Source: Lepidodermella squamata (taxonomy: Eukaryota; Animalia; Gastrotricha). From it: 64,000 nt of DNA. The stretch spans positions 2,604,001 through 2,668,000 of the forward strand of contig JBLDXI010000007.1 in the NCBI GenBank assembly GCA_047495785.1. Reading direction: 5' to 3'. Positions 1-64,000 of the stretch are shown one piece after another. The number at the start of each line of letters is the position of its first letter. Within the stretch, counting starts at the first letter, position 1. The notes below the pieces were generated by a model. That model saw only the letters and a program-made list of their open reading frames with translations. It searched no databases and was not told the DNA's origin. The translations under genes were made by a program, and so were the position numbers.

Positions 1-200
1 TAAGTCTCAGAACTGCACTCAAAAAAGCAACCCAATAAGCAGGTTTCATGAAAAATATTTATTTTGTAAATCTTTTGAACGGCATGCCAGAGCCAATATC
101 AACATCAACTGATTGCTGAGTGTCATTTTACATTTTACATCGAAATATCTAATTTCGTGATATTTACCAATGATTATTTCCTAATAGAGGGTAATACGAT

Positions 201-612
201 TTAACGACGACCCAAGCCAACGATAGCTGGCTCAAATTGGCGGTAGGAGTCGTCGTAATCTGATGCGATTTTGTTATAGTCATCTTCATCGTCATTTTCA
301 GCATCGTTCATACTGCTGCCGTAAGGATTGTAGGGTGCTGCATTCATACTGTCTCCAGATTTCAGTGATGGGTGGTTCCCTTGTAAGCCCATTCGAGGAT
401 CGTATCGACGCTTGATAAAATTTCACAAAAACTTAAAAAATGGAAAAAATGAAAGAAGTACGAAAAATAATTTCCCACAGAGCTAGGCTCCGTCATAATT
501 AATTTTAGGAATTTTCCTTAGAAGCCTCTTTTACCTGGAGAATAAGTCCATATGCTGCATCGTGGGCCATCAAATAAATGACAGCAAATACGAAGCACAG
601 TTTGATAAACAT
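201..612 (-). CDS. Neuropeptide precursor, predicted mature peptide pQFEPAIVGL-amide; 2 exons (612-535, 410-201)
   Basis: Exon 1 encodes the signal peptide MFIKLCFVFAVIYLMAHDAAYG. A phase-0 GT-AG intron (534-411) joins it to the ORF with an acidic spacer ending R-QFEPAIVGL-GRR-stop (amidation Gly plus dibasic site). Confidence 0.75.
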
Positions 613-878
613 GTTGACGAAGGAGTTTGATATATTCGAAAATATTTTGAAAATAGAATTATGTGGAATCAGGCTTTATTCCGGTCAAAGCGTTAAAACG
701 TGGGATTGTCAAATGTGGGCGGCAGTTGTGACCAGTACAGCTGATTGCTGAGTGCTAACACGAGCTAATTAAGAGACCGCTATTCAATTCTCTTCGGAGT
801 TTTCGCCATCAATAATTCATAGGCTTCCACACTTCCACGCTCCTCTGAGAGCGGCCCATCGCATGATACTCAGTTATA

Positions 879-886
879 TGACGTCA
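879..886. promoter_or_regulatory. Perfect CRE palindrome (TGACGTCA) about 270 bp upstream of the first neuropeptide gene
   Basis: Exact 8-mer; CREs are common in neuropeptide promoters, but an 8-mer can arise by chance. Confidence 0.3.
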
Positions 887-1050
887 CACGACACATTTCA
901 AGGTGGAAAGTTATTTTAATAGAAAAAATGTATAACCTGACAGATCTAAGTGGTCAAAGTCGCAGGAAAATTCAGAAAATATTAAGCGGAACATTTTGTT
1001 GAGTTATGGTGATTTTAAGTCTGAAATAATATAGGTTTATCATTGGACAT

Positions 1051-1311
1051 CTAGCGGCGGCCTTGGCCAGCGAGCATAGCCCAAACGTCGCCGTTGAAAT
1101 TCACACCATCGATTTGACGATCGCCAAAGTCCTGTTGGTGGAATCCATCGTCAAATGCGAAATCGCTCAGAAGGCTCGATCGTTTGGAAGCTCTTGCCGC
1201 TTTCGAAAATTTCGATAGCTTCTTGTTGTAGCCTCCCAACGCCTCGGTGAAATCCAGCAGGGCGAGCACAACCAAGAAGACGGCCAAGTAGAGCATGATT
1301 TTTCCTGCCAT
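1051..1311 (-). CDS. Neuropeptide precursor, predicted mature peptide pQIDGVNFNGDVWAMLAGQ-amide
   Basis: Signal peptide MAGKIMLYLAVFLVVLALLDFTEA, KK and KR sites, acidic spacer, then R-Q...GRR-stop. Confidence 0.8.
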   Translation of the reverse strand: MAGKIMLYLAVFLVVLALLDFTEALGGYNKKLSKFSKAARASKRSSLLSDFAFDDGFHQQDFGDRQIDGVNFNGDVWAMLAGQGRR

Positions 1312-2950
1312 TTTGTGTTGATAAAATCTCGTAAATAAAACTAGAAATGAAAAGTGTAAATTTGTAGGACTAAACATTCGTTTGTATACACTGCTACTCA
1401 AGCTGAATAATTGGGGTAAAATGAATTATCGTTTGCAGACAGTTTGAGAGTAGAGGGCGGCTATAGTTCAAGTGAGATAGAAATGTCGCGGTTTGTTGCA
1501 GCGTAAAAAATTGCCGCGTATATATAGTTGCGCGCTTTTAATTAAATTGCGCACTCTAATCCGCGACCAGGGCTGCTTGCGCCCAGACAAAAAAATACGC
1601 AAGTAATCAGCTGATAATCGGATGCTGCGGCTCATTATCATTATCATCGTGGCTTGTTTTTTTGCAAATTATTGACATGGCTTAGGCTCAATTACTACGG
1701 CTGCCGGACGTAGAATGTCACTTCCTGCGCTGTTATTATAAGCAATTTCCTGCGCATTGTGTGGGTTAATACTTTTTGATGAACTCCCCTGCACTTTTAG
1801 GAAGACCGCTTGTCGCGTGGAATGATAATACCGTCGGACGCAGTTGATTAAGCGCGGCGGGGCTCATCGAAATCTTAACCAGGTCAAGTGGTTCGTTTTT
1901 AGATGTTCGATCTAGAATGTAGCTCTAAGTCTTCGTACGTCAGACAAATGATGAAAAAACTGTCACTTGAACTTCGACTTGTGCAGATAGGAATTCGTAA
2001 TCATCTGCCTTTTCTCTGAATGATGAAGTTTTTTCACGAGATTATCTCTTATGACAACAGAGATGAGGACTCCCAAGGGAGCCATTTCAGCGAAATATCT
2101 TCGAGGTTGATCATATGCAAATACACCAACTCCTACTCTAATTGCTGCTCGCCATTGTGAACATATTATCTCTTACAAATTGCTGCGGGACAATCCCCTT
2201 GACGATAATCCACATGTGATTGCCTGAGATTCGATGACGACAGCCAAATCCCAAACGCATACACCTAGAACAGCTTGATTGCTTCGTTGTCGATTAGTGG
2301 TGCGATATCCTATAACCCCAAATGGGCTCCGATAAATCACAAAAAATTGAGAGTCAAAATAAACTCGAAGTAACTTGAAAAAAGACAGGGTCTTCGGGTG
2401 AATGCTTTAACGCTAAGTTCTACGAATTAAATGCTCAAATTTCCTTGCTCAAATTATCCTTCACGTTTTAGCTTTGGAAAGCAAGATATCGGAAATTGCC
2501 GACTTTCCTGGATTTGGAGAGAATTCATTAACCTAGGTAAAACGATTCTCTCATCAACGTCAGCACCAAAACCTCGATTTATGGTAGACTGTCTTGTTCT
2601 GCAACATAATGGCTTTTGAACGTTTCAACCTGTTTCATCTGACTGAAATAAAAATATCCATTCCGTAACGATTTGTATTGGCGTAATGTCAAAAGAGACA
2701 CCGTCACAGTTCCTCTTATTCTTTTACGATGCAATGGGCGAAACATCAGCCAAGGTTGCAGTTTTCTACACAATTTTAGATTTTGAAAGTCATCTACCTG
2801 GATCCTTAAATATAATGGCTATCACGTTCCTTGTTTCTCTTTGTTAACTGTGGGAGGCGGGAGCACGGAGTTTCTACATTTTCATTGTTTTACCGATTTT
2901 CATGCTGAAGGAAAACACATTTCAAAGGCTTTTGTTTCATTAAACACAAA

Positions 2951-3991
2951 ATGTTCTCCTCCATTAAATTGCTAAATCTCTTCGCCTGTCTCGCGCTCGC
3001 CAAGCAAGCCTACGGGAAGAACTGTTTATTCCCATCTGATTCGGCGAACGGGAAGTGGGCTTTGTCGAACAATTCAGACAGCGATGTCACCTTAGACCCG
3101 AAATCGACCTACAAACCTGGATCAGTCCTTGCGTTGGTGTGTGAGCAAGGTTTCCGCCTTTACGGTGGCTCAGCCGAGGTTGTCTGCCTATCATCAGGTC
3201 GCTGGTTTGGCACTCCTAAATGCGCATCATTCCCAAGTTAGTTCCACTTATATAAAATACCAGAAATCCGGGATAATTCATGCATTCTGTATTGAAGGCT
3301 GTGCGGATCTACCTAGGGTGCGTAATGGTTTGATACTTCAACCGAACTCCCTCCTCCAAAATACCAGGAAGTTTGTTTGCGACCCAGGCTATACAGTTAT
3401 CGGCTCGGATAGCTTAACCTGCTCAGATGATGGTGTCTGGGAGCTTGAGGGCTACTGCGTTTTGGCGAGTGCTTTGGCGACAAACAGCCAAAATATCACC
3501 AGCGATCGAACCCAGCAACAACCTGTGAACTGCGCTAACAAATTCTTCCTACTAAGAAAGCCAATGAACTGGACAGCATCGGTTCAGAAGTGCAAAGAAT
3601 CGGGAGGAAGATTGGCCCATATTGAGAACGAGGCCGATCAAGCCAAGGTTCAGCCGCTCATGAGTAAGTCCAATGCAAAATCATGAAATTTTATAATTTT
3701 TCTTATATTAATGAAGCTGATGCTAATTCAAACTGGGGATGTAACGGCTACTTTTTCGGGGCAAGGTCTCCCGACGCAAGCGGACGATTCACTTGGGAAG
3801 ACACTGGTGCGGCATTGACTTACACGAATTGGGCTACAAGGCCAGATGTCCAGCCAGATGGCTATGGTTGCAATGGCAGTCGCGATCCGGGAACATGTGC
3901 TCGAGTTTCGAAAACAGGTCACTGGGATGATGTTTACTGCGCTGATGAAACTGTCCTAGAAGGCGCCATCTGTGAGCGCTTCTGCAGCTAA
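2951..3991 (+). CDS. Secreted protein with two sushi/CCP domains and a C-type lectin domain (3 exons)
   Basis: Signal peptide; CCP motifs CEQGFRLYG..C..W..PKC and CDPGYTVIG..C..W..C; CTLD with C..GG.LA, F.W.D, YTNW, QPD, WDD and ICE; introns near 3238 and 3664. Confidence 0.85.
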
Positions 3992-4235
3992 TGGAACAGT
4001 CTCCTGGAAGTTTTGAACTTTGAGAAAGATTGATCCCGTGAATAGGACTAAATTGCACCTACACATTGAAGAAACAGTGATTCTAAATGCAGGAAGTAAA
4101 TACAACATCTTACTTTACGGAACATCAATCGTGCCGATAAGAAGATTTGTAGAGGAAATAGCCTGTCACAAACTTCCGCTTCAAGCAGCACTCAGATGAA
4201 ATCCGTTGACATAAACATGTGGGCATCTTATTTCA

Positions 4236-5066
4236 CTGGTCACTGGATGATGTTTAGTGCGCCGTTGAAACTGTGAGCGCATCTGCAGCTGAAGACATCG
4301 CTAATGGAACAGTTTCCTGCACATTTTGAACTTTGAAATTATCGTTTTACGCTTTACCCCTGCGAATGGGAATAAGTGGTGTAATGCTGATTCCACTTAC
4401 AGCGAAGAAATAGTGAGTCTGTTTTTAATTGCAGGAAGTCAATTCAACGTCTGATTCTACAAACAAACAACTGTGCAAAGTCACGCCAATGTGAGGATTT
4501 TACAGGAAATAGTCTGTGACAAATATAACGCTTCAAAAAAAATGAGTCCGCTGACATAAGAATTTGGGCATCTTATTTCATAAAACCGACCTCTGATTTG
4601 GACAAACTTAGATCACAGCGATCAAATTGCCGAATTGAAAGCTCAAAGTTGAGTCGTGGGTATTGCTCTGTTACTTTTAATTCCTCGTCTAGGCATGAGC
4701 GCGGTTGAAGAGAAGACGAAAACTTTGCGGCTGTTGAGCTTTGTTCCTTAAACATCCTTCCCTAGTAACACAATGACGGGTTTCGAAAACAGATTGGATG
4801 ATGTGCGCCCACCCAGAAAGCGCCATCTGTGAGCGCATTTGCAGCGAGTGACATATTGCTAATAGCCGGAACGGTTTCCGGAATGAAAAAATGATCATAT
4901 GATTGCACCTGATGCTAGGAAAATAGTGAGCTTGGTACTAATTGCAGGAAGTGGTTCGACCCCCAGACAAATGAAAAATAGTTCAATTTTTTCAATGAAG
5001 CCCAAAAGGACAGTTATTTTCTTTCCAGCAGACAAAAAATGTTCCATTACGGCATCTTATTTCATT
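4236..5066 (+). pseudogene. Decayed tandem duplicates of the lectin 3' end, the spacer and the GPCR 5' end
   Basis: The lectin tail (GGATGATG...TGTGAGCGC.T.TGCAGC) recurs near 4240 and 4795. GGCATCTTATTTCA recurs at about 4222, 4568 and 5051. Bases 4695-4765 read VEEKTKTLRLLSFVP*TSFPS against the GPCR's VEQKTKALRLLSFVPRTSYPG. Confidence 0.7.
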
Positions 5067-5125
5067 ATATAGCCATCCTCAGATAAATGTGATCGGTCAA
5101 ATCGCCGAATTGACAATTCGTTGTT

Positions 5126-7534
5126 ATGCAAATGATGCGCCTCGTTTTGTTTCTCATGATCTTTCATATAAGCTTATGCGCGGTGGAGCAGAAGACGAAA
5201 GCTCTTCGATTGTTAAGCTTTGTTCCACGAACGTCCTACCCTGGTATGAATGGAACAGCTTGCCTATCTTCCTATCAAGTAGCCGTCGATGAAGTCAACA
5301 GAAACCCGAAAATAATACCCGGCTATCGCCTTGAAATAATTGATGACGATGAATCGTTCCTTGGCACGAAGGTTGCCTCATCATTGATTAACCGATTTGA
5401 GCCGAGCAGGGCTGAAGTTCTCGGAGCTAATACATTTTTAGCTCCGATAATCGTAGGGCAGCAAGTCAATTGTCACCTCACGGCTGGTATCACGCGATTC
5501 TTCAACGCAATTCAGTTCACATATGGCTGCAGTGCTATCAACATTCTCATGCCGCGTAGTAGACATTCGGCGTTGTATCGACCCCAAATGCCGATTGAGA
5601 ACACGATTTTCACCGTGGTCAAGTTCATCAAATCGATCGGGAAATGGCGAGAGGTTGGCGTGGTCACCTCCGCGAGACAGGAGGATTACAGCCTGGCGAA
5701 AAGATTCGTTGATGTAGCTTCGGAAAACGGCATTGAACTCGCTACAATGGTTGCTTCGACAGATTTTGTCCAAAACGATTTCGCCTACGAAATGAAGGCA
5801 AGTAAAGCCAGAATTTTCTTTGTCGCGATGGCAGTTCCAAATAATATGCTGGCGTTACGGCTTTTATGCCAAGCTTATCATTATGGCGTTCGGGCCCCTC
5901 ACTATCTTTTCATTATGCTATACGTCAGCAGCTTCCCGTTGGATCCAGCACCAGGTTTTTACCCTAACGAATGCCAGCCAAAATCTATAATTCTCGAGCA
6001 AACTCGGATCATCTTTTGGATTGGTCTGACCAAGAGTTACGGCGGTAGTTTTCGAGGTAAAAGTAGCCTGGGTTACAATTTTACAGAATACGAAGAGAAG
6101 ATGGACGCTGTAGTTGGACGACCTTACAAAACTTTGCCTGATTATGGAAATGATCTCTATTGCCAAGATGCGATGATAGCGTCCATAGCAACGCTCAACA
6201 AAACCGAGTACTTCTTACGAGACATCTACAACATGACGCTGTCAGATTTTTCAAGCCATCCAAACGTGATTCAACAAGTGTTGAACCGTTCTGCGATTGA
6301 GTTGGACGTGGCAACAGTTCGCGTGAATCGTGTCACATTTTCGCCGAGGCTGGAAGTTGAAGTTGAGAATCAATCCATTTCACAGCTATTCGAAACTGGC
6401 CTAAACCATTTGTATAATGTTTATGTCATCGATACGACCAAACCTGGTGGTACATTATCGAATCTTGCAATTGAGGCGTACTCCGAGCCACCGAAACTCC
6501 CGTTCTGGGCAACAAGGTCTGGCAAGCCGCCTAAAGATCTCTCTGAGGTAAAGATAATCCACATACAACTTCCTCGCAGTGCATTTGAAGCATTAATCGG
6601 ATTATCCAGTCTCTCAATTCTCATAATGACAAGCTTCCTCTTAGCCACTGTCTATCTGAAAAGAGTGGTTCGAAAAATGCACAATCCTGCTTGTATTTTT
6701 GACACTACAAGCGCGTTTTTGTTAGGGTCAGGCTGCCTCCTACTCAGCATTTCCGCTTTGATCCACATTTTGGATTTACCTAGCTGTGAATTGATTGTAA
6801 TACTTCCTGTGCTAGGATTCGCGTTGGCAAACGGAGCATTAGCAGGGCGTGCCGTAGGATTTGTGGGTGTCCATAACCGTAGAATAGGAAAAAGGAGCAA
6901 TCCCGCCCGGAATTTTGTTGGAAATCAAAGGATCCATACGAATCAAAACTCGCCAAAGTCCTCGTATCATACCACTAACCAATCAACTCAGTCACAACAA
7001 AAAATAACTGTGGCTTTGAATGTTCATCAAATTTACAAGCTAACAGTACCCGTTACTGCATGCACTGCTCTGATATCGGCTGTACTGCTGATCGTTTGGC
7101 TAGTCGCGACTGAGCCAATTCGGAGGATTGTAGAACTCGGGCCCGTGAGTTACGACGAGAAATTAGATTTATACTCATCCACTTCTCTGGAAAGATGCTT
7201 CAGTCAAACCATTCAGTCTTGGTCGGCTGGTTTCGGAGCTATTAATGCGTTACTTTTATCAGTAACTTGTTTCAAGGTTATTCGAACTAAAAACTTCACT
7301 CGGCCATCAAATCTTCAACTGGATGGAGTAGTTCTGAAATTGGCTGCTATCAACGGCCTTTCAATATTTGCGGGTAGCTTCCTGATCATAGCTACGCTAA
7401 AGCAATGGTTTGATCAGTTGATCACTGTGGCGGCTTTTGAATTGATATTTTCGTTTACGACTTTCATGATTTATTTCTACCCTTTGTGGTCGAGAAACTG
7501 GCCAAAACCAGCACAGTCCAACGTCGTGGAATGA
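5126..7534 (+). CDS. Class C GPCR, GABA-B receptor-like (Venus flytrap domain plus 7TM), intronless
   Basis: Signal peptide, AVDEVNRNPKIIPGYRL, ARIF, CQAYHYG and W...KPPKD before TM1; seven hydrophobic segments; ERC in ECL2; no cysteine-rich domain. Confidence 0.85.
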   Translation: MQMMRLVLFLMIFHISLCAVEQKTKALRLLSFVPRTSYPGMNGTACLSSYQVAVDEVNRNPKIIPGYRLEIIDDDESFLGTKVASSLINRFEPSRAEVLGANTFLAPIIVGQQVNCHLTAGITRFFNAIQFTYGCSAINILMPRSRHSALYRPQMPIENTIFTVVKFIKSIGKWREVGVVTSARQEDYSLAKRFVDVASENGIELATMVASTDFVQNDFAYEMKASKARIFFVAMAVPNNMLALRLLCQAYHYGVRAPHYLFIMLYVSSFPLDPAPGFYPNECQPKSIILEQTRIIFWIGLTKSYGGSFRGKSSLGYNFTEYEEKMDAVVGRPYKTLPDYGNDLYCQDAMIASIATLNKTEYFLRDIYNMTLSDFSSHPNVIQQVLNRSAIELDVATVRVNRVTFSPRLEVEVENQSISQLFETGLNHLYNVYVIDTTKPGGTLSNLAIEAYSEPPKLPFWATRSGKPPKDLSEVKIIHIQLPRSAFEALIGLSSLSILIMTSFLLATVYLKRVVRKMHNPACIFDTTSAFLLGSGCLLLSISALIHILDLPSCELIVILPVLGFALANGALAGRAVGFVGVHNRRIGKRSNPARNFVGNQRIHTNQNSPKSSYHTTNQSTQSQQKITVALNVHQIYKLTVPVTACTALISAVLLIVWLVATEPIRRIVELGPVSYDEKLDLYSSTSLERCFSQTIQSWSAGFGAINALLLSVTCFKVIRTKNFTRPSNLQLDGVVLKLAAINGLSIFAGSFLIIATLKQWFDQLITVAAFELIFSFTTFMIYFYPLWSRNWPKPAQSNVVE

Positions 7535-7709
7535 ATTTGGAATTCTGACTTGAATTTATGATAGTAGTATAGTGAATACGTGTTTAATAAAGAAGTACCT
7601 AATTGAGCCCTCAGAGTCATTACTCCCTAAATAAAAATCGTCAAAGTCACGTGAGGAAAACCTTGAGTTATTTTATTGTTAAAAAATCAACCAGTGAGGG
7701 GTATCAAAA

Positions 7710-8861
7710 TCAGCCCTGGCATTGGAGGTCTGAAAATTGGAGAAAGTTCGATAGAACAAATGGAAGGTGCAGTCGTTCGATACAACTCAACCGATTATAA
7801 CCTGCTGGCAAGTGACGTAGTATTGCTATGCGACATGTGGCTTGCAGCGAAAGAGGGAAGCATCGCCTCAGGAAACCAACCAACCGCCACATTGCCCGGC
7901 GTTGCATCTCATCGGTTCGAACCAAAAAATCGTCTAGAGATTCTGATAAGCGGCGAAAACTGCACTCGGAACTTTGCATGGTCGCAACGAGGAGTCGGGC
8001 GAAGTAGTTAGGCTCGAGCTGAAGTGTTGAGGTTAAATAATCGTCATCTCGGCTCAAAAACGCGGCGACGGCGAATAAATCGTAAACTGACCAGCTTGAA
8101 GCGTTGAGATTCGGATCGCTGTCTTTTGGCGAGAAGCCAAGTTTCCCGCCCAATCGGATCAAAGGAATTATTGCGTTATTCAGTAGTTGCTTAGCCTTCC
8201 AAGCCGGAGTTAGACGTTGGCTGCTTTTGTAGTTCCAAAATAGAAACAACAGACAAACTAACAACGGCGTCATTGTCCGATTCTCGCAGCATAAGGAATT
8301 GAAGAATCGAGCTGGAAGACTCTGAAACAACACAGCTGCAGCTTCAGGCGCATCGATCGCCAGTAGATGCAAGTTGGAAAACGGGTTATCATACAAATTT
8401 TGATGATCGCTATGTTTAAGAAGGATTTTCAGTATTTCAATGCGAGTTTCTATCGATGCAGAATTCATGCGTTGGGCTAAATCGATACTTTGATGGCTAA
8501 TAGCTTGAGCGGTTTGATAGGCATTAGCTACAGCTTCGACGTAGTCTTCTAATGAATTAACATTAGGCAACGGCGATGTGCATTCAGCAGAAATTGCAAG
8601 AAGATGGACACCACTCTTCGATGCGTCGGAAACGATGTCACATCCTGAAGATTCCAGCAGAATGATGATAGCTGATAAATTGCCTCGCATAACCGCGAAT
8701 TTTAGCAGGCGGTGTAAACTTGATTTCGAGCAATGGCGAGCTGTTTGTCGAAGAATTTCGTGAAAATCGAATGATTCGCCTTGGTCATCGAGCCAAATAG
8801 CTGATAAAGCCGCTGCCTCTAGGCATGCATGGTTAGGCATACCACAGCTGTTACTAGTCAT
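7710..8861 (-). CDS. SOCS-box protein with degenerate ankyrin-like helical repeats (ASB-like), intronless
   Basis: C-terminal PLSLQATCRIAILRHL...LHLPFVLSNFL SOCS box; LKFAVMRGNLSAIIILLE and TPLLVC ankyrin-like motifs. Confidence 0.8.
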   Translation of the reverse strand: MTSNSCGMPNHACLEAAALSAIWLDDQGESFDFHEILRQTARHCSKSSLHRLLKFAVMRGNLSAIIILLESSGCDIVSDASKSGVHLLAISAECTSPLPNVNSLEDYVEAVANAYQTAQAISHQSIDLAQRMNSASIETRIEILKILLKHSDHQNLYDNPFSNLHLLAIDAPEAAAVLFQSLPARFFNSLCCENRTMTPLLVCLLFLFWNYKSSQRLTPAWKAKQLLNNAIIPLIRLGGKLGFSPKDSDPNLNASSWSVYDLFAVAAFLSRDDDYLTSTLQLEPNYFARLLVATMQSSECSFRRLSESLDDFLVRTDEMQRRAMWRLVGFLRRCFPLSLQATCRIAILRHLPAGYNRLSCIERLHLPFVLSNFLQFSDLQCQG

Positions 8862-9444
8862 TCCGATTTAAAGGTGAAAAGTGTTTTAAATCTATTGATC
8901 CCGAGTCGTATTGAAGAACTAGAGAAGTGAAAAATCTATTCACGCTGCGATTTTCTTACAGCAGCATTTTTTTCCTATAGCTATAGCTATGTGTAGTGGC
9001 TCTGTGCGGTTTTTTTGGCAACAGGCCTTATATATGTATTTTCAGCTATTATTATATACGCAGCGTAATATTCGATGCGGCTGTCGGGCTAAAATGCATT
9101 TGTATAGTGTGTATTGTATATTATGTATAAGCGCGCGATATGCCCCATACAAAGTGCATGTAAACACATTCAACTTGGCTATGCGGCCGGTAAAAAATTA
9201 GAAATAATTATATTATTATTATTATTTCGCGTATATACGCACTATATTTATGCGTGAGTTGAAGTTTTTTTATTGCGCTCCTCGGGCCATAAGCGTGGTT
9301 GAACGCCGATCAATGGCTGCAAATCATTAGAATCGATATTTTTCGTATAGCCGATATTTTCAAACGTGATCCACTACTTTATTGTGTTGAGACGTAGATA
9401 ATCGAAAACAAAATTAGAAACAGGGTCATTTTCAGTTTTCAGCT

Positions 9445-10025
9445 TCAGTTTTCGGGGCTGATTGCGTTGATTTCTGCATCGATTATTGGAACAAGTTGCC
9501 CGGCCAGCTTGAGCCAGGCAGCAAGATCATCCGGAGTAAATTCTTCCTCGAGTGTTTTCTTCATCGCGGCAACTAAAGCTTTGAAAGCATTCTGGAAAAC
9601 CAAAAAAATGTTATTTGGAATCAATTGGCCTGACTATTTTAAACCAAGTAATCTTCAGCTGAAAGCTGATACTTCATGTGTACTGGCATGCGAACTAGAT
9701 CGCGAACATCAGACTGCAGAGCTTCGATGTCGTCGATTTTCGAAATTAGAGCCACTACAGCCGATGCGACTTTAGGCCCTTGGGTAGCTTGGATCCATTG
9801 ATTCTGAGCCATCTCACACGCACTGGTTCCCTTGAGACGGTAGAACTTGTCATGGTACTGTGGATAGTCGGTGAAGAACCTGTGAAAAGTTATAACAGTG
9901 TCGTAGTGACAGCTATTTGATGCATGTATCATGAAAGCATACATTTGATAAAATAGGGCCATGTCTGAAAACTTGCCAAGAGTTTTATTAATTCTATTTT
10001 TCTCGTCGAGTGACAAATCAACCAT
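9445..10025 (-). CDS. Intracellular globin, copy 1 (3 exons)
   Basis: MVDLSLDEK, FFTDYP, CD1 Phe, E7 Gln (TQGPKV), F8 His (PVH), FTPDDLAAW; introns at the classic B12.2 and G7.0 positions. Confidence 0.9.
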
Positions 10026-10579
10026 TTCGAAGAGTGAAAGAAGAGTGATCAAAGCACTGCAAAGTCAAACGGGAAATTTTTAAGGATATACAACGCGGCC
10101 CTCATTTAAATAGCATATTACAACACAACCAAGAAGGATTTCGACGATAATTAAGACGGATCTGTCTGTTGTCACGACCTCAATACAGTCTCTGCCAAGA
10201 TTACTGCTTATGATGAGCGGTAAATATTTAATTTTAATTTCTACTCGATCACTTCAAGTGCAATACTATCGGTTACAAGGGCATGGTGGTTGATGTAATA
10301 CTGAGATTTCAATAGGATTAAAAGCCGCAACAGTGTCTTGACATCTCTAACATCTTAAGGAAGATTAGGATTAAGCTTCGCCTCACTTGCATGTGCACTG
10401 ACTTAATTCATTCCGAATTCCGAATTTGCACTGGATTTTGTAGCTTTTACAACAATCGCATTGCGAACTAAGGTTTAGTGTTGATTCTGCTAGTATCACA
10501 CTCGGCAATATATTTCGAGTCTTCAGGCCAACATGACTAAAAATTATCATCTGATAATATATTTATTTTTATTGATATC

Positions 10580-10770
10580 ATAGCAAAACGAATGGGAAGT
10601 AAATCCGAGAACGTAAAAAAGTCGGGCAACACATTCGGCAAGCCGGGATACTAAACAGAGCGCAAGCGCCTGTTACCAAGCGGCAGTTGGTGCGCAATTA
10701 GAAAACGACACAGCTGCTACAACGGGAGGTTTTATCGGAGGATCCTGCCCATCCGAACTGCTCATAGCAT
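10580..10770 (-). pseudogene. Internally deleted remnant of a SOCS-box gene
   Basis: Matches the SOCS-box end at 11970-12120, fused directly to a match to 12745-12777 (GGAGGATCCTGCCCATCCGA); contains stop codons. Confidence 0.75.
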
Positions 10771-10871
10771 TCGAAAACACTCGTATATTCAAACTTGTTC
10801 TACCAGTTTATTGTTTCGAGACGAGAATAATCAAAAACATAACTAGACAGCGGTCAGGGTCATTTTCCACT

Positions 10872-11436
10872 TCAGTTTTCAGCGCTGATTGCGTTTATTT
10901 CCGCATCGATTATTGGAACAAGTTGCCCAGCCAGTTTAAGCCAAGCAGCTAGATCATCCTGGGTAAATTCTTCCTCGAGTGTTTTTTTAATTGCGGCAAC
11001 TAAAGCTTTGAAAGCATTCTGGGAAAGCAGAAAAATGTAATTCGGAATAGTTATAGATGACCATTTTAAACCAGGTAATCGTCGGCTGAAAGATTATGCT
11101 TCATGTGCACCGGCATGCGTACCAAGTTGCGAATATCTAACTGTAGAGCCTCTATGTCGTCAATTTTCGAAATTAGAGCCACTACAGCCGATTCGACCTT
11201 CGGCCCTTGAGTCGCTTGAATCCATTCATTTTGAGCTAATGCACCGGTTCCCTTGAGACGGTGGAACTTTTCATGATATTTTGGATAGTCAGTGAAGAAC
11301 CTTTGTAAACAATGTTATGATAGCTGCTGGATGATTACATCACGAAGGCATACATGTGATAAAACAGGGCCATGTCTGAAAACTTTCCGAAAGTTTTATT
11401 GATTCTATGTTTCTCGTCGAGTGACAAGTCGACCAT
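10872..11436 (-). CDS. Intracellular globin, copy 2 (3 exons)
   Basis: Close paralog of 9445-10025 with the same introns, an open frame and a 2-aa deletion in the CD corner. Confidence 0.9.
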
Positions 11437-11964
11437 TTCGTAAGTACATTGACCAAAAACCAAGAGCGCTCAAATCTCAAAATGAGAAATAGTGAAGAGG
11501 AGCTCCTTTATATTCTGTTTCACATAGCGAGCCGGAAGCTTTTGGTCGATAATGGAGACAGATCTGTCTGCTGTCACGAACTCAATACTTTCTCCGCTAA
11601 TATTACTGCACATGATCAGCTTGAAATATTACATTTCAACTACAACTCGATTAGCTGCAATACCGTGCGTTCCGAGGGCATGGCTAATGTTGCTTACGGA
11701 GATTTAAAAAAATACTTGAGAAAGATTAAGATCAGGCTTCGTCTTGCTCGAAAAAGCTGCTTCGTCTGCATCCTAGTGTTGGTGTATGGTGTAGATTCAT
11801 CCAGATTTGTATTCTAGACCCGTTGGAATAGACGATGCGAAATACGTGCGTATATGCGGTTCGCATTTTATTTCTCGAGTTTTGAGGCATTCTGCCTCCA
11901 CGCCAAGTAAAAATAGACCATCAATAATTCATCAATGTTTATTGAAATTAAAACTTCAAAATAG

Positions 11965-13089
11965 TCACTCAATAGCAAAACGAAGAGGAAGCAAGTCCGA
12001 GAACATAAGGAAGTCGGTCAACACATTCGGCAAGCCGAGATGTAAAACAAAGCTCAGGCGTCTGTTACCGGGCGGAAGTTGGCGCAAAATTTGAATTCGA
12101 CACAGCTGTTGTAGAGTGAGTGGGTATGATCTCATTAGGAACGCCAATAAACGAAGCATTGCGAAACGCTGAGCCGGTTCGGTCGGTTGTACGAGAAAAT
12201 CATCGCAGGATTGTATCATTCGTCGAAAATCGAACTTCGCCGAGGCAACGGCAGATATGAGCAATCGACCGAAATAATTCAACCGAAATTTCAAGATTCC
12301 CGTGACAAAATCGTCATCCGCATTCAAAAACGCGCCAACTGCTAGCAGATCATAGAAAGACCAACTCGATGCATCATACTGGTCGGAGTCGCAATTTGCT
12401 CCTCTTTGAATCAAAGGAATAATCGCGTTTTCCAACAACGCGCATATTGTGTGTTTGGAATTTAGCCGATTTTTGTAGTTCCACGTCAAATGTAAGAGAC
12501 ATGCTGTTAGTGGGGTCATGGTTCCATTCTCACAGCATAGTGCGTTGAAGTAACAAGGCGGAAGTTTCTGGAATAGCAACTCAGCAGCCTGAGGAGCATC
12601 AACCGCCAACAAATGGAGATAAGTGAAAGGATTGTTATCTCTGGAAGAAATCTGGCTATAATCTCTACGCAAATTTGAAGATTCGATTACCAGTTTGAAT
12701 ATCTCTATCCGGTCGCTAATCGGTACAGCAGCTGGAAGACGGATTATCGGAGGATCCTGCCCATCCGAGCTGCTCATTGTTTGAGCATATTGAGCCAGCG
12801 GAGTGATAATAGAGGGTGGGGATGTATATTCTGCAGCTATTGCCAGCAAGTTCAAGCCCATTTTCTGAGCATTTCGGAGAAACTGATCCTCAATTGCGAT
12901 CAAGCAATCGACTGCAGGCAGATTCCCTCGCATTATCGCGAATTTCAAGAGGCGATAGAAGCACTCCTTCGAGCAGTAAGTCGCTGCAAGATTTAGAACT
13001 TCGTTGAGTTCCGAGGTCGATTCCACGCCTAATCCTAGCCAGATTGCTGACATGGCAGAGATTTCCAGCGATGCTGAAATGTCGCTCAT
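11965..13089 (-). CDS. SOCS-box protein (paralog of 7710-8861), intronless
   Basis: PLTLQQLCRIQIL...LGLPNVLTDFL; shares the blocks LLKFAxMRGNL, LHLLAxDAP and ASSWSxYDL with the paralog. Confidence 0.8.
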   Translation of the reverse strand: MSDISASLEISAMSAIWLGLGVESTSELNEVLNLAATYCSKECFYRLLKFAIMRGNLPAVDCLIAIEDQFLRNAQKMGLNLLAIAAEYTSPPSIITPLAQYAQTMSSSDGQDPPIIRLPAAVPISDRIEIFKLVIESSNLRRDYSQISSRDNNPFTYLHLLAVDAPQAAELLFQKLPPCYFNALCCENGTMTPLTACLLHLTWNYKNRLNSKHTICALLENAIIPLIQRGANCDSDQYDASSWSFYDLLAVGAFLNADDDFVTGILKFRLNYFGRLLISAVASAKFDFRRMIQSCDDFLVQPTEPAQRFAMLRLLAFLMRSYPLTLQQLCRIQILRQLPPGNRRLSFVLHLGLPNVLTDFLMFSDLLPLRFAIE

Positions 13090-13794
13090 TTTTCAGGCCG
13101 AAACTTGTTTTTTTTACCGGGAAAGCTACATCTACTGCCGGCTGTAAAATTCGACCCAGGTCTGCACCTGAATCGTGGTGAATGGGTGATAAATGTTTTT
13201 TTTTCTTTTGAACTAACCCGTGCCATTTTTTTCTCAGCCCTGCTTGGTTACTACAAACTACGTCGAGTCAAAAGGTGGCTTGTAAAAAATGACTAGCTCT
13301 TGAGAAAAGCAGTCAGCGGCGAGTTGAAACGTGGTGTGGTCATATAAACCATGATGGGTACGGGTGCCCGAAATGTGGAGGCGTATAGTTTTGTTTGGTT
13401 TTACGCCCACAGCTTGAGGCCGGGAAATTTCCATATCCACCATCGTTATTAAAGGTGACTCGAATGTCGGCTTGTTTGCTTCAGCGGCAATGTAACACGT
13501 GACAAGAAAAAATAATTTGTTTTGCCTTTTCATTCACGCAAAAAACGCCACTATTCATTAGTCACCTATCAACATGAAAACAAAATTGTCCTCAACAAAA
13601 GAAAGGGCCTGAATCACTAGGCCACGTCTCATTTAGCGACGCAAACAATATGGTGAATGCGTCTGTGAACCTGTAGGATTTTACCGCATTACGATTCCTG
13701 TAATACTGTATCACGAAACTAAACCGAGATCCGTTGCTACGGAGAATCAAAAGACGAAAATCGAAATGCAATTGAACCTATCATTTAATAACTT

Positions 13795-14585
13795 CTAAAT
13801 AGTGTAAACATAATTAGTTCTTTCGTTCTCTTTCGGTATCGACGCTTTGCCAAATCTTAGCGCTAGTTTCGACGCGTTCGCCGAAGTCTTCGATGTAAAG
13901 CATATAGCGTTTCCTAAAATAGCCAGTAGTACGGCGCAAAGGCACCATAACAGATATCCATTGATAAGTAGAACATTGGCGTAGGATTGTTCGATCAAAA
14001 TGTAGCGACGACTAGTGGTGCCGTTGTCGTTCGTAAGGGATAGCAGGGCTGAGGCTGGGAAACTTATTTTAGCCACAACTCCAGCTTTCAAAAAATTGAT
14101 GGTCCCAATTTTTTGAGTTTCCTTCTCATTATTCGATTTGAACTGATATTCATTCGGAACTTCGGTCCCTATAGAAGTAAATAAAAGGGATCTAGGTAGG
14201 AATTAATGGAAAGGCAACAGTTTACTGTTTTTGTTTGCGAGTAAGGGAACACAGAGTCCAGGCGAAGGCTCCCATTTTCCGTTGTCCTGGCAAGTTGACA
14301 TGTCATTTCCAGATAGTCTATGGCCGAACTGGCACAAGGTCCAAATCACGGTTCCACTCGGGTACCAACGCTTGGAGTCGTCATCCTTAATTGATTCAGG
14401 CTTGACGGAGCTTATAGACGGTACCAAGATGACATTATCGGGTGGACGTAATGGAGCTGGACAGCTGGCCTATTAATTAGAGAAATCGTAACCAAGACAA
14501 TAGGAGTTCCGTGGCTTACTCTTGCTGAATTTTCGTATGCAAGTATGAAAACAGCAGCGAGTAACAACTTAAGACATGAAGTCAT
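13795..14585 (-). CDS. Single-sushi type I membrane protein (3 exons)
   Basis: Signal exon MTSCLKLLLAAVFILA; CCP domain CPAP...CQFGHRLSG...CQDNGKW...C; TM segment GYLLWCLCAVLLAILGNAICF; tail ending NYVYTI. Confidence 0.7.
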
Positions 14586-15258
14586 CTCTTTGTTATCTAA
14601 ATTTCAGTGGATGAGTCCTCATTTGGTCAGAAAAATGGCAAAGAAAGCGTAGTAGTAACAAAAAGTATGCCCTATGCATTGTTTGCTCATCTGTTCTGCG
14701 TTATTTTAGACTAATTGAAGCCAGCAGAGTAGCACGGGTCACGCGATGATCTCGCGCGAGAGTTACCGCAGGTTAACAAGAGATAGCATGTGCAAAATAA
14801 TGGCAACTTAACTAAAACCATCTCATATACCTATATTGACAAATGCGCGGTTATGACCAAAAAACAACAAAGGACAAGTGTGTGAAAGACTCAATGTGCC
14901 GGTAAAATTATGTCTCCGTCGTCGTCGTCGTCGTCTATTGTCATCGCCTGCGTTTTAGTATCACGGTAACACTTTGCAACTTGGTAACCATCTCATGTTG
15001 TTGAGTCTTATTTTATCATTTTCGACATCATTCTGATGTTTGAAAACTCCGTGGACAATCAATTAGAGTCCAAATTATTCTGCACCGTCGTTACCCTGCA
15101 AGGATTTTTTCAACAGGGATGGCAGGTACCAGGCACCAGTAATCAGAGAATCGCAAAAAGTCCGTAAATTGAGAGAAATATCTTTTATTCTATATGTCAA
15201 ATATATATCAAACTGATTGCTAACTATCGTTACTACAATGCATCACAAAAATATCTGT

Positions 15259-18103
15259 TTAGCCGTCGCTAGATGTCGGTCGGTTGAGTTGTCGCTGGCT
15301 GCTGAACCACGTGCTGACGCGTACGAAAGTTAGGCCTAGAGAGTTCGCGAGTTCCTGGCGCTCAGCGACTGATGGGACAGGACTCTTTGCCAACTGAGCT
15401 TGCAAGGCTTCAAGTTGGTCTTTCGTCAGTTCGGTAACGCGACGCCGCTGGGTTTTGTCCTTCAGTCGACGAGAAATGAACCAGGAAGTAATCTAAAAAT
15501 TTACCAAATGCATTTATCAACTTCAAAAATGAATATAAAATTATTGTAGAATTTAATTGAATGTAAAAGGAAAATTTTGAACTATTTTCGCGCCACGAAC
15601 GATATAGAAATTTCATATATGCTGTCGTTCGTATTGGTACTACAAGATACTACTACGGTGTACTTCAATTGTATGTGGTATCGACAGATCCGTGGCATTG
15701 CCATGGGTAGCAACATCACGCCCGTCACTTCGAACTGCTGGATGTACTATTTGGAACGTGACATAAAACGTGCCAACGATGGCGCGGAGATGGGTCGCTA
15801 CTTAGATGACATCAACTGCATCGACCACTCCATTGACACGGTCTAGGGGTCGCTTCAGTAACTGAACAATGTTCACCCGAATGTCAAGGTTACCGGCGAA
15901 GTTGTTGACCTCAGTACGGCCCCTTTAAACTACCTGGACATCAGTGTCCGGCGACTGGGGAACGCCTGTCAGCTTCGGTTTTCACCAAACCCACTGACAA
16001 CACGGCTGTCCTCCATGTCCTGTCTGAGCATCCTCGGCACGTCATCAACGGGATCTGTCACAGCCAGACCCTCCGCAGCCATTATGGCGCCTTTGTCCGG
16101 ACCACTCTGCGGTTCGCCTCCAAGACACTTCGACATGGCTATACATGGCGCCAGCTGATGACCGGCCTACGCCACACTCTGACATCTACCACTGGCAAGG
16201 ACTGGCCGTTTTACTCCAGGCGACCTGCCTGGCAGGCTCAACTACCACTCAAGCCACGCTTGGCACTCACCTATACCAGTGCGGCAGCTCCCCTCTACCG
16301 TAAACTTGAGCGTTTTGCTGCTAATATACTGTGGCTAATATATAATCTCACTGAAGAGGACTACAAATACTTCACCCCTGATCCTAAGCTTCTCGCAGAA
16401 GACGATGACTGAAAAATATTTCAGCAGCTCTCATAGCCGATTTCTTCCAAACCAAGCAAATCCCAAGCATACCAGAAGAAAAAAGAGCTTGCAACCTTGA
16501 CCGAACAGCCATTTACTGCGCGGCCTTCGGCCAACCCAGAGAAACCAAACTGATTGAAGGTCAGGTCATCCGCGTACAAAACGCAATTCTAAAGAAATAC
16601 AATGAAAATTTCCAGCTGTACATTAACGACTTCGCTTCGATTTCGTCAGTGACAACATCATTCCTGATGTCAAAACACTGGTCAACGTTCCCATCGCCCA
16701 TCGCACGAAAATACCACAAATTCAAGGCGATATTCAACTGTTCCATCGTGCACTTTGGATTGAACAATATTCCCATTCTTGCGACGATTGGAACAACGGT
16801 GTTTGGGGTTCAAAGTTCAAAGCCTTACATGTGATTGTATCAATGTCGGCGATCCTCAGCCTGCATCGTTCAAATCTCTAGACAGCGCCAGTCTCTGCGT
16901 CAAACTGCCGATGGTTAAAACTCTCCTAGGCTCGAGAATCATTTATCAGCTTACACCGAAAAACTAGGGATGCTTCATTCCCCATTGCAGTGAAACAAAC
17001 TCCGATATACGCTCTTAATTGGCACTCGACAGTTTCACAGGAAAGGAAAGTCAGAAGGAGTGTTTGTCAACATTTTTGAATCCAAATTATAAGAAAAATG
17101 TAATCTTAAGAATTCAAATTGATTTGTGATTTGACAACACTTTGAAAACAGATCAGACCTTAGCAACGTCAAGGCCAATTCGGTTTGCCAACTCTTGTCT
17201 AGCTTGCATGGTCGGATACTTGTCTCTCCCGTATGCTTCAGCCAAAGCTGCCAACTCGGCCTTCGAATAGACAACCTGTTCCGAACCATCAGCAGGCGAA
17301 GTTGGGCCTGTGGTTCCGTGGCTTGTCGCCATACTCAGCGATTCTTCAACCATCGAGCGCACTATGTTCATACTGTTTTCCTGGCGAGGTGGTGAGCTTC
17401 GGCTTTTGCAGAACCATTCTTTAATCTATGGAATAGGAAAGCATAGGCAGAAAACCTTCTCGCAAGAGCTAAGCGAACCTGATCGATTGGGAGACCAAGT
17501 TTTCGCGACATTTCTCGAAACTCAGCCTCTGACGGATTGGGGTTCAGTTTGAAAACCTATGGGAAACCTCATCACGACAAGTCCAAAAGATTCAAGTCCC
17601 TCACATCTTTCAGAACAAGTAGTTGATCTCCGGTAGGTTCGACGAACTCCCGTTTTATCGGGGTCGAAGTTCCAGCCTATAAAAATAATTAAAAATTGAG
17701 CTTCTCCATCAAAGGTTCATCAAAATACCGGAGCTGGGATTTCAGCTTGTTTAGGCGGGGCCATGGGTATGTCAGTCAATGGTGGCGGTGGATTAACAGG
17801 CTGGCGCCAGTAACCAGGCTGGTACTGTACAGGAGCTGGTTGCGGCCATCGAGGTATTTGAGGGGGCAAAGAAGCCATCATAGCGTTAGGATCGAACCAA
17901 GCTTGGTTATACCCGCCAGCCCAGCCGCCCCAAGCGTCAGGACCAGCGGGATAGTAGCCAGGCTGCGGCAGCGCGACGTTCGGGTCGGGCGGCAACGGAG
18001 GTATAAAGTAACCCGGCCCTGGTTGTGGGTTCATCTGCCAGGGTGCGAAGTAGCCCGGTTGAGGCAACGAGGTTGTGGGAGATCCCATCGGATGATTCAT
18101 CAT
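15259..18103 (-). CDS. Triple-homeodomain protein with a Pro/Gln/Tyr/Trp-rich N-terminus (5 coding exons)
   Basis: HD1 DQLLVLKD|VFKLNPNP..LGLPIDQ|IKEWF. HD2 YSKAELAALAEAYGRDKYP..LDVAK|ITSWFISRR. HD3 LTKDQLEALQAQL..VSTWFSSQR in terminal exon 15492-15259. Confidence 0.8.
15640..16420 (+). mobile_element. Decayed Penelope-like element reverse transcriptase fragment, antisense within the last intron of the triple-homeodomain gene
   Basis: YRQIRGIAMGS, RYLDD, LNNVHPNVKVT, YLDI and TKPT...LHVLSEHP...SQTLR motifs; contains stops and a frameshift. Confidence 0.8.
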
Positions 18104-18235
18104 TGATAAACACAATCTGTTTTCAATCAATCTGAAAATTACAGAGCGGTTGCCTTCAAATTATTGAAAATTAATTTTATTAAATTATAAATGAAAGACG
18201 CGGTATAGGAATCTGTTCAAATCAGCTTTCATCAT

Positions 18236-19111
18236 TCAGCCATTAGTTCTTCGTGGGCCTCCATCTTCCGGCAAGCAGTAATTTGTCTCAGAACATTCAA
18301 TCAGCCAAGATCTCGGAACACTTTTCACGCCTTCAGGAATCTGAAAGCCCTCAGGAATTGGTCCTTCAATCACGATATGAGTTATATCATTCGAAAGACT
18401 TTCCTTGAACTTTCCGCCGAATTTCTTGATCGAATTTCTAATACTCTTCTGCGTCGCCTCGTCATATCCGATAGCCCCAAATGAGAGCCCGTAAAAAGCC
18501 GGCAGCAGATGTTTCACGGTTAATTTTCTGAAATCAAACCCGTTTTCACAGTTTTCGACGCCCTTCCAAACTTTATCAACCCACTGCGATGAAAGGATAG
18601 GCTTCAAAGTACGGCGAAATTCGGCCGACTTCGGACTAGTTAGATCGTCCGAAATTAGGACATTAGCAGCGATGTGAGATTCAGTCACCTGCCCACCAAG
18701 CCAATGAATTTTTGTCGACATCCTTCCCTGCTCGTCGCGAGAGGCGGAAAGTGATAGGGCAACCTTAATTCCAGCCAAAATTTGGCCGAAATAAGCCTGG
18801 TTCCCACGCGGTAGTGAAATCAACCGATTTTCCAGGTAATTGATCAAGCAAGAGGGGCCATATATCCTGTAGCCGTTCGCCACGAGGTGATCGAAAGCTT
18901 TTCCTTCAAATTTGCTGACGACGCAGAAATTTTCGCACGGCAACGTGGCCGATTTTCCGAGGCTTGGAACCGCACTTTCGATAATTCGTTCGATTCTTAA
19001 TCGATCAGCCGCTCGGGATGAAATCAGTTTTTCAGCTCGAGACATCGCTCCATTAATCGCGACTTTATTTTCTTCATCGACCGGAGAGATGAATAAAACT
19101 TTGATCGGCAT
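18236..19111 (-). CDS. Stand-alone TopBP1/Rad4-type BRCT0-1-2 protein, intronless, 291 aa
   Basis: FEGKAFDHL..GYRIYGPSCL (BRCT0 signature); IHWLGG...PILSSQWV.KVW; IKKFGGKF...ITHIVI...VPRSWLIEC.ETNYCLPE. Confidence 0.8.
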   Translation of the reverse strand: MPIKVLFISPVDEENKVAINGAMSRAEKLISSRAADRLRIERIIESAVPSLGKSATLPCENFCVVSKFEGKAFDHLVANGYRIYGPSCLINYLENRLISLPRGNQAYFGQILAGIKVALSLSASRDEQGRMSTKIHWLGGQVTESHIAANVLISDDLTSPKSAEFRRTLKPILSSQWVDKVWKGVENCENGFDFRKLTVKHLLPAFYGLSFGAIGYDEATQKSIRNSIKKFGGKFKESLSNDITHIVIEGPIPEGFQIPEGVKSVPRSWLIECSETNYCLPEDGGPRRTNG

Positions 19112-19191
19112 TAAAATAAACCAAATCTACAATTTTTTGAGAATTATAAGTAATCACATAATTTAGAGTGAGATAACAAGTTTTTCTATGT

Positions 19192-20630
19192 TCATTTAGA
19201 CGTGGAAGAAACAGGTTTTGTGGACGTGACAGCTCCAGGTAACTGCATCAGCTTATCCCGATAGCGTCTCGAAGCGAACCAGTTGTCAATCTAAAACGGA
19301 AATTCAATTAGAAATTTCTCATTTTTTCTCTGAAAGATGTTGGAAAAGAAAAATTAGCGGATAAAATCGCTTTGAAGTTTTGAAGAGCCCGGCAATTTTA
19401 AACCGTTTTCTGAGAAATATTCAGATAGAATCCATAATTATTGAAGTCCCGTGACTTGGTACTACATACAATACAGCTCGAGTTGAATACGAAGTCAAGG
19501 AAATCTTACGCGGTACAACGGAACTGAAAAATCAGCAGCCAATCTCTTTCTTTTTTCCGGCTTCGGCGTCTTGCACTTCTCGAATTCCTATAGGGTAAAG
19601 ATTTCGAATAATCAAATTCTGAGTCAGGAACCTTCATCAACAAATACCGAGTTGAGAGTTTCCAATTCTTCAACGGTGAAGTAGAACGGGGTTCGCAGGG
19701 CTGGGTTGGCAGCAACCGCCGCGGCAGCCGCTTTTTTCGCCTCGGCTTCTCTTGATGATGACGATCCTTTCGGTGACGAATCCACAACTGGTTCGGCCAG
19801 TTCAGGCAAAGGGGGCGATGACGGATTTTCAGCAGGAGTGGGCGGAAAAGTCATGCCCACCAGTGTAGGAAACGGATTGCTTACCTGGAAAATTATGAAA
19901 ATTCAATTTTTAGGAATTTAGAAATTTCTTCGTATTTTTTTATTTTCAAGCCAATTACTTGAAAAATTATAAGAATTTCAAACAAAATAAAATATTCCAA
20001 TTTTTATACATTTCAGTTCTCAAAATTTTTTATAAATTTTTCGAAAAAATTAAATATCAATAAATGAGAACAATTCTGAAGACATTCTGAATATCAAAAT
20101 TCAATTTTTTCAATTTAATTTTTCAATTGAAATTTAATTTTTTTATTTTAAATTTGCAAATAACTGCAAATAAAAAAATGGGAAAATAATGTTACTTTTG
20201 AAGAAACCGTGCTGTGAACTGAAGTAGCCGACTCGCCGCCCATCGACCCATTGAAACTGCCCGACATGACCGAATGAGGAGTGCTGCTGTAGGTCGGCGG
20301 GGTTGGTGGGTAGTTCACGCCACTAGGCAACTGGCTTGAAATCGACTGCTGCGGTTGCTGAGCCGAAATTCCATAAGCGTTGCTAGGTTGGGCATACTGC
20401 CAATTTTGCTGCTGCTGCTGTTGAGGCGGCGGGTTGATTTGAGTGGGTGGAACTGGCGCAGCGCTACTTCGCATCGGGCAGTAGAAACAGTTGCATTGAT
20501 GGGACATGGCCTCGCGGTACGGCTCGGGCTGCGCGGGGTAGAATCGGCTGCTATTAGCTGGGGCCGAGCTGCTGCTGTAAGGCGAATCAGGCGTTGGGTA
20601 ATATGAAGAATTACTGAAATTATGATTCAT
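19192..20630 (-). CDS. Divergent single-homeodomain protein with a Ser/Pro/Gln-rich N-terminus (4 exons)
   Basis: Spliced HD reads FTVEELETLNS|EFEKCKTPKPEKRKRLAADFSVPLYR|IDNWFASRRYRDK, with GT-AG junctions in phase. Confidence 0.8.
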
Positions 20631-21364
20631 CTAAAAATGCAATGAACTAAATGAAGTTCAATCAACTGTATCGGAGCAAAAATAGTAATAAAAATCGGAA
20701 ATTTGTTAACAACTGAAAGAATTCGCCGATAAATTATTTTCAGCATAATTTGTGCCATCCTAGGATTCGATATTGACGATTTCGCTCGCGCTTCGAGTCT
20801 GGCCGCTTTTTAGTCGGTCGCTGACGAGCTTCATAATCTGAAATGATATACCTAAAACTTTTCAGAGAATAGCAAGTGTGTGACACAAGACTGGGGGCAA
20901 TAAAATGTGATCCTTTATGAAATTCTAGTAAATGTTCGCGCGACTTAAAAGGTCAAGGGCAAAAAGAGACTGCAAACGAAATTTGCCATGTGATTCGGAT
21001 GCACTGAAAACATGAAATTTTGACACAAAGGCTGGAAAGGCAAATATAAAAAAATTAGGATGGACATCAAATTTAATGGTTCCAACTTTGCTGGCGGCAA
21101 AAGCATAATCTGATGCTAAAAAAAATAAAAAAATGCTACTGAAAAAATGTCTCCTGAATTTTATAGAAAATAAGAAACAGATAAAACAGCTCATTTTTTT
21201 ATAATTAAGGTGGAATTTTTTATATCGTGCTGATCAGCAGATAGTTGCCCTGTTGCCGAAAAACAACCGTGCGATTTCTTGTTACAATTCAGTTTGAGAG
21301 AAAACGTCGGAAAGCCCGAGCCGACAATTTTATTCCGAGGCCATTTATGAAGGGGTACCAATGC

Positions 21365-21551
21365 GGTACGGCGACAAAACAGCAACCTCGCGAAACAGCG
21401 AATGCGACAAAACAGCAATTTTTTTACTTCGCGACAAAACAGCGAAAACTTACTATGTCAAAGATGCATCATGTTTCTGTTGTTATGTCGGAAGTTAAAA
21501 AAGTGGCTGTTTTGTCGCGTTTGCTGTTTTGGGTATTTGCTGTTATGACCG
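21365..21551. mobile_element. Palindromic MITE-like repeat with ACAAAACAGC subrepeats; second copy at 61619-61806
   Basis: Internal inverted symmetry and close reverse-complement similarity to 61619-61806. Confidence 0.7.
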
Positions 21552-22122
21552 TTCATAAATTTGTAATCACTCAAATTTTCTCCAACCTTTAATTTGCTCA
21601 AAAAAATTTATATTCTGCCACCAGGTAATTTGTGTTCTGATTTATTGACAATACTCAACAAAAACTCGGGTTTTTATCGCCTAACTACTAATAGGTGCCA
21701 ATGTGCCCACAAGAAAAAATAGCAGATAATTTATTTACGGCAAACATAAATATACTACACAGTGTTTTAGATTTCTCTTTTCATTCAGCTATACCGACAC
21801 GCTTTCAATTCATTACCAGCTCTTTGTTCGCTTCCTCAAACTACAACACTCCAGAATTGCACGCGGGGTACCACCCCCAAACAGGTATCGATGGAGCGCC
21901 GAATAAACCAGAGCCGAATAGAATAAAGAGAACTAAACCTATTTTTCAAACGGGTTCTCACGCTACACATGAGACCTATTTTCTCAACTATTGTTTTTTT
22001 CTACCGGCCGATTGCGGGCAACAATGCATGTAGCTAAAAATAGAATCCGGGCCGCCGAGGCCCTGGTCGAAACCAGGATATTTAAGCAGAGAACCAAGAC
22101 GCCATGGCGATCATTCTAAATT

Positions 22123-23680
22123 TTGGAAATGTTGCTACCGTCGCTGCTTTTGGTGACAACGCTAAGCTACTCAGTCTTGGCCCAGCCTCTGCCGACGACC
22201 GACGAGGAAACCGACGACTGGAAAAAGTGGAAGCAAACCTACGCCAGCCACCCGCAAGACCGGTTCCACAACGAAGCCGAGGACGACGCGGCCGAGGAGC
22301 GGTTCGAGCGGATGCGACAACGCATCGAGCAATGGGACAAAGAATCGGAAGAGGGCGAGGACGACGCCGACTACGGCTTCAACGAATTCTCCGACTGGAC
22401 GGACGAGGAGTTGCAGCAGCACTACGGCGGCGTGTCCGGCTTTGGCGCTGTTAACATCTCGAAGCAAGTTGTCAGGCGAACGCGCCGGCAAAGCGACGAC
22501 GGCCCGGTTGTAGTGCCCATCGACTACCCGCCATCCCGCCCGTTGCCGGATACCGAGGACATCCCCGGCGCGGTTGTAGACTGGCGTCGGAAGGGCGTGA
22601 TGGGGCCTGTTAAGAGTCAGTACCGGTGCGGTAGTTGCTACTCATTCGCAGCGATTTCCGCCCTGGAGGGAAGGCTAAGAATCAGGGGCTACAGCATCGA
22701 CTCGATTTCTGAGCAGGAAATCGTAGACTGCGCCAAGCTGGCTGGAATCCCGTTTTTCGATCCAGATCACGGGTGCAATCTAGGCAACGCTTATCTCGTC
22801 TATGAGTACTATATAGAAAAAGGGCGGTTTTCTTAAGGAGATCGACTATCACCCCTACGATCCAGCCCAACTCACGACAACCCCGGCGAAACAATGCACC
22901 CCGACTGAGAGTAAACGAGGCGGGCCGAAGCTGAAGGGCTATCAAGTCGCGCAGAGTCGGAATGTTGAAATGATTGAATGGGCGGTTAGTAAGGGCCCGG
23001 TCTATGCGTTGTTCCAGATCGATGATAGGCTGAATGCTTACATTGATAACATCCACGACCCGCCCAACTGCCCGACAAAGGGTAACAAGGGACATTGCGT
23101 TACTATTGTTGGCTACGGCACAAATGTGACAACCGGCGAAGACTAGTAAGAGCTTCGAAAATTACGTTGAATTCCTCTAAAAAAAATTTTTTTTGAAGCT
23201 GGATTGTTCGCAACAGTTGGGGTCCTGGTTGGGGTAAGTCTCAGCTGTCCTATGAATTTGTCTCCATTTTTAGTCTTATGCTCCACAGGCTGGGGCGGTC
23301 ACTTTTTGATTCGGAAGGGCGTGAATCGGTGTGGTATCGAGGATGAGATATGGTGGCCTCTGTTTGAGGATGATCCAGACCCGGTTGACTACAACGGCAA
23401 CGACTATTGGGAGATCGGGGCGGATGGTGTTAGGAGAGACGTGCCTAATCCGAATTTGCCGTGGAAGCGGCCGGTCGAGGACACTCCGCCCCGTTTGCCG
23501 GCTCGAGCACGTCCACCACCGGGGGTGCCGTCGAGGCCTCAGCAATCGGGAGATAGTAACAGTAATAACGACCAAAGTGAGAATAATAACGAGGGGATGA
23601 CTTCAACGAGTCGCAGAACTACTACTACTCGTGCAGTTACCACGGCGATTCCGGATGACAATGCAAATGACTGGCAGTAG
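22123..23680 (+). CDS. Papain-family (cathepsin L-like) cysteine protease with prodomain and Pro/Thr-rich C-terminal extension; apparent 1-nt frameshift near 22820
   Basis: Signal peptide, NEFSDWT, DWRRKG, VKSQ, CGSCYSF, GHCVTIVGYG and WIVRNSWG; the frame is restored by removing one base from the A/G run at 22817-22824. Confidence 0.85.
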
Positions 23681-24036
23681 CCTAGATCCTGCATGCTTAG
23701 CCATCAATATTTTCATTCGATTTATTGATCTAACACATACTTGAGGCAGGGATAAATACAGTGCAGCCACTTGCGAGGTAAAATAAAAATTGCAATTACG
23801 GAAAAGTTCGAAATGCTCTGTACGAAAGGATACAGCCATAATTTTGCTACTTTGCAACGTTTCTTAAAAATTGGCAGTATTTTCGTTTAATTTTGGCCTT
23901 TTTTAAGGAATTTAACCAATTTTAGATTTAAATCAAGTTAAATTGAATAAAATCCACCGGGAGAATCTGTCATCATTTATCCGCGATTTTACCGCGAGGA
24001 AATCGCCGATTTACCGGAGAAAACCACCCTCCAATG

Positions 24037-24150
24037 GCCAATTTTGACATGCAATAAATATCCGAAAAGCGATTTCAGGCCACTAGAAAATTCTGAAATT
24101 TGGTTCCGCTACAGCAAATTAGGTTCCGCTCACTGTAAATTTGGTTCCGG
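24037..24150. repeat. Dispersed repeat with GCGGAACCAAAT units; inverted copy at about 53633-53727 and a fragment near 59275
   Basis: Shared TTTTCTAGTGGCCTGAAATCGCTTTT..ATATTTATTGCA block. Confidence 0.6.
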
Positions 24151-24695
24151 TAACAGGAAGACCCTTTTTCTTGCTATGTGATAGGATTTCGCCATCTAAT
24201 TTCCGAGTTTCCGATCTCTTTCCGTTGACTATCTTTGATTTACTTTATTAATGGGCCACGCTGGATCTATGAATTTTGTCTAAACATTTTTAAAAGTGTT
24301 CAACCTTGACCAATAAGAATCAATAAATTAGAAAACAAAAGAAGTTCTTTAAAGAAAACAAAATTTTGATTACTTAAGCCGCCCAAAATGGCATTTTCCT
24401 AATTTTCTTGAATTTCATAATTAATGAAGATAAAGAATTAAATGACCGTAAAATTCTCCGTGATTTCAATAGTCACAAAAATGGTACCAGAAAAAAATTT
24501 CCGATATTTTCTGGGCTCGAAAAATTACTGTTTGCTAGAAAATCTCTGAGCGGCGAGAGAATTCAAAAGTTACAGGTTAAAAAAATCGGAAATTCAAAAT
24601 TAACTGTTTACCGGACACTTTTTATACCGCCAAATTGAGTAAGTTCTCAACATGAATTAGCTAAATTTTCCGGATGAGCCAATAGACTGTTGGGA

Positions 24696-25974
24696 TGTAA
24701 CGGTGACGGGTACTCGCGATCACGGGATCATGACCGACGACCCGACTTGTATTTAGGCAAAAAACAATTCCCGACAAACTAAGAAACTAGGCGGTTTTAT
24801 TAAGGCTAAGGCTAGGCTAATTCATGATCTCCAAAACGGAAGATGATAATTTCATGTAAAATTGGGCTTTTTATAGCCAGTTGGTGAAACAGGTGGAGCG
24901 CGCGCTGCCAAGCAGCACGCGCCGAACATTTGTTGCTAGAAATAGTAAACAGGGCGGTGGCGTCACCGCCACACTCTCCCCCACTCAATCAAGCGAAAGC
25001 TATCAGTATTTTACTACACGCGGTAAAAGAGATGAATCACGGAAATGAATGATCACTGATAGTCTTAATAGAAAGTGTTCGCATTTGGCGGCGGCAGTTG
25101 AAAGATGAAGGCCAGAGATTCCAGTCGGTCGGGACTTGCTTGATCGGACAGTTTGCCACGCGGGGTTTTCACAGGCGCAGATGCTAACCAGGCTACCAGA
25201 GTGCTGACGGGCGAACAGCGGCGGTCGAGTGCACACGTCGACAACGGGTCGGAAAGGCACAAGACGGGCCACACGGACGCAGGTCGCCGGTTGATTCCGT
25301 TGGAACCAGGTAGACGACCGACTCCATCGAACAGACGGCGGACCCAGAAAGCCAGGCGTAGAACAGGCGGTACGGGTTCGAAACGCGAGACGGTAATTCG
25401 AGCCAGACAGACTGACGGTACCGGAAGACAGGCAGGCAACGGAAGACGGCGGAGTCGACGGACCATCAAAGACTGAACCGAGGCGGATGACGGCGCGACC
25501 AGCGGACGAAAGGAAGGACGGTACGGAACGGAGGTGTCGGCGGAAGCGCGGTCAAGACGGACGGGCGGCTGTCGTTTCCAGGCAAGCGTTCGAGCGAGGA
25601 CGGCGTTCACAGGTTGCAGGTTTGCCACAGTCCCTGCTTCCAGGCCAACGGGTTGTAGCAACTGCCACGATCACTACTTCCCGGCCGATGCACCAGTGTA
25701 ACGGTGACGGGTACTCGCGATCACGGGATCATGACCGACGACCCGACTTGTATTTAGGCAAAAAACAATTCCCGACAAACTAAGAAACTAGGCGGTTTTA
25801 TTAAGGCTAAGGCTAGGCTAATTCATGATCTCCAAAACGGAAGATGATAATTTCATGTAAAATTGGGCTTTTTATAGCCAGTTGGTGAAACAGGTGGAGC
25901 GCGCGCTGCCAAGCAGCACGCGCCGAACATTTGTTGCTAGAAATAGTAAACAGGGCGGTGGCGTCACCGCCACA
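24696..25974 (-). mobile_element. Non-autonomous LTR retroelement (TRIM-like) with two identical 278-bp LTRs
   Basis: LTRs 24696-24973 and 25697-25974 with TG...CA ends; 5-bp TSD TGGGA; PBS TGGTGCATCGGCCGGGAA (25695-25678) complementary to the tRNA-Gly(GCC) 3' end; PPT AGTGGGGGAGAG; TATAAAA and AATAAA in the LTR on the minus strand. Confidence 0.95.
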
Positions 25975-26166
25975 TGGGAAGACGTGAAACTAAACGAACT
26001 ATATTATGAGAAAACCTCGAGGCAGGATTCTCGAATTTCAGAAAGCGAAATTGAACAATTACAAAAAATTTCAACTAATTAGGAAAATTTTTATGAGACT
26101 TGAAACCTCAATATCTCACAACTTTCGATTCCTAAAAAAATGTAGTAGGATTCCAGCAAAACTTAC

Positions 26167-27573
26167 ATGACTCAGGGGTACATTGAATTTTCGAGCAAGC
26201 TTCCTCTTAACCAGAGTGCTGGGATTTTTGCAATGCTGTAGCATCATATCGAGCGTAGCATTCTCGCCGTGGGTCAACGGCCGAAACTTAGGCTCTACCC
26301 TCCGCCGTGAAAACCAGCTATCGACCTTCAAAATGTCACAAAAGTCTAATAAAAAAATCTGCTCATGCGACTAACAAATTTACCGTGATAACGTTTAGTC
26401 CAAGCTTTTGAGCGATTCGTTCTCTCTCGAAGGCATCCACGTGTTCAGAAGCCGAGTAAGCCTGTGAAAAGCACAGCTGAAACTGATTGAGAACTTGCTT
26501 CTATTGCTTGCTCACCTCTTCTAAGTAGACGAGATCGGCAGCAGTGAAATTCGGGCGACGCGTTCTCGGCTGAATGCCGGCGCTACGCCTGGTTTTACCG
26601 AACCAATACTTCATCGAATTCAAACTCATCCCCAGCTGAACCGATAGTTCTCTCATACGCTCCCGGGGTGGATACGTGTTCCGAGCAAATTCCTAAGAAA
26701 AATGAAAAAAAAAATCGAAAAAGATCGAAGTCTCAGAAGTTGCGCAAATTGTTTATAATAACTTTTTGTTGGAAATTCAATTGGGTTTTATTAAATTAAA
26801 CCTATCGAGAGAATATTTCTTATTTTATCAGCGATTTAACCGAAGAAATAAAAAAAGTTACCGGGGAAAACCCGAAAAACCCCGATGGTAACTGGTTTGG
26901 TAATTTTCTGTATTTTACCCGTTTAGACCGAATTACTCCGGACTTTTTTAATCCCATGAACAAGTAAATTTCTTTGGTTACTATTCTCGTGATTTTTTTG
27001 CTGGCCATTAGATGTGACTTCGTATCTCATTTCAGAGTTTCTGAACCTTTTTCCGTATATTTGTTTGCTTGCGTTACTTACGGGTAACGCAGTGGAAACA
27101 GATAGCGAAAAACTAAAGCAGCCCAATCTGAATTCATCGGGAAAATATTTCCTGGCTGTAAGCCGTCTCGGAAGGGAATTTTTGGAATCAATTTCCAATT
27201 ACACCAAAAAATTAAATAAAAATTGAACGATTTTTTCGAATCCTGATTGCAATTTTAAATTTTGAATCTATCGGCGAGGCTCCGATCGCCGGAAAATTAC
27301 CTTGTTCAAAATGTTCAGTTGGCTCTCAGACAGGACAGATTTACTTTTAACGGCGGCAGACCGATCACTCTGTCGGCTATCACTGGCTTCTACGTCGCAA
27401 ACTTCAGATTTAACCACCAAATTTTTCATTTCGGAAGTTGCATGGAGTTTTTCTGGCGCTTCTAGTTGAGCTACTCGGGCTTCAATCGCGGTCAATTTAG
27501 AGTCGATCAGCAATTCAAGGCCATTTAGAAATAGCCGATAAGCCTCCTCTATCGGTGATGGGACACTCATCAT
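26167..27573 (-). CDS. Coiled-coil plus triple-homeodomain family member 1 (terminal exon not securely located; candidate near 24195)
   Basis: IDSKLTAIEARVAQLE; LSESQLNILNK|EFARNTYP..MKYWFGKTRR; FTAADLVYLEE|AYS..|VDSWFSRRR; LTHGE..CKNPS..LARKFNVPLSH|. Confidence 0.8.
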
Positions 27574-27700
27574 GATAAAATCCTAGAACAACCAACAAAA
27601 AATTTCCGCCATTTTCGAAATAGAACAAAAGGTTTCCAAGTTAAATTTTAATTTTTAATCAGCCATCAGCAATAAAAAGAAATTATTAGGATTTTTATTA

Positions 27701-28430
27701 TCAGCTTCCATCTTTCATGATTCGCAAAAAATCTGAAAAATAATCAAAATAAATTATAAGAATAAGAAAAATGGCTGAAAACAACGAATTTACCGCGAAA
27801 ATCGATCATTCCAATGCCGTTAAAACCAGTATGGCCGGTCATCTCGCAAATCTCGTCATCGGAGCACTGCTCACCGAGACTTGCCATGAGCTCCCGAAGC
27901 TCGGCCCGGCATATCAGCCCGTCGTTATTTCTGTCAAGCATTCGAAAAACCTCTTCCCAGTCTTCGTCTGCAACGGGTTCTCTTTCCTTTTTCTGCATAG
28001 CTTTGACGAATTCATCGAATTCTATCGCTCCACTGCCGTTCAGGTCGATAACTTTGATTTTCTTCCGCAGCTTTTCCTCGGTCAAATTGTCGGGGGTGAT
28101 TGCGCGGAGGACAATGCGAAGCTCCTCGGCGGTAATCTTACCATCGCCGTCTAAAATACAAATTAAAAAATAAAATCGAAAATTAAATTTAGCTAAGAAA
28201 ATTAAAAGTCAATTCGGAAATTAGAAAAAAATAATAACAATTTCCAAAATGTTAGATTTAAAATTTACCCTTGTCAAAAAATGCGAATGTTTTCCGATAC
28301 TCTGGAATAAAATTTGGAGAAATTAATTGCTAAAACAGAATAAGAACAACGAGAATATCCAACCTTCTAGAGTTTCTTCATCAACTTCGAACCGATAATC
28401 TCTGGAATCGGCCTGTAATAAAGCTCCCAT
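27701..28430 (-). CDS. Calmodulin-like EF-hand protein, copy 1 (4 exons)
   Basis: EF loops DKDGDGKITAEE, DLNGSGAIEFDE and DRNNDGLICRAE; fourth loop degenerate (GFNGIGMIDFRD); N-terminus MGALLQ. Confidence 0.9.
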
Positions 28431-28832
28431 GGTCGAAACGAGCAGCGATGATGAAGCTATTTAGCAGCGTTTTGAAATGCCGGCGAAAAACCGAGGAAAC
28501 AGAGCGTAGTAATAATGGAACAAATCACTTGCATTTTAGCAAGATCCGTGCATTTATCGACTTGAATTTCAACTTGAAGAATTGAATTTCATCTAAAAAA
28601 CACGAAACATTTTTTGTGGGAAAAGAGTTGGGTGTCTAGAATTAGTTGTTCTTTCTTGTGAATCGATCCAACCGATTTTGAACTCGAACAATTACTCGAA
28701 AATCACTCTTATTCACCTGTAAAATTTCAGCTCGTTCTTATTTAACGGTGAAGTGAAATGATTCGATAAATAGAAAATAAAATAAGAGATCAATAGATTT
28801 CATAGACGAAATCCTGGAGTTGGATAACGAAA

Positions 28833-31800
28833 TCAGTGAGACGATTGCCCGGATTTCTTGACTTTTTGCCGATCGTTGATCAACTTCATCGCCTGTTTCG
28901 GGAGTAAACAATAAGTACATAAGTAACCCAATTTTTCATATTCTCAAATTTTCAATTTTTCTAAATCTCAAAGCCAAAATTGTCCTCTATTCATTTTTTT
29001 ACGAATTTTGTTCACGCTTCAAGATTTCACGAAATTTCAAAATTTGGCTTATTTTTTACTTCTTCCTAATGTGTTCCCACTCGCTCTGATTAGAAGGGCA
29101 GAACACCAAATTTCAGGGATGTTTCAAGTCCGAAATTTGAATGGCTCTGTGTGTTGCGCCCGCGGAATTCTTAAAATCGCCGCGGTGGTGCGCTGCGGAA
29201 TAATGCGCGAGTGCGCGCGATTGTTTATCTTTCTGCTTAATAGTGTGCAAAGGTGCGGTGTTAAGACTTTTGACGCGGAAACCATTATTCGCGCCGCGGA
29301 AAAATTAAAAAATAGACGCGGAAAGTAGCGATGAATCCGCGGAATTAAATCCATTAATCAGAATAACTTGGCGGCTGGTTTTTTTTGCAAAAATCATCCA
29401 CTGACCACAGAACCACTTCGTCACGTTAGCTAAACGCGGCTGATAGCAAACCGCTAGCACCTAGCGACTGGTATTAAAGCTCTATAATGGGCTAACTTTT
29501 TCGCGCAAGGTCGGCCAGATATGCCGTAAAAGGGATGTTCGCTATCGGTGCGCATGAACTGGGTGTTCGGCGGCTGCGTACCTATGGGACTCGAAATGAG
29601 TTAATACCGGACTGCGCACGAGGGTGGCTATAGTAACACCGAAACAACCGCCCATTGCTAGCTCCTAGCACCTAATCGGGGTGGTTCGATAACCACTGAG
29701 ACTGAGCCGAGCCATTTTACGACCCGTGTTACTCAGCTCTTTCCAAACGCTGGACGCTATTCCCCCGCCGACCCATTACAACATGTAGCAGTCAATTTCT
29801 TGAAAAACCGCGTTCGAATGAACCCTCTCCGTGCGCAGTTGTCACATTTTTATTGCCCTTATTGCAGGTTTGCAAGGCGCTCGCTCTCAAAAGCGGTGTT
29901 AATCCGCTAATCCCTAATCCGCGTCTCAAGAGTTCCGCCCCTCTTCGCCGCCCTAGCCCTCTGTATTGCGCTGTTGACGTGACTCGCTACCTCAGGACAC
30001 CGGGCTGTGCAAACAGCTTTGGTCAATTTTGCCGATTGTTGTCGATTGCGTTGAAGTTTTTCGAAAGTTTTTCGAAAGTTTTTCGAAAGTTTTCACACGG
30101 CGCGCAACTTGGCGCAACTTGCAAAAACTTGTCAATATCATCCCACTGGCTGAATTCGCTCATTTTTACGGTACCAAGAGCAACGGATATCGCTAGCGGC
30201 GCTTTGGTGGTGAAGATGTTTTACCGCCTTCTTTACCTGCGTATTACCTGACTCAGCGGCAACGGGTCAAGTCGACCCGCCGGTCACCAGTCACCTGTTG
30301 GGTCAGGTCACCGGTCTGGTACTAGTCGTGAGACCATGAGACGTACCAGGACGCCGAGGCTTGATAAAAGGGGCAAAAAACATCAGCTCGTGCCTCAAAT
30401 CAATGCGACGAGCTCATGAATAATCCGTTTCGCTTTACACAGATTTTATTATAGGAGATTCGAAGCCTCGGCGTCCTGGCACGTCTCATGTTCGCGGCCA
30501 GTCAGCCGCTGCCGATTGACCGGTTTTCAACCGAAATATGTCACAAAACTCAGAAATTTTATAAATCGCGTCTTTTGTTTACTATTAGCGTCTTTTGACC
30601 GCGCGCACTCACCGATTTCAGCGGGAAGCGATTAAATAAGCGCGGCGGATTAACATTTTGACCGCGCCTTCACAAATTCGCGGTGCGCGCACAAATTCCG
30701 CGTCATTTTACACATTTCAGCGTCGTGTTTACTTTGGGCGAATTTGAATTATAACCAATTAGTTAACCTTACCTTCAAGAGACGGGCAATCACAATTAAA
30801 AGCCAGGGTTTAAAAAAACTCACAAGACTCCAAGGCACGCCAAGCTTTCGAGCAAGCCTTCTCTGTTGGTCGAGACTTGGCGTTGGGCAAGACTTCAAAA
30901 AAGTGTCAACCACATCTAGGTCGTTCTTCGTCACCTCACGCCATCTACTTTTCTCCCTTTTCTCGACTTTTCTACGCCCCGCGAACCAGTTATCAATCTG
31001 AAACGAAGCTAAAAGAAATCGGGGCATGGAAATGATTTAAGCAAACTAACCGCTACAATGTCCTTTCCAAGTTTAAGAGCAACTTTCACTCTGTCGAAGG
31101 CATCAACGTGAGCTTTCGAAGCATAAACCTGTACGAGGTATTATGTTTAAAAAAAAATCAATGATTTCCACAGGTTGAAACTCACATCTTCCAGGTAAGC
31201 CATATCTTCGGAAGAGAAATCCGCGTTACGCCGTTTATTTGAAAGTCCATATGCGCGGCGAGTTTTGCCGAACCAGTTTTTCACCGCCTTGTTAGTAACG
31301 CCTAAACTGGCGGCCAATTGCCTTTGTCGCTCAATCGTCGGGCAACTGTGGTCGTTGTATTCCTACAAAATAGTACATGACTCTCTTATTTTGATCTTCT
31401 CATCAAGAGTTGGGAATCAAGTTTTATCTAATGGAATCCAAAATAAAACCGAAATTGGAACTGATATTAAGGACAAATTTACAAATTTTCCGAATTTTCC
31501 CAATGTTAAAACCCATTAAAGCCCAATAGCAGCTTTTTTCGACCATCATACTATGTTAAAATCCTGTAGAGTGACTACAACCCCCAAGGTGTTTAAAAGG
31601 CGTATCTCCGCGCGTATTATCGAATAAATCCCGATGGTAACTGGTTTGGCATGTGAAAAATTGATAGCGAGACGCCCTTTCCTAATAGTCCTTACTTTTA
31701 ACAAGACGTTGACCTGGCTGTCCGAAAGTCTAGTCCGAAAGTAAAAAGGCCGGCCGGCAGTTTCGGGAAGGTCAGAATCCGAATTCGCATCATCCGTTTC

Positions 31801-31950
31801 GCTGGCAGTCGACTGTTCAGGAAGTCGATTGGGGCTGGCATTCATTTGTTCCAAGCACTTTAAACGTGCTTCCAATGGAGCAAATTTATCGTCGATAAGT
31901 CGCTGAAGCCGGCCATAGAACAAAGAAATTGCTTGCTCAAAGGAAGCCAT
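28833..31950 (-). CDS. Coiled-coil plus triple-homeodomain family member 2 (5 exons)
   Basis: IDDKFAPLEARLKCLE; RTRLSDSQVNVLLK|EYND..VKNWFGKTRR; IDNWFAGRR; last exon AMKLINDRQK at 28892-28833 after a repeat-filled intron of about 1.9 kb. Confidence 0.8.
30335..30490. repeat. Small fold-back element with inverted ends of about 28 bp
   Basis: CATGAGACGTACCAGGACGCCGAGGCTT ... AAGCCTCGGCGTCCTGGCACGTCTCATG. Confidence 0.75.
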
Positions 31951-34676
31951 GTTTCAAATTGCCCAGGCTTTGAAACAAATCTAATAAAATCTTTAAAAAT
32001 TTCAAATAGGACTGATTTTATGAAAAATTCAAATCAAAGGCGACAGAAAGCATAAAAATCAAGCCCAAGTAAAATTAGGATTTCTGATGATCAAGGCGAA
32101 AAGGAAAGATCAAGAAGCCGATATTCAAAGTTTGTAGGGTTCTTACAGTCTCCGGCTGAATCGGTTGTCTATTTAATAGACAAAATCAAATTTGTTCACG
32201 ACATTTCGATTCCAGCAGATTCGTACTTGAAACAAAGTTGAACAAAGAAAGGCATAGCTTTTGTCAAAAATTATCAAAATTATTCAAATGCAATAGAGAG
32301 CAGCTTCAACGTCAATTCACACTTGGCCCAATCCGAGTCGATTTTGTCGCGGATTTCGAAGTTGGCGGCGTTTCTGAAGAACTGCTCAAGCCAGTAACAC
32401 GCGAAGAAAGGCGCTTGGGCGAACGAGATGATGACGGTGACGCCGATCGTTTCGAGGCAACATTCGCGATTGGTGAATGTTGAGGATGACCGGTTATCAC
32501 TGGTGCGGGCGGTTGAGCTGAGGCCGGTTGAGCGGGGGGCAGAGTTTCCGCCGCCGGAGTTAGCCCTGCGGTGTCTGCGTCGATGATAGCTGGCTGATGC
32601 TGTTTTCGCCGCTTGTCGCGCCTCCGGTTAGAACACGCCTTGGCGACTGATGAGCGGAAAAATTTCTACAAGGAAAATAATTGGCTGAACCTCAACCAAG
32701 TCACAATAATAAAAAGTTCAACAACAAAAATCAGCGACCAGCAATTTCGCAGTCATGGGAAATTTTCTAGGAAACCCTACAAAGTAGGTCACAAAATTTC
32801 ACAGATATCATATTTCAACCACAGACAATTCATAGCCATATACCGTAGTTACCGAAATACAAGCCTGGGCGGCACTACAAAGAACATCAAAGTACCGACA
32901 AAGGGTTGCCGCCTAGGCTTCTATTTCGGTGACTACGGTAGCTCTATTTCTCTATTCTCTATGTTCATAGCAGAAAAAACCGAAAAATATCTTAGGAAGG
33001 ATTTTTTTAATCGAATTATTTTCAAATTTTTTCATCTCAAGTGGGATTTTTAGCATCGAACCCTTCATGACTAGCTCAGCAATGGGCCTACCGAACCCTA
33101 ACCCTAAACCTGAACTCCTATATTGTTGAAAAACAATATGACAGAAATATGTATTGATGAACACTTCGTACTTTTAAATTCCTCCTTAGTGCCGTAATTT
33201 ACGAATTATTAGGCAGGACCGCGAAATAAAGGGCAGACCCTAAATACAAGTCAGGACTTGAACCCTGTTTGAAAAAAATACAGAGCAATCAATTTCTGAA
33301 TGAATTTAGGAAATTTATTTCTCGAGGATGAAAAATTGGCAAAATTAAAAAAAATTGGTGATGCTTTGAAACATGAGTGAAAATTTGATGATAATCTAAG
33401 AATCTTGACAAACCTGCTGCTCAGCCGAGTTGAGCAGCATTTCGGCGCGGTCTTCGTGTGTAAGACGCCACAAGTTCTTCAGTGCATTTAGCGCAAACGC
33501 GTAGTCGCCGCGGACGAAGCTGCGACCCGGATTTTGTCGAAGTATTTCATCGCTTGTGAATCGCACGAGAGCCTTGTAGGTTGTGAATAGGGTTCCAGCC
33601 ACCCACTCGCGATCAAGAGAAGACTGGGCATTTTTCATCGCCTTCAACGTAATAGAAAAATTCACGGGTGCACGCTGAAAATATAGAAAATCAACTTAAT
33701 GAAAATGTATCAATACATTTTAATAGAAAATTGAAGAAATAGCTTAATACCTGTGGCTTGACGTTTTCTCCCGCCACGGGTTCCCGCGGTCGCCTGGCCG
33801 CATCGACAACTAGCTGGCAGGCGATACGGTGTGCGATAAGAGGGAACATCTGCGAGATGTACTCCGGCGTCAACGCCGCCACGGTTGTTCGATCAAGCAT
33901 TTGTTCTGAAATTATTGGAAAAATTAGTCCAGCACTACAGCGAGTCCCATTCGTAACGCAAACAAAGAAAATACTCAGGAAAGAAATCAGGAACTGTAAA
34001 ATTAGAGAGGAAGTCTCATCTCACGGCAAGAAAAATATGCATAAAAACCATAAGAATAGTAATCAATTTAATGGGATTGAATAATTCCGAAGAAATTTGA
34101 TCCCACCAGGTAAAAACCGAAAATTATCAAATCAGTTACCATCGGGGTTTTCACAGTTTTCTCCGGTAAAATTTCAATTTCTTTTCCGTGAAATCAGATT
34201 CCCCGAGTTAGCTTTATTCAACAACAATAATAGTGAATACCTGAATTTTTTTCGAAATTACAAATGGTTGCGAAAATTATGGGACTCGCAGTATTATTTA
34301 TTACCCATATTATTTTACTTATTACCACGGATTTCGTTGGGCCACAGTAGAGATTCTAGAGAATTCTAGAGAAGCGATCCTTAAAGTAACAAAAAATCTG
34401 TATCCAAATTTAATAATAAATATCCGTTGAGCATTTTTGCTCAATTGCTAAACCTGTGCTCAATTTGCTCAACGCGTGCTAAAGCAGTGCACAATTTGCG
34501 CTCAATTCGTGAACAACTAGAGCCTAACCAGAGGATGAATCATCAAAAAGTGCTCAAACTGTGCTCAAAATGTGCTTAACACGTCGTATGACACGCGTTG
34601 AGCACACCAATAATTATTGAAAATATGCCCCGTCATTGATCAGTCAATTTCTGGTTCCGACAATAACCCGATAACG

Positions 34677-34752
34677 GTGGCGCAATCGATTCGATTGCAG
34701 GCGTTGGTGGTCAAAGTCACTGGTTCGATTCCCCGTCACTACTGATTTTTTT
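34677..34752 (+). ncRNA. tRNA-like (Pol III A/B box) unit 1, probably not a functional tRNA
   Basis: TGGCGCAATCG A box, GGTTCGATTCC B box and downstream T-run; the cloverleaf pairs poorly. Confidence 0.45.
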
Positions 34753-34940
34753 TAATGGGCTTTTAGTTTTTTTTACTTTCCTTAAATCTTACTGGCACAT
34801 GGCAATACTGCCGATACCCGAAACTGGCTGTTTGTGAAAAAAACGGCCAATGCCGGCAGTGATGCCTACTGCCAATACGGCAAAATATAAAAAAATCCAC
34901 TTTAAATCGGTTTTTTGTGATTGATTTTCATAGCGAACCA

Positions 34941-35015
34941 GTGGCGCAATCGATTCGATTGCAGGCGTTGGTGGTCAAAGTCACTGGTTCGATTCCCGGC
35001 CCTGACGGATTTTTC
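34941..35015 (+). ncRNA. tRNA-like (Pol III A/B box) unit 2
   Basis: 57-bp core identical to 34677-34733, followed by a T-run. Confidence 0.45.
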
Positions 35016-35841
35016 TGAATTTCTTTCTAATTTTTAAAAATTCGACTGCTCAACGAGTGCTAAACGCAAAAATTGATGATTGCACAATGGGTGCGTAAAC
35101 CCTGCACAAAGTGCTCAACGTTCGCTACTCGATTGCTTAATGAATGCTCAATGAGTGGTAAATGACTGCTCAATGACTGCACAATCGCCTAAAGGTTGCA
35201 CAATGACTGCACAACGAAATGCTTAACATTGCAAAATTATATTGAGCACGGGAAATAATTCTGCTCAACGAATGCTCAACGGATAAATAATTGAAAAATT
35301 CTCGCTATTTTTTTGTTAGAAAGCTATTAAAAAGGGTAACAAAAATTCATCAAAAAAGAGGCTGTGAATCTTCTAGACGTCAGCGAGAAAATTTCGTAAT
35401 GTTTTAATAAAAATATAGCGCAATGCACTGATTTAGAAATTAACAAAGGTCAATAAATTGAGTCATCGTGGCCAGAGGTTCTCAATTCGAAAAAAACCGA
35501 AAATTCAAGCAATAACTGCTCGGGCGCCAAGATAACGCAACTCATTTTTAAAACGCGCGTCACTAGAAATTAAAAAATTGAAATTACCGCCAAATACGTT
35601 GATGAGTGCGGTCCGGTAATCCGGATTGTCAATACCAGCTTCGTCCACAAGTCCCGTGGCAATGGTGGTGTAATCAACCATCTCGCTAATGCTGGCAGTT
35701 TCTAGAGGGGCGGAAGACTCCGAATTCAAATTCACTTCGCTGCCATTTAACTGTTCAGAAATTCTGTTAGTGTAGCCCAATTGCTCCAAGCGACTTAAAC
35801 GGGCTTCCAGTGGAGCAAGTTTATCCTCGATAAATCGTTGA

Positions 35842-36622
35842 CCCAGTCAAAAGCCTGTGGGCCCATGGTGGGCCTATGGTAGGCCTTGTCCGTTGGGCCT
35901 AAGATTGGCCCATGTTAGGCCCGGCTGGGCCCTTGTTGGGCCCGAGTATGTCCGTTTTCCTGGGCCCAAGCTTGGATTTTGGGCCTCGTCTGGGCCTATT
36001 TTGGGCCCATTATTGGCATCCTAATTAAATAACACATCGGGTATTCTTTTATCTTTTTTAATAGATCAAATATTGCATTAAAAGGTTCACCGCATATGCT
36101 TCATTACATATGCAAGGGATGGAATAGAAAACCTGCTACCTTGGTCACATAGGTCTAAACTCACCGCCCGATAAAATAGAGATACAATCATAGAAGAGAG
36201 GGGATACAGGGAATCATGGTGAGAATAAGAGATAAGGGACTATACAGGAGGCCCTTGTGATGTATTCAGTACATCAACGTTTGGCGGATCTTGAAAATTC
36301 AGCTGGAATTTGACGTTTGACCCCCCTCGCGAGAGCTCAGCTTGTATTCCAGCTAACTAATTTGCATATGCACACAATTCATCAGCCTAATTAAGCTTTC
36401 GATTGGGCCTATTTTGGGCCCGATCAAGAATCGGCATTGAGACATCGGCACTCGGGCCTACCATGGGCCTAACAAACTTTGGGCCAATAATGGGCCTAAC
36501 AAATTTTGGGCCTATAACGGGCCTAGCAACTAGCGTGGGCCTACCATGGGCCCATTGACTTCCTGCCTTGGGCCTATAGTGGGCCCCAAGGCCTACCATG
36601 GGCCCAAGGACTTTTGACTGGG
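35842..36622. mobile_element. CCC-terminated MITE with GGGCC-rich subterminal repeats
   Basis: TIR CCCAGTCAAAAG/CTTTTGACTGGG; comparison with the paralogous reading frame implies a 1-bp target duplication. Confidence 0.85.
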
Positions 36623-36828
36623 GAAGCCCATCATAGATAAAAGAAATTGCTTGCTCCAATGTAGCCATACCTCAGATTGCCTAGGCTTTAAAAAATCATA
36701 AATTCTTTATAAACATTAGACTGGGTTCATTTTTGAAAATTAATCTCAAAAGCGAAAGAACCAAGCATATCGTCGACCAAAATAAAATTCAAATTTGTCA
36801 AGGCGAAAATGGACGATCGAGAAGCCGA

Positions 36829-38157
36829 CTATTCAGCGTTTTTAGGTTTCATACGGTCTCTGATGATCTTCGCAAGCTGAAAAACAGAAATTATTTCATA
36901 ACAATTTCGCGCCAAAAAACCGGGCAGTTACATAGCTGAGCGGTATGCCCAATTTCAAGGAGAGTTTCTTCATCAGCAAGTCGCTAGGTTCTTTGCAGTG
37001 GTGCAGGAACTCATCGATCAAGCCGTTTTCTTCGCTGGTCAACGGCCGGTACGAAGGCTCTACTTTCCGCCGGCTGAACCAGTTGTCTATCTATAATAGA
37101 AGAAATTCGAAATTGTCGTCAAATTTCGACTCGAAAATGAAATGATTCTACCTGAGCTACGCTTCTCTCGAGTTTTCGCGCAATTTTTTGCCTGTCCCAA
37201 GCATCGACATGTTCCTTGGATGCATAAATCTGGGAAATTAAGTAAACAATTATGAAATTGTTTCATGATTTTATGGCATCTCATGAAAACTCACGTTTTC
37301 GAGGTAAATGAGATCGGTTGCGCTGAGGGGAGTCGCACTCCATCTCGGGGCGCCTCCACTGGCGAGGCGATGGTTCGAAAACCAGGCTTTCACCGTATTG
37401 AGAGATACGCCGAATTCGTCAGCCAGCCCTTTAAGACGCGTCCTCGACGGAAAATTGTTCTCTTCAAATTCCTGAGAAAATGAAGAAAAATCTATTAAGT
37501 TCGGACAAAGTTGGGACAGAAATACTTCAAAGACTTCAAAACCTTCTAAATGTTGGGTTTCCGCCTCAAGCGCTATAGACTATACAAAAAGTTTTTTTTT
37601 CGAGTTAAATGTCTTCCGGAAAATCTCAATTTTTGTAAAGATGCCCCCAAAAGATTTGCAGTAATTTGCAGTAGAAACTCGGTAAGACCGTCGATACCTG
37701 TAATCACCCTAACAGTTACCATATTGAGATTTTAAAATGTTCGGCGATGTAACAAAGGAGATGCTCCCGCTATGATAAATTGAATAAAAAAAAAATTTTA
37801 CAACTCGGAACAATCAGGCAACTGCTGTGATTCATTTAACCGCGAAATTAAAGCGAAACTTCCCACCTTTCTCAACACCTCAATCTGGCCGGGTGTCAGC
37901 GTGGCTAGTCCTGGCGGTCCACCAGCCGACAATACGCTCTGCTGGCTAACGCTGACCGTGTCGCTGTTAGCATCGACAGCCTCAGCTTTAATCGCCCTAT
38001 CAGATTCCGGTTTAAGTTCAGACCGAATGCCGATACCCATTGCAAGTTCGAGCTGCTCCAATCGAGCTTTCAAAGGCGCCAGTTTCGCATCGATATTCGC
38101 TTCTAAATGCCCGAGTAACAGCGAGCAAGCTTGCGAAAGCAATGCTTCGCTATCCAT
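36829..38157 (-). CDS. Coiled-coil plus triple-homeodomain family member 3 (5 exons)
   Basis: IDAKLAPLKARLEQLE; LTPGQIEVLRK|EFEENNFP..VKAWFSNHR; IDNWFSRRK; CKEPS..|LAKIIRDRMK. Confidence 0.85.
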
Positions 38158-38289
38158 CGACACTCTGGTTCCAACTATAGGTAGAAATTGTCTAAATTGA
38201 TTCAGAACTAGGCATTTATTGTCCAGATGAATGTTTCAATTATTGACGATTGAAAATAAGAGATACTGGCGATTCTGAATAATGAAATT

Positions 38290-38341
38290 GGCTACTCATA
38301 AAAAGCCGATAAGGTTCCTCACTTGGCGGTGGGACATTCAT
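38290..38341 (-). pseudogene. 5' remnant of a family-member-1-type gene
   Basis: Reads MNVPPPSEEPYRLF against MMSVPSPIEEAYRLF at 27573, in the same position after the calmodulin-like gene. Confidence 0.65.
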
Positions 38342-38465
38342 GGTAAAATTCTAGTCAGAAAATTTTAGCAATTTTCAACACATTTTCAAACAAATATTAT
38401 CCAACTTTCAAATGTTTTTATTCATCAGCTATCAGCAAAAAACAGAATTATTAGGATTTTTATTA

Positions 38466-39113
38466 TCAGCTTCCATCCTTCATTATTCGCAAAAACTCTG
38501 AAAAATGTAAAAAAAATAGGAAAAAATTCGAGAAATCGAATGAATTTACCTCGAAAATCGATCATTCCAACGACGTTAAAACCAGCATGGCTGGTCATCT
38601 CGCAAATCTCGTCATCGGAGCACTGCTCACCGAGACTTGCCATGAGCTCCCGAAGCTCGGCCCGGCATATCAGCCCGTCGTTATTCCTGTCAAGCATTCG
38701 AAACACCTCTTCCCAGTCTTCATCCGCCACGGGTTCTTTTTCCTTCTTCTGCATAGCTTTGACGAATTCATCGAACTCAATCGCTCCACTGCCGTTCAGG
38801 TCGATAACTTTGATTTTCTTCCGCAGCTTTTCTTCGGTCAAATTGTCGGGGGTGATTGCGCGGAGGACCATGCGAAGCTCCTCGGCAGTTATTTTACCAT
38901 CTCCGTCTAGTTTAAAAATTTAAATTTAAATTCAAAATTTAAATTAAATTTACCTTGGTCGAAAAACTCGAATGTTTTCCGATACTCTGGAAGAAAAATG
39001 AAGAAAAATTCAATTGCAACGATAGAACAATTGCAAGAAAATAGCCAACCTTCCAGCGTTTCTTCGTCAACTTCGAAACGATCTCTAGAATCGGCCTGCA
39101 ATAAAGCTCCCAT
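38466..39113 (-). CDS. Calmodulin-like EF-hand protein, copy 2
   Basis: Near-identical protein and exon structure to 27701-28430. Confidence 0.9.
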
Positions 39114-39515
39114 GGTCGAAACCAGTAGCGATGATGAATCTTTTTATCTTGCCGATGAAAAACCGAGGAAACAGAGCGTAGTAATAATGGAACGAATGAC
39201 TCGCATTTTAGCAAGATCCGTGCATTTATCGACTCAAATTTCGGATTTTAAGAATCAAATTTCATCTAAAAAAACAGGCAAAGAGTGAAGAAAAAGAGCA
39301 GAGTTGGGTGTCGAATTAGTTCCTCTCTACTTCTGAATCGATCCAACCGAATTTAAGCTGAACCGTTTAACAGACAACTCAAATTTATAGAAATTTAGAG
39401 AAGAAAAGACGATCGTGAACTTTGACGAAGAAAAATCATGGAGTTTCATCAGTGGGACAGTTGTTTTCTGCGGATTATCTGCGATTTCGGCGTTTCCTTT
39501 TTTAAATCGATACTG

Positions 39516-39740
39516 ATGCCCTCGCTGATCCTAGGATTTTTTATTTTAGCTACCTGACGCCCTAAGCTACGTAGAAAAGATATCGATGTTGGATTCCAAG
39601 ACGGCTGATATCGGGAAAATCACTGATCAGTAAAATCGATACTTGGAATCGATATCGGCTCTATAGGATGAAGTATAATTCGTAAACTGACCGCTCATAG
39701 TGCAAATTACGCGCGATATGAAGGTCTATCGCTTAGGCAT
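39516..39740. mobile_element. 225-bp interspersed repeat with ATGCC...GGCAT ends; second copy at 55633-55857
   Basis: Two colinear copies of equal length and high similarity. Confidence 0.75.
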
Positions 39741-39861
39741 AATACATACCTAAGACAAAGATTGGTCAGCCTTGAAAACAATTTTTAAAATTTTTTCTAA
39801 ATTTAGAAATAATTCATATCGAAAGCGAAAAGACATAAAATCGTGCATCCAATGAAAAATC

Positions 39862-41526
39862 TCAAAATATTGATCGAAAAGCCGATTTATCGACGTTTAT
39901 AGCTTTCTTACGATCGCTGATGATCTTCGCAATCTGAAAATGAGAAAAATAAGAAGATGGGCCACGTCTAAAACTAGGCATAATTACAAGTCTGAGAGGC
40001 ACGCTCAATTTTCGGGCGAGTTTCTTCATCAGCAGCTGGCTAGGTTCTTTGCAGCGCTGCAGTAAATCATCGACCAAGCCGATTTCTTCGCGAGTCAACG
40101 GCCGAAAAACAGGCTCAATTCTCCTGCGACTGAACCAGTTGTCTATCTGAACGTAAATTTGTACACGAGATTTCGATTCGGGATAACTCTGTTTACCTGA
40201 CGTACGCGTCTGCCGAGTTTTCGAGCAATTTGTTCCCTGTCAAAAGCATCGACGTGATCCCTGGATGCATACATCTGGGGAAAAATACCAGCAAATAGCC
40301 GAAATCATTACTGCAAGCGTTAAGCTTACGTCTTCGAGGTAGACTAGGTCGGTTGCGCTGAAGGGAGTTATCCTCCATCGCGGGGTGACCCCACTGGCGC
40401 GGCGGCTGCTCGAAAACCAGGATTTCAACGAATTAAGGGATACGCCAAATTCATTAGCCAGCTCTTTACGGCGCTCCATCGAAGGAAAGTTGCTCACTTC
40501 AAATTCCTGGGAAAATAATGAAAAATCAATAGTAATACAGTGCGTGGCAAAAAGAAATCACGGAAAATTGTTCAGAAACTCTAAATTGAGAAGCCAAGTC
40601 ACATGGCCATAAAAAAATGTAGAAAAATTAAAAAAATCACGATAATAGTAATCAAGTACATGTATCTTGTTATTAAGGTTGAAAAAGTCTGGAGAAATTT
40701 GGTCAAACTGGGTGAACTACCGGGCCATGAAAGAACCAGTTGCCATTGAGGTTTTCCGGGTTTTCCCTGTAATTCTTTCATTTCTTCGGTTAAATCGCAG
40801 CTAAAAGATGCACCAGAAAAAAATGCACCCTAATCAATTCCGGCCGGTTTGATTGAATTTCAATAGCGTCGTCATTTTTTATTTTCAACTCGAAAAAATT
40901 GACACATAGGTCAATGAGACTATGGCGGACATGGTGATATTTTTTTTAGATCGATAATCGTTTTTAGAAACAGATGTGAAATTTCAAGTTGAAAATAAAT
41001 CGAAATTTCAATCTCAGGTTGACTATTCTCAAATTGCTAGTATGGGATGATAATTAAAATTAGGAGAGGCTTGGATTTCAAGTTATATTTTTAAAAAATC
41101 TTTGGCGATAATGATTAGGAAGCGGGATGTGTTCCCGATATAAATCAATTGAATTGAAAAGTTTTGAATCTCAAAACTTAAGACTTGATTCATTTGATTC
41201 ATTTAATGGTGATTTTCATCGAAAAATCCTACCTTTTTCAATATATCTATCTGGCTGGCAGTCAGCTTAGCTGGGCCTGCACGCCCTCCAGCCGATGATA
41301 CGCTCTGCTGGCTAACGCTGACCGTGCCGCTGTTAGCATCGACAGGCGCCTCAGTTTTAATCGCCAACTCTGGCTCTGGCGTAGATTCGGATGGAACGCT
41401 GCTACTCATTGGAAGCTCGAGCTGCTCTAATCGAGCTTTCAAAGGCGCCAATTTCGCGTCGAACATCGCTTCTAAATGTCCGAGTAACAGCGAGCAAGCT
41501 TGCGAAAGCAATGCCTCGCTACCCAT
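39862..41526 (-). CDS. Coiled-coil plus triple-homeodomain family member 4 (5 exons)
   Basis: FDAKLAPLKARLEQLE; LTASQIDILKK|EFEVSNFP..LKSWFSSSRR; IDNWFSRRR; IAKIISDRKK. Confidence 0.85.
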
Positions 41527-42981
41527 CGATACTCTGGTTTCAACTTACGTTGAAAATAGCCTATAAATCGATTCAGAAATAAAAAAATATTCCGGCGAGA
41601 TAGATGATTCATATTTCGAAGCGATGGTGAAAAATGCAGCGAAGTCAAGGCGAATTGCTTTTAAAACTTCTGAACACTCCAGTTCCATTTATGTATGTTT
41701 TTAGATTGGGGACATGAGCAGTAATATCGCCTCCCCCAAGATAGTAATTGAATATACTAGAAGCCGCAGAGGCGCGCGAGCCACTCCTCGATTTCCTTAT
41801 TCTGCAATGGGAAAAGTCTTAGGTTTCGATTGCCTATGATAACCATGCCTTATTGTGAGTTAATTTCGAACGGACGTGCATTTTAGAATGACTTTATCAC
41901 GCTAAAGAAATGATGGAAGAATGATGTTTCTTCGTTTCGCGTTTGGACGAGCGAAGAAGTGCGCGGATGAAGTGCGCGCAATTTAGGTCAAATGAGTGTG
42001 CGGATTTTATTATCGCGAAAAGTACCTATCAACTTTCTCAAAATTATCCGCTGAAGTACACAAGAAAATCATGAGATATTCCGGAGACAATTTTTCTGGC
42101 TTTTTTTCATTGTCTTCGTCTACTCTCGGCAAAGTTTATTATTCCAGCGTGAAAAAAGAAGAAAAAATGAATAAAAAACTAAATTTGATTAAAAAATAAT
42201 AATTTTATTTATAATTCCGTCTTCGATCAAACAGCTCGTATTTGAATGCTTCCAGCTTAACATTTTTGCCTTATCGGCTTCCAAGCATTTCAAGCATTTC
42301 ACAAAATATCGCTTTTGGCGTTTATATGCCGAGAAATTATAACAGGAATAATTGTTTTCACAATATTCAGGATATAAATTTATATGCGCTCGTGATGATT
42401 CATTTATTTACAACCGCGAGCCGCAGTATGTATTCGGTGCAAAATGCTGCGATATTGACCGACTTTTTTTGTAACGCGACGCTATTCATTGATTAGTGCA
42501 CTATTTTTATTGCGAGAGGCAAAAAACAGCTCTCACACACCGGGCTGATGACGTTCCTGCAGCAAATACAGCTGTCCATATCGCCTCTTATTGTAGTACT
42601 AACGAGTACATGTGTAAATGAATCTATATTCCAATTATATCGATCAAGCGTATGATTCGATCCATCTACCTAGCGCAAAATTCACCATAAATTTCCGCAT
42701 TCGTTTTTTCTCCCAATTTGAGGGTGACATCGATTTTTTATTAATTTTTGAGAACTTTGGAAAAATTAAGTAAATTATTTTTTGGATGATAAATTGTTGC
42801 TCAAAATCGTTTATGACAGATTTTATGGTTGAAAAGCAAAGTTGCCCTTGACTAAAAAATTCGCATAAATTATTCCGCCAAAAATGCGGCGCGGTCACTG
42901 ATGCGGAGTGGTACATTTTTAGGCATATTTATTCCTTTGATTTTTGCAGCGACATTTTTTCTTCTTTTTTACAATAGAATA

Positions 42982-44597
42982 ATGACTGATTTAACAGAAA
43001 TTGAGGATGGTGGGAACTTCAGGTTGCCGAATGTCGAGCCTGCTCAATATTTATCGCCGCAAGAAATCAAAGATTTAATGCTGCTATCTAAAGATTTTGT
43101 AACTATGCACGGCGGCTTGCTGGAGAAGCCGGGTAAAATTATTCAACACGTGCCTTTCCTACTATTTCCATCGCCTTTCCCGCGCAATTTATTCGACATG
43201 GTTGTGCAAATTCAAATCGATTTCCACGTGAGTAGAAAAATCGCACATTAAAAAATGAAAAAAATCAAAATTTGAAATATGAAAATTTGTGGCCATTTTT
43301 TATTAAAAATTGAAAAGTCGAAAATTTAAGGTGGTCTTTTAAATTAATTTTTTTAAATTTTTTTCAGAATTTGATTCATCGGCTTTCCCTTGATCGAGAC
43401 TTCATGTTCGAAGCTCTCAGACCAATTATCGAGACAGATCGGCTGACCAAACAGCTCTGGGACCTTTACGAAAGGGTTCACCTCAAAGAAACGCAAAACC
43501 CACGAATCTACATGATTTTATGCCGAAACGACTACATGTTAGATGCTTCAGTCGAAGGGGAGATGAGCATCAAGCAGGTCGAATTCAACATGATAGCAGC
43601 TGGCTTGGGTCCAATGCAAACTTCAGTCACGAGCTGGCACCAATTCCTAATGGAAAGACTTCTGAAAGAAGGACCTAAACCAGCCTTGGAAAAACCTGGC
43701 CAAGGAATCGCTGAAACCATCGTTGAAGCTGTCAAAGCTTACGAGCAAATTTACGAAACTAGCGAAACCCACGTCCTATTCGTCGTCGATTCGCCTACGA
43801 AAGATATTTTCGACCAACGTTGGGTTGAAGTTGATATTTTAAAATCTCACCCTACCGCTAAAATTATTCGAAGAACTTTCAAAGACTTGCGGTTTTTGAT
43901 TGATCGCGATGAAATTGCGAAATCTGGCCGGTTGATTGTTGAAAATCTCGAAATTTCTGTCGTCTATTATCGACATGGCTACGACGAAGGGCATTACGAC
44001 TTTGAAGCTGGCGATTGGGAGTTAGTTCGACAGCCGATCGAACTCAGCCGAGCTGTAAAATCACCCTGCGTTGCTCATCAATTAGCGAATACGAAAATAA
44101 TGCAACTAGCCGTGATGAAAACCGGTGTTTTAGAGCGGTTTGGTTTGAATCCGGAGCAAGCTGCAAGAATGCGGTCAACTTTCACCGAAATGCTTGGTAT
44201 TGAAGATGAAAAAATCTTTGAATCAGGAATTTCTCGGCCTAACGATTACGTTTTAAAGCCGATGAAAGAAGGTGGCGGTCATAATTATTTCGGTGCTGAA
44301 ATGGTAGTGAAACTTGAAGAATTACGGCGAAATCCTGATAATAGAGAAACGTTTATTCTGATGAAACTCATGAAACCGCCGCATTATTTAAATATCAGTG
44401 TAACACCCGGTGATTCGACGGCTAAATTCGAGAATTTTTCGACTGAACTCGGCATTTTTGGCGGATATCTCGTGGTTGATGGTCACGTGAGGTGCAACAA
44501 TTATCTCGGTTATCTTATGCGATCTAAAACTGCGCAGGCGAAGGAGAGCGGAATAATGTCTGGATCTGGCAAATTGGACTCGGCATTTTTTGTCTGA
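42982..44597 (+). CDS. gss: Eukaryotic glutathione synthetase-like protein, copy A (2 exons)
   Basis: PFLLFPSPFP, RNDYM, IFDQR, YYRHGY, VLKPMKEGGGHN, ELGIFG and GYLMRSK. Confidence 0.9.
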
Positions 44598-45315
44598 TTT
44601 CTGTTTTTAAGATTTTAATAAAATGATTTTCTCACCTCTATATTACCTTCGTTTTAAAATGCCAATAAGAGGACGTTATTTCCCTTAGCGTATGTAGCAA
44701 GTGTCATCTTATTGCTGAATGAGTGACCTGAAGATGCGTATTAAATTGCACCATCCCTATTATTGCGCGTAGTGGCGTGTATTGTTATTATTATTGCTAT
44801 AGCGTCGTTTTTTGACCGATTTAGCTGCTTGTTATATATAACTCTATGCTCGCTATATTACCGGTACATAGAAGGAAAAACAAGGTAAAAACGCGCCAGC
44901 AGCGCAAAATAGATCTTTCTAGCACGCTGATTCATTTCATGGCGTATATAAATATTATGTACCGGTAGCCCACACCATCTTTATACATACCATTCGCTTT
45001 ATTTAGACTTCTATCAAATCTTATAGCCCATGATTCTGTGTAATTCTAGTGTATAGATATTATATGTATTGAAAAATCGTGCGCTTTTAAAAACTCCACC
45101 TTAAAATTCCAAAGATAACTGGAATTTTATTTTTTCCGCTCCCTATTTTTGCTTCTCAGTTATATAAATCAATGTGATACTTGTCGTTTCTACGAATAAT
45201 TCATGCCAAATTATACTAGAGGCTTATATCGATCTCTATCGTTTGGCAAACATCGCATTGTTATCATTGATTTTACTATGATATAGAAAATTTCTTATAA
45301 AAAATTATTCTAGAA

Positions 45316-46880
45316 ATGTGCTCGACGAAAGAGCAGCCGAACAAAGAAATGTTCGAAATTCCACTGCCGACCGATCCTCCACGTTACCTGACTCGGTCTG
45401 AAATTCAAGATTTAATTCTGATGGCTAAAGACTATGTAACAATGCACGGAGGTCTTTTACGGACTCCAGAAAATCCCGACTCGAGTGATATGGCGAGACA
45501 TGTCCCATTTCTTCTATTTCCGACGCCTTTTCCTCGGCAGTTATTTGATCTCGTTATGGCGATTCAAGCCGATTTTCACGTAAATTTATAGCAAAAATAC
45601 TGATTTTTGAAAAAGTCTTTATTTTATTTTAGAATTTAATACATCGCGTCTCTTTGGATGAAAAGTTTCTGTACGACGCTTTGAAATCGATAATCGAAAC
45701 AGATAGTTTCACATCTCGGCTGTGGAACTTGTACAAAGAAGTATATTCTGAACTTGGCTCTAAGCCAAGAATTTACATGGCAATGACGCGGAACGACTAT
45801 ATGCTAGATTCTGGTGCTGAACTCGGGATAAAGCAGGTTGAATACAACATGATCGCAGCTGGCTGTGGTCCTATGCAAACGAAAGTCAACTCGTGGCACA
45901 AATTCCTCATCGAACGGTTGTTAGGCATCGATTCGAAACCTCTCGCTGTAACCGGCCATGACTCCCCGACAGATGCTGGTAAAGGAATCGCGGCGACAAT
46001 TATTCAAGCCCTTGAAGCTTACAATCAAACCTTTTCGACTTCTGATACTCATGTTTTGTTCGTAATCGATTCTCCGTCGAGAAATATCTTCGACCAACGC
46101 TGGGTTGAACTTGAGATTTTGAAAGCTCACCCAACGGTTCGAGTCCTTCGGAGGACATTAGCGGATCTAAGGACACTCATCGACCGTGACGAAGTTGCGA
46201 GATCTGGCCGTTTAATGGTTGAAGGGCTCGAAATTGCAGCTGTTTACTACAGAACGGGTTACAACGAGGAGAACTACGACTTCGAAGCCGGTGATTGGGA
46301 CCTAGTCCGGAGGCCGATCGAACTCAGTCGAGCAGCTAAATCTCCCTGTGTAGCTCATCAACTGGCGAATATGAAGCGCGTTCAACAAATTCTTGCTAAT
46401 CCCGGTTGGTTGGAACGATTCGGCTTGAATCCGGAACAAGCTGGTAGAATGCGCCAGACCTTCACAGTCATGCAAGGATTAGAGTCTGACGAAGCTTTGA
46501 AACTTGGATTATCCCGACCTAACGACTTTGTGTTGAAGCCGATGAAGGAGGGCGGTGGGAACAATTATTTCAGCTCAAATTTGGTGGCTAAGATCGAGGA
46601 ACTGCGGGACAAACCTGACCGAGTGAACTACGTCCTTATGAGCCTAATAAAACCCCCTTTCAGTCCTAACGTCAGCATCGCACATGGCAATAGCTGCTGC
46701 GGGATCAAATTTGAAAAATACTCCACCGAACTCGGAATCTTCGGCGGTTTTGTCGTTGTGGACGATGTGATGGTGAAGAACGACTACCTTGGTTATCTCA
46801 TGAGATCGAAACCTCTTGGTGCCAATGAGGGTGGAATCATGTCTGGGGTCGGTCGCATAGACTCAGCTTATTTTGTCTGA
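45316..46880 (+). CDS. gss: Eukaryotic glutathione synthetase-like protein, copy B (2 exons)
   Basis: Same motifs (KPMKEGGGNN, ELGIFG, EGGIMSG) and the same intron position. Confidence 0.9.
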
Positions 46881-46959
46881 AATTTTACACCGGTTTTTAT
46901 TTATTCTAAGACCTCAAATCGAGAAATAAAATTGTTTTACAACTAAGCATCTCTTATGT

Positions 46960-48885
46960 TTATATTTGGTCGAGGGATAACGGTTTCGGGACGGCTAAGA
47001 AGATAATGCAAGGCGTTAGAATGATTGCTATGATGTAGAGGACCATTGAAACGCGGCTGACGAAGAAAGCAACCTTTTTCCACTGCTCCTCGCCTTCAGC
47101 GTCCTCGTTAACTGGCTTCTCCTCTTCGACAGGCTTATCCTTCATCGAAATGGTATTTTCCCTACTCTTTGAAGCAATGACATCGCCACCTGTCAGCGCG
47201 TTGTTTGAATTGCTGTCATCGACTATTGTCTTTTGTTTGACGAGTATCGTCTTCTCTTTCGTTGGCTCGACTTTTGGCATCCTGCTGCATGCGTTCAAGG
47301 CTTTCATTACCCATTGCGGGGGTTTGGACTGGAAGGTACAAGATATCGTATGAAATGAAGTGCATCAATATTTTTTCTTACCTTCTTCAATTTGCCCCTA
47401 CTCAAAGCCCAGAAAATCAAAGCCTGGCCGCCGATTATTATGAAGCAGATGTAAATCATGTTAGCGTAGATGTAGATGGCAATTATCGGAATTTGAAGGC
47501 TTGATTTCGGTATGTCACCCATAATCATAGAGTTGAACACACTGTATGCTAGCAGGCACGTGAAAGCAAATCCAAACTTCCCAACTGCATCAATCTGAAA
47601 AAAAAACCCAATCATTAAACTGGCATTGGGAGCTTCTGAAAAAGTTACAGGAAGGGCGAAAACAACGAAAACAATCGCGGCAATGATAATGCCTGGGGTA
47701 ACTATGTTGATCATGTAGTACAAGGGTCGTCGCCTTAGACGGAATTTGAGGATTATAACGTTGTAGTTCGATCCATAGTCTTTAGCTACTGTCGTTGAAT
47801 AACCGGTATCTAAAACCTCCCACAATGGATGGTCGACCCATTCATCTTCTTCCCTGTCGAATTTGAATGGTATGATGCCGTTTGCTGGGTCGTTGTAAAC
47901 AAGCAGTTGCATCTGGTCGTTGTCGTAGTTCATAGATTGGATCACAATCTTGCAAAGCTGTTCATCCATGGGATAGTAGCGCAAAAACAGAACGCATTTC
48001 ACTGAAAATTCCCCAGTTGCAATGAAGTCTATTTCGCCGTCGTCGTACAGAACAGCCATATTCCTTGATGGATCCAAGAAGCTCTTGGCACTGCCATCTC
48101 TTTAAGATGGGAAATTTGGGATTCAACAAATTAACTAGGTACATTCATCTTACGGAGCATTTGAAATAGCCAGGTCTGGAGTCCAAATTGTTCGAGCTGG
48201 TATCGTAATTCGCTCAATGCAGTATTCGGGATAGTCCTCCCAATCAAGGAAATCATCATCCCACGACTAAAATATTGTTATTCTTAAGGAGGAAGATTTG
48301 ATGAATATAAGCAACTTACAGCGCTCAGGTAGCCCGTGGCAGATAATCTGTTATCCTGAATGTTCTACAAAAGCAGAGATGATACAAAGCAGAGATGAGG
48401 TAAATTGAGCTGCAATTGGGGAGCGTTGCTTACAAAGTCCAATATCGACGAAACGACCAAATAAACCCGAACAGTAACTGGCAGCGATGCATTCCTTATC
48501 GGCCGGAAGTTCTTCGAATAACCCTTGGAGACTTTTTTGAACAAGTCCGTTTCCGTGATGATATTATCTGTCAAGAGATATAGGATTTGCAAGTCATAAT
48601 ATCGCCATTTTCCCTTGTGTTATTACCTCTCTCAGTTTGGCAGTAATCTCCATCGATAACCTTCTGCTTCCTCTTCTTTCGCTTGCGATTCGTTATCGTC
48701 GACGAACGATAAGTCGAAGTTTCGTAAGTAACTGCCTTCGTGGTTTGTGCCGTCGTGGTTTGAGCTATAACTGCTGCAGCTGTCACTGGCTCCACATCGA
48801 CGCTGTCTTCATCATAATCAGTTGACTGAGCTTGCGCTAACCCAAGTGACAGTAGTAGGACAACGGAGACAATCTTCAAGTTCAT
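46960..48885 (-). CDS. Cys-loop ligand-gated ion channel subunit, nAChR-like non-alpha (A)
   Basis: Signal peptide, YSKNFRP, WTPD, Cys-loop CVLFLRYYPMDEQLC, RRRPLYYMINIV, M1-M4. Confidence 0.9.
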
Positions 48886-49302
48886 TTCGAATCGTCCAGA
48901 AGAATCGGATCACAGTTGAGATGAGGAATGAATAGTCAGCTGAATTGCGAATCGCAATTATTATTCATGAGGTGGTGCCTATGCTATACGCCACGAAGTG
49001 ACTGGTCTGCATAACGTTGTAGCCATAGTAGAAATTGATTATTCATCTCGGTTGTCAAGAGGCACCTATTGTTTTCAAAAAAAACAAACTGCTTATATTT
49101 TCCAGCTCGTGTATCGCTTGAATCGATTGGTAGAACTTGCCGGAAAATGATCAAAACAAATATCCTAATCAGGGCCAATGCTCTCGCCGACTTAGTCTAT
49201 TAATATCATGCCCAGCTGATAGAGAAAAATTGGAAAATTACCGACACAGGAATCAAAAATTATAATTCTTTATTTCTGAACCTTAAAGAGTTCTGACATA
49301 TT

Positions 49303-51182
49303 TCAATAGTCCTTCAAAGACAGAGGTTTAGGCAAGGCGATGAATATAACGCAAGGGGTGACTACAATAGCAAGGACGTAGAGAAGCATGCTGAAGCCGC
49401 GGCTGAAGAAGAAAGCAATTGTGGTCCATTGCTGCTCAATAGATTCGTTCTCGTCGCTTTTTTCCTCAACGCTGGTCTTCGTCTTTTCTTTGCCCATCGT
49501 TGTCGAGTCTTTTTCAACAGTTTCAGCATTTGCCTCTAAAGCAGGTCCATCGTCAATGTCTGATTTCGGCTTCACCATTATTGTATTCTCTCTGCAGGGT
49601 TCGACCTTGGATTTTCTATCCAAACACGTGAGTGCTGTAATGATCCAGCTCGGTGGTTTCCTCTGTACTCAAAATGAATTATGCTGAAAAGTTAGGCAAA
49701 CTTTGAGGCCTACCTTTTTCTGTTTACCCATGCTCAAAGCCCAAAAAACCATTCCTTGCCCGCCAATTACAATCAAGCAGATGAAGATCATGTTGGCATA
49801 GACGTATATTGAAATTATCGGCACCTGAAGGCTTGATTTCGGTATATCCCCCATAATCATCGAGTTGAACACGCTATAGGCTAGAAGGCAAGTGAAAGCA
49901 AATCCAAACTTCCCGACAGCATCAATCTAAACCAATTTTTTGGGTAAAGTGACGAGAAACTGTTGAAGGAACTTACAGGTAGGGCGTAAACTACGAATTC
50001 AATGGCAGCTATAATAACACCTGGGGCTACTATGTTTATCATATAGTACAGCGGGCGTCTCCGAAGCCGAAATTTGAACAACACGACATTGTAGGACGAT
50101 CCGTAATCTGGCTTTGTCAACCTAGCGTAGGTGTTGTCCAAGACTTCCCACAGAGGGTGGTCGACCCATTCATCTTCATCGGTTTTGAATTCGAATGGCG
50201 GCGTGCCATCTTCAACGAACACATCCATCTTCAGTTGATCGACGTCATAACTTTTGGATTGGATGTATATCGAGCATAGCTGTTCGTCAAACGGGTAGTA
50301 GCGGAGATGCAGGACACATTTTATTGAAAATTCCCCGCTAGCATAGTAGTTGACCACACCGTCGTCATAAAGAACTGCCATGTTCGTTGAAGGGTCCAGA
50401 AACTTCTTCGCACTCCCATCTCTGAAACAAACGCCTGAAATTTAGGAAAATGGTAATAATTTAAACACAAACGGAGCATTGGTGATAGCAAAACTGGGTG
50501 TCCAAATAGACTTCGCAGGAATCGTGATTCTTTCAATACAGTAATCCGGATAGTCTTTCCAATCCAGAAATTCGTCAACCCAAGACTGAAAATATTCAAA
50601 ATTAGTTAACACAAGTGGAAATTACGGTGCAAAGGTACTTACAGCGAAGAAATTGCCAGTTGCAGAAAGTTGGTTTTCCTGAACATTCTGCTCAAAAACA
50701 TTAGTATTTAGTATATTCCATCATATTTATTCTGAACTTACGAAGTCCAAAATAGAGTATATGGCTAAGCTGACATTGACCATGATTGGTATAGATGCAT
50801 TGTCCAACGGCCTGAAGTTCGGGGAGTAATTTTTTGAGACCTTCTTGAACAATTCTGTTTCCGTTATCATATTGTCTATAGAGAGGAACTGATGTAAGAC
50901 GAGGAATGATGTGAAAAATCTTTACTCGCCTGACTCGGTTAAGCAATCATCTTCTTCATTAGGCTCTGCTGTAGTGCTGGCTAGTCGCTTTCTATTATGA
51001 TCTCTGTTCCTCCGCCTGTGCGAGCTTCTCATTGTCGAATTCAATTCCACGCCCTTGGTACTGGCCACCAATGCGGCTGGAGTTGGGTCTTGATAATCGG
51101 CGTCATTATAGTCAGTAGTTTCAGCCAAGGAAAAGCCCGAAGGTACGGCGATGAGAATAGATAGAGCTAATATCGCGTTCAT
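49303..51182 (-). CDS. Cys-loop ligand-gated ion channel subunit, nAChR-like non-alpha (B)
   Basis: Cys-loop CVLHLRYYPFDEQLC; tandem paralog of A with the same exon pattern. Confidence 0.9.
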
Positions 51183-51392
51183 GACTGCTTATTAAAATGC
51201 TCACAGACCACTCGGCTGATACTTGAAGCTAACCTCGAATCAATATGCATAGACAATGTGATGTCGATTGGCAAATCAATTGTCAGCCGTAGCTATGGAT
51301 GCGCCCTTATCAAAAATGTATGATAAGCTGGGTAGCCAAGTCACAAGCTACATCACTCAATTTTCCGGTATCGAAACTAAGCTAAATCCAAT

Positions 51393-53075
51393 ATGTTCCG
51401 AATTCTTCTTGCGCTGACTCTTGTAGCAGTGATTTCTGCCAACGACAATTGTGATAGATCTGCTGAAGACGACGAATGCGTCGGAATTAGTAACATAATA
51501 TTCTAACTAAAATCCGTATTAGCTATTTATTTACTTTCAGCTTTTAGCGAGAAACAATTGTATGACGAGATTTCGTCAGGCTACAACCGAAATCATCGGC
51601 CGCGAAGAAACGCCTCTCACTCGATAGATGTCCAACTCCGATTCATTATCGACGGAATTTCCGACTTCGTAAGCCCAAACAATTATCCTAGTTCTCAGGT
51701 TGAATATAGGGATTCTTCAGGTAGAAAAGGACAATCTTCTAAAGCTCAATGCTAGGGTGAAGCTAGTAAGTCCTAAACCATAATGCTCGGGGTGTTTGAT
51801 TATGTTTTGATTAATCAGACCTGGAACGATGATTTCTTAATTTGGAATGAGACCGAAAAATGGAATTGTAAATGTCAGTTAGTTGCACCAGCCAGTCTGG
51901 TTTGGCTGCCCTCCATCCAAGTTGCAAATTCACCGTAAGATATCTACTTTTCCATTACTTGCTGCTGTTTGAGTTTTTCACTTTCAGTGATGCTGGCAAG
52001 AGTCTACTGGATCTTGAAAACCAGAAAGTGTTCATCTACGACGATGGATCTGTGTTCATCACGTCCAGCGGTGTTTTGAATGTCAAATGCAAGGTTGACC
52101 TAGAGTTCTACCCTTACGACTTTCAAGTATGGCTGAAAGCTGATTTTACAACGTTAGTCATAGTTTTGATTCCAGCGATGCAGCGTCATATTCAAAAGCC
52201 CGTATTACGAGTCTGAGCAAATGAATCTTATTCCTTACGATCCAAAAACAAACCCGGTCGAGACTGAAGGTTACGTTTTCGAGGTCGATACTACAGTCAG
52301 GCATGGCATTTGGCAGGTTGTAGGAGAGGAGGACACTTTCCAGGAATTTTCAAAGACGAATGTCGTAAGTTTGAATGCTGAGTTGTCTGAAATGAATTAC
52401 GGCCTCATTTAAATTCAGCTAACCTTCGAACTCGTTTTGGCAAGACGTCGCCTGTACTACGACATCAATATCATTACTCCTAGCGTGATTTTATCTACCG
52501 TCGTATTGGTGGTCTACGTCCTTCCGATAAATGAGGTCGCCAAAATCAGCATAGGCTTCACCATTCTTTTGGCTTACACCATTTTCCAAAACATGGTCGT
52601 AGGGGATATTCCAAGGTCTAGCCAAGGATTTCCAATGGTCAGCCGCTACATTGTCTCGCAGCGGGTGTACATCGCCGCGATCCTTTTAGGTGGCCAGGGC
52701 ATGGTCTTCTACTGCCTCAGTATTGCGGAGATGAGCTCGAAAAAGCGCGACCGAACTATTGGAAAGAAAGCTTATCGTGTAATTGAAATTGCCTGCAAGA
52801 TTCTGTTGATTCCAAGTGTTCGTCGCCTCAAATCTGCCAAGTGCAATGAGAAGGATGAGTCGAAGCGAGAGGGCGATCCTGAGGGCGATCTCGGAGCTTT
52901 CGACCAATGGAACCAGGTTGCGATGTTGGTTGAGCGCGTGTCGATGATTTTCTATATTTTGGCCATTATCATCACGCCTGTGGTCATTACACGATACAAT
53001 ATCCAATACGTACCCGATGACAATGACAGCCAGCGAATCAAAGGCGAATCTTCTGATTATGATTACGAAGGCTGA
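51393..53075 (+). CDS. Cys-loop ligand-gated ion channel subunit, divergent (C), head-to-head with B
   Basis: Signal MFRILLALTLVAVISA; GYNRNHRP; WND.FL.W; CKVDLEFYPYDFQ|RC; RRRLYYDINII; M1-M4. Confidence 0.85.
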
Positions 53076-54346
53076 ATAAGGGATAAAACATTACAACTAA
53101 GGTCCCGTACTATTATTTTTTTGGTTTTTAGAAATTTATTTCAGCCCATTTTTCGGAGAAATAGGGAGACAAGAATTTAAAGCACAAAGAACCTCGTGTA
53201 AGAACAATTTCACAATTATTGTCCACTTCGAAAAATGATGCGTTGTTACAGTTGGAGAGTTGATACTTTCATGTAATAAAATAATTAGCTTGAATGGTAA
53301 TCGTATTTCTAATCGGTTCTAAAAGGTGAAAGCCGAAACTGTGAAATTTGAACTAAATTGCGAAATGTGATGACGTTTACAGGAGAATTATATTGAACTC
53401 GGCGAAATTCATGAAACCGGACAATTTGAATTCAATTCGAGGCCGATTTGAAGAACCTGGCCAGCTTCCGCAATTTTCAGAGCTTTTATTAGGATACGAA
53501 CGAAATCTCTTGGCTAATTTCATAATATAGCTGGAATTCATGATGGAAGCTGAATTTAATTCTGCACCGTAAAAAACTTCAAACCGGTTTTAAATTAACG
53601 ATTAACGATTATTTATTAAGGGTACTCCTGTCAGCGGAACCAAATATGCTGTATCGGAATAAAATGTTGGACTTTTCTAGTGGCCTGAAATCGCTTTTGG
53701 AATATTTATTGCAGGTCAAGATTGGCTACAAAAATTCTAGAAAATCATCAGTGAATTCGGCGCAATATTCTCTATAATACGGAGTGTTCAAATCAGAATT
53801 CATGCTTAGCCCAAAATTAGTAGAAATATTAATAAAATGACTCGTCTCGCAACCGCGTGCCATCTATGTCACTTGTCTATGAACTGTTCTGTTCGACAGG
53901 CGGGATATTATTTCATTGTATTGTTCTTTTATGTTGATGACTAATGGACAAATAAATTTGAATTTAGAATTTAGACTCTTGGCACATTTCGAATTTGGTT
54001 CCGAGAGAGAAAGAGAGATACCGATTTATTGGTGGTCTTATTAATTCATTTTCATTGTTTACAATGAAGAGCTATTTTCATCACTTTTTACCTTAACCAC
54101 CTAACATTCTCTCAGAGATGACAAACTGACTATAGAAATTATTATCAATTATTTGAAGCACCGGTTTTCGATCTGATTCTCCAACAAGTCTCAGGCGACA
54201 TTGAACACCGTTTTAAAAATCAGGTTTTTATTGTTGACAGTATAACACGTGCGCGAGTAGTGCGCACACCGAAGTGCGCGCCGCAATGTATATCAATAAC
54301 CAGCCCTTCCATATTGTTCAATTGCTGAACTAAAATTGCACTGTAA

Positions 54347-55007
54347 ATGGTAGGTCTTTTCCAAGCTAACGTGCAATTTTCTGCATTTTCTTCTCCATTT
54401 TGTCGCAGTATTATAAGAAATTGATTCTCGCCCGATGGTTGGCGGAAACGTCGGGAAAAAATTGCGATAAAGAGAACAAAGAATCAGATGCAGCAGATTC
54501 GGCGGCCGATCATGGAAATCTCAACCATCCAACATTGCCACTCAAGTCTATTCTGAAGGAAACGAAGAAAGTCACGACGAACGTTCTGAAATCTGCAGAT
54601 AATGAACCTGTGAAGAAGAAAGCCCGGCAGGCTATTAGGCCCAAAGTGAAAGCTGATCGCGAACGGCCATCATCGCTGCTTAAAGTCAAGGTTATGTTGG
54701 GTATAAGTTCCGCTTATTTTTTTAATTTTTTAATTATTCAGTATCCTGCAAATTTGAGCCGGGCGTGCGAAACTCTTCGCGAGGTAACTTGGCAATTTTT
54801 CCTGTACTTTAGGAAATTATTTCTTTCGTTTTTTAGATATTTTCGTTACATCCTCGACCAAGCCCTGAGTTTTTGGCAAGTCTCTCCGACAACATGAAAA
54901 TCGGCGTCGGCTATTTGAAGCTTTGGTTCCACGAACAGCGAAAATTATCGAATATCCTCCGAAAAAAATTAGTGACAGCACCGAACAATTCTAACCCGAA
55001 TAATTGA
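54347..55007 (+). CDS. Divergent single-homeodomain protein with a basic N-terminus (4 exons, the first being the ATG only)
   Basis: LSRACETLRE|IFSLHPRPSPEFLASLSDNMKIGVGYLKLWFHEQRK; phase-0 GT-AG introns. Confidence 0.7.
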
Positions 55008-55128
55008 TTGAAAATCGTAACTATTTAATTAAATTTATATTTTAGTGATTTTATCGATTTTATCGATTGGCAATTTCCATATTTGAGCGAAGAGTCTTGT
55101 TGTGATTGGATTGGTTTTGTGACGATTA

Positions 55129-56787
55129 ATGGAGCATTCGAAGCAAACAGCTCGTAAGTCGACCGGTGGGAAGCAGCCGCGTAAACAGCTCATTTCCAAG
55201 TCGCCGCGAAAGCCGCCTATCGTTAAGAAGCGCCGCGAAGAAGCGCCGAAACGCACGATCCGGTTCCGCCCTGGCACCGTGGCGCTGCGCGAAATTCGCC
55301 GCTATCAAAAATCGACTGAGCTGCTGATCCGCAAGATGCCGTTTCAGCGCCTCGTGCGACAGGTCCTTCAAGGTGAAATTTTGATTTTTTTAATTATTTA
55401 TGGTCGGCTGATGAGGCGGTTTGCACTGCGTTATGAACCTAATTTAGTTTAATTTCAGGGCAGTATTTGAAATTAATTTTTTCGATTTTATTTCGGAAAA
55501 TTAGGACATCCATCATGGGTCCAAATATTTGCACCGCTAAAAGTTAGGATCCATCAGAAAATTCAAGAGTCCTGGCACGACATTTTTCATATTCTTTGCA
55601 ATTTCGGCGTTTTCGCTTTTTGATGGAAACTGATGCCATCCCTGAGCCTGGGATTTTTTATTTTAGCTACCTGGCGTCCCAAGCTACGCAGACAAAATAT
55701 CGACGTTGGGTTTTAAGATGGCTGATATCGGGAAAATCACTGATCAGTAAAATCGATAGTTGGAATCGATATCGGCTCTATAAGATGAAGTATAATTCGT
55801 AAACTGACCGCTCATAGCGCAAAGTACGCGTGATATGACGGTCTATCGGTTGGGCATGATAACAAAAAATTGAGATTCCTGTGAAGACTAGAAACTCGGA
55901 AACCCGTATTTAGTGCCCGAGTCTCAAATTTAGTGCTAGAACCCTAAATTTAGGGTGCGCATTTAGCAAACGTATAAATATTTCGACTCAATAAGCGCTA
56001 ATTTCTTGACCTATCTTAATTCAATTCCATTCCCAAATTGAAGAAGCTTAATCTTAATCACGATTTTATTCAATCATAAAAGGTCAATCCAAGTTCAATG
56101 AATAATTTAGATTCCTTTTAGTTTTACGTAATCGAATTTCAAAACCCGTCGCAAATCCAACTTGGAGAGGTACCAACAAATGTTTGTTCAACAAATGTTT
56201 CCGCTGTTCAAAAGTTCTGCTGAATTTTAGGGCTAGGAAATTCGATTTTTCGATAATTAATCTGAACGTCTAAATAATTAGGACTCTATTTGTAGGCAAG
56301 TAAATTGTTGGAATTTTGTTCCGCTAAAAGCCGGGTCCTTATCCTAATTAATTAGGCTTCAAAAATGTCTGAGGGCCATTTTTGAACCTATTGGATATTC
56401 GAAAATCGGTTCCGGTTGAAGCGAGACCCGTCCCAATTTTTTTCTACCACAATTTCAGTTCCTTGAAAAGAACCACCCTGTGTTAATTGTTTGCGCGATG
56501 GATACTTTGGATATGGGAACTTAACAATTCAAGTAGACTTCGGCCAGAACTAGAAAAAAAGAGAAGCTATTGAAATTAATGATTTTGTTTTACTTTCAGA
56601 ATTCAAGATCAACTTCCGCATGCAAGCTGCTGCGGTCGAAGCGTTGCAAGAAGCCTCCGAAGCCTACCTCACCGGCCTGTTCGAAGACACGAACCTGTGC
56701 GCAATTCACGGAAAACGCGTGACGATCATGCCGAAAGACATTCAACTGGCTCGTCGCATCCGGGGCGAAACTTACCGCCAACGCTAA
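55129..56787 (+). CDS. Divergent histone H3 variant (exons 55129-55372 and 56600-56787)
   Basis: [34 protein letters not shown] and [30 protein letters not shown]; 1227-bp phase-1 intron; downstream AATAAA. Confidence 0.95.
55633..55857. mobile_element. 225-bp interspersed repeat in the H3 intron (copy of 39516-39740)
   Basis: Direct sequence similarity. Confidence 0.75.
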
Positions 56788-56961
56788 AACAATCGTCATC
56801 TTTCGAAATCGGAGAAAAAGAGAAATTTCATCTCTCAATCACAATTGACGCGCTCAATATGCTGCGAATTTTTCATGAATAATTTATGAATATTTTTTTC
56901 AAATAATATTTTCAAATAAAAATAAAAATTCATTTAAATTTTAGTGCATTTATTTGTTGAA

Positions 56962-58119
56962 ATGAATTGTTTCTACTACTTTCCGGTTTATGTACCTCAA
57001 CTGATTGCGGCACCTGTCAATAATAACCAACAGGTGAGGAACCAATCCATATCTATACCAGCTGCGATTCCTGAACCAAAAGAATTTTCAGTCACAATTC
57101 CCGCGTCTCTCGAGCCTACAAAATTGACAATTAGGCTGGTTAACGATCAAGAATCGAAGGTTCCAGTCTCGAATTATCGATCGAATTCGATTCAGATCAT
57201 TGAAATCGAAGACGAAGATGAAAGACCTGCGAAATCCACCTCGAATTGCGTCGAAATTGCGACCATTATAAGTTCGAATGAAACCTCAAGTTCGACAAAG
57301 GAAAAATCGGCAATCGAAGTCAAATCGGAAGAAATCAGCCACGCTGTGAAAAAATCGATGCTAGAGGAAGGCTTCAAATCAGATCCGTTGATGAATGATC
57401 CGGCGAAAGCGGACCAATTAGCGGAAGATCTGGGGATTTCGAGGAATAAATTGACGGCTTGGTTCGAAAGGAAGCGGGAAAAATACCGGACAAGCCTGAA
57501 CCCTACTCAAGTTCAGCGGTTAACGAAAATCTATGAACAGAAGTCGAATCCAAGCCTTCGTTTCATTCGGAAAATCGCGATGAGGCTTGAAGTCGAAAGC
57601 TTTGTTGTTAGTTTCGAATTAAAATTGAAATTTGAAATTTTACTATAAATTTGTAATTTAAATGAAAATTTGAAATTTGAATTAAAATCTGAAATTAAAA
57701 TTGAAATTAATTTGAATCATCTAAATTTTTAAAATTTTAAAATTCATTTGATTATTTTTTTGAAACAGATAGAAATTTGGTTCAACGAGAAGCGGAATGA
57801 TAAGAACGCAAGATACCTGACTAGGCGGGAAAGTGCTGAATTGTTTGATTTCTATAAGAAATGCCGCGAGCCTACAATAACTCAGATGAGCGATTTGGCT
57901 TTGCGTATGAATTTACCGGCTTTCAAAGTATTCCGCTGGTTTCGATTTAGGAAACAAGGCGACTCCAAGGTCAGATTTATTTAGCCATTTTTGGTTCGAG
58001 TAACGAAATTGTTTTATTTTTTTAAGACTGACGATGAGCAGAACTTGCGAGGCAGCTTGGTTGATGTCAAATCTGAACCTATTGAGAGTCTTTCTTCTAA
58101 TCTGAGTCAGCGTTCATAG
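56962..58119 (+). CDS. Triple-homeodomain protein (3 exons)
   Basis: LAEDLGISRNKLTAWFERKR; LNPTQVQRL..YEQKSNP..|IEIWFNEKR; LTRRE..CREPT..VFRWFRFRK. Confidence 0.8.
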
Positions 58120-59667
58120 CTTCGTTTTAAATAAAGACTCATCGTTTCATTGCTGTATTGTTGTTTTTTTAAGGTTGACATTGTTGAATTCCCCTACTGA
58201 AAAGTTCCAAAATGTTGCAGCACCAGACTTCCCAGGTTTTAGGCTTCCGAGTTTCACTTTATATTCACTGGAATCTGGGTCTCATTTTTTATATCGCGCC
58301 CAACTTAAAAGTCTCCATATTAGGAATGTTTGGCGCCTTCACTTTGAGAGTTGCAGATGCGATATTGATTTCAAGTACCGATTTCACAAGTCACTTATTT
58401 TTCAGTATTAAATCGTGGCTTGGGATCCAACATCAATAGATTTTATTCCTAGCTTTTAGGGCACCATGTAGCTGAAATAAGTCAGCACTAAAGGTCAGCA
58501 CTGGGTTCAAAGTTCGGACAAATAATCAACGCTTTCGCACAGCAACGCTTCCACGTTTGGCCGCGATCAATTCGCCAGCCAAATAAATCGCCGCAATAGA
58601 AAGCTGGAAGCTGGACAGGGTCCAGGATGAAGTTGGTTGTTACCAATCGCTAGTACACCGATTTATCTCTTGGCAGTTGTAGCTTCGATGGAAATTACCT
58701 AGTTTTAAAGATTCCCGATTTCGACATTGCCCTATAGCCATTTGTTCTAAGCTTCACCTGATCGCAAGATTTCTCATGGCCAGGGCCTTCAGCGATCAGG
58801 TTTCTAATCGAAGGTCCATACATGTGGTACCACCAAGTAAAGCAATTAACGGCACCGCGCGACTCGATTACTGAAATTCCGCTGAAACTGTACGTTTCAG
58901 ATGAAACTTCTCAAACTTTTCAACAGAGCCTGGAACAGCTTTCCAACAGGGTATGGTTATCATCCAAATTGACGTAGTAGGCCGAACCCTTAGTTACATC
59001 ACTATCATGTCCGAACAAGGTCCGAACAAGGTCCGAACGTATAGTGGCACGGCCTGTAGCTCGCCGGAAAATGAAAGGCTGGCTGCTGTCGATAAGCCAA
59101 GATCAGCCATCATTTTCGACATCACACGAGATCCCGGAACAGGGCAAAGAGCTGTTATTTAGCGTTTTCAGCGTCATAAATGGCAAAACGGCAAACTCCA
59201 TCCAAATGCGCTATTCTTTTCACAAGAAAATACATCAAAATTGAGGGTAAATCAAATAAAGTCGACTGGAATAGGGCGGAACCTAATTAGCTGCAGCGGA
59301 ACAAAACTCGAAATATATGCAAAGAGTCACTGATCGAATTATTTCAGAAATTTGAGGCAAAGCATGAATTCAGAATTGAGCTCCACGAAATTCACTTTGA
59401 ATTCAATGTTCAATGGCTATTTATTTCGAATTACATTGGTCAGCCGTTGAAAGTTCCGAAAAGGGGTTTTAGGTCCATTAAAAATTCCGAAGTTAGGTCC
59501 CGCTCATCCTAATTATTGCTGTATGAAGAGCAAACTACTACAATTTGCTCCATGCTGCCGGGCCTCAACCGCGCAGCTCCCTTTATTCTTTCATTTTCCG
59601 TCACGTATTCGATAAAATTAAAATTGGTTTCGAATTTACATCACCGACTCAAAAAACATATTTCCCA

Positions 59668-61399
59668 TCAATCTAACACGATCACACTGGATGACGTAGA
59701 AGTGAAACTCATCGACAGCGTCATTTCCGATATTGAGCTACTTCTGGTATTAGCTGGACACGTCGTCGGCTCGTAGGCTGTAACCGAAGATGACGAAGAT
59801 GAAGCGTCGGAATCTTGCCAAGTCGCGACCACGGCTTGGTAAGCCCTGTCGACAGCCGTCCTCGCGTCTCGGATCATACACGACCTCTCACAGTCGTCAC
59901 ATCGCCATGGAAACTTGTCTTTGATCCATGGGTTTATGCATCCCCTTGAAAGTACATTGAATATGTTAAAAAAAATAGAAAATTAATCACAGTCATTCAA
60001 ATTTAAATTGTAAATTCAAATGATAAATTTAAATGAATTTATTTATAACGCTCTGCGACATTTGAGGCAACGACAACTGAGCAAAATATCTGTAACTTGC
60101 CTGTGAATTGCGCCAGCAGCTCCGCAAACCGAGCACGGTAAAACATCCCATTTTCCGTTAATACTGGGCTTGGAATATTCTCGGCCTTTGCGGCACTTGC
60201 ACTCGCTCGCATGGCAGGACATAAAGCCGTTGTCTTGCTCGCTAAATGACCCGTCCATCTCCCAGTTGGCATCTTTCACCGGCAGCTCAATGCCGAGCCA
60301 TTTCAGTTCATCGGCGAAGCCTTCTTTACGACAATTCGGGCAACTAAAGTGATACGCACCGGCTGAATGGGCCCAACGCTGTTAAAAAGAAACATTAAAT
60401 AAATTAATCGGAAATGGATAATAAATTCAAATAATTTAATTTAAATAATTAATTTATTTTACTTGAAAATATTAATTAATTGAGTCGTTTTATTAATGTT
60501 GAGGCCCGAGTCTGATTCGGCCCGTACACGCTTCGGCTGGCCCGTGCGCAGGCGGATAACATTGATTTGCCGCTCCGCGCTTGGGCCGGTCTGAAACGTG
60601 CCCATATCGGCATGGTGTTGGCCCGAGCACCGCGAAAAACTCAGCGCCGCACTCGGGCCGCCGGGCTCGGACCTCTGGAATCTGGCCGCCGGGCTTGGGT
60701 AATCCTACAACTAACACCCTTCCCGATAATTGTATCAAGTGCCGACCCAAGCCCGGCGGCCCGACTACATAATAATTATTTGAAAAATATTAATTAATCA
60801 AAGATCAACATGTAGATAATTACTTGGAGACATGTCCGATGGAACCACCGCCGGCAGAGGGGGCAATATATTTGAGCGAATCCAACTCTTTCGACCACTT
60901 GATCCATGCAAATCATGCACTCTGATGACTTCTCTGCCGCCGAACCGTTGTCCAACTCTGCTTGCTTTCGGTGGTGAATAGGGCAGAATGACTTGAAGTC
61001 ATTGAACACGAACATCACATTATTTTCGACACCACAAGGCACATGGTACCGCTGTAGAAATTTTCGAATATTTAATCGAATTTTGAGCAGATTCCGAAAA
61101 ATTACCTGATCGCAATTTGGTTCGTAACATTTAGCACCGGCATTTTTCTCGCCGCAGAAAACGCACGAGATACGAGCGGAACGTCTCGCCTCGCGTTTAA
61201 TGGCCTCGCTTTTAAAATAGAAGAGGCAAGTCGTGCCGCCCTTGCCGTCCGAATCGCATTCGTCCTGTTGTAGCAGATCGCTGCCGAAATACAAGCAGTT
61301 GCGATGAGATTTCACGCCGTCTGGCCGCGAGAATACGTCGCCAATCAGAGGATTGTCGACGTTCGGGCCTTTAGAACACAACATGCAAATAAGGGCCAT
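59668..61399 (-). CDS. PHF7/G2E3-family protein (extended PHD, RING and PHD; no HECT domain), 4 exons
   Basis: CxxC...HRNCLYFGS.L.Q; IKREARR; C.FC...GAKC; YHVPC; SFCPIH; WFHRTCLQ; SAGAYHFSCPNC; GI.LP.KDANWE; C.A..C.C..GR. Confidence 0.9.
60496..60770. mobile_element. GC-rich GGCCCG-repeat insertion in an AT-rich intron, probable MITE
   Basis: Sharp composition boundaries, ATGT...ACAT ends and repeated GGCCCG/CGGGCC. Confidence 0.5.
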
Positions 61400-61523
61400 A
61401 TCGCGGCCCGGTTTTGCCTAACAGAAAATTGAGGATGCCAATGTGAAAAGAGACTCTAGATTCGTTATAACTTTATAAAAAATTGAAAATTCAGCTGTCA
61501 CAGAGCAACATTGTTGATATCTT

Positions 61524-62874
61524 TCAGCGTTTGACACGAGCGGTTGATCGCCTGCGGTTGTCGAACCAGTATCGAACCTAAATATAGAGAAAAGCAATTT
61601 GCGTGAACTTCTCGCAGACCGTCATAACAGCAAATGGCCAAAACAGCAAACGCGACAAAACAGCAAATTTTTTCAACTTGCGACATAACAGCAGAAACAT
61701 GATGCAGCTTTTGCATAATAAGTTTTTGCTATTTTGTCGCGAAATAATAAATTTGCTGTTATGTCGCACTCGCTGTTCTGCGAAGTTGCTGTTAGGTCGC
61801 CATACCCTCGCGCAATGGTGTTAAAGTTAGAGGGCTAATTTGGATTACCTAACCTATTATTATCTGAACCAGAATGAACTTCAGATCATTCTCAACGGCC
61901 GTCGATTGAATGGGATCCTGGCGCAGCACACAATTTCGCGCACAATCAGCGAATTCGAAGGAGAATCGCCTCAATTTAATTTTCGCACAACACCTGTCGC
62001 ATTATTCGAAATCAGTCTTAATGCGTGCGATTAACAATTTTTTTACATTGAAATTAACAATTAGCGCCCAGTGGGGATTCTTGGAGTCAGTTGCAAAAGC
62101 AAAGCAAACGCAAAGGCAGACGCAGGACCGCTTCTATGCAAGACCAAACTCATATTATTCTCTTTCGAACCCCAATCGGGACTAGTAATCCTAAAATTTC
62201 AATACCTGGGTAAGCTTCATGCCAAGTTTGCGAGATATGTCCTCCATTTCGGAACGAGACGGATATTTTTGTCGTTGATAGAACTGTAAGGTACAGCTTG
62301 CATTATAGTAATTCACACAGGAGCTCTCAAAGAGAAATTTACAAACCTTATGAAGTTCCTCCCCCTCCCAAGTGACCTTTCTCGGCCGACCTACGGCTCG
62401 CCGCGTTACCGGTACATCATCATTGAACTTGAGCTTGGAATTAAGAGTTCGGAGTTCAGAAAATAGTGAGCATTACGGTAAGAAATACCTTCGAATCTTC
62501 AGGTGACGAGTAATAGGGCATGACGTTCGTAAAATAGGCGTGATCGTGCACAATCGCGTTCTGAATCAGCATGAACATAGCCGTCTCAGGCTCGATAAAG
62601 TGACGAGGCGGCTCGACAACTGGGCTCAACAAATGCATCGCAGACATTTCCGAGCTTCGGACGATATATTGCCCAATCTGACAAGAAATATGATATTGCA
62701 GTTGATAGGAAAAAATGCTGATTTCGCAGGTACCATTCTTTTCGCGACCGTAAGACTTGCCATAATTGAATTCTTCCTCTTGCAGGTAGAACATCGTTTA
62801 CGAGCTTCAAGAGACATTTCTCGAAGTTTGCTAGTTTGAACAGCGACGTTTCGTACCTCAACGCCGCGTGACAT
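61524..62874 (-). CDS. Homeodomain protein with an AT-hook-like arm and DHAY and VAVQT motifs (5 exons; start uncertain)
   Basis: VGRPRKVTWGGEELHK|FYQRQKYPSRSEMEDISRKLGMKLTQ|VRYWFDNRRR. Confidence 0.75.
61619..61806. mobile_element. Palindromic MITE-like repeat (copy of 21365-21551), intronic
   Basis: Reverse-complement similarity to 21365-21551. Confidence 0.7.
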
Positions 62875-63006
62875 GTCACAGAAATCTTAATGTTTTGAAA
62901 ATTATTCAGCGTTTTGGCTAGGTCATCGGCGAGGTGTGCGTGTTTAGTGCTCAGCATTTGCGCACTGCAATCTGCGCGGTCGCGCGCCTGCTAGAGGTGA
63001 AGCGGC

Positions 63007-63204
63007 CATATCGTTACCGTCGTTGAATAACTCGGATTTAGGCTTGTTTACATCCGTTTCAAAGCGAAAAGTGACAAGTAAAAAGCGGCTTTTTTTAACG
63101 TGAATGAAGAGGCGAAAACAAAAGCTTTTTTACTTGTGACCTCTCGCTTTAAAAAGGATGTAAAATAGCCTAAATCCGAGTTATTCAACGACGCTAACGA
63201 TATG
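63007..63204. repeat. Near-perfect fold-back (palindromic MITE) of about 200 bp
   Basis: CATATCGTTA.CGTCGTTGAATAACTCGGATTTAGGC and its reverse complement form arms of about 80 bp. Confidence 0.85.
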
Positions 63205-63276
63205 ACACAGAGTTGAAAGTAGGTCAAGTGAGTTAATGACAGCGGCGTGTTACGTTGTAATTACCGGAAACATCTT

Positions 63277-63814
63277 AGTTGCGTTTTTTATGGTGTCCAA
63301 GAAGCTATTGTTCAACGCTGTGATCAATATTTTGGACACCTCCGCAACACAGAACTAACAATCAAGTAATTAGCATGGAGCTGTCCGACCTCGAGAGGCA
63401 AACAGTTAAGACTAATCACGCCCCGACTTGATTAGATTAAGCCTTGACAAATCGAGACATGGTTGTAATTAATTTACGACATAGCGCCATCTGACCCTCG
63501 TTAACTTATGACGACGTGCCATACGGTCAATTTGTAGCCAAACGTCGTGGGGAAGCATTTTTTATTTCGTTGGCACGATCCGCGAAAATCGAGAGAAATA
63601 TTGATTTTTTGAAATTTTTCGAAAATTACCGAAAATTCTCAATTTTAACTGTCAATTAGCGATTATTTTGAATCCAAACTTGTCAAAAAATCCGTAGTTC
63701 AATATTTCTGAATTTAAAGTTTAACGATTGCTTTGAAAAGCATAAGCTAAGTTATGTGTGTCATCTGGTGTTGATTGATATAATTAGCCCGCGGACACCA
63801 TAAAAAACGCAACT
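63277..63814. mobile_element. MITE with a 22-bp perfect inverted repeat
   Basis: AGTTGCGTTTTTTATGGTGTCC ... GGACACCATAAAAAACGCAACT. Confidence 0.7.
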
Positions 63815-64000
63815 CTTTTGTTGCAGTCTACATTAATAATGAAAAAAAACGAAATGGAAAAAATGAAACTAATTAACAATCGGTTTTTTTTTAATGTTTA
63901 TCTCTGCTGATATTTACGTAACAAAACGCCGGACTTCGGAATAAAGCGGCAAATGAGCGAATAAAATAATTAATTAAAACCGGAAGGCGTCATTACGTCA

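Follow-up and report, generated by a model that had tools for sequence, protein, structure and literature searches.

The 64,000-nt window of Lepidodermella squamata DNA analysed here contains a 48-kb homeobox cluster (15259-62874) of nine intact homeobox genes and one pseudogene, with about 21 homeodomain-like units. Its homeobox members are single-homeodomain (HD) genes and one triple-HD family with common intron positions. Five non-homeobox genes are interspersed among them: a TopBP1 BRCT0-2-like gene, a histone H3 variant, a PHF7 homologue and two calmodulin-like (CaM-like) copies. We give about an even chance to a reading in which the cluster is a lineage-specific, fast-evolving homeobox set, generated by tandem duplication, gene death and transposon insertion, where some neighbours form short trans-spliced units. 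The genes are numbered by the four co-oriented runs in which they lie (Table 1). An open reading frame runs through each of the 14 gene models and, apart from one GC-AG intron in gene 4b (donor at 60100), their introns are GT-AG. Sequence reading and a script reproduced exactly the extents proposed for runs 1, 3 and 4 in the initial annotation, as well as every spacing it quoted (80/132, 124/127/160, 121/174 and 124 nt for runs 1 to 4).

Table 1. Genes, relics and candidate promoter motifs of the cluster (positions in the window)
Feature	Position	Strand	Description	Length	Exons	Spacing or context
1a	20630-19192	-	single divergent HD protein, P/Q/S-rich N-terminus	282 aa	4	
1b	19111-18236	-	like TopBP1 BRCT0-1-2 module	291 aa	intronless	80 nt past 1a stop
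1c	18103-15259	-	triple-HD protein	341 aa	5	132 nt past 1b stop
2a	41526-39862	-	coiled-coil N-terminus, three homeodomain-like units	259 aa	5	
2b	39113-38466	-	calmodulin-like EF-hand protein	161 aa	4	748 nt past 2a
relic ORF	38341-38234	-	relic	35 codons		endpoint of 124-nt gap
2c	38157-36829	-	coiled-coil and triple-HD protein	250 aa		308 nt past 2b
2d	36668-35500	-	pseudogene, coiled-coil exon alone left			endpoint of 160-nt gap
2e	31950-30824	-	coiled-coil and triple-HD protein, last-exon acceptor gone			
2f	28430-27701	-	calmodulin-like protein	162 aa		
2g	27573-26108	-	coiled-coil and triple-HD protein	236 aa		127 nt past 2f stop
3a	54347-55007	+	single divergent HD protein	165 aa		
3b	55129-56787	+	histone H3 variant	143 aa	2 (55129-55372, 56600-56787)	121 nt past 3a
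3c	56962-58119	+	triple-HD protein	312 aa	3	174 nt past H3-variant stop
4a	62874-61524	-	single HD protein	141 aa	5	
4b	61399-59668	-	PHF7 homologue	358 aa	4	124 nt past 4a stop
TATCGAT (DRE-like), two in tandem	55052-55067	+	motif			in 121-nt 3a>3b gap, ~70 nt upstream of H3-variant ATG
GC-rich GTGCGCR cluster	54249-54281	+	candidate promoter element			70-100 nt upstream of 3a ATG
GTGCGCR cluster, similar	62959-62987		motif			before 4a
GTGCGCR cluster, similar	41959-41979		motif			in spacer before run 2

Searched exon by exon, genes 1c, 2a and 3c matched Homeodomain PF00046 above the Pfam threshold, with scores of up to 51.8 bits. Alignments among the triple-HD genes of runs 1, 2 and 3 are collinear (E 3e-13 and 6e-13). 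At the N-terminus these proteins carry a coiled-coil or low-complexity stretch, which is followed by three homeodomain-like units, and introns lie past helix 1 and ahead of helix 3. In the run-2 proteins, W48/F49 are missing from unit three. Among the 17 homeodomains with W48-F49, Asn51 is kept in two, that of 4a (WFDNRR) and the first of 2c; it is absent from the other 15, and R53 is mostly kept. The 2a/2c pair has a dN/dS of 0.48 at dS 0.38, compared to 0.08 at dS 0.31 for the CaM-like pair. Judged by these substitution patterns, the homeobox genes evolve fast. Gene 3c is under purifying selection: its haplotype differences, among those listed, lie mostly at third codon positions (17/23). 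The cluster resembles the mammalian Rhox, Obox, Dux and ETCHbox genes and ZHX/Homez in its tandem birth-and-death arrays, in proteins that evolve fast and carry several homeodomains, and in having lost canonical DNA-contact residues. It differs from them in its independent origin, in the N-terminal and intron architecture described above and in the loss of Asn51 from 15 of 17 units. Whether or not operons are present, it documents a large, rapidly evolving multi-homeodomain family without the canonical DNA-contact asparagine, in parallel to the mammalian reproductive homeobox clusters.

Duplication and decay are most visible in run 2 (41.5-26 kb). It had been proposed as a single operon-like run, a description which we replace by that of a tandem array shaped by gene birth and death, which contains inserted transposons and dead genes and has gaps of 308-2318 nt; tandem duplication accounts for the long co-orientation of its genes. 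Gene 2c is 68% identical to 2a, and 2f is 94% identical to 2b. A 1.06-kb segment was copied in between 2a and 2c; it comprises the CaM-like gene, 250 nt upstream of it and the start of 2g. This duplication brought in the relic ORF at 38341, which is a copy of the 2g start. The first exon of pseudogene 2d is split by an inverted-repeat element of roughly 0.8 kb (about 36640-35850), and no homeobox exons were found downstream of its coiled-coil exon. A transposon-like stretch (about 30760-29100) follows gene 2e. Only one of the three short gaps reported for this run, the 127 nt from 2f to 2g, joins intact genes, whereas those of 124 and 160 nt reach the relic ORF and the pseudogene. The remaining same-strand gaps measure 308, 748 and about 2300 nt. 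As a side remark, two or three co-oriented genes are in themselves not unusual.

Chromatin or cell-cycle partners had been announced for all four runs; this stood for the TopBP1-like gene, the H3 variant and PHF7, but the partner in run 2 is a calmodulin-like EF-hand protein. Residues 63-282 of 1b match residues 58-278 of the 6hm5 chain (TopBP1 N-terminal BRCT0-1-2, E 2.8e-14), with weaker matches to ECT2 and Rad4 and no match in a word search. The predicted product is a stand-alone BRCT0-2 module. A TopBP1 orthologue was considered for 1b and rejected: the single-exon ORF of 291 aa ends at 18236, without BRCT3-8 or the ATR-activating domain. In 4b, exons 1-2 match PHF7 residues 10-169 (8jwj, E 1e-9) and exon 3 matches residues 170-259 (E 1.3e-13), collinear with the extended PHD, RING and PHD regions; Pfam zf-HC5HC2H and RING/PHD matches were also obtained. 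The predicted protein is a true PHF7 homologue.

PHF7 is germline-restricted in flies and mice. This restriction, the chromatin or genome-maintenance nature of the three partners, the operon-like gap layout and the acceptor enrichment described below would all suit the full proposal of the initial annotation, namely four true operons in a germline or early-embryo locus where homeobox and chromatin/cell-cycle genes are co-expressed. We consider that proposal very unlikely: run 2 is an array of duplicates that includes dead genes, with 308-2318 nt gaps and a calmodulin-like partner, expression in run 3 is uneven, and three chromatin-type neighbours among many genes make no statistical association. 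The pairing is more likely to have arisen as a side effect of insertion and duplication, in a genome that is very compact, than as a germline locus designed for co-regulation. There is a slim chance of another course, in which the tight junctions are genuine leader-resolved operons, of a kind not yet published for the phylum, and promoter-less or truncated copies of TopBP1 BRCT0-2, the H3 variant and PHF7 were captured between fast-evolving homeobox genes and gave small germline or early-embryo regulatory units.

Same-strand gaps fall into two classes, of 80-174 nt (seven) and 308-2318 nt (six). At six of the seven tight junctions the order is stop, poly(A) signal or variant, pyrimidine-rich AG and ATG, and a cis donor would not fit; two of the seven (124 and 160 nt, run 2) are those leading to the relic ORF or pseudogene. 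An acceptor lies within 40 nt upstream of the ATG at 11/17 start codons against a background of 12.5% (binomial P about 7e-7, an optimistic value because paralogues are not independent). Acceptor-like AGs previously pointed out before ATGs, at 20631, 18132, 27583, 56944, 61418, 42977 and 45313, were all recovered, the one at 61418 being weak.

The signal order is clear at 1b>1c (AATAAA 18181-18176, acceptor AG 18133-18132), at 2f>2g (two ATTAAA; the acceptor AG ends 9 nt before the ATG, at 27583) and at 3b>3c (AATAAA 56916-56927, acceptor AG ending at 56944). It is weaker at three other junctions. At 1a>1b, an acceptor-like AG (19128-19127) lies 15 nt upstream of the ATG, and no recognisable poly(A) signal was found in the 80-nt gap. 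At 4a>4b, the poly(A)-like signal is TATAAA only and the acceptor AG ending at 61418 scores 2.6, under the 10th percentile of 41 cis acceptors. At 3a>3b, the sole acceptor of the H3 variant lies 83 nt upstream of its ATG, at 55045. The distance from poly(A) signal to acceptor is 12-23 nt at 3a>3b and 3b>3c. Before 1a the AG ends at 20631, abutting the ATG; 2b has no acceptor in the 150 nt upstream of its ATG.

In nematode, tunicate and flatworm operons, the 5′ end of a downstream mRNA comes from trans-splicing. From the layout, the same step may operate here and would give the downstream mRNAs their 5′ ends at five intact-gene junctions, within 1a>1b>1c, 2f>2g, 3b>3c (possibly with 3a) and 4a>4b. 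Short two- or three-gene trans-spliced units are therefore plausible, with the balance close to even. Such gaps alone are no proof of operons, because the genome is compact anyway: the stop codons of two convergent genes in the window (46880 and 46960) are 79 nt apart.

This compactness also suits a different explanation, which we hold tentatively and as somewhat less likely: each gene has its own compact promoter, located in the gap or in the 3′-terminal part of the preceding gene, the tight spacing reflects extreme genome compaction without polycistronic transcription, and the near-ATG acceptors are unused or serve short 5′ UTRs that are cis-spliced or individually trans-spliced. Small promoters suffice here, since strong purifying selection persists on the CaM-like duplicate, which was copied with just 250 nt of its 5′ flank. 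A very short, cis-spliced first exon is present in both 3a and 4a; in 4a, the first coding exon of 18 nt is followed by a 179-nt intron (62856-62678), and a 59-nt cis intron abuts the ATG of 3a, so that 3a must have a start site of its own close by on the upstream side. What tells against individual promoters is space: in gaps of 80-132 nt a promoter would have hardly any room beside the 3′ UTR and poly(A) site of one gene and the 5′ UTR of the next, whereas the window's three divergent spacers, which bear promoters, measure 689-1492 nt. The ordered signals at six of seven junctions and the strong enrichment of acceptors before ATGs, with no donor in the gap, argue in the same direction. GTGCGCR clusters precede 3a and 4a, each the first gene of its run, and none precede downstream genes.

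RNA-like data (run X1) cover 54200-60199, i.e. run 3; their contigs show presence, cannot prove absence and gauge level poorly. The H3 variant is expressed and spliced (contigs 55126-56899), 3a is touched faintly and no contig was found for 3c, although contigs cannot prove absence. Such uneven coverage is the outcome that the initial annotation had named as refuting its reading, and it would favour separate promoters, with the reservation that contigs are a poor measure of level. Over the same interval, no contig spans a spacer, and no spliced leader was found at 55045 or 56944 among the loose ends listed. The listed H3-variant RNA pieces start at 55126, 3 nt upstream of the ATG, instead of at the 55045 acceptor. 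Together with the DRE-like doublet in the gap, this indicates that the H3 variant probably has its own promoter.

The short trans-spliced units would be comparable to C. elegans SL2-type operons, which also are small units of two or three same-strand genes about 100 nt apart, with a poly(A) signal, tens of bases and then a donor-less 3′ splice site just before the ATG. In the SL operons of Ciona, Oikopleura and Schistosoma, intercistronic spacers are likewise very short or nearly absent. Gene content differs from both; compared to C. elegans, the gastrotrich members are lineage-specific regulators and not housekeeping genes. Unlike in C. elegans, neither a leader nor an SL RNA gene nor a polycistronic precursor was seen in the gastrotrich cluster, with RNA contigs covering run 3, and the internal genes include at least one, the H3 variant, that may be driven by a promoter of its own. 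The literature searched gave no published record of trans-splicing in Gastrotricha. If the downstream genes are trans-spliced from shared precursors, these would be operons of regulatory, not housekeeping, genes, and Gastrotricha would join the operon-bearing phyla. The genome paper (PMC11660948) places gastrotrichs as the sister group of flatworms, and such operons would be relevant to the question of whether the ancestor of the flatworm-gastrotrich clade already had operons and spliced leaders.

Finally, mobile or repeated sequences were also found within introns: the 1.66-kb intron of 1c (17158-15493) contains a reverse-transcriptase-like remnant on the opposite strand, and the 1.2-kb intron of the H3 variant carries a high-copy repeat.

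Both strands of all four co-oriented runs were read, and 14 gene models were built and checked by script, 14/14 being open. Databases were searched with individual exons, and the spliced models served local scripts (frame checks, local BLAST and dN/dS). The window is animal genomic DNA of 37-51% G+C, with many genes and short GT-AG introns. All introns of the models are GT-AG except one GC-AG, in the PHF7-like gene. No homeobox exons were found in the window beyond the modelled genes by tblastn with homeobox proteins, bar the tail of the broken first exon of the run 2 pseudogene 2d. No match in the window was obtained with Rfam at gathering thresholds, so that it is free of spliced-leader (SL) RNA genes and of other known RNAs, and ARAGORN found no tRNA genes there.

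Coordinates of the features discussed in the text
Feature	Position (strand)	Remarks
Reverse-transcriptase-like remnant in the 1.66-kb intron of 1c, triple-homeodomain gene of run 1	15493-17158	Opposite strand; RVT_1 E 5e-4, below Pfam threshold
Repeat with similar ORF translations	21245-21600 (+); 61500-61830 (-)	Upstream of run 1; last intron of 4a, single-homeodomain gene of run 4
Identical GC-rich 35-mers	24898-24932; 25899-25933	1001 nt apart, between cathepsin L-like gene and run 2
1.06-kb segmental duplication pair	28689-27529 and 39363-38300	79-84% identity
Eukaryotic glutathione synthetase, two tandem copies, and three Cys-loop ligand-gated channel genes	42981-46880 and 46960-53075	Good acceptor 2-3 nt 5′ of ATG in both synthetase copies
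H3-variant tail	55129-55372
H3-variant exons covered by RNA-like pieces	55126-55371; 56598-56899
Short repeat in H3-variant intron	55600-55970	Also at about 39580-39760, opposite orientation
GC donor, third intron of PHF7 homologue	60099-60100 (-)	AG/GCAAGT; sole non-GT donor among 41 modelled introns

The initial annotation described four operon-like runs. This observation is real, with corrections, and the stop-to-ATG gaps on which it was built are exact: 80 and 132 nt in run 1, 124, 127 and 160 nt in run 2, 121 and 174 nt in run 3 and 124 nt in run 4. Same-strand gaps fall into two classes, 80-174 nt (n=7) versus 308-2318 nt (n=6), and the three divergent spacers measure 689, 1454 and 1492 nt. 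Every tight junction falls within the homeobox cluster; the tandem copies of glutathione synthetase are loosely spaced (718 nt), as are the Cys-loop channel genes (417 nt). In a convergent pair, glutathione synthetase and Cys-loop channel, only 79 nt separate the stop codons (46880 and 46960), which leaves space for no more than tiny 3′ UTRs unless these overlap. Such genome-wide compactness cautions against over-reading tight gaps.

Pyrimidine-rich AG acceptors had also been noted before many start codons. Using a matrix built from the 41 cis acceptors of the modelled genes, with a cut-off at the 25th percentile of true sites, acceptor-like sites were found at most 40 nt upstream of the ATG in 11 of 17 cases, against 12.5% of random non-coding positions (binomial P about 7e-7, an optimistic value since paralogues are not independent). 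Six of the seven tight gaps show, in this order, the stop codon, AATAAA, ATTAAA or TATAAA, a pyrimidine-rich AG and the ATG, and none of the tight gaps has space for a cis donor. The likeliest reading, to which we give about an even chance, sees here a homeobox cluster that evolves fast and contains a few units of two or three genes processed like spliced-leader operons: 1a>1b>1c (single-homeodomain, BRCT and triple-homeodomain genes), 2f>2g (calmodulin-like and triple-homeodomain), 3b>3c (H3 variant and triple-homeodomain) and 4a>4b (single-homeodomain gene and PHF7 homologue). A literature search gave no paper describing gastrotrich spliced leaders, and the genome paper of the species does not mention operons or trans-splicing (PMC11660948).

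The main rival reading gives each gene its own compact promoter, and is a real possibility that falls short of an even chance. 

As to promoter hints, GTGCGCR forms clusters 70-110 nt 5′ of the ATG in the single-homeodomain genes 3a and 4a; a further cluster sits in the divergent spacer that precedes run 2, and no cluster was found ahead of the downstream genes of the runs. The motif is mildly enriched (20 found versus 11.9 expected, with at least 20 in 4 of 100 shuffles) and many copies sit in transposons, so that it offers a weak hint of a promoter mark. GCGCGAG was discarded as such a mark, being not enriched (8 found versus 6.8 expected). Because a cis intron begins directly after its ATG, 3a must have a start site of its own. 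For the H3 variant a separate promoter is probable, as judged from two TATCGAT motifs that lie about 70 nt 5′ of its ATG, within the 3a>3b gap, and from the listed RNA pieces of this gene, which start 3 nt 5′ of the ATG.

RNA was followed in run 3. A search of sequencing runs yielded an RNA-like one (X1) and a DNA one (X2), each in the form of contigs, and reads were placed on 54200-60199 only, a region chosen because of RNA-like words in that search. X1 pieces cover the exons of the H3 variant and have no depth in its 1.2-kb intron outside a repeat; one piece of 94 nt matches as far as the predicted acceptor and has 29 further letters, consistent with the exon junction. X1 behaves as RNA, and the H3 variant is spliced and expressed. 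Upstream, coverage of 3a is no more than faint (depth about 4), and no X1 pieces were found over 3c (57000-58199) or the last PHF7 exon, these being contigs that show presence and cannot prove absence. The joint expression that had been proposed was thus not seen in run 3, where it was looked at. No leader-like loose end at 55045 or 56944 was found among those listed, the contigs being only 55-127 nt long. That all four runs are co-expressed germline operons, the claim in its full form, finds little support and is improbable. Over 54200-60199, X2 contains two forms: one agrees with the window throughout (depth about 33), and the other is 3-4% diverged (depth about 55-67), carries in-frame 3-nt indels and differs in 3c mostly at synonymous positions, which points to two haplotypes or strains.

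Run 2 does not form one unit; it is an array of birth-and-death type. Between the triple-homeodomain genes 2a and 2c lies a copy of a 1.06-kb segment that comprises the calmodulin-like gene, 250 nt upstream of it and the first 45 nt of 2g. The co-duplicated 2g start in this copy has decayed, leaving a dead relic of 35 codons, and it is at this relic that the 124-nt gap ends. Beyond the 160-nt gap lies 2d, which has no homeobox exons and carries an inverted-repeat element that splits its first exon. Only the gap of 127 nt (2f>2g) tightly joins two intact genes; the other gaps of the run measure 308, 748 and about 2300 nt, with transposon-like stretches. The long co-orientation of the run is due to tandem duplication. 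The relic ORF (38341) was rejected as an alternative first coding exon of 2c, as splicing to the exon start at 38174 leads to a wrong-frame stop; the acceptor for this exon start sits just 5′ of the ATG of 2c.

Homeodomain matches, searched exon by exon, pass the Pfam thresholds. The triple-homeodomain genes of runs 1, 2 and 3 are collinear across all three units (E 3e-13 and 6e-13) and have in common introns after helix 1 and before helix 3, and so form one family with differing N-termini. Asn51 is kept in 2 of the 17 units with W48-F49, and W48-F49 is gone from the third unit of the run 2 proteins. For 2a and 2c, dS is 0.38 and dN/dS 0.48; for the adjoining calmodulin-like copies, 94% identical in protein, dS is 0.31 and dN/dS 0.08. 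In exon 1 of 3c, 17 of the 23 differences listed for the second haplotype or strain (X2) fall at the third codon position. From these comparisons the homeobox genes are judged fast-evolving yet constrained.

Partners of a chromatin or cell-cycle type had been assigned to all runs; the description fits three and not run 2, whose partner is a calmodulin-like protein with four EF-hands. The intronless BRCT gene 1b encodes 291 aa, of which residues 63-282 align with the TopBP1 BRCT0-1-2 module (6hm5, E 2.8e-14), ECT2 and Rad4 being weaker matches. It is a stand-alone module and not a TopBP1 orthologue. No record of the protein was found by exact look-up in public assemblies, nor any relative by word search at E at most 0.001 within 0.55-1.75 times its own length. 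Alignment with solved PHF7 shows 4b to be a genuine PHF7 homologue, residues 10-169 being matched by exons 1-2 and residues 170-259 by exon 3. In the H3 variant the histone fold is conserved and the tail rewritten; the tail keeps K4, R8-K9-S10, K14, K18, K23 and K27, with prolines after K27 and an acidic or basic insert in place of the K36-K37 region.

Summed X2 contig depth over the short repeat in the H3-variant intron reaches about 17,600 versus 35-60 in the flanks, and this repeat is probably a high-copy MITE-like element with TATCGAT motifs. The two GC-rich 35-mers may mark either end of a repeat or an LTR-like element.

Follow-up and report, generated by a model that had tools for sequence, protein, structure and literature searches.

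In a 64,000-nucleotide stretch of the genome of the gastrotrich Lepidodermella squamata (hereafter the window), we found a cluster of four paralogous minus-strand genes (designated A to D), each encoding a protein of 236-259 aa with an N-terminal helix followed by three homeodomains (HDs). Judging from their substitution patterns, the paralogues are under purifying selection. We consider it about evenly balanced that the whole of our preferred explanation holds, namely that the cluster was built by repeated local duplication and would encode an oligomeric, multivalent chromatin-binding or looping factor, and not a classical TAAT-reading developmental regulator.

Gene structure and selection

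The four genes share a five-exon structure, with the start codons and strand that the first-pass annotation had assigned to them (Table 1). All predicted introns in genes A to D are GT-AG and in phase 0, and exons 2 and 3 measure 177 and 78 nt respectively in every gene. The last exon of gene C sits beyond a 1.9-kb intron, where its acceptor was the clear best among 127 candidates (score 26 vs. 8); an alternative last exon at 30772-30749 was set aside for the one at 28892 on the basis of homology and flank similarity, and may represent a splice variant. For gene D, the weakly supported candidate last exon, which follows a 35-nt intron, is tied with another candidate, and HD3 of this gene probably ends early within helix 3. 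The 15 pieces listed for run X1 (presumed RNA) included no spliced joint; this run covered some exons and repeats at low depth. Stop-to-ATG gaps in the cluster are about 130-750 nt and an AG lies shortly 5' of most ATGs; these short gaps and acceptor-like sites make co-transcription of the cluster as an operon plausible.

Table 1. Positions of genes, exons and other features in the window (HD, homeodomain).
Feature	Extent	Strand	Exons	Basis or remark
Gene A, coil + 3 HD, 259 aa, ATG 41526	39862..41526	-	41526-41233, 40506-40330, 40274-40197, 40146-39988, 39933-39862	gene model, predicted splicing
Amphipathic helix at the N-terminus of gene A (residues 4-37), RhxxhE at end	41416..41517	-		motif definition PMC5940361
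Calmodulin-like gene 2, ~161 aa, EF1-3 canonical, EF4 degenerate	38466..39113	-	39113-39050, 38986-38954, 38906-38550, 38497-38466	
First-exon remnant, gene-D-like, lying upstream of gene B	38246..38341	-		tblastn, alignment
Gene B, coil + 3 HD, 250 aa, ATG 38157	36829..38157	-	38157-37867, 37471-37295, 37229-37152, 37090-36932, 36876-36829	gene model
Chimeric fifth gene, same coil, then putative SAM-like and further helical region	32312..36668	-	36668-36623 + 35839-35588, 33905-33751, 33674-33414, 32665-32312	
781-bp non-autonomous inverted-repeat DNA transposon, inside coil exon of fifth gene	35842..36622	.		CCCAG ends
Relic of gene-B-like 3' end, upstream of gene C	32000..32212	-		self-BLAST
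Gene C, coil + 3 HD, 247 aa, ATG 31950	28833..31950	-	31950-31696, 31362-31186, 31128-31051, 30997-30824, 28892-28833	gene model
Calmodulin-like gene 1, ~162 aa	27701..28430	-	28430-28364, 28301-28269, 28150-27794, 27732-27701	
Gene D, coil + 3 HD, 236 aa, ATG 27573	26108..27573	-	27573-27301, 26692-26516, 26461-26384, 26325-26167, uncertain last 26131-26108	gene model, last exon uncertain

A dN/dS near 1 would have marked the family as neutral relics; for the closest pair, A/B, it was 0.48, with a bootstrap interval (0.32-0.72) below 1. The ratio was 0.20 for A/D and 0.24 for B/D, with synonymous sites saturated in distant pairs. Within A/B the coil (0.13) diverged more slowly than the HDs, and HD3 (0.82, interval 0.32-3.2) was near neutral evolution.

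Homeodomains and their relatives

In each of the four genes, exon 2 by itself exceeded the Pfam Homeodomain cut-off. Scored with a profile built from 163 independent HDs, the spliced HD1 and HD2 gave E-values of 4e-12 to 7e-15 and 5e-6 to 5e-10 respectively; HD3 of genes A, C, and D reached only 6-13 bits and that of gene B gave no match. In hhalign, HD3 aligned to an HD profile without gaps over positions 3-50 at a probability of 95% (30 column shuffles gave 5.6% at most), and in a structural model of HD3 from an intron-retaining frame, in which intron-coded residues took the place of helix 3, helices 1-2 reached pLDDT >90 and resembled HD structures (Z up to 6.5). By the profile comparisons, HD1 and HD2 are clear homeodomains and HD3 is a degenerate one.

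The three back-to-back HDs were described correctly from the outset: Trp48-Phe49 is kept in all eight HD1/HD2 (Arg53 in seven of them), and Asn51, the main base-reading residue of HDs, is retained in only one of the 12 HDs, HD1 of gene B. HD3 has neither the Trp48-Phe49/Arg53 signature nor any discrepancy with the helix-3 peptides first quoted for it. Residues 50-51 read SS, SN, GK, and GK among the paralogues in HD1, and SR, SR, AG, and SR in HD2. All HDs have a net positive charge and three of the proteins a pI of about 9.6, the gene B protein being neutral overall (pI 7.0). The HDs are spaced at a fixed 59 and 53 residues and carry introns at 18/19 and 44/45. In the HD tree, HD2 formed a clade with a support of 93 and HD3 grouped with gene F at 71, deep nodes being weak. 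The window contains further multi-HD genes without Asn51, and both Asn51 loss and tandem HDs are general to the divergent homeobox genes of this genome.

In a search of 1.84 billion representatives with the HD1 profile, all matches were multi-HD proteins unrelated to the family, sharing at best 26-36% identity over the full length, and none had the coil. The coil itself found nothing at E<=1 among 5.8 billion proteins (candidates 0.55-1.75 times the query length), stayed under 0.9 in the Atlas, and, like exon 1, had no Pfam or PDB match. Such blank searches are weak evidence because the organism is essentially absent from protein databases; a glutathione synthetase from the window had a best database match of 37%, and two single-exon proteins of the window had no exact counterpart there. 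The architecture had been called unrecognised, which holds insofar as the N-terminal motif has no detectable relative. Its novelty was overstated, as both lineage-restricted multi-HD genes and designs joining an oligomerisation domain to HDs are already known. In C. elegans, duxl-1 (with three HDs), ceh-83, ceh-99, and ceh-100 are divergent, lineage-restricted, and without orthologues, and their tightly packed HDs and clustering in a duplication-rich region resemble the cluster here; however, they belong to another phylum, orthology is not established, and the excerpted account describes no N-terminal coiled coil in them (PMC4448998). HOMEZ/ZHX proteins likewise combine several atypical HDs and leucine-zipper-type helices (PMC2211742, PMC4901127), but they are vertebrate proteins, HOMEZ being defined by HD phylogeny with ZHX, whereas the genes here have a single short N-terminal coil, no zinc finger, and no specific sequence affinity to them; the 60 best PDB matches to the HD1 profile include neither ZHX nor HOMEZ. 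An oligomerisation module with one or two HDs is found in the CMP class (Drosophila Dve, SATB), plant HD-ZIP, and HNF1 (PMC4901127). None of these, however, has three back-to-back Asn51-less HDs; COMPASS of the CMP class is a different domain, and the HD-ZIP zipper is directly C-terminal to one HD, whereas the coil here is N-terminal. DUX4, whose family belongs to the PRD class, shares the tandem HDs and the tandem gene array and ranked among the best PDB entries matched by the HD1 profile. The 46/47 intron often present in PRD-class genes (PMC2211742) is nevertheless absent here, introns being at the two positions given above instead, and Asn51 is also missing. As to a possible ANTP-class placement, the 44/45 intron is as in NANOG and engrailed was the best PDB match, the tree containing no named reference HDs.

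How these HDs may act divides the two best-surviving alternatives. One, which we regard as possible at perhaps half the weight of our preferred explanation, is that the proteins are transcription factors whose sequence-specific code has been rewritten, each paralogue having a distinct long motif, possibly in repeats. Residues 50-51 vary while Trp48, Phe49, and Arg53 stay, the HD spacing is fixed, the genes have a birth-and-death arrangement, and the HDs of A/B outpace the coil in divergence; yet dN/dS above 1 was not seen, and no conserved substitute for the base-reading Asn51 is present. With their differences at residues 50, 51, and 54, and with two or three HDs reading, the paralogues would compare with a ZAD- or KRAB-zinc-finger array. 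The other alternative, that the HD folds are protein-interaction surfaces of non-DNA-binding cofactors or decoys, is unlikely: it has a precedent in HOPX, a folded HD without key DNA contacts that works through partners (PMC9179269), and would fit the loss of Asn51 from 11 HDs and of Trp48/Phe49 from HD3, but HD1/HD2 retain Arg53 and basic helix-3 ends, and three of the four proteins are strongly basic.

The N-terminal helix and the fifth gene

The N-terminal motif proved common to the four HD genes and a fifth gene between them, and in all five helices it ends with RhxxhE in register (Arg at g, hydrophobic residues at a and d, and Glu at e). Seven residues are invariant across the five helices, three of which are the R, the second h, and the E of RhxxhE; its chance expectation is 0.0035 for every 35 residues of the retrieved proteins. 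RhxxhE defines parallel trimeric coiled coils (PMC5940361) and ends all five helices, which favours a trimer over a dimer. The motif by itself does not settle the oligomer state, and because it was inherited once, its five copies do not count as independent observations. The helix has only about 2.5 in-register heptads and stands about 40 residues N-terminal of HD1; four of its five copies contain a proline. By its residue pattern, it is a conserved helix of coiled-coil character that also occurs in a non-homeobox gene; hetero-oligomerisation through it is plausible, and the motif points to trimers.

The fifth gene (355 aa without its transposon) shares 72-82% nucleotide identity with gene C over the 5' flank and coil exon, a similarity by which its helix is derived from a copied 5' end of gene C. 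It had been described as a SAM gene with the shared motif; the motif stands, but the SAM domain was called by eye and confirmed by no tool, its intron-split halves having no Pfam, PDB, or Atlas match. A BEN domain in exons 3-4 was also considered but found no support: exon 3 alone gave no match and its model was of low confidence (pTM 0.42). In the assembly, the transposon, flanked by a 2-bp target duplication, interrupts the gene within the helix motif. An intact, empty-site form is present on DNA contigs (run X2), with a joint 35839-36623 at about half depth.

A more far-reaching reading, which we consider doubtful, is that the helix is a mobile trimerisation module through which co-transcribed paralogues and the fifth protein would form combinatorial heterotrimers, a gastrotrich counterpart of ZAD/KRAB zinc-finger systems in chromatin or repeat control. 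Diversifying readers with recoded HDs would there be joined to a shared effector, e.g., a SAM polymer.

Linked genes and a proposed mode of action

Both calmodulin-like genes are intact, with a dN/dS of 0.08; of the four EF loops they encode, three are canonical and the fourth is degenerate. They resemble calmodulins in the four-EF-hand layout (E ~1e-26), but with a longer N-terminus and an EF4 without its first Asp they are divergent and not true calmodulins. Both are copies of a single duplicated 1.2-kb block (27519-28689 vs. 38290-39363, 78% over 1186 nt by self-BLAST), and the linkage therefore arose once. The first-pass annotation had proposed that the oligomers are calcium-regulated by the linked protein. 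The conservation and canonical loops of these possibly co-transcribed genes, and the basic amphipathic segment formed by HD3 helix 3, would suit such a role, which is nonetheless very unlikely: the linkage goes back to a single segmental duplication and no match to the IQ motif turned up, which leaves calcium control unsupported. Moreover, divergent homeobox genes elsewhere in the window lie equally close to unrelated partners (BRCT-like, histone H3 variant, and PHD-like), and a literature search gave no precedent. The calmodulin-like genes look like passengers of one duplication. Of the lineage-specific factor set first proposed, what endures is a real family under purifying selection without detectable relatives; the calcium part does not. 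Least likely of all, the members could be decaying, largely dispensable duplicates with little current function, as the two gene relics, the probable truncation of gene D, the transposon in the fifth gene, and the lack of RNA support might suggest, but four open frames and conserved splice phases persist among distant paralogues despite saturated synonymous sites, and dN/dS intervals lie below 1.

Under our preferred explanation of a multivalent chromatin-binding factor, an operon-like tandem cluster, in a lineage whose divergent homeobox genes are numerous and evolve fast, would produce proteins whose N-terminal helices associate in parallel as a short coiled coil. This would most likely be a trimer (homotrimeric, or mixed among co-expressed paralogues) that presents as many as nine homeodomain folds. 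In HD1 and HD2, the Trp48/Phe49 cores, Arg53, and basic surfaces would hold DNA; because the standard Asn51-adenine contact is missing, we propose that affinity comes from avidity and that any specificity is non-canonical. HD3 may be an accessory or degenerating module, the fifth protein, with its captured helix, could enter the oligomers, and the calmodulin-like genes would be conserved neighbours, possibly co-transcribed, and not regulatory subunits. An N-terminal multimerisation domain joined to one or more DNA-binding domains is also found in Drosophila Insensitive (BEN-solo), where it gives multivalent binding (PMC6317261), and in insect ZAD-zinc-finger proteins (PMC12947871). The analogy may extend to rapid lineage-specific evolution and multivalent chromatin binding, although their DNA-binding folds are unrelated to HDs and the function of the cluster is a predicted one.

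As one instance of a genome-wide pattern, the cluster is of limited surprise on its own. L. squamata retains only four recognised Hox genes (PMC11660948), with which its expanded set of divergent homeobox genes forms a notable contrast. The chimeric fifth gene represents an oligomerisation exon recently shuffled onto another protein. If the proteins bind DNA, they would offer a natural test of HD reading without Asn51, and of trimer avidity as its replacement.

Gene models and homeodomains of the cluster

The four minus-strand genes that combine an N-terminal coil with three homeodomains (genes A to D; homeodomains HD1 to HD3) were modelled from the genomic sequence with predicted splicing. 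All of their introns are phase-0 GT-AG introns, exons 2 and 3 measure 177 and 78 nt in every gene, and the proteins share 38–68% pairwise identity, bearing out the common exon structure proposed in the first-pass annotation. The last exon of gene C, after a 1.9-kb intron, was the clear best among 127 acceptors scored, while the uncertain last exon of gene D probably ends within helix 3 of HD3.

In each of the four genes, exon 2 by itself passes the Pfam Homeodomain threshold. Against a reference profile of 163 homeodomains from unrelated database proteins, HD1 and HD2 gave E-values of 4e-12 to 7e-15 and 5e-6 to 5e-10 respectively, and HD3 gave just 6–13 bits, with no match for that of gene B. 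Despite this weak score, HD3 is homeodomain-derived, because a profile-profile alignment runs without gaps through positions 3–50 at 95% probability (column-shuffled controls, at most 5.6%) and the domain has the same 44/45 intron as HD2. Of the three back-to-back homeodomains originally read, two are thus clear and the third is degenerate. The HD3 fold prediction used an intron-retaining frame.

The window has a GC content of 42.3%, and the Lepidodermella squamata assembly (122 Mb, 157 contigs) has 43% GC and 3% heterozygosity (PMC11660948).

Features of the window, with coordinates and strand
Feature	Position	Strand	Remarks
Gene A	ATG 41526	-	open frame, 259 aa, five exons
Gene B	ATG 38157	-	open frame, 250 aa, five exons
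Gene C	ATG 31950	-	open frame, 247 aa, five exons
Gene D	ATG 27573	-	open frame, 236 aa, five exons
Fifth gene	32312-36668	-	same coil, no homeobox
Calmodulin-like genes 1, 2	27701-28430, 38466-39113	-	
Gene E	15259-18103	-	proline-rich N-terminus, three homeodomains, coil and Asn51 both absent; model open over 342 aa; retroelement-like debris in last intron
Gene F	56962-58119	+	three homeodomains, HD2-HD3 spacing as in A-D
Gene G	19192-20630	-	single Asn51-less homeodomain, 18/19 and 44/45 introns
Two divergent single-homeodomain genes	about 54400-55005, 62200-62960	+, -	approximate boundaries; adjoin histone H3 variant (55129-56787) and PHD-finger-like gene (60794-61399)
BRCT-like single-exon gene	18236-19111		BRCT by eye; gene G 80 nt upstream
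Two tandem glutathione synthetase genes	42901-46880	+	divergent from gene A, 1.37 kb between
Tandem globin-like genes flanked by two single-exon SOCS-box-like genes; Cys-loop channel gene cluster	7710-13089 and 46960-53075		by eye
GABA-B-like receptor ORF	5126-7534		by eye
Cathepsin-like gene	22123-23680		by eye
TRIM-like small non-coding LTR retroelement	24696-25974		just downstream of gene D; two identical 278-nt LTRs, TG...CA ends, 5-bp target duplication, purine tract; primer site presumably resembling tRNA-Gly 3' end
High-copy interspersed repeats, small inverted-repeat elements	39474-39744 and 55591-55861; 26823-27093, 33937-34195, 40547-40806; 30332-30493		introns, spacers
Two tRNA-like short repeats	34677-34771, 34941-35035		fifth gene intron 1

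The N-terminal helix and the fifth gene

Some 34 residues long, the N-terminal motif forms a predicted amphipathic helix. Its C-terminal end carries about 2.5 heptads in register, and four of the five copies contain a proline. All five copies end in Arg-h-x-x-h-Glu (Arg at g, Glu at e), a motif known to stabilise parallel coiled-coil trimers (PMC5940361). Three of the seven invariant helix residues fall within this motif, which would occur by chance about 0.0035 times per 35 residues. Since it was inherited once, the five copies count as a single observation kept by selection. The helix had no relatives in a length-limited search of 5.8 billion proteins (where this lineage is nearly absent), in PDB or Atlas, or among the best 150 homeodomain matches.

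The fifth gene opens with the same helix (ATG 36668), into which an element of 781 bp has inserted, bounded by inverted ends of the CCCAG type and a 2-bp duplication of the target. DNA contigs from sequencing run X2 contain a joint at about half depth, its short side just 28 letters long, that excises precisely this insertion (783 nt). The empty site restores a frame that is open over 355 aa and interrupted by three GT-AG introns, and an intact allele or paralogue therefore exists. In its 5' flank and coil exon, the fifth gene shares 72–73% identity with gene C, and a relic of the 3' end of the preceding gene is part of this similarity; the coils are 82% identical (other pairs, about 50%). The simplest reading is a chimera that acquired the 5' end of gene C. 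The shared motif of this gene was thus upheld; its putative SAM domain, divided by an intron, fits by eye, with no match to either half in Pfam, PDB or Atlas. Searches gave no support to a BEN-like reading of the region that follows. Another X2 joint (depth 49, intervening letters unknown) skips 3997 nt (35837-39835), which may reflect a haplotype or paralogous locus that lacks both gene B and calmodulin-like gene 2. The tRNA-like repeats in intron 1 are probably SINE-like, as ARAGORN called no tRNA there.

Possible mode of action

In the most likely mechanism, which we give about an even chance, the helices would assemble into short trimeric coiled coils presenting up to nine homeodomain folds. 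Arg53 and basic surfaces on HD1 and HD2 would then hold chromatin by avidity, and specificity would be weak or non-canonical. Arg53 is present in seven of eight HD1/HD2 domains. As first noted, Asn51 is mostly missing (kept in one of 12 domains), and Trp48-Phe49, found in all eight HD1/HD2, is gone from every HD3. Paralogue-specific readers with a recoded helix are possible at clearly lower odds, and HOPX-like cofactors that do not bind DNA are unlikely.

Both calmodulin-like genes are intact and nearest to calmodulin. Three of their EF loops are canonical and the fourth is degenerate. The interleaving of these genes on the same strand was confirmed. All seven genes lie head to tail, about 130–750 nt apart, with acceptor-like AG sites a little upstream of most start codons, so arranged that co-transcription is plausible. 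A self-comparison placed both calmodulin-like genes within one duplicated block (1186 nt, 78% identity) that takes in the start of a gene-D-like exon, and the interleaving therefore represents one linkage, copied once. Such linkage does not imply physical regulation, and the IQ motif is absent from all five proteins; the calcium modulation first suggested thus fared poorly, and calcium-regulated complexes are quite improbable. None of the runs on record as RNA contains the window's stretch; run X1, merely presumed to be RNA, had low-depth pieces on repeats and on exons of calmodulin-like gene 2 and gene B, with no spliced joints among those shown.

Nei-Gojobori dN/dS was 0.48 for A/B (bootstrap 0.32–0.72), and 0.20 for A/D and 0.24 for B/D, rough values given synonymous sites at or near saturation in distant pairs. 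Within A/B, the helix is most constrained (0.13) and HD3 least (0.82, wide interval), and HD3 may be under relaxing constraint; the calmodulin-like pair gave 0.08. Because of these values, set against the ratio near 1 named at first pass as the mark of neutral relics, the cluster genes are not such relics, and dispensable duplicates are the least probable explanation.

Other homeobox genes and known systems

The window holds at least five further divergent homeobox genes. Divergent homeobox genes outside the cluster lie 80–174 nt from unrelated genes. The three that were modelled, E, F and G, have the 44/45 intron in common (the 18/19 intron occurs in E and G), lack the coil, and keep Asn51 in none of seven domains. 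HD3 of gene F retains Trp-Phe and clusters with the family's HD3 (support 71), which suggests that the ancestral HD3 was standard. Asn51 loss and tandem homeodomains thus appear to be a trait of divergent homeobox genes beyond the cluster, and A-D stand out by their coil and by a rewritten HD3.

By sequence, proteins A-D belong to the homeodomain superfamily and to none of the named classes tested, in line with the first-pass annotation, which did not recognise the architecture among standard classes. Genes that are likewise divergent, clustered and multi-homeodomain, without orthologues, are known from C. elegans, one having three homeodomains (PMC4448998). Links between oligomerisation modules and homeodomains are known for COMPASS, HD-ZIP and HOMEZ (PMC4901127, PMC2211742), and any likeness in action between A-D and Insensitive or ZAD-zinc-finger proteins is an analogy only. 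The combination of a coil with three homeodomains, and the shuffling of that coil onto another gene, appear to be undescribed.

What the first reader, a model, noticed from the sequence alone, without database searches (positions are those of the whole stretch)
55129..56787. Histone H3 variant with a rewired N-terminal tail, flanked by homeobox genes
Seen: the tail begins EHSK instead of ARTK, so A1, R2 and T3 are changed while K4, K9, S10, K14, K18, K23 and K27 are kept. S28 is Pro. The SAPATGGVKKPH segment is replaced by [16 protein letters not shown] (4 aa longer), removing the normal K36 context. Residues 87-90 are AAVE (neither SAVM nor AAIG), F84 is Met, and there is a TYRQR C-terminal extension. 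An intron and AATAAA suggest replication-independent expression. Established: A1-R2-T3 is needed by many PHD readers and by Haspin/Survivin, and 87-90 sets chaperone choice. Loop 1 has normal length and Q68 and T107 are retained, which argues against a typical CENP-A. Inference: a germline or sperm-type variant.
Basis: partly seen in the sequence, partly recalled or inferred. Interest (0 to 1): 0.75.

Follow-up and report, generated by a model that had tools for sequence, protein, structure and literature searches.

The report
Conserved histone H3 variant, rewritten tail
A small invertebrate (probably a rotifer) has a real, expressed gene for an unusual histone H3 whose signalling tail is selectively rewritten; a second gene of the same design in another assembly shows it is old and kept by selection, but where it acts is unknown.

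Summary
A two-exon gene (55129-55372 and 56600-56787, phase-1 GT..AG intron of 1227 nt) encodes a 143-aa H3. It starts M-E-H-S-K instead of M-A-R-T-K. K4 to K27 are kept, the K27-R40 linker is rewritten and 4 aa longer, residues 87-90 are AAVE, and the C-terminus ends ETYRQR.

The gene looks functional:
- There is no histone stem-loop, and AATAAA follows the stop.
- One run holds the exons and 3' UTR but not the unique intron.
- All six allelic differences in the CDS are synonymous.

An exhaustive protein search found one relative, on a Logan contig (L001). It has the same intron position, the same derived residues (ME start, S3, Q15, S-P-R-K-P-P at K27, A-P-K, F41, Q73, L75, A86/A87/E90, T134), and the same downstream homeodomain gene. 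Between the two, dS is 1.3 and dN/dS 0.14.

This is therefore an undescribed, conserved, replication-independent H3 variant lineage. It is neither H3.3 nor a typical cenH3. The germline or sperm reading is untested. It has indirect support from the SPKK-type motif and the changed K79 surface, which are also seen in male-germline histones elsewhere. A paper reports CenH3 loss in rotifers and chaetognaths, so a centromere test is worthwhile.

The parts
55022..55114 (+). Putative promoter: TATTTAA at 55022, two TATCGAT (DRE-like) at 55052 and 55061, three ATTGG (inverted CCAAT) at 55066, 55105 and 55110
   Evidence: ATTGG occurs 3 times in 150 nt against 0.15 expected from the window. TATCGAT occurs 2 times against 0.02 expected. 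The motifs are not conserved upstream of the L001 relative, so their function is inferred only.
55129..55372 (+). Exon 1: Met1 to Gln81 plus the first base of codon 82. It encodes the N-terminal tail, helix alphaN and most of alpha1.
   Evidence: Pfam Histone E 8e-15. PDB H3 E 4e-25. X2 contigs lie at 55126-55180, 55209-55263 and 55307-55371.
55129..55140 (+). Rewritten N-terminus M-E-H-S in place of M-A-R-T
   Evidence: The relative has M-E-L-G-S.
55201..55260 (+). S-P-R-K-P-P (SPKK-type motif containing K27), followed by a basic linker 4 aa longer than in H3 that ends in A-P-K-R
   Evidence: S-P-R-K-P-P and A-P-K-[RK] are identical in L001. The linker between them varies in length (+4 here, +13 in L001).
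55373..56599 (+). Intron, 1227 nt, GT..AG, phase 1, inside the codon for canonical residue 77
   Evidence: The unique parts have zero depth in X2 but about 33 in X1. L001 has a 56-nt intron at the same position and phase.
55570..56004 (.). High-copy repeat inside the intron
   Evidence: Summed contig depth in X1 reaches 36,000 against a baseline of about 33. A second copy lies at 39474-39744, 87% identical.
56600..56787 (+). Exon 2: end of alpha1, loop 1, alpha2, alpha3, the C-terminal extension and stop TAA
   Evidence: Pfam Histone E 1e-22. PDB H3.3 E 3e-26. X2 contigs run from 56598 to 56899 with no mismatches.
56629..56640 (+). Chaperone-specificity patch, canonical residues 87-90 = A-A-V-E
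   Evidence: L001 has A-A-L-E, so A87 and E90 are conserved in the lineage.
56788..56926 (+). 3' UTR with AATAAA at 56915 and 56921, and no histone stem-loop
   Evidence: X2 contig 56773-56899, with X2 depth falling to 0 after 56961.
56962..57984 (+). Conserved downstream neighbour on the same strand: a multi-homeodomain gene
   Evidence: Pfam Homeodomain hits. Collinear BLASTP match to the gene downstream of the L001 relative, E 5e-7. No X2 depth at 56962-57300.

Best explanation
This is a functional, polyadenylated, replication-independent gene for a nucleosomal histone H3 variant. It belongs to an undescribed, conserved lineage.

Shown:
- The histone fold is about 83% identical to H3.2/H3.3, and helices alpha2 and alpha3, which in canonical nucleosome structures carry the H4 and H3' contacts, are nearly unchanged.
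- The tail block K4-Q-T-A-R-K9-S10-T-G-G-K14 and the block P-R-K18 are unchanged.
- A fixed set of other positions is re-coded in both known members.

Inferred from established rules:
1. The start Met-Glu cannot be trimmed to a free Ala1, because methionine aminopeptidase needs a small second residue. Met-Glu is also a NatB-type N-acetylation substrate. The free A1-R2-T3 end is therefore gone. That end anchors PHD-finger K4 readers, WDR5 and the Haspin/Survivin axis.
2. A-A-R-K27-S-A has become S-P-R-K-P-P. This is an SPKK-type minor-groove and CDK-type motif, and probably a poor context for K27 methyl writers and readers.
3. The linker that threads between the DNA gyres is longer, Pro/Lys/Arg-rich and fast-evolving. 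The G33-G34-V35 context needed for K36 methylation is lost.
4. A87 and E90 match neither the H3.1/2 patch nor the H3.3 patch, which suggests a separate deposition route.
5. The K79/loop-1 surface is changed.

Most likely use: a specialised packaging H3 deposited outside S phase in a restricted cell type, most plausibly the germline, gametes or early embryo. The resulting chromatin would still accept K9-type marks but would be blind to K4, K27 and K36 signalling.
For: - Gene model and residues.
- H3 identity.
- Replication-independent type: intron; no stem-loop (and for L001); AATAAA here and ATTAAA in L001.
- Expression: run X2 holds 86% of the words of exon 2 plus UTR but only 13% of the 2-kb locus. 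Its contigs cover variant-specific parts of both exons and the UTR with 0-3 mismatches and none of the unique intron. One 94-nt contig ends 29 letters beyond the exon 2 border.
- Selection: six of six allelic differences in the CDS are synonymous, against about 0.0002 expected under neutrality. Flanking DNA differs by 4-9%.
- Relative L001: same intron position and phase, the shared derived residues listed above, 110/142 identity, dS 1.30, dN 0.185. The two group at 100/98 support away from 40 other H3s. The downstream homeodomain gene is conserved.
- Parallels: residues around K79 are replaced in male-specific H3 variants of Oikopleura, in pollen H3 and in C. elegans H3.3-like genes (PMC3156773). 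SPK(K/R) motifs mark sperm H2B variants (PMC9903204).
Against: - No stage-, sex- or tissue-resolved expression could be obtained.
- The tool only guesses that X2 is RNA, and the splice junction itself was not read letter by letter.
- Only two members are known, and the organism of L001 is unknown. L001 could be an ancient paralogous block rather than an orthologue, although its higher G+C in coding and non-coding DNA suggests another genome.
- One SPKK-type motif is a short pattern.
- The promoter motifs are not shared with L001.
- The neighbouring homeobox gene is silent in X2, so co-regulation is not shown.
- All statements on readers, writers, N-terminal processing and chaperones are inferences from other organisms.
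Confidence: 0.6

Rival explanations
1. It is a general replacement H3 used in somatic cells or in a physiological state such as dormancy, stress or heterochromatin maintenance, with no germline specificity. The tail changes tune chromatin stability rather than gamete packaging.
For: The gene type is replication-independent. Transcripts are present in what looks like a whole-animal transcriptome, at modest depth: 4-25, against about 1900 for contigs of another H3 laid on the same stretch. CCAAT- and DRE-like promoter motifs are common in proliferation genes.
Against: H3.3 is almost invariant in animals and would normally fill this role. The derived features (SPKK-type motif, changed K79 surface, fast-evolving basic linker) resemble gamete-specific histones (PMC3156773, PMC9903204). 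The low apparent level fits a restricted cell type, although contig depth is a poor measure.
Confidence: 0.25
2. It is a cryptic centromeric H3. The lineage is reported to have lost CenH3, and this H3-derived, fast-evolving variant would mark centromeres or holocentromeres instead.
For: A 2025 paper reports loss of CenH3, CENP-T and most CenH3-assembly genes in Gnathifera, the group of rotifers and chaetognaths (PMC12460157). The two family members differ most in the tail linker and loop 1, the regions that evolve fastest in cenH3s. L001 has a loop 1 two residues longer and lacks K79. The patch at residues 87-90 is private to the lineage. No cenH3 note exists among this genome's scan notes, which is weak evidence.
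Against: The fold is about 80-83% identical to H3, against about 50% for cenH3s (PMC3156773). The first 27 tail residues align with H3 and keep K4, K9, S10, K14, K18 and K27. Q68 and T107 are kept. The window copy has a normal loop 1. dN/dS of 0.14 shows no sign of the adaptive evolution typical of cenH3. That this genome is a rotifer's rests on earlier notes that I did not test.
Confidence: 0.08
3. It is a decaying or neutral duplicate of an H3 gene without a function of its own.
For: It is a single divergent copy in the window. Word-index searches found no close relatives among annotated proteins.
Against: The ORF is intact across a spliced intron. Transcripts are present. Six of six allelic differences are synonymous. 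A relative at saturated synonymous distance keeps the same derived residues, intron and neighbour, with dN/dS 0.14.
Confidence: 0.03

Closest known systems
Histone H3.3 (replication-independent replacement H3)
   Same: Intron-bearing, polyadenylated gene without a stem-loop. A87 is present. The fold is about 83% identical. It is probably deposited outside S phase.
   Different: I89 and G90, which define H3.3 chaperone choice, are V/L and E. The S31 region is replaced. The N-terminus A-R-T is lost. It evolves fast (dN 0.185 between the two members), whereas H3.3 is nearly invariant.
Male-germline H3 variants of Oikopleura dioica (H3t.1-3), mammalian H3t, and pollen H3 of plants (PMC3156773)
   Same: Lineage-specific H3 paralogues with substitutions clustered around K79 on the disc surface and in the fold. 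One of them (H3t.3) is an orphan replacement-type gene.
   Different: No common residue changes and no orthology. Those variants keep the A-R-T-K start. Expression of the present gene is unknown.
C. elegans H3.3-like genes his-69, his-70 and his-74 (PMC1484599)
   Same: Divergent, lineage-restricted H3.3-like genes with altered ends alongside bona fide H3.3.
   Different: Those are truncated or lack counterparts in sister species. The present lineage is full length and conserved at saturated synonymous distance.
SPKK-motif histones: sperm H2B/H1 of sea urchins and hydrozoans, and plant H2A.W (PMC9903204; bioRxiv 10.1101/2020.03.19.998609)
   Same: An S-P-[KR]-[KR] motif in a basic tail segment next to DNA, thought to bind the minor groove and stabilise or compact chromatin.
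   Different: Those carry several motifs on H2B, H1 or H2A tails. Here a single motif is created on H3 by converting A24-A25 to S-P, so that K27 itself is its last residue.
cenH3 / CENP-A
   Same: An H3-derived variant with its own 87-90 patch and fast-evolving tail and loop-1 segments. One member has a longer loop 1.
   Different: Much higher identity to H3, an alignable tail that keeps the H3 modification sites, and Q68 and T107 retained. Localisation is unknown.
Arabidopsis sperm H3.10/MGH3 (from my own knowledge, not checked here; my paper search for it found nothing)
   Same: A gamete H3 whose altered K27 neighbourhood is reported to make it refractory to K27 methylation. This is a precedent for a signalling-blind H3.
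   Different: Independent origin in plants. The N-terminus is not rewritten.

Membership tests
Histone H3 family | Histone fold matching H3, with alphaN, alpha1-3 and the H3-type tail | tested here: met
   Pfam PF00125 on both exons (E 8e-15, 1e-22). Best solved-structure matches are all H3/H3.3 at E about 1e-25. 100/134 identity to H3.2 and H3.3.
Canonical replication-dependent H3 | Intronless gene ending in the histone stem-loop, inside a histone cluster | tested here: not met
   Has a 1227-nt intron. No RF00032 match at E up to 5. AATAAA signals are present. No other histone gene lies in the 64-kb window.
H3.3 | A87, I89 and G90 in alpha2, and S/T31 in the tail | tested here: not met
   Residues 87-90 are A-A-V-E here and A-A-L-E in L001. 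The residue-31 region is replaced.
H3.3 | Replication-independent gene structure (introns, polyadenylation) | tested here: met
   The X2 contig extends 112 nt past the stop.
cenH3 / CENP-A | Histone fold only about 50-60% identical to H3 | tested here: not met
   About 83% (76/92) for the window copy and about 80% for L001, counted by me on the alignment.
cenH3 / CENP-A | N-terminal tail unalignable with H3 | tested here: not met
   Positions 4-27 align without gaps, with K4, K9, S10, K14, K18 and K27 kept.
cenH3 / CENP-A | Loop 1 longer than in H3 | tested here: inconclusive
   Normal length in the window copy, two residues longer in L001.
cenH3 / CENP-A | Localisation to centromeric chromatin | not testable with these tools
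   Needs cytology or ChIP.
Germline or sperm-specific histone variants | Expression restricted to gametogenic cells | not testable with these tools
   Only one probable RNA run (X2, undefined sample) holds the transcript.
SPKK-motif chromatin-compacting histones | S/T-P-K/R-K/R motifs in a DNA-proximal basic tail, usually repeated | tested here: inconclusive
   One S-P-R-K motif, conserved in both members. It is not repeated, and DNA binding is untested.

The most novel reading that the evidence does not exclude
In a clade reported to have lost CenH3 and most of its assembly machinery (Gnathifera, PMC12460157), this conserved, fast-evolving, H3-like variant is the histone that marks centromeres or holocentromeres. 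It has its own 87-90 patch and, in one member, a lengthened loop 1. It would be a newly evolved centromeric H3 that gene-family surveys filed as ordinary H3.
Probability: 0.07. Interest if true: 0.9.

Novelty: new variant of a known kind. Interest (0 to 1): 0.6.

Why it matters
H3 tails are among the most conserved sequences in eukaryotes, and natural variants that change them selectively are rare and informative. This lineage keeps the K9/S10/K14/K18 block untouched. It removes the free A1-R2-T3 end, turns the K27 site into an SPKK-type motif, and dismantles the K36 context. It has held that design over a distance at which synonymous sites are saturated.

That makes it a natural separation-of-function H3. 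It could show which tail signals a cell type can do without, and which chaperone reads a Glu at position 90.

If the animal is a rotifer, the variant also bears on how a clade reported to lack CenH3 organises its chromosomes, and on how gametes or resting eggs are packaged in animals without described sperm basic proteins.

Tried and rejected
- Two word-index protein searches found only generic H3s at 71% identity or less and no relative. The first was on the whole of exon 1. The second was on the variant-specific part, residues 17-58.
- The exhaustive representative search found the single relative, P0027.
- Two DNA-pattern scans of metagenome contigs were run. The strict pattern (G-G-K-Q-P-R-K ... 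S-P-R-K-P-P) gave nothing. The loose pattern ([10 protein letters not shown]) gave 8 loci, all with an ordinary M-A-R-T-K start, so they are not family members.
- Rfam found no stem-loop or other RNA.
- I tried to name the organism and failed. The atlas search and the word search with the glutathione synthetase ORF gave no animal relatives, only fungal ones at 32-35%. Exact look-ups of two window ORFs found nothing. I rely on earlier notes for 'probably a rotifer'.
- The upstream ORF 54400-54897 was tested as a homeobox gene and has no support.

Full report
**Observation.** The stretch 55129-56787 holds a two-exon gene on the + strand.
- Exon 1 (55129-55372) starts at an ATG preceded by an in-frame TGA at 55120. 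It ends at a G|GTGAAA donor.
- Exon 2 (56600-56787) follows a TTTCAG acceptor and ends in TAA.
- The joined CDS is 432 nt and gives 143 aa.

Both exons match Pfam Histone (E 8e-15 and 1e-22). Both match solved H3/H3.3 chains at E about 1e-25.

- The start is E-H-S-K.
- K4, K9, S10, K14, K18, K23 and K27 are kept, and S28 is P.
- A 12-residue segment is replaced by 16 residues.
- F84 is M, residues 87-90 are A-A-V-E, and Q68 and T107 are kept.
- Loop 1 has normal length, and the end is E-T-Y-R-Q-R.

By my count on the alignment, the fold (positions 44-135) is about 83% identical to H3. The tail is 23/47 identical.

Two corrections apply. A lysine at the K36 position survives in a new A-P-K-R context. 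Only the downstream neighbour is a verified homeobox gene. The upstream ORF has no homeodomain hit.

**Is the gene real and used?** Several results say so.
- No histone stem-loop follows it (Rfam at E up to 5; regex).
- AATAAA lies 128 and 134 nt after the stop.
- GC3 is 0.67, against 0.43-0.54 for neighbouring ORFs.

Two public runs hold the locus.
- X1 covers everything at a flat depth of about 33, so it is DNA and probably the source of the assembly.
- X2 holds 86% of the words of exon 2 plus UTR, but only 13% of the whole 2-kb stretch.

When laid on the locus, X2 contigs cover 55126-55371 and 56598-56899 with 0-3 mismatches. These include the variant-specific N-terminus, the linker, the C-terminal extension and the 3' UTR. 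X2 has no depth in the unique parts of the intron. One 94-nt contig has 65 nt on exon 2 and 29 further letters beyond its border, as a spliced junction would. I could not read those letters, so splicing is strongly suggested rather than proven.

X1 also carries a second haplotype. All six of its differences inside the CDS are synonymous. About 0.0002 is expected if changes were neutral. The flanks differ by 4-9%.

**Relatives.** Two word-index searches found only generic H3s at 71% identity or less. The exhaustive search of 1.84 billion representatives gave one hit that shares the odd features, P0027. It is a read-through call on a 3.5-kb Logan contig of run SRR31012058 (L001).

Re-read with a 56-nt GT..AG intron, L001 encodes a 153-aa H3. 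The intron has the same position and phase as the window's. The protein shares these derived residues:
- M-E start, S3, Q15, S22.
- S-P-R-K-P-P at K27.
- A Pro/Lys/Arg-rich linker, here 13 residues longer than in H3, ending in A-P-K-K.
- F41, Q73, L75.
- A86, A87 and E90.
- T134 and an Arg-rich end.

The two proteins are 110/142 identical. dS is 1.30, dN 0.185 and the ratio 0.14. They group with 100/98 support away from 40 other H3s, although both sit on long branches.

The gene downstream on the same strand is a homeodomain gene in both. It has a collinear match of E 5e-7 and a similar M-N-x-F start. L001 also lacks a stem-loop and has ATTAAA 66 nt after its stop.

L001 has higher G+C in coding and non-coding DNA, which suggests another species. 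I cannot exclude an ancient paralogous block. Either way the design has been retained for a long time.

L001 differs in one notable way. Its loop 1 is two residues longer and lacks K79. Pattern scans of metagenome contigs found no further member.

**Mechanism.**

Shown:
- The helices that in canonical nucleosome structures hold H4 and the second H3 are almost unchanged.
- The block from K4 to K14 and P-R-K18 is invariant in both members.
- The changes are concentrated at the extreme N-terminus, around K27, in the linker to R40, in residues 73-90 and at the C-terminus.

Inferred from established biochemistry:
- Met-Glu is not trimmed by methionine aminopeptidase and is a NatB-type substrate. 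The protein should therefore begin with a blocked Met-Glu rather than a free Ala1.
- PHD-finger readers of K4, WDR5 (R2) and the Haspin/Survivin axis (A1, T3) depend on that free end.
- S-P-R-K is an SPKK-type and CDK-type motif. Such motifs characterise sperm H2B/H1 and plant H2A.W (PMC9903204).
- The Pro residues on both sides of R-K27 should hinder chromodomain and PRC2-type recognition.
- Loss of G33-G34-V35 should hinder SETD2-type K36 methylation.
- The longer basic linker lies where the tail passes between the DNA gyres.
- G90 is the main determinant for the H3.3 chaperones. A conserved E90 fits neither the H3.3 nor the H3.1/2 patch, so a separate deposition route is likely.

Substitutions around K79 are also a shared feature of male-germline H3 variants in Oikopleura, of pollen H3 and of C. 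elegans H3.3-like genes (PMC3156773; PMC1484599).

My best reading is a specialised packaging H3 of a restricted cell type, most plausibly the germline. It would stay competent for K9-type marks but be blind to K4, K27 and K36 signalling. The gene-level part of this I hold at about 0.85 and the germline part at about 0.35.

**Context and rivals.** Earlier notes of this scan take the genome for a rotifer's with TTAGGG telomeres. I did not test that. My only hint is a tandem glutathione synthetase pair whose nearest named relatives are fungal.

No H3 variant of this kind is mentioned in the rotifer histone paper I read (PMC2642717). The other histone-variant papers listed by my searches I saw only as titles and abstracts.

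A 2025 paper reports that CenH3, CENP-T and most of the assembly genes are lost in Gnathifera (PMC12460157). That makes the cenH3 rival worth a direct test. The sequence speaks against a typical cenH3: the fold is 80-83% identical to H3, the tail aligns with its modification sites kept, Q68 and T107 are retained, and dN/dS is 0.14. I give this rival 0.08.

A general somatic or state-specific replacement role gets 0.25. A decaying duplicate gets 0.03.

**Verdict.** This is a new, conserved lineage of replication-independent H3 variants with a selectively rewritten tail and a conserved homeobox neighbour. Its cell type and function remain to be shown.

Noticed in passing
window 43371-44597 and 45654-46880 (+): Tandem pair of long single-ORF glutathione synthetase genes (Pfam). 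The nearest named relatives are fungal (chytrid, zoopagomycete, glomeromycete) at 32-35%, and the best hits are unnamed metagenome proteins at 50% and 40%. Possible horizontally acquired gene in an animal genome.
   Followed up: partly
window 55570-56004, with a second copy at 39474-39744: Very high-copy repeat inside the H3 variant's intron. Summed contig depth reaches 36,000 against about 33 baseline in the DNA run, and it is also present in the probable RNA run. The second copy is 87% identical. It contains three AAATTTAG(T/G)G units. This insertion probably explains why the intron is 1227 nt here and 56 nt in L001.
   Followed up: partly
window 56962-57984 (+) and L001 1369-2709 (+): A fast-evolving multi-homeodomain gene starts only about 40 nt after the H3 variant's poly(A) signal. 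It keeps this position in L001 and is weakly related to the homeobox genes at 30-40 kb. It is silent in run X2. Such tight, conserved tandem spacing could mean shared regulation.
   Followed up: partly
window 55022-55114: Dense promoter-like motifs upstream of the H3 variant: three inverted CCAAT boxes, two TATCGAT (DRE-like) and a TATTTAA. They are not conserved in L001.
   Followed up: partly
window 60794-61399 (-): ORF with a PHD-like zf-HC5HC2H domain followed by a RING/PHD finger. It is a possible chromatin reader or ligase 4 kb from the histone variant.
   Followed up: no
L002 61-90, L004 1076-1105, L009 1304-1333 (metagenome contigs SDBV01...): An unrelated H3 of an unknown eukaryote with a normal M-A-R-T-K start but a shortened tail. 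The K23-K27 region is replaced by K-Q-K-R-P-A-F-R-G-R, and it also has Q15 and Q73.
   Followed up: no
window 7710-8861 and 11965-13089 (-): Two paralogous ORFs of about 380 aa that end in a SOCS box and have no other recognised domain.
   Followed up: no
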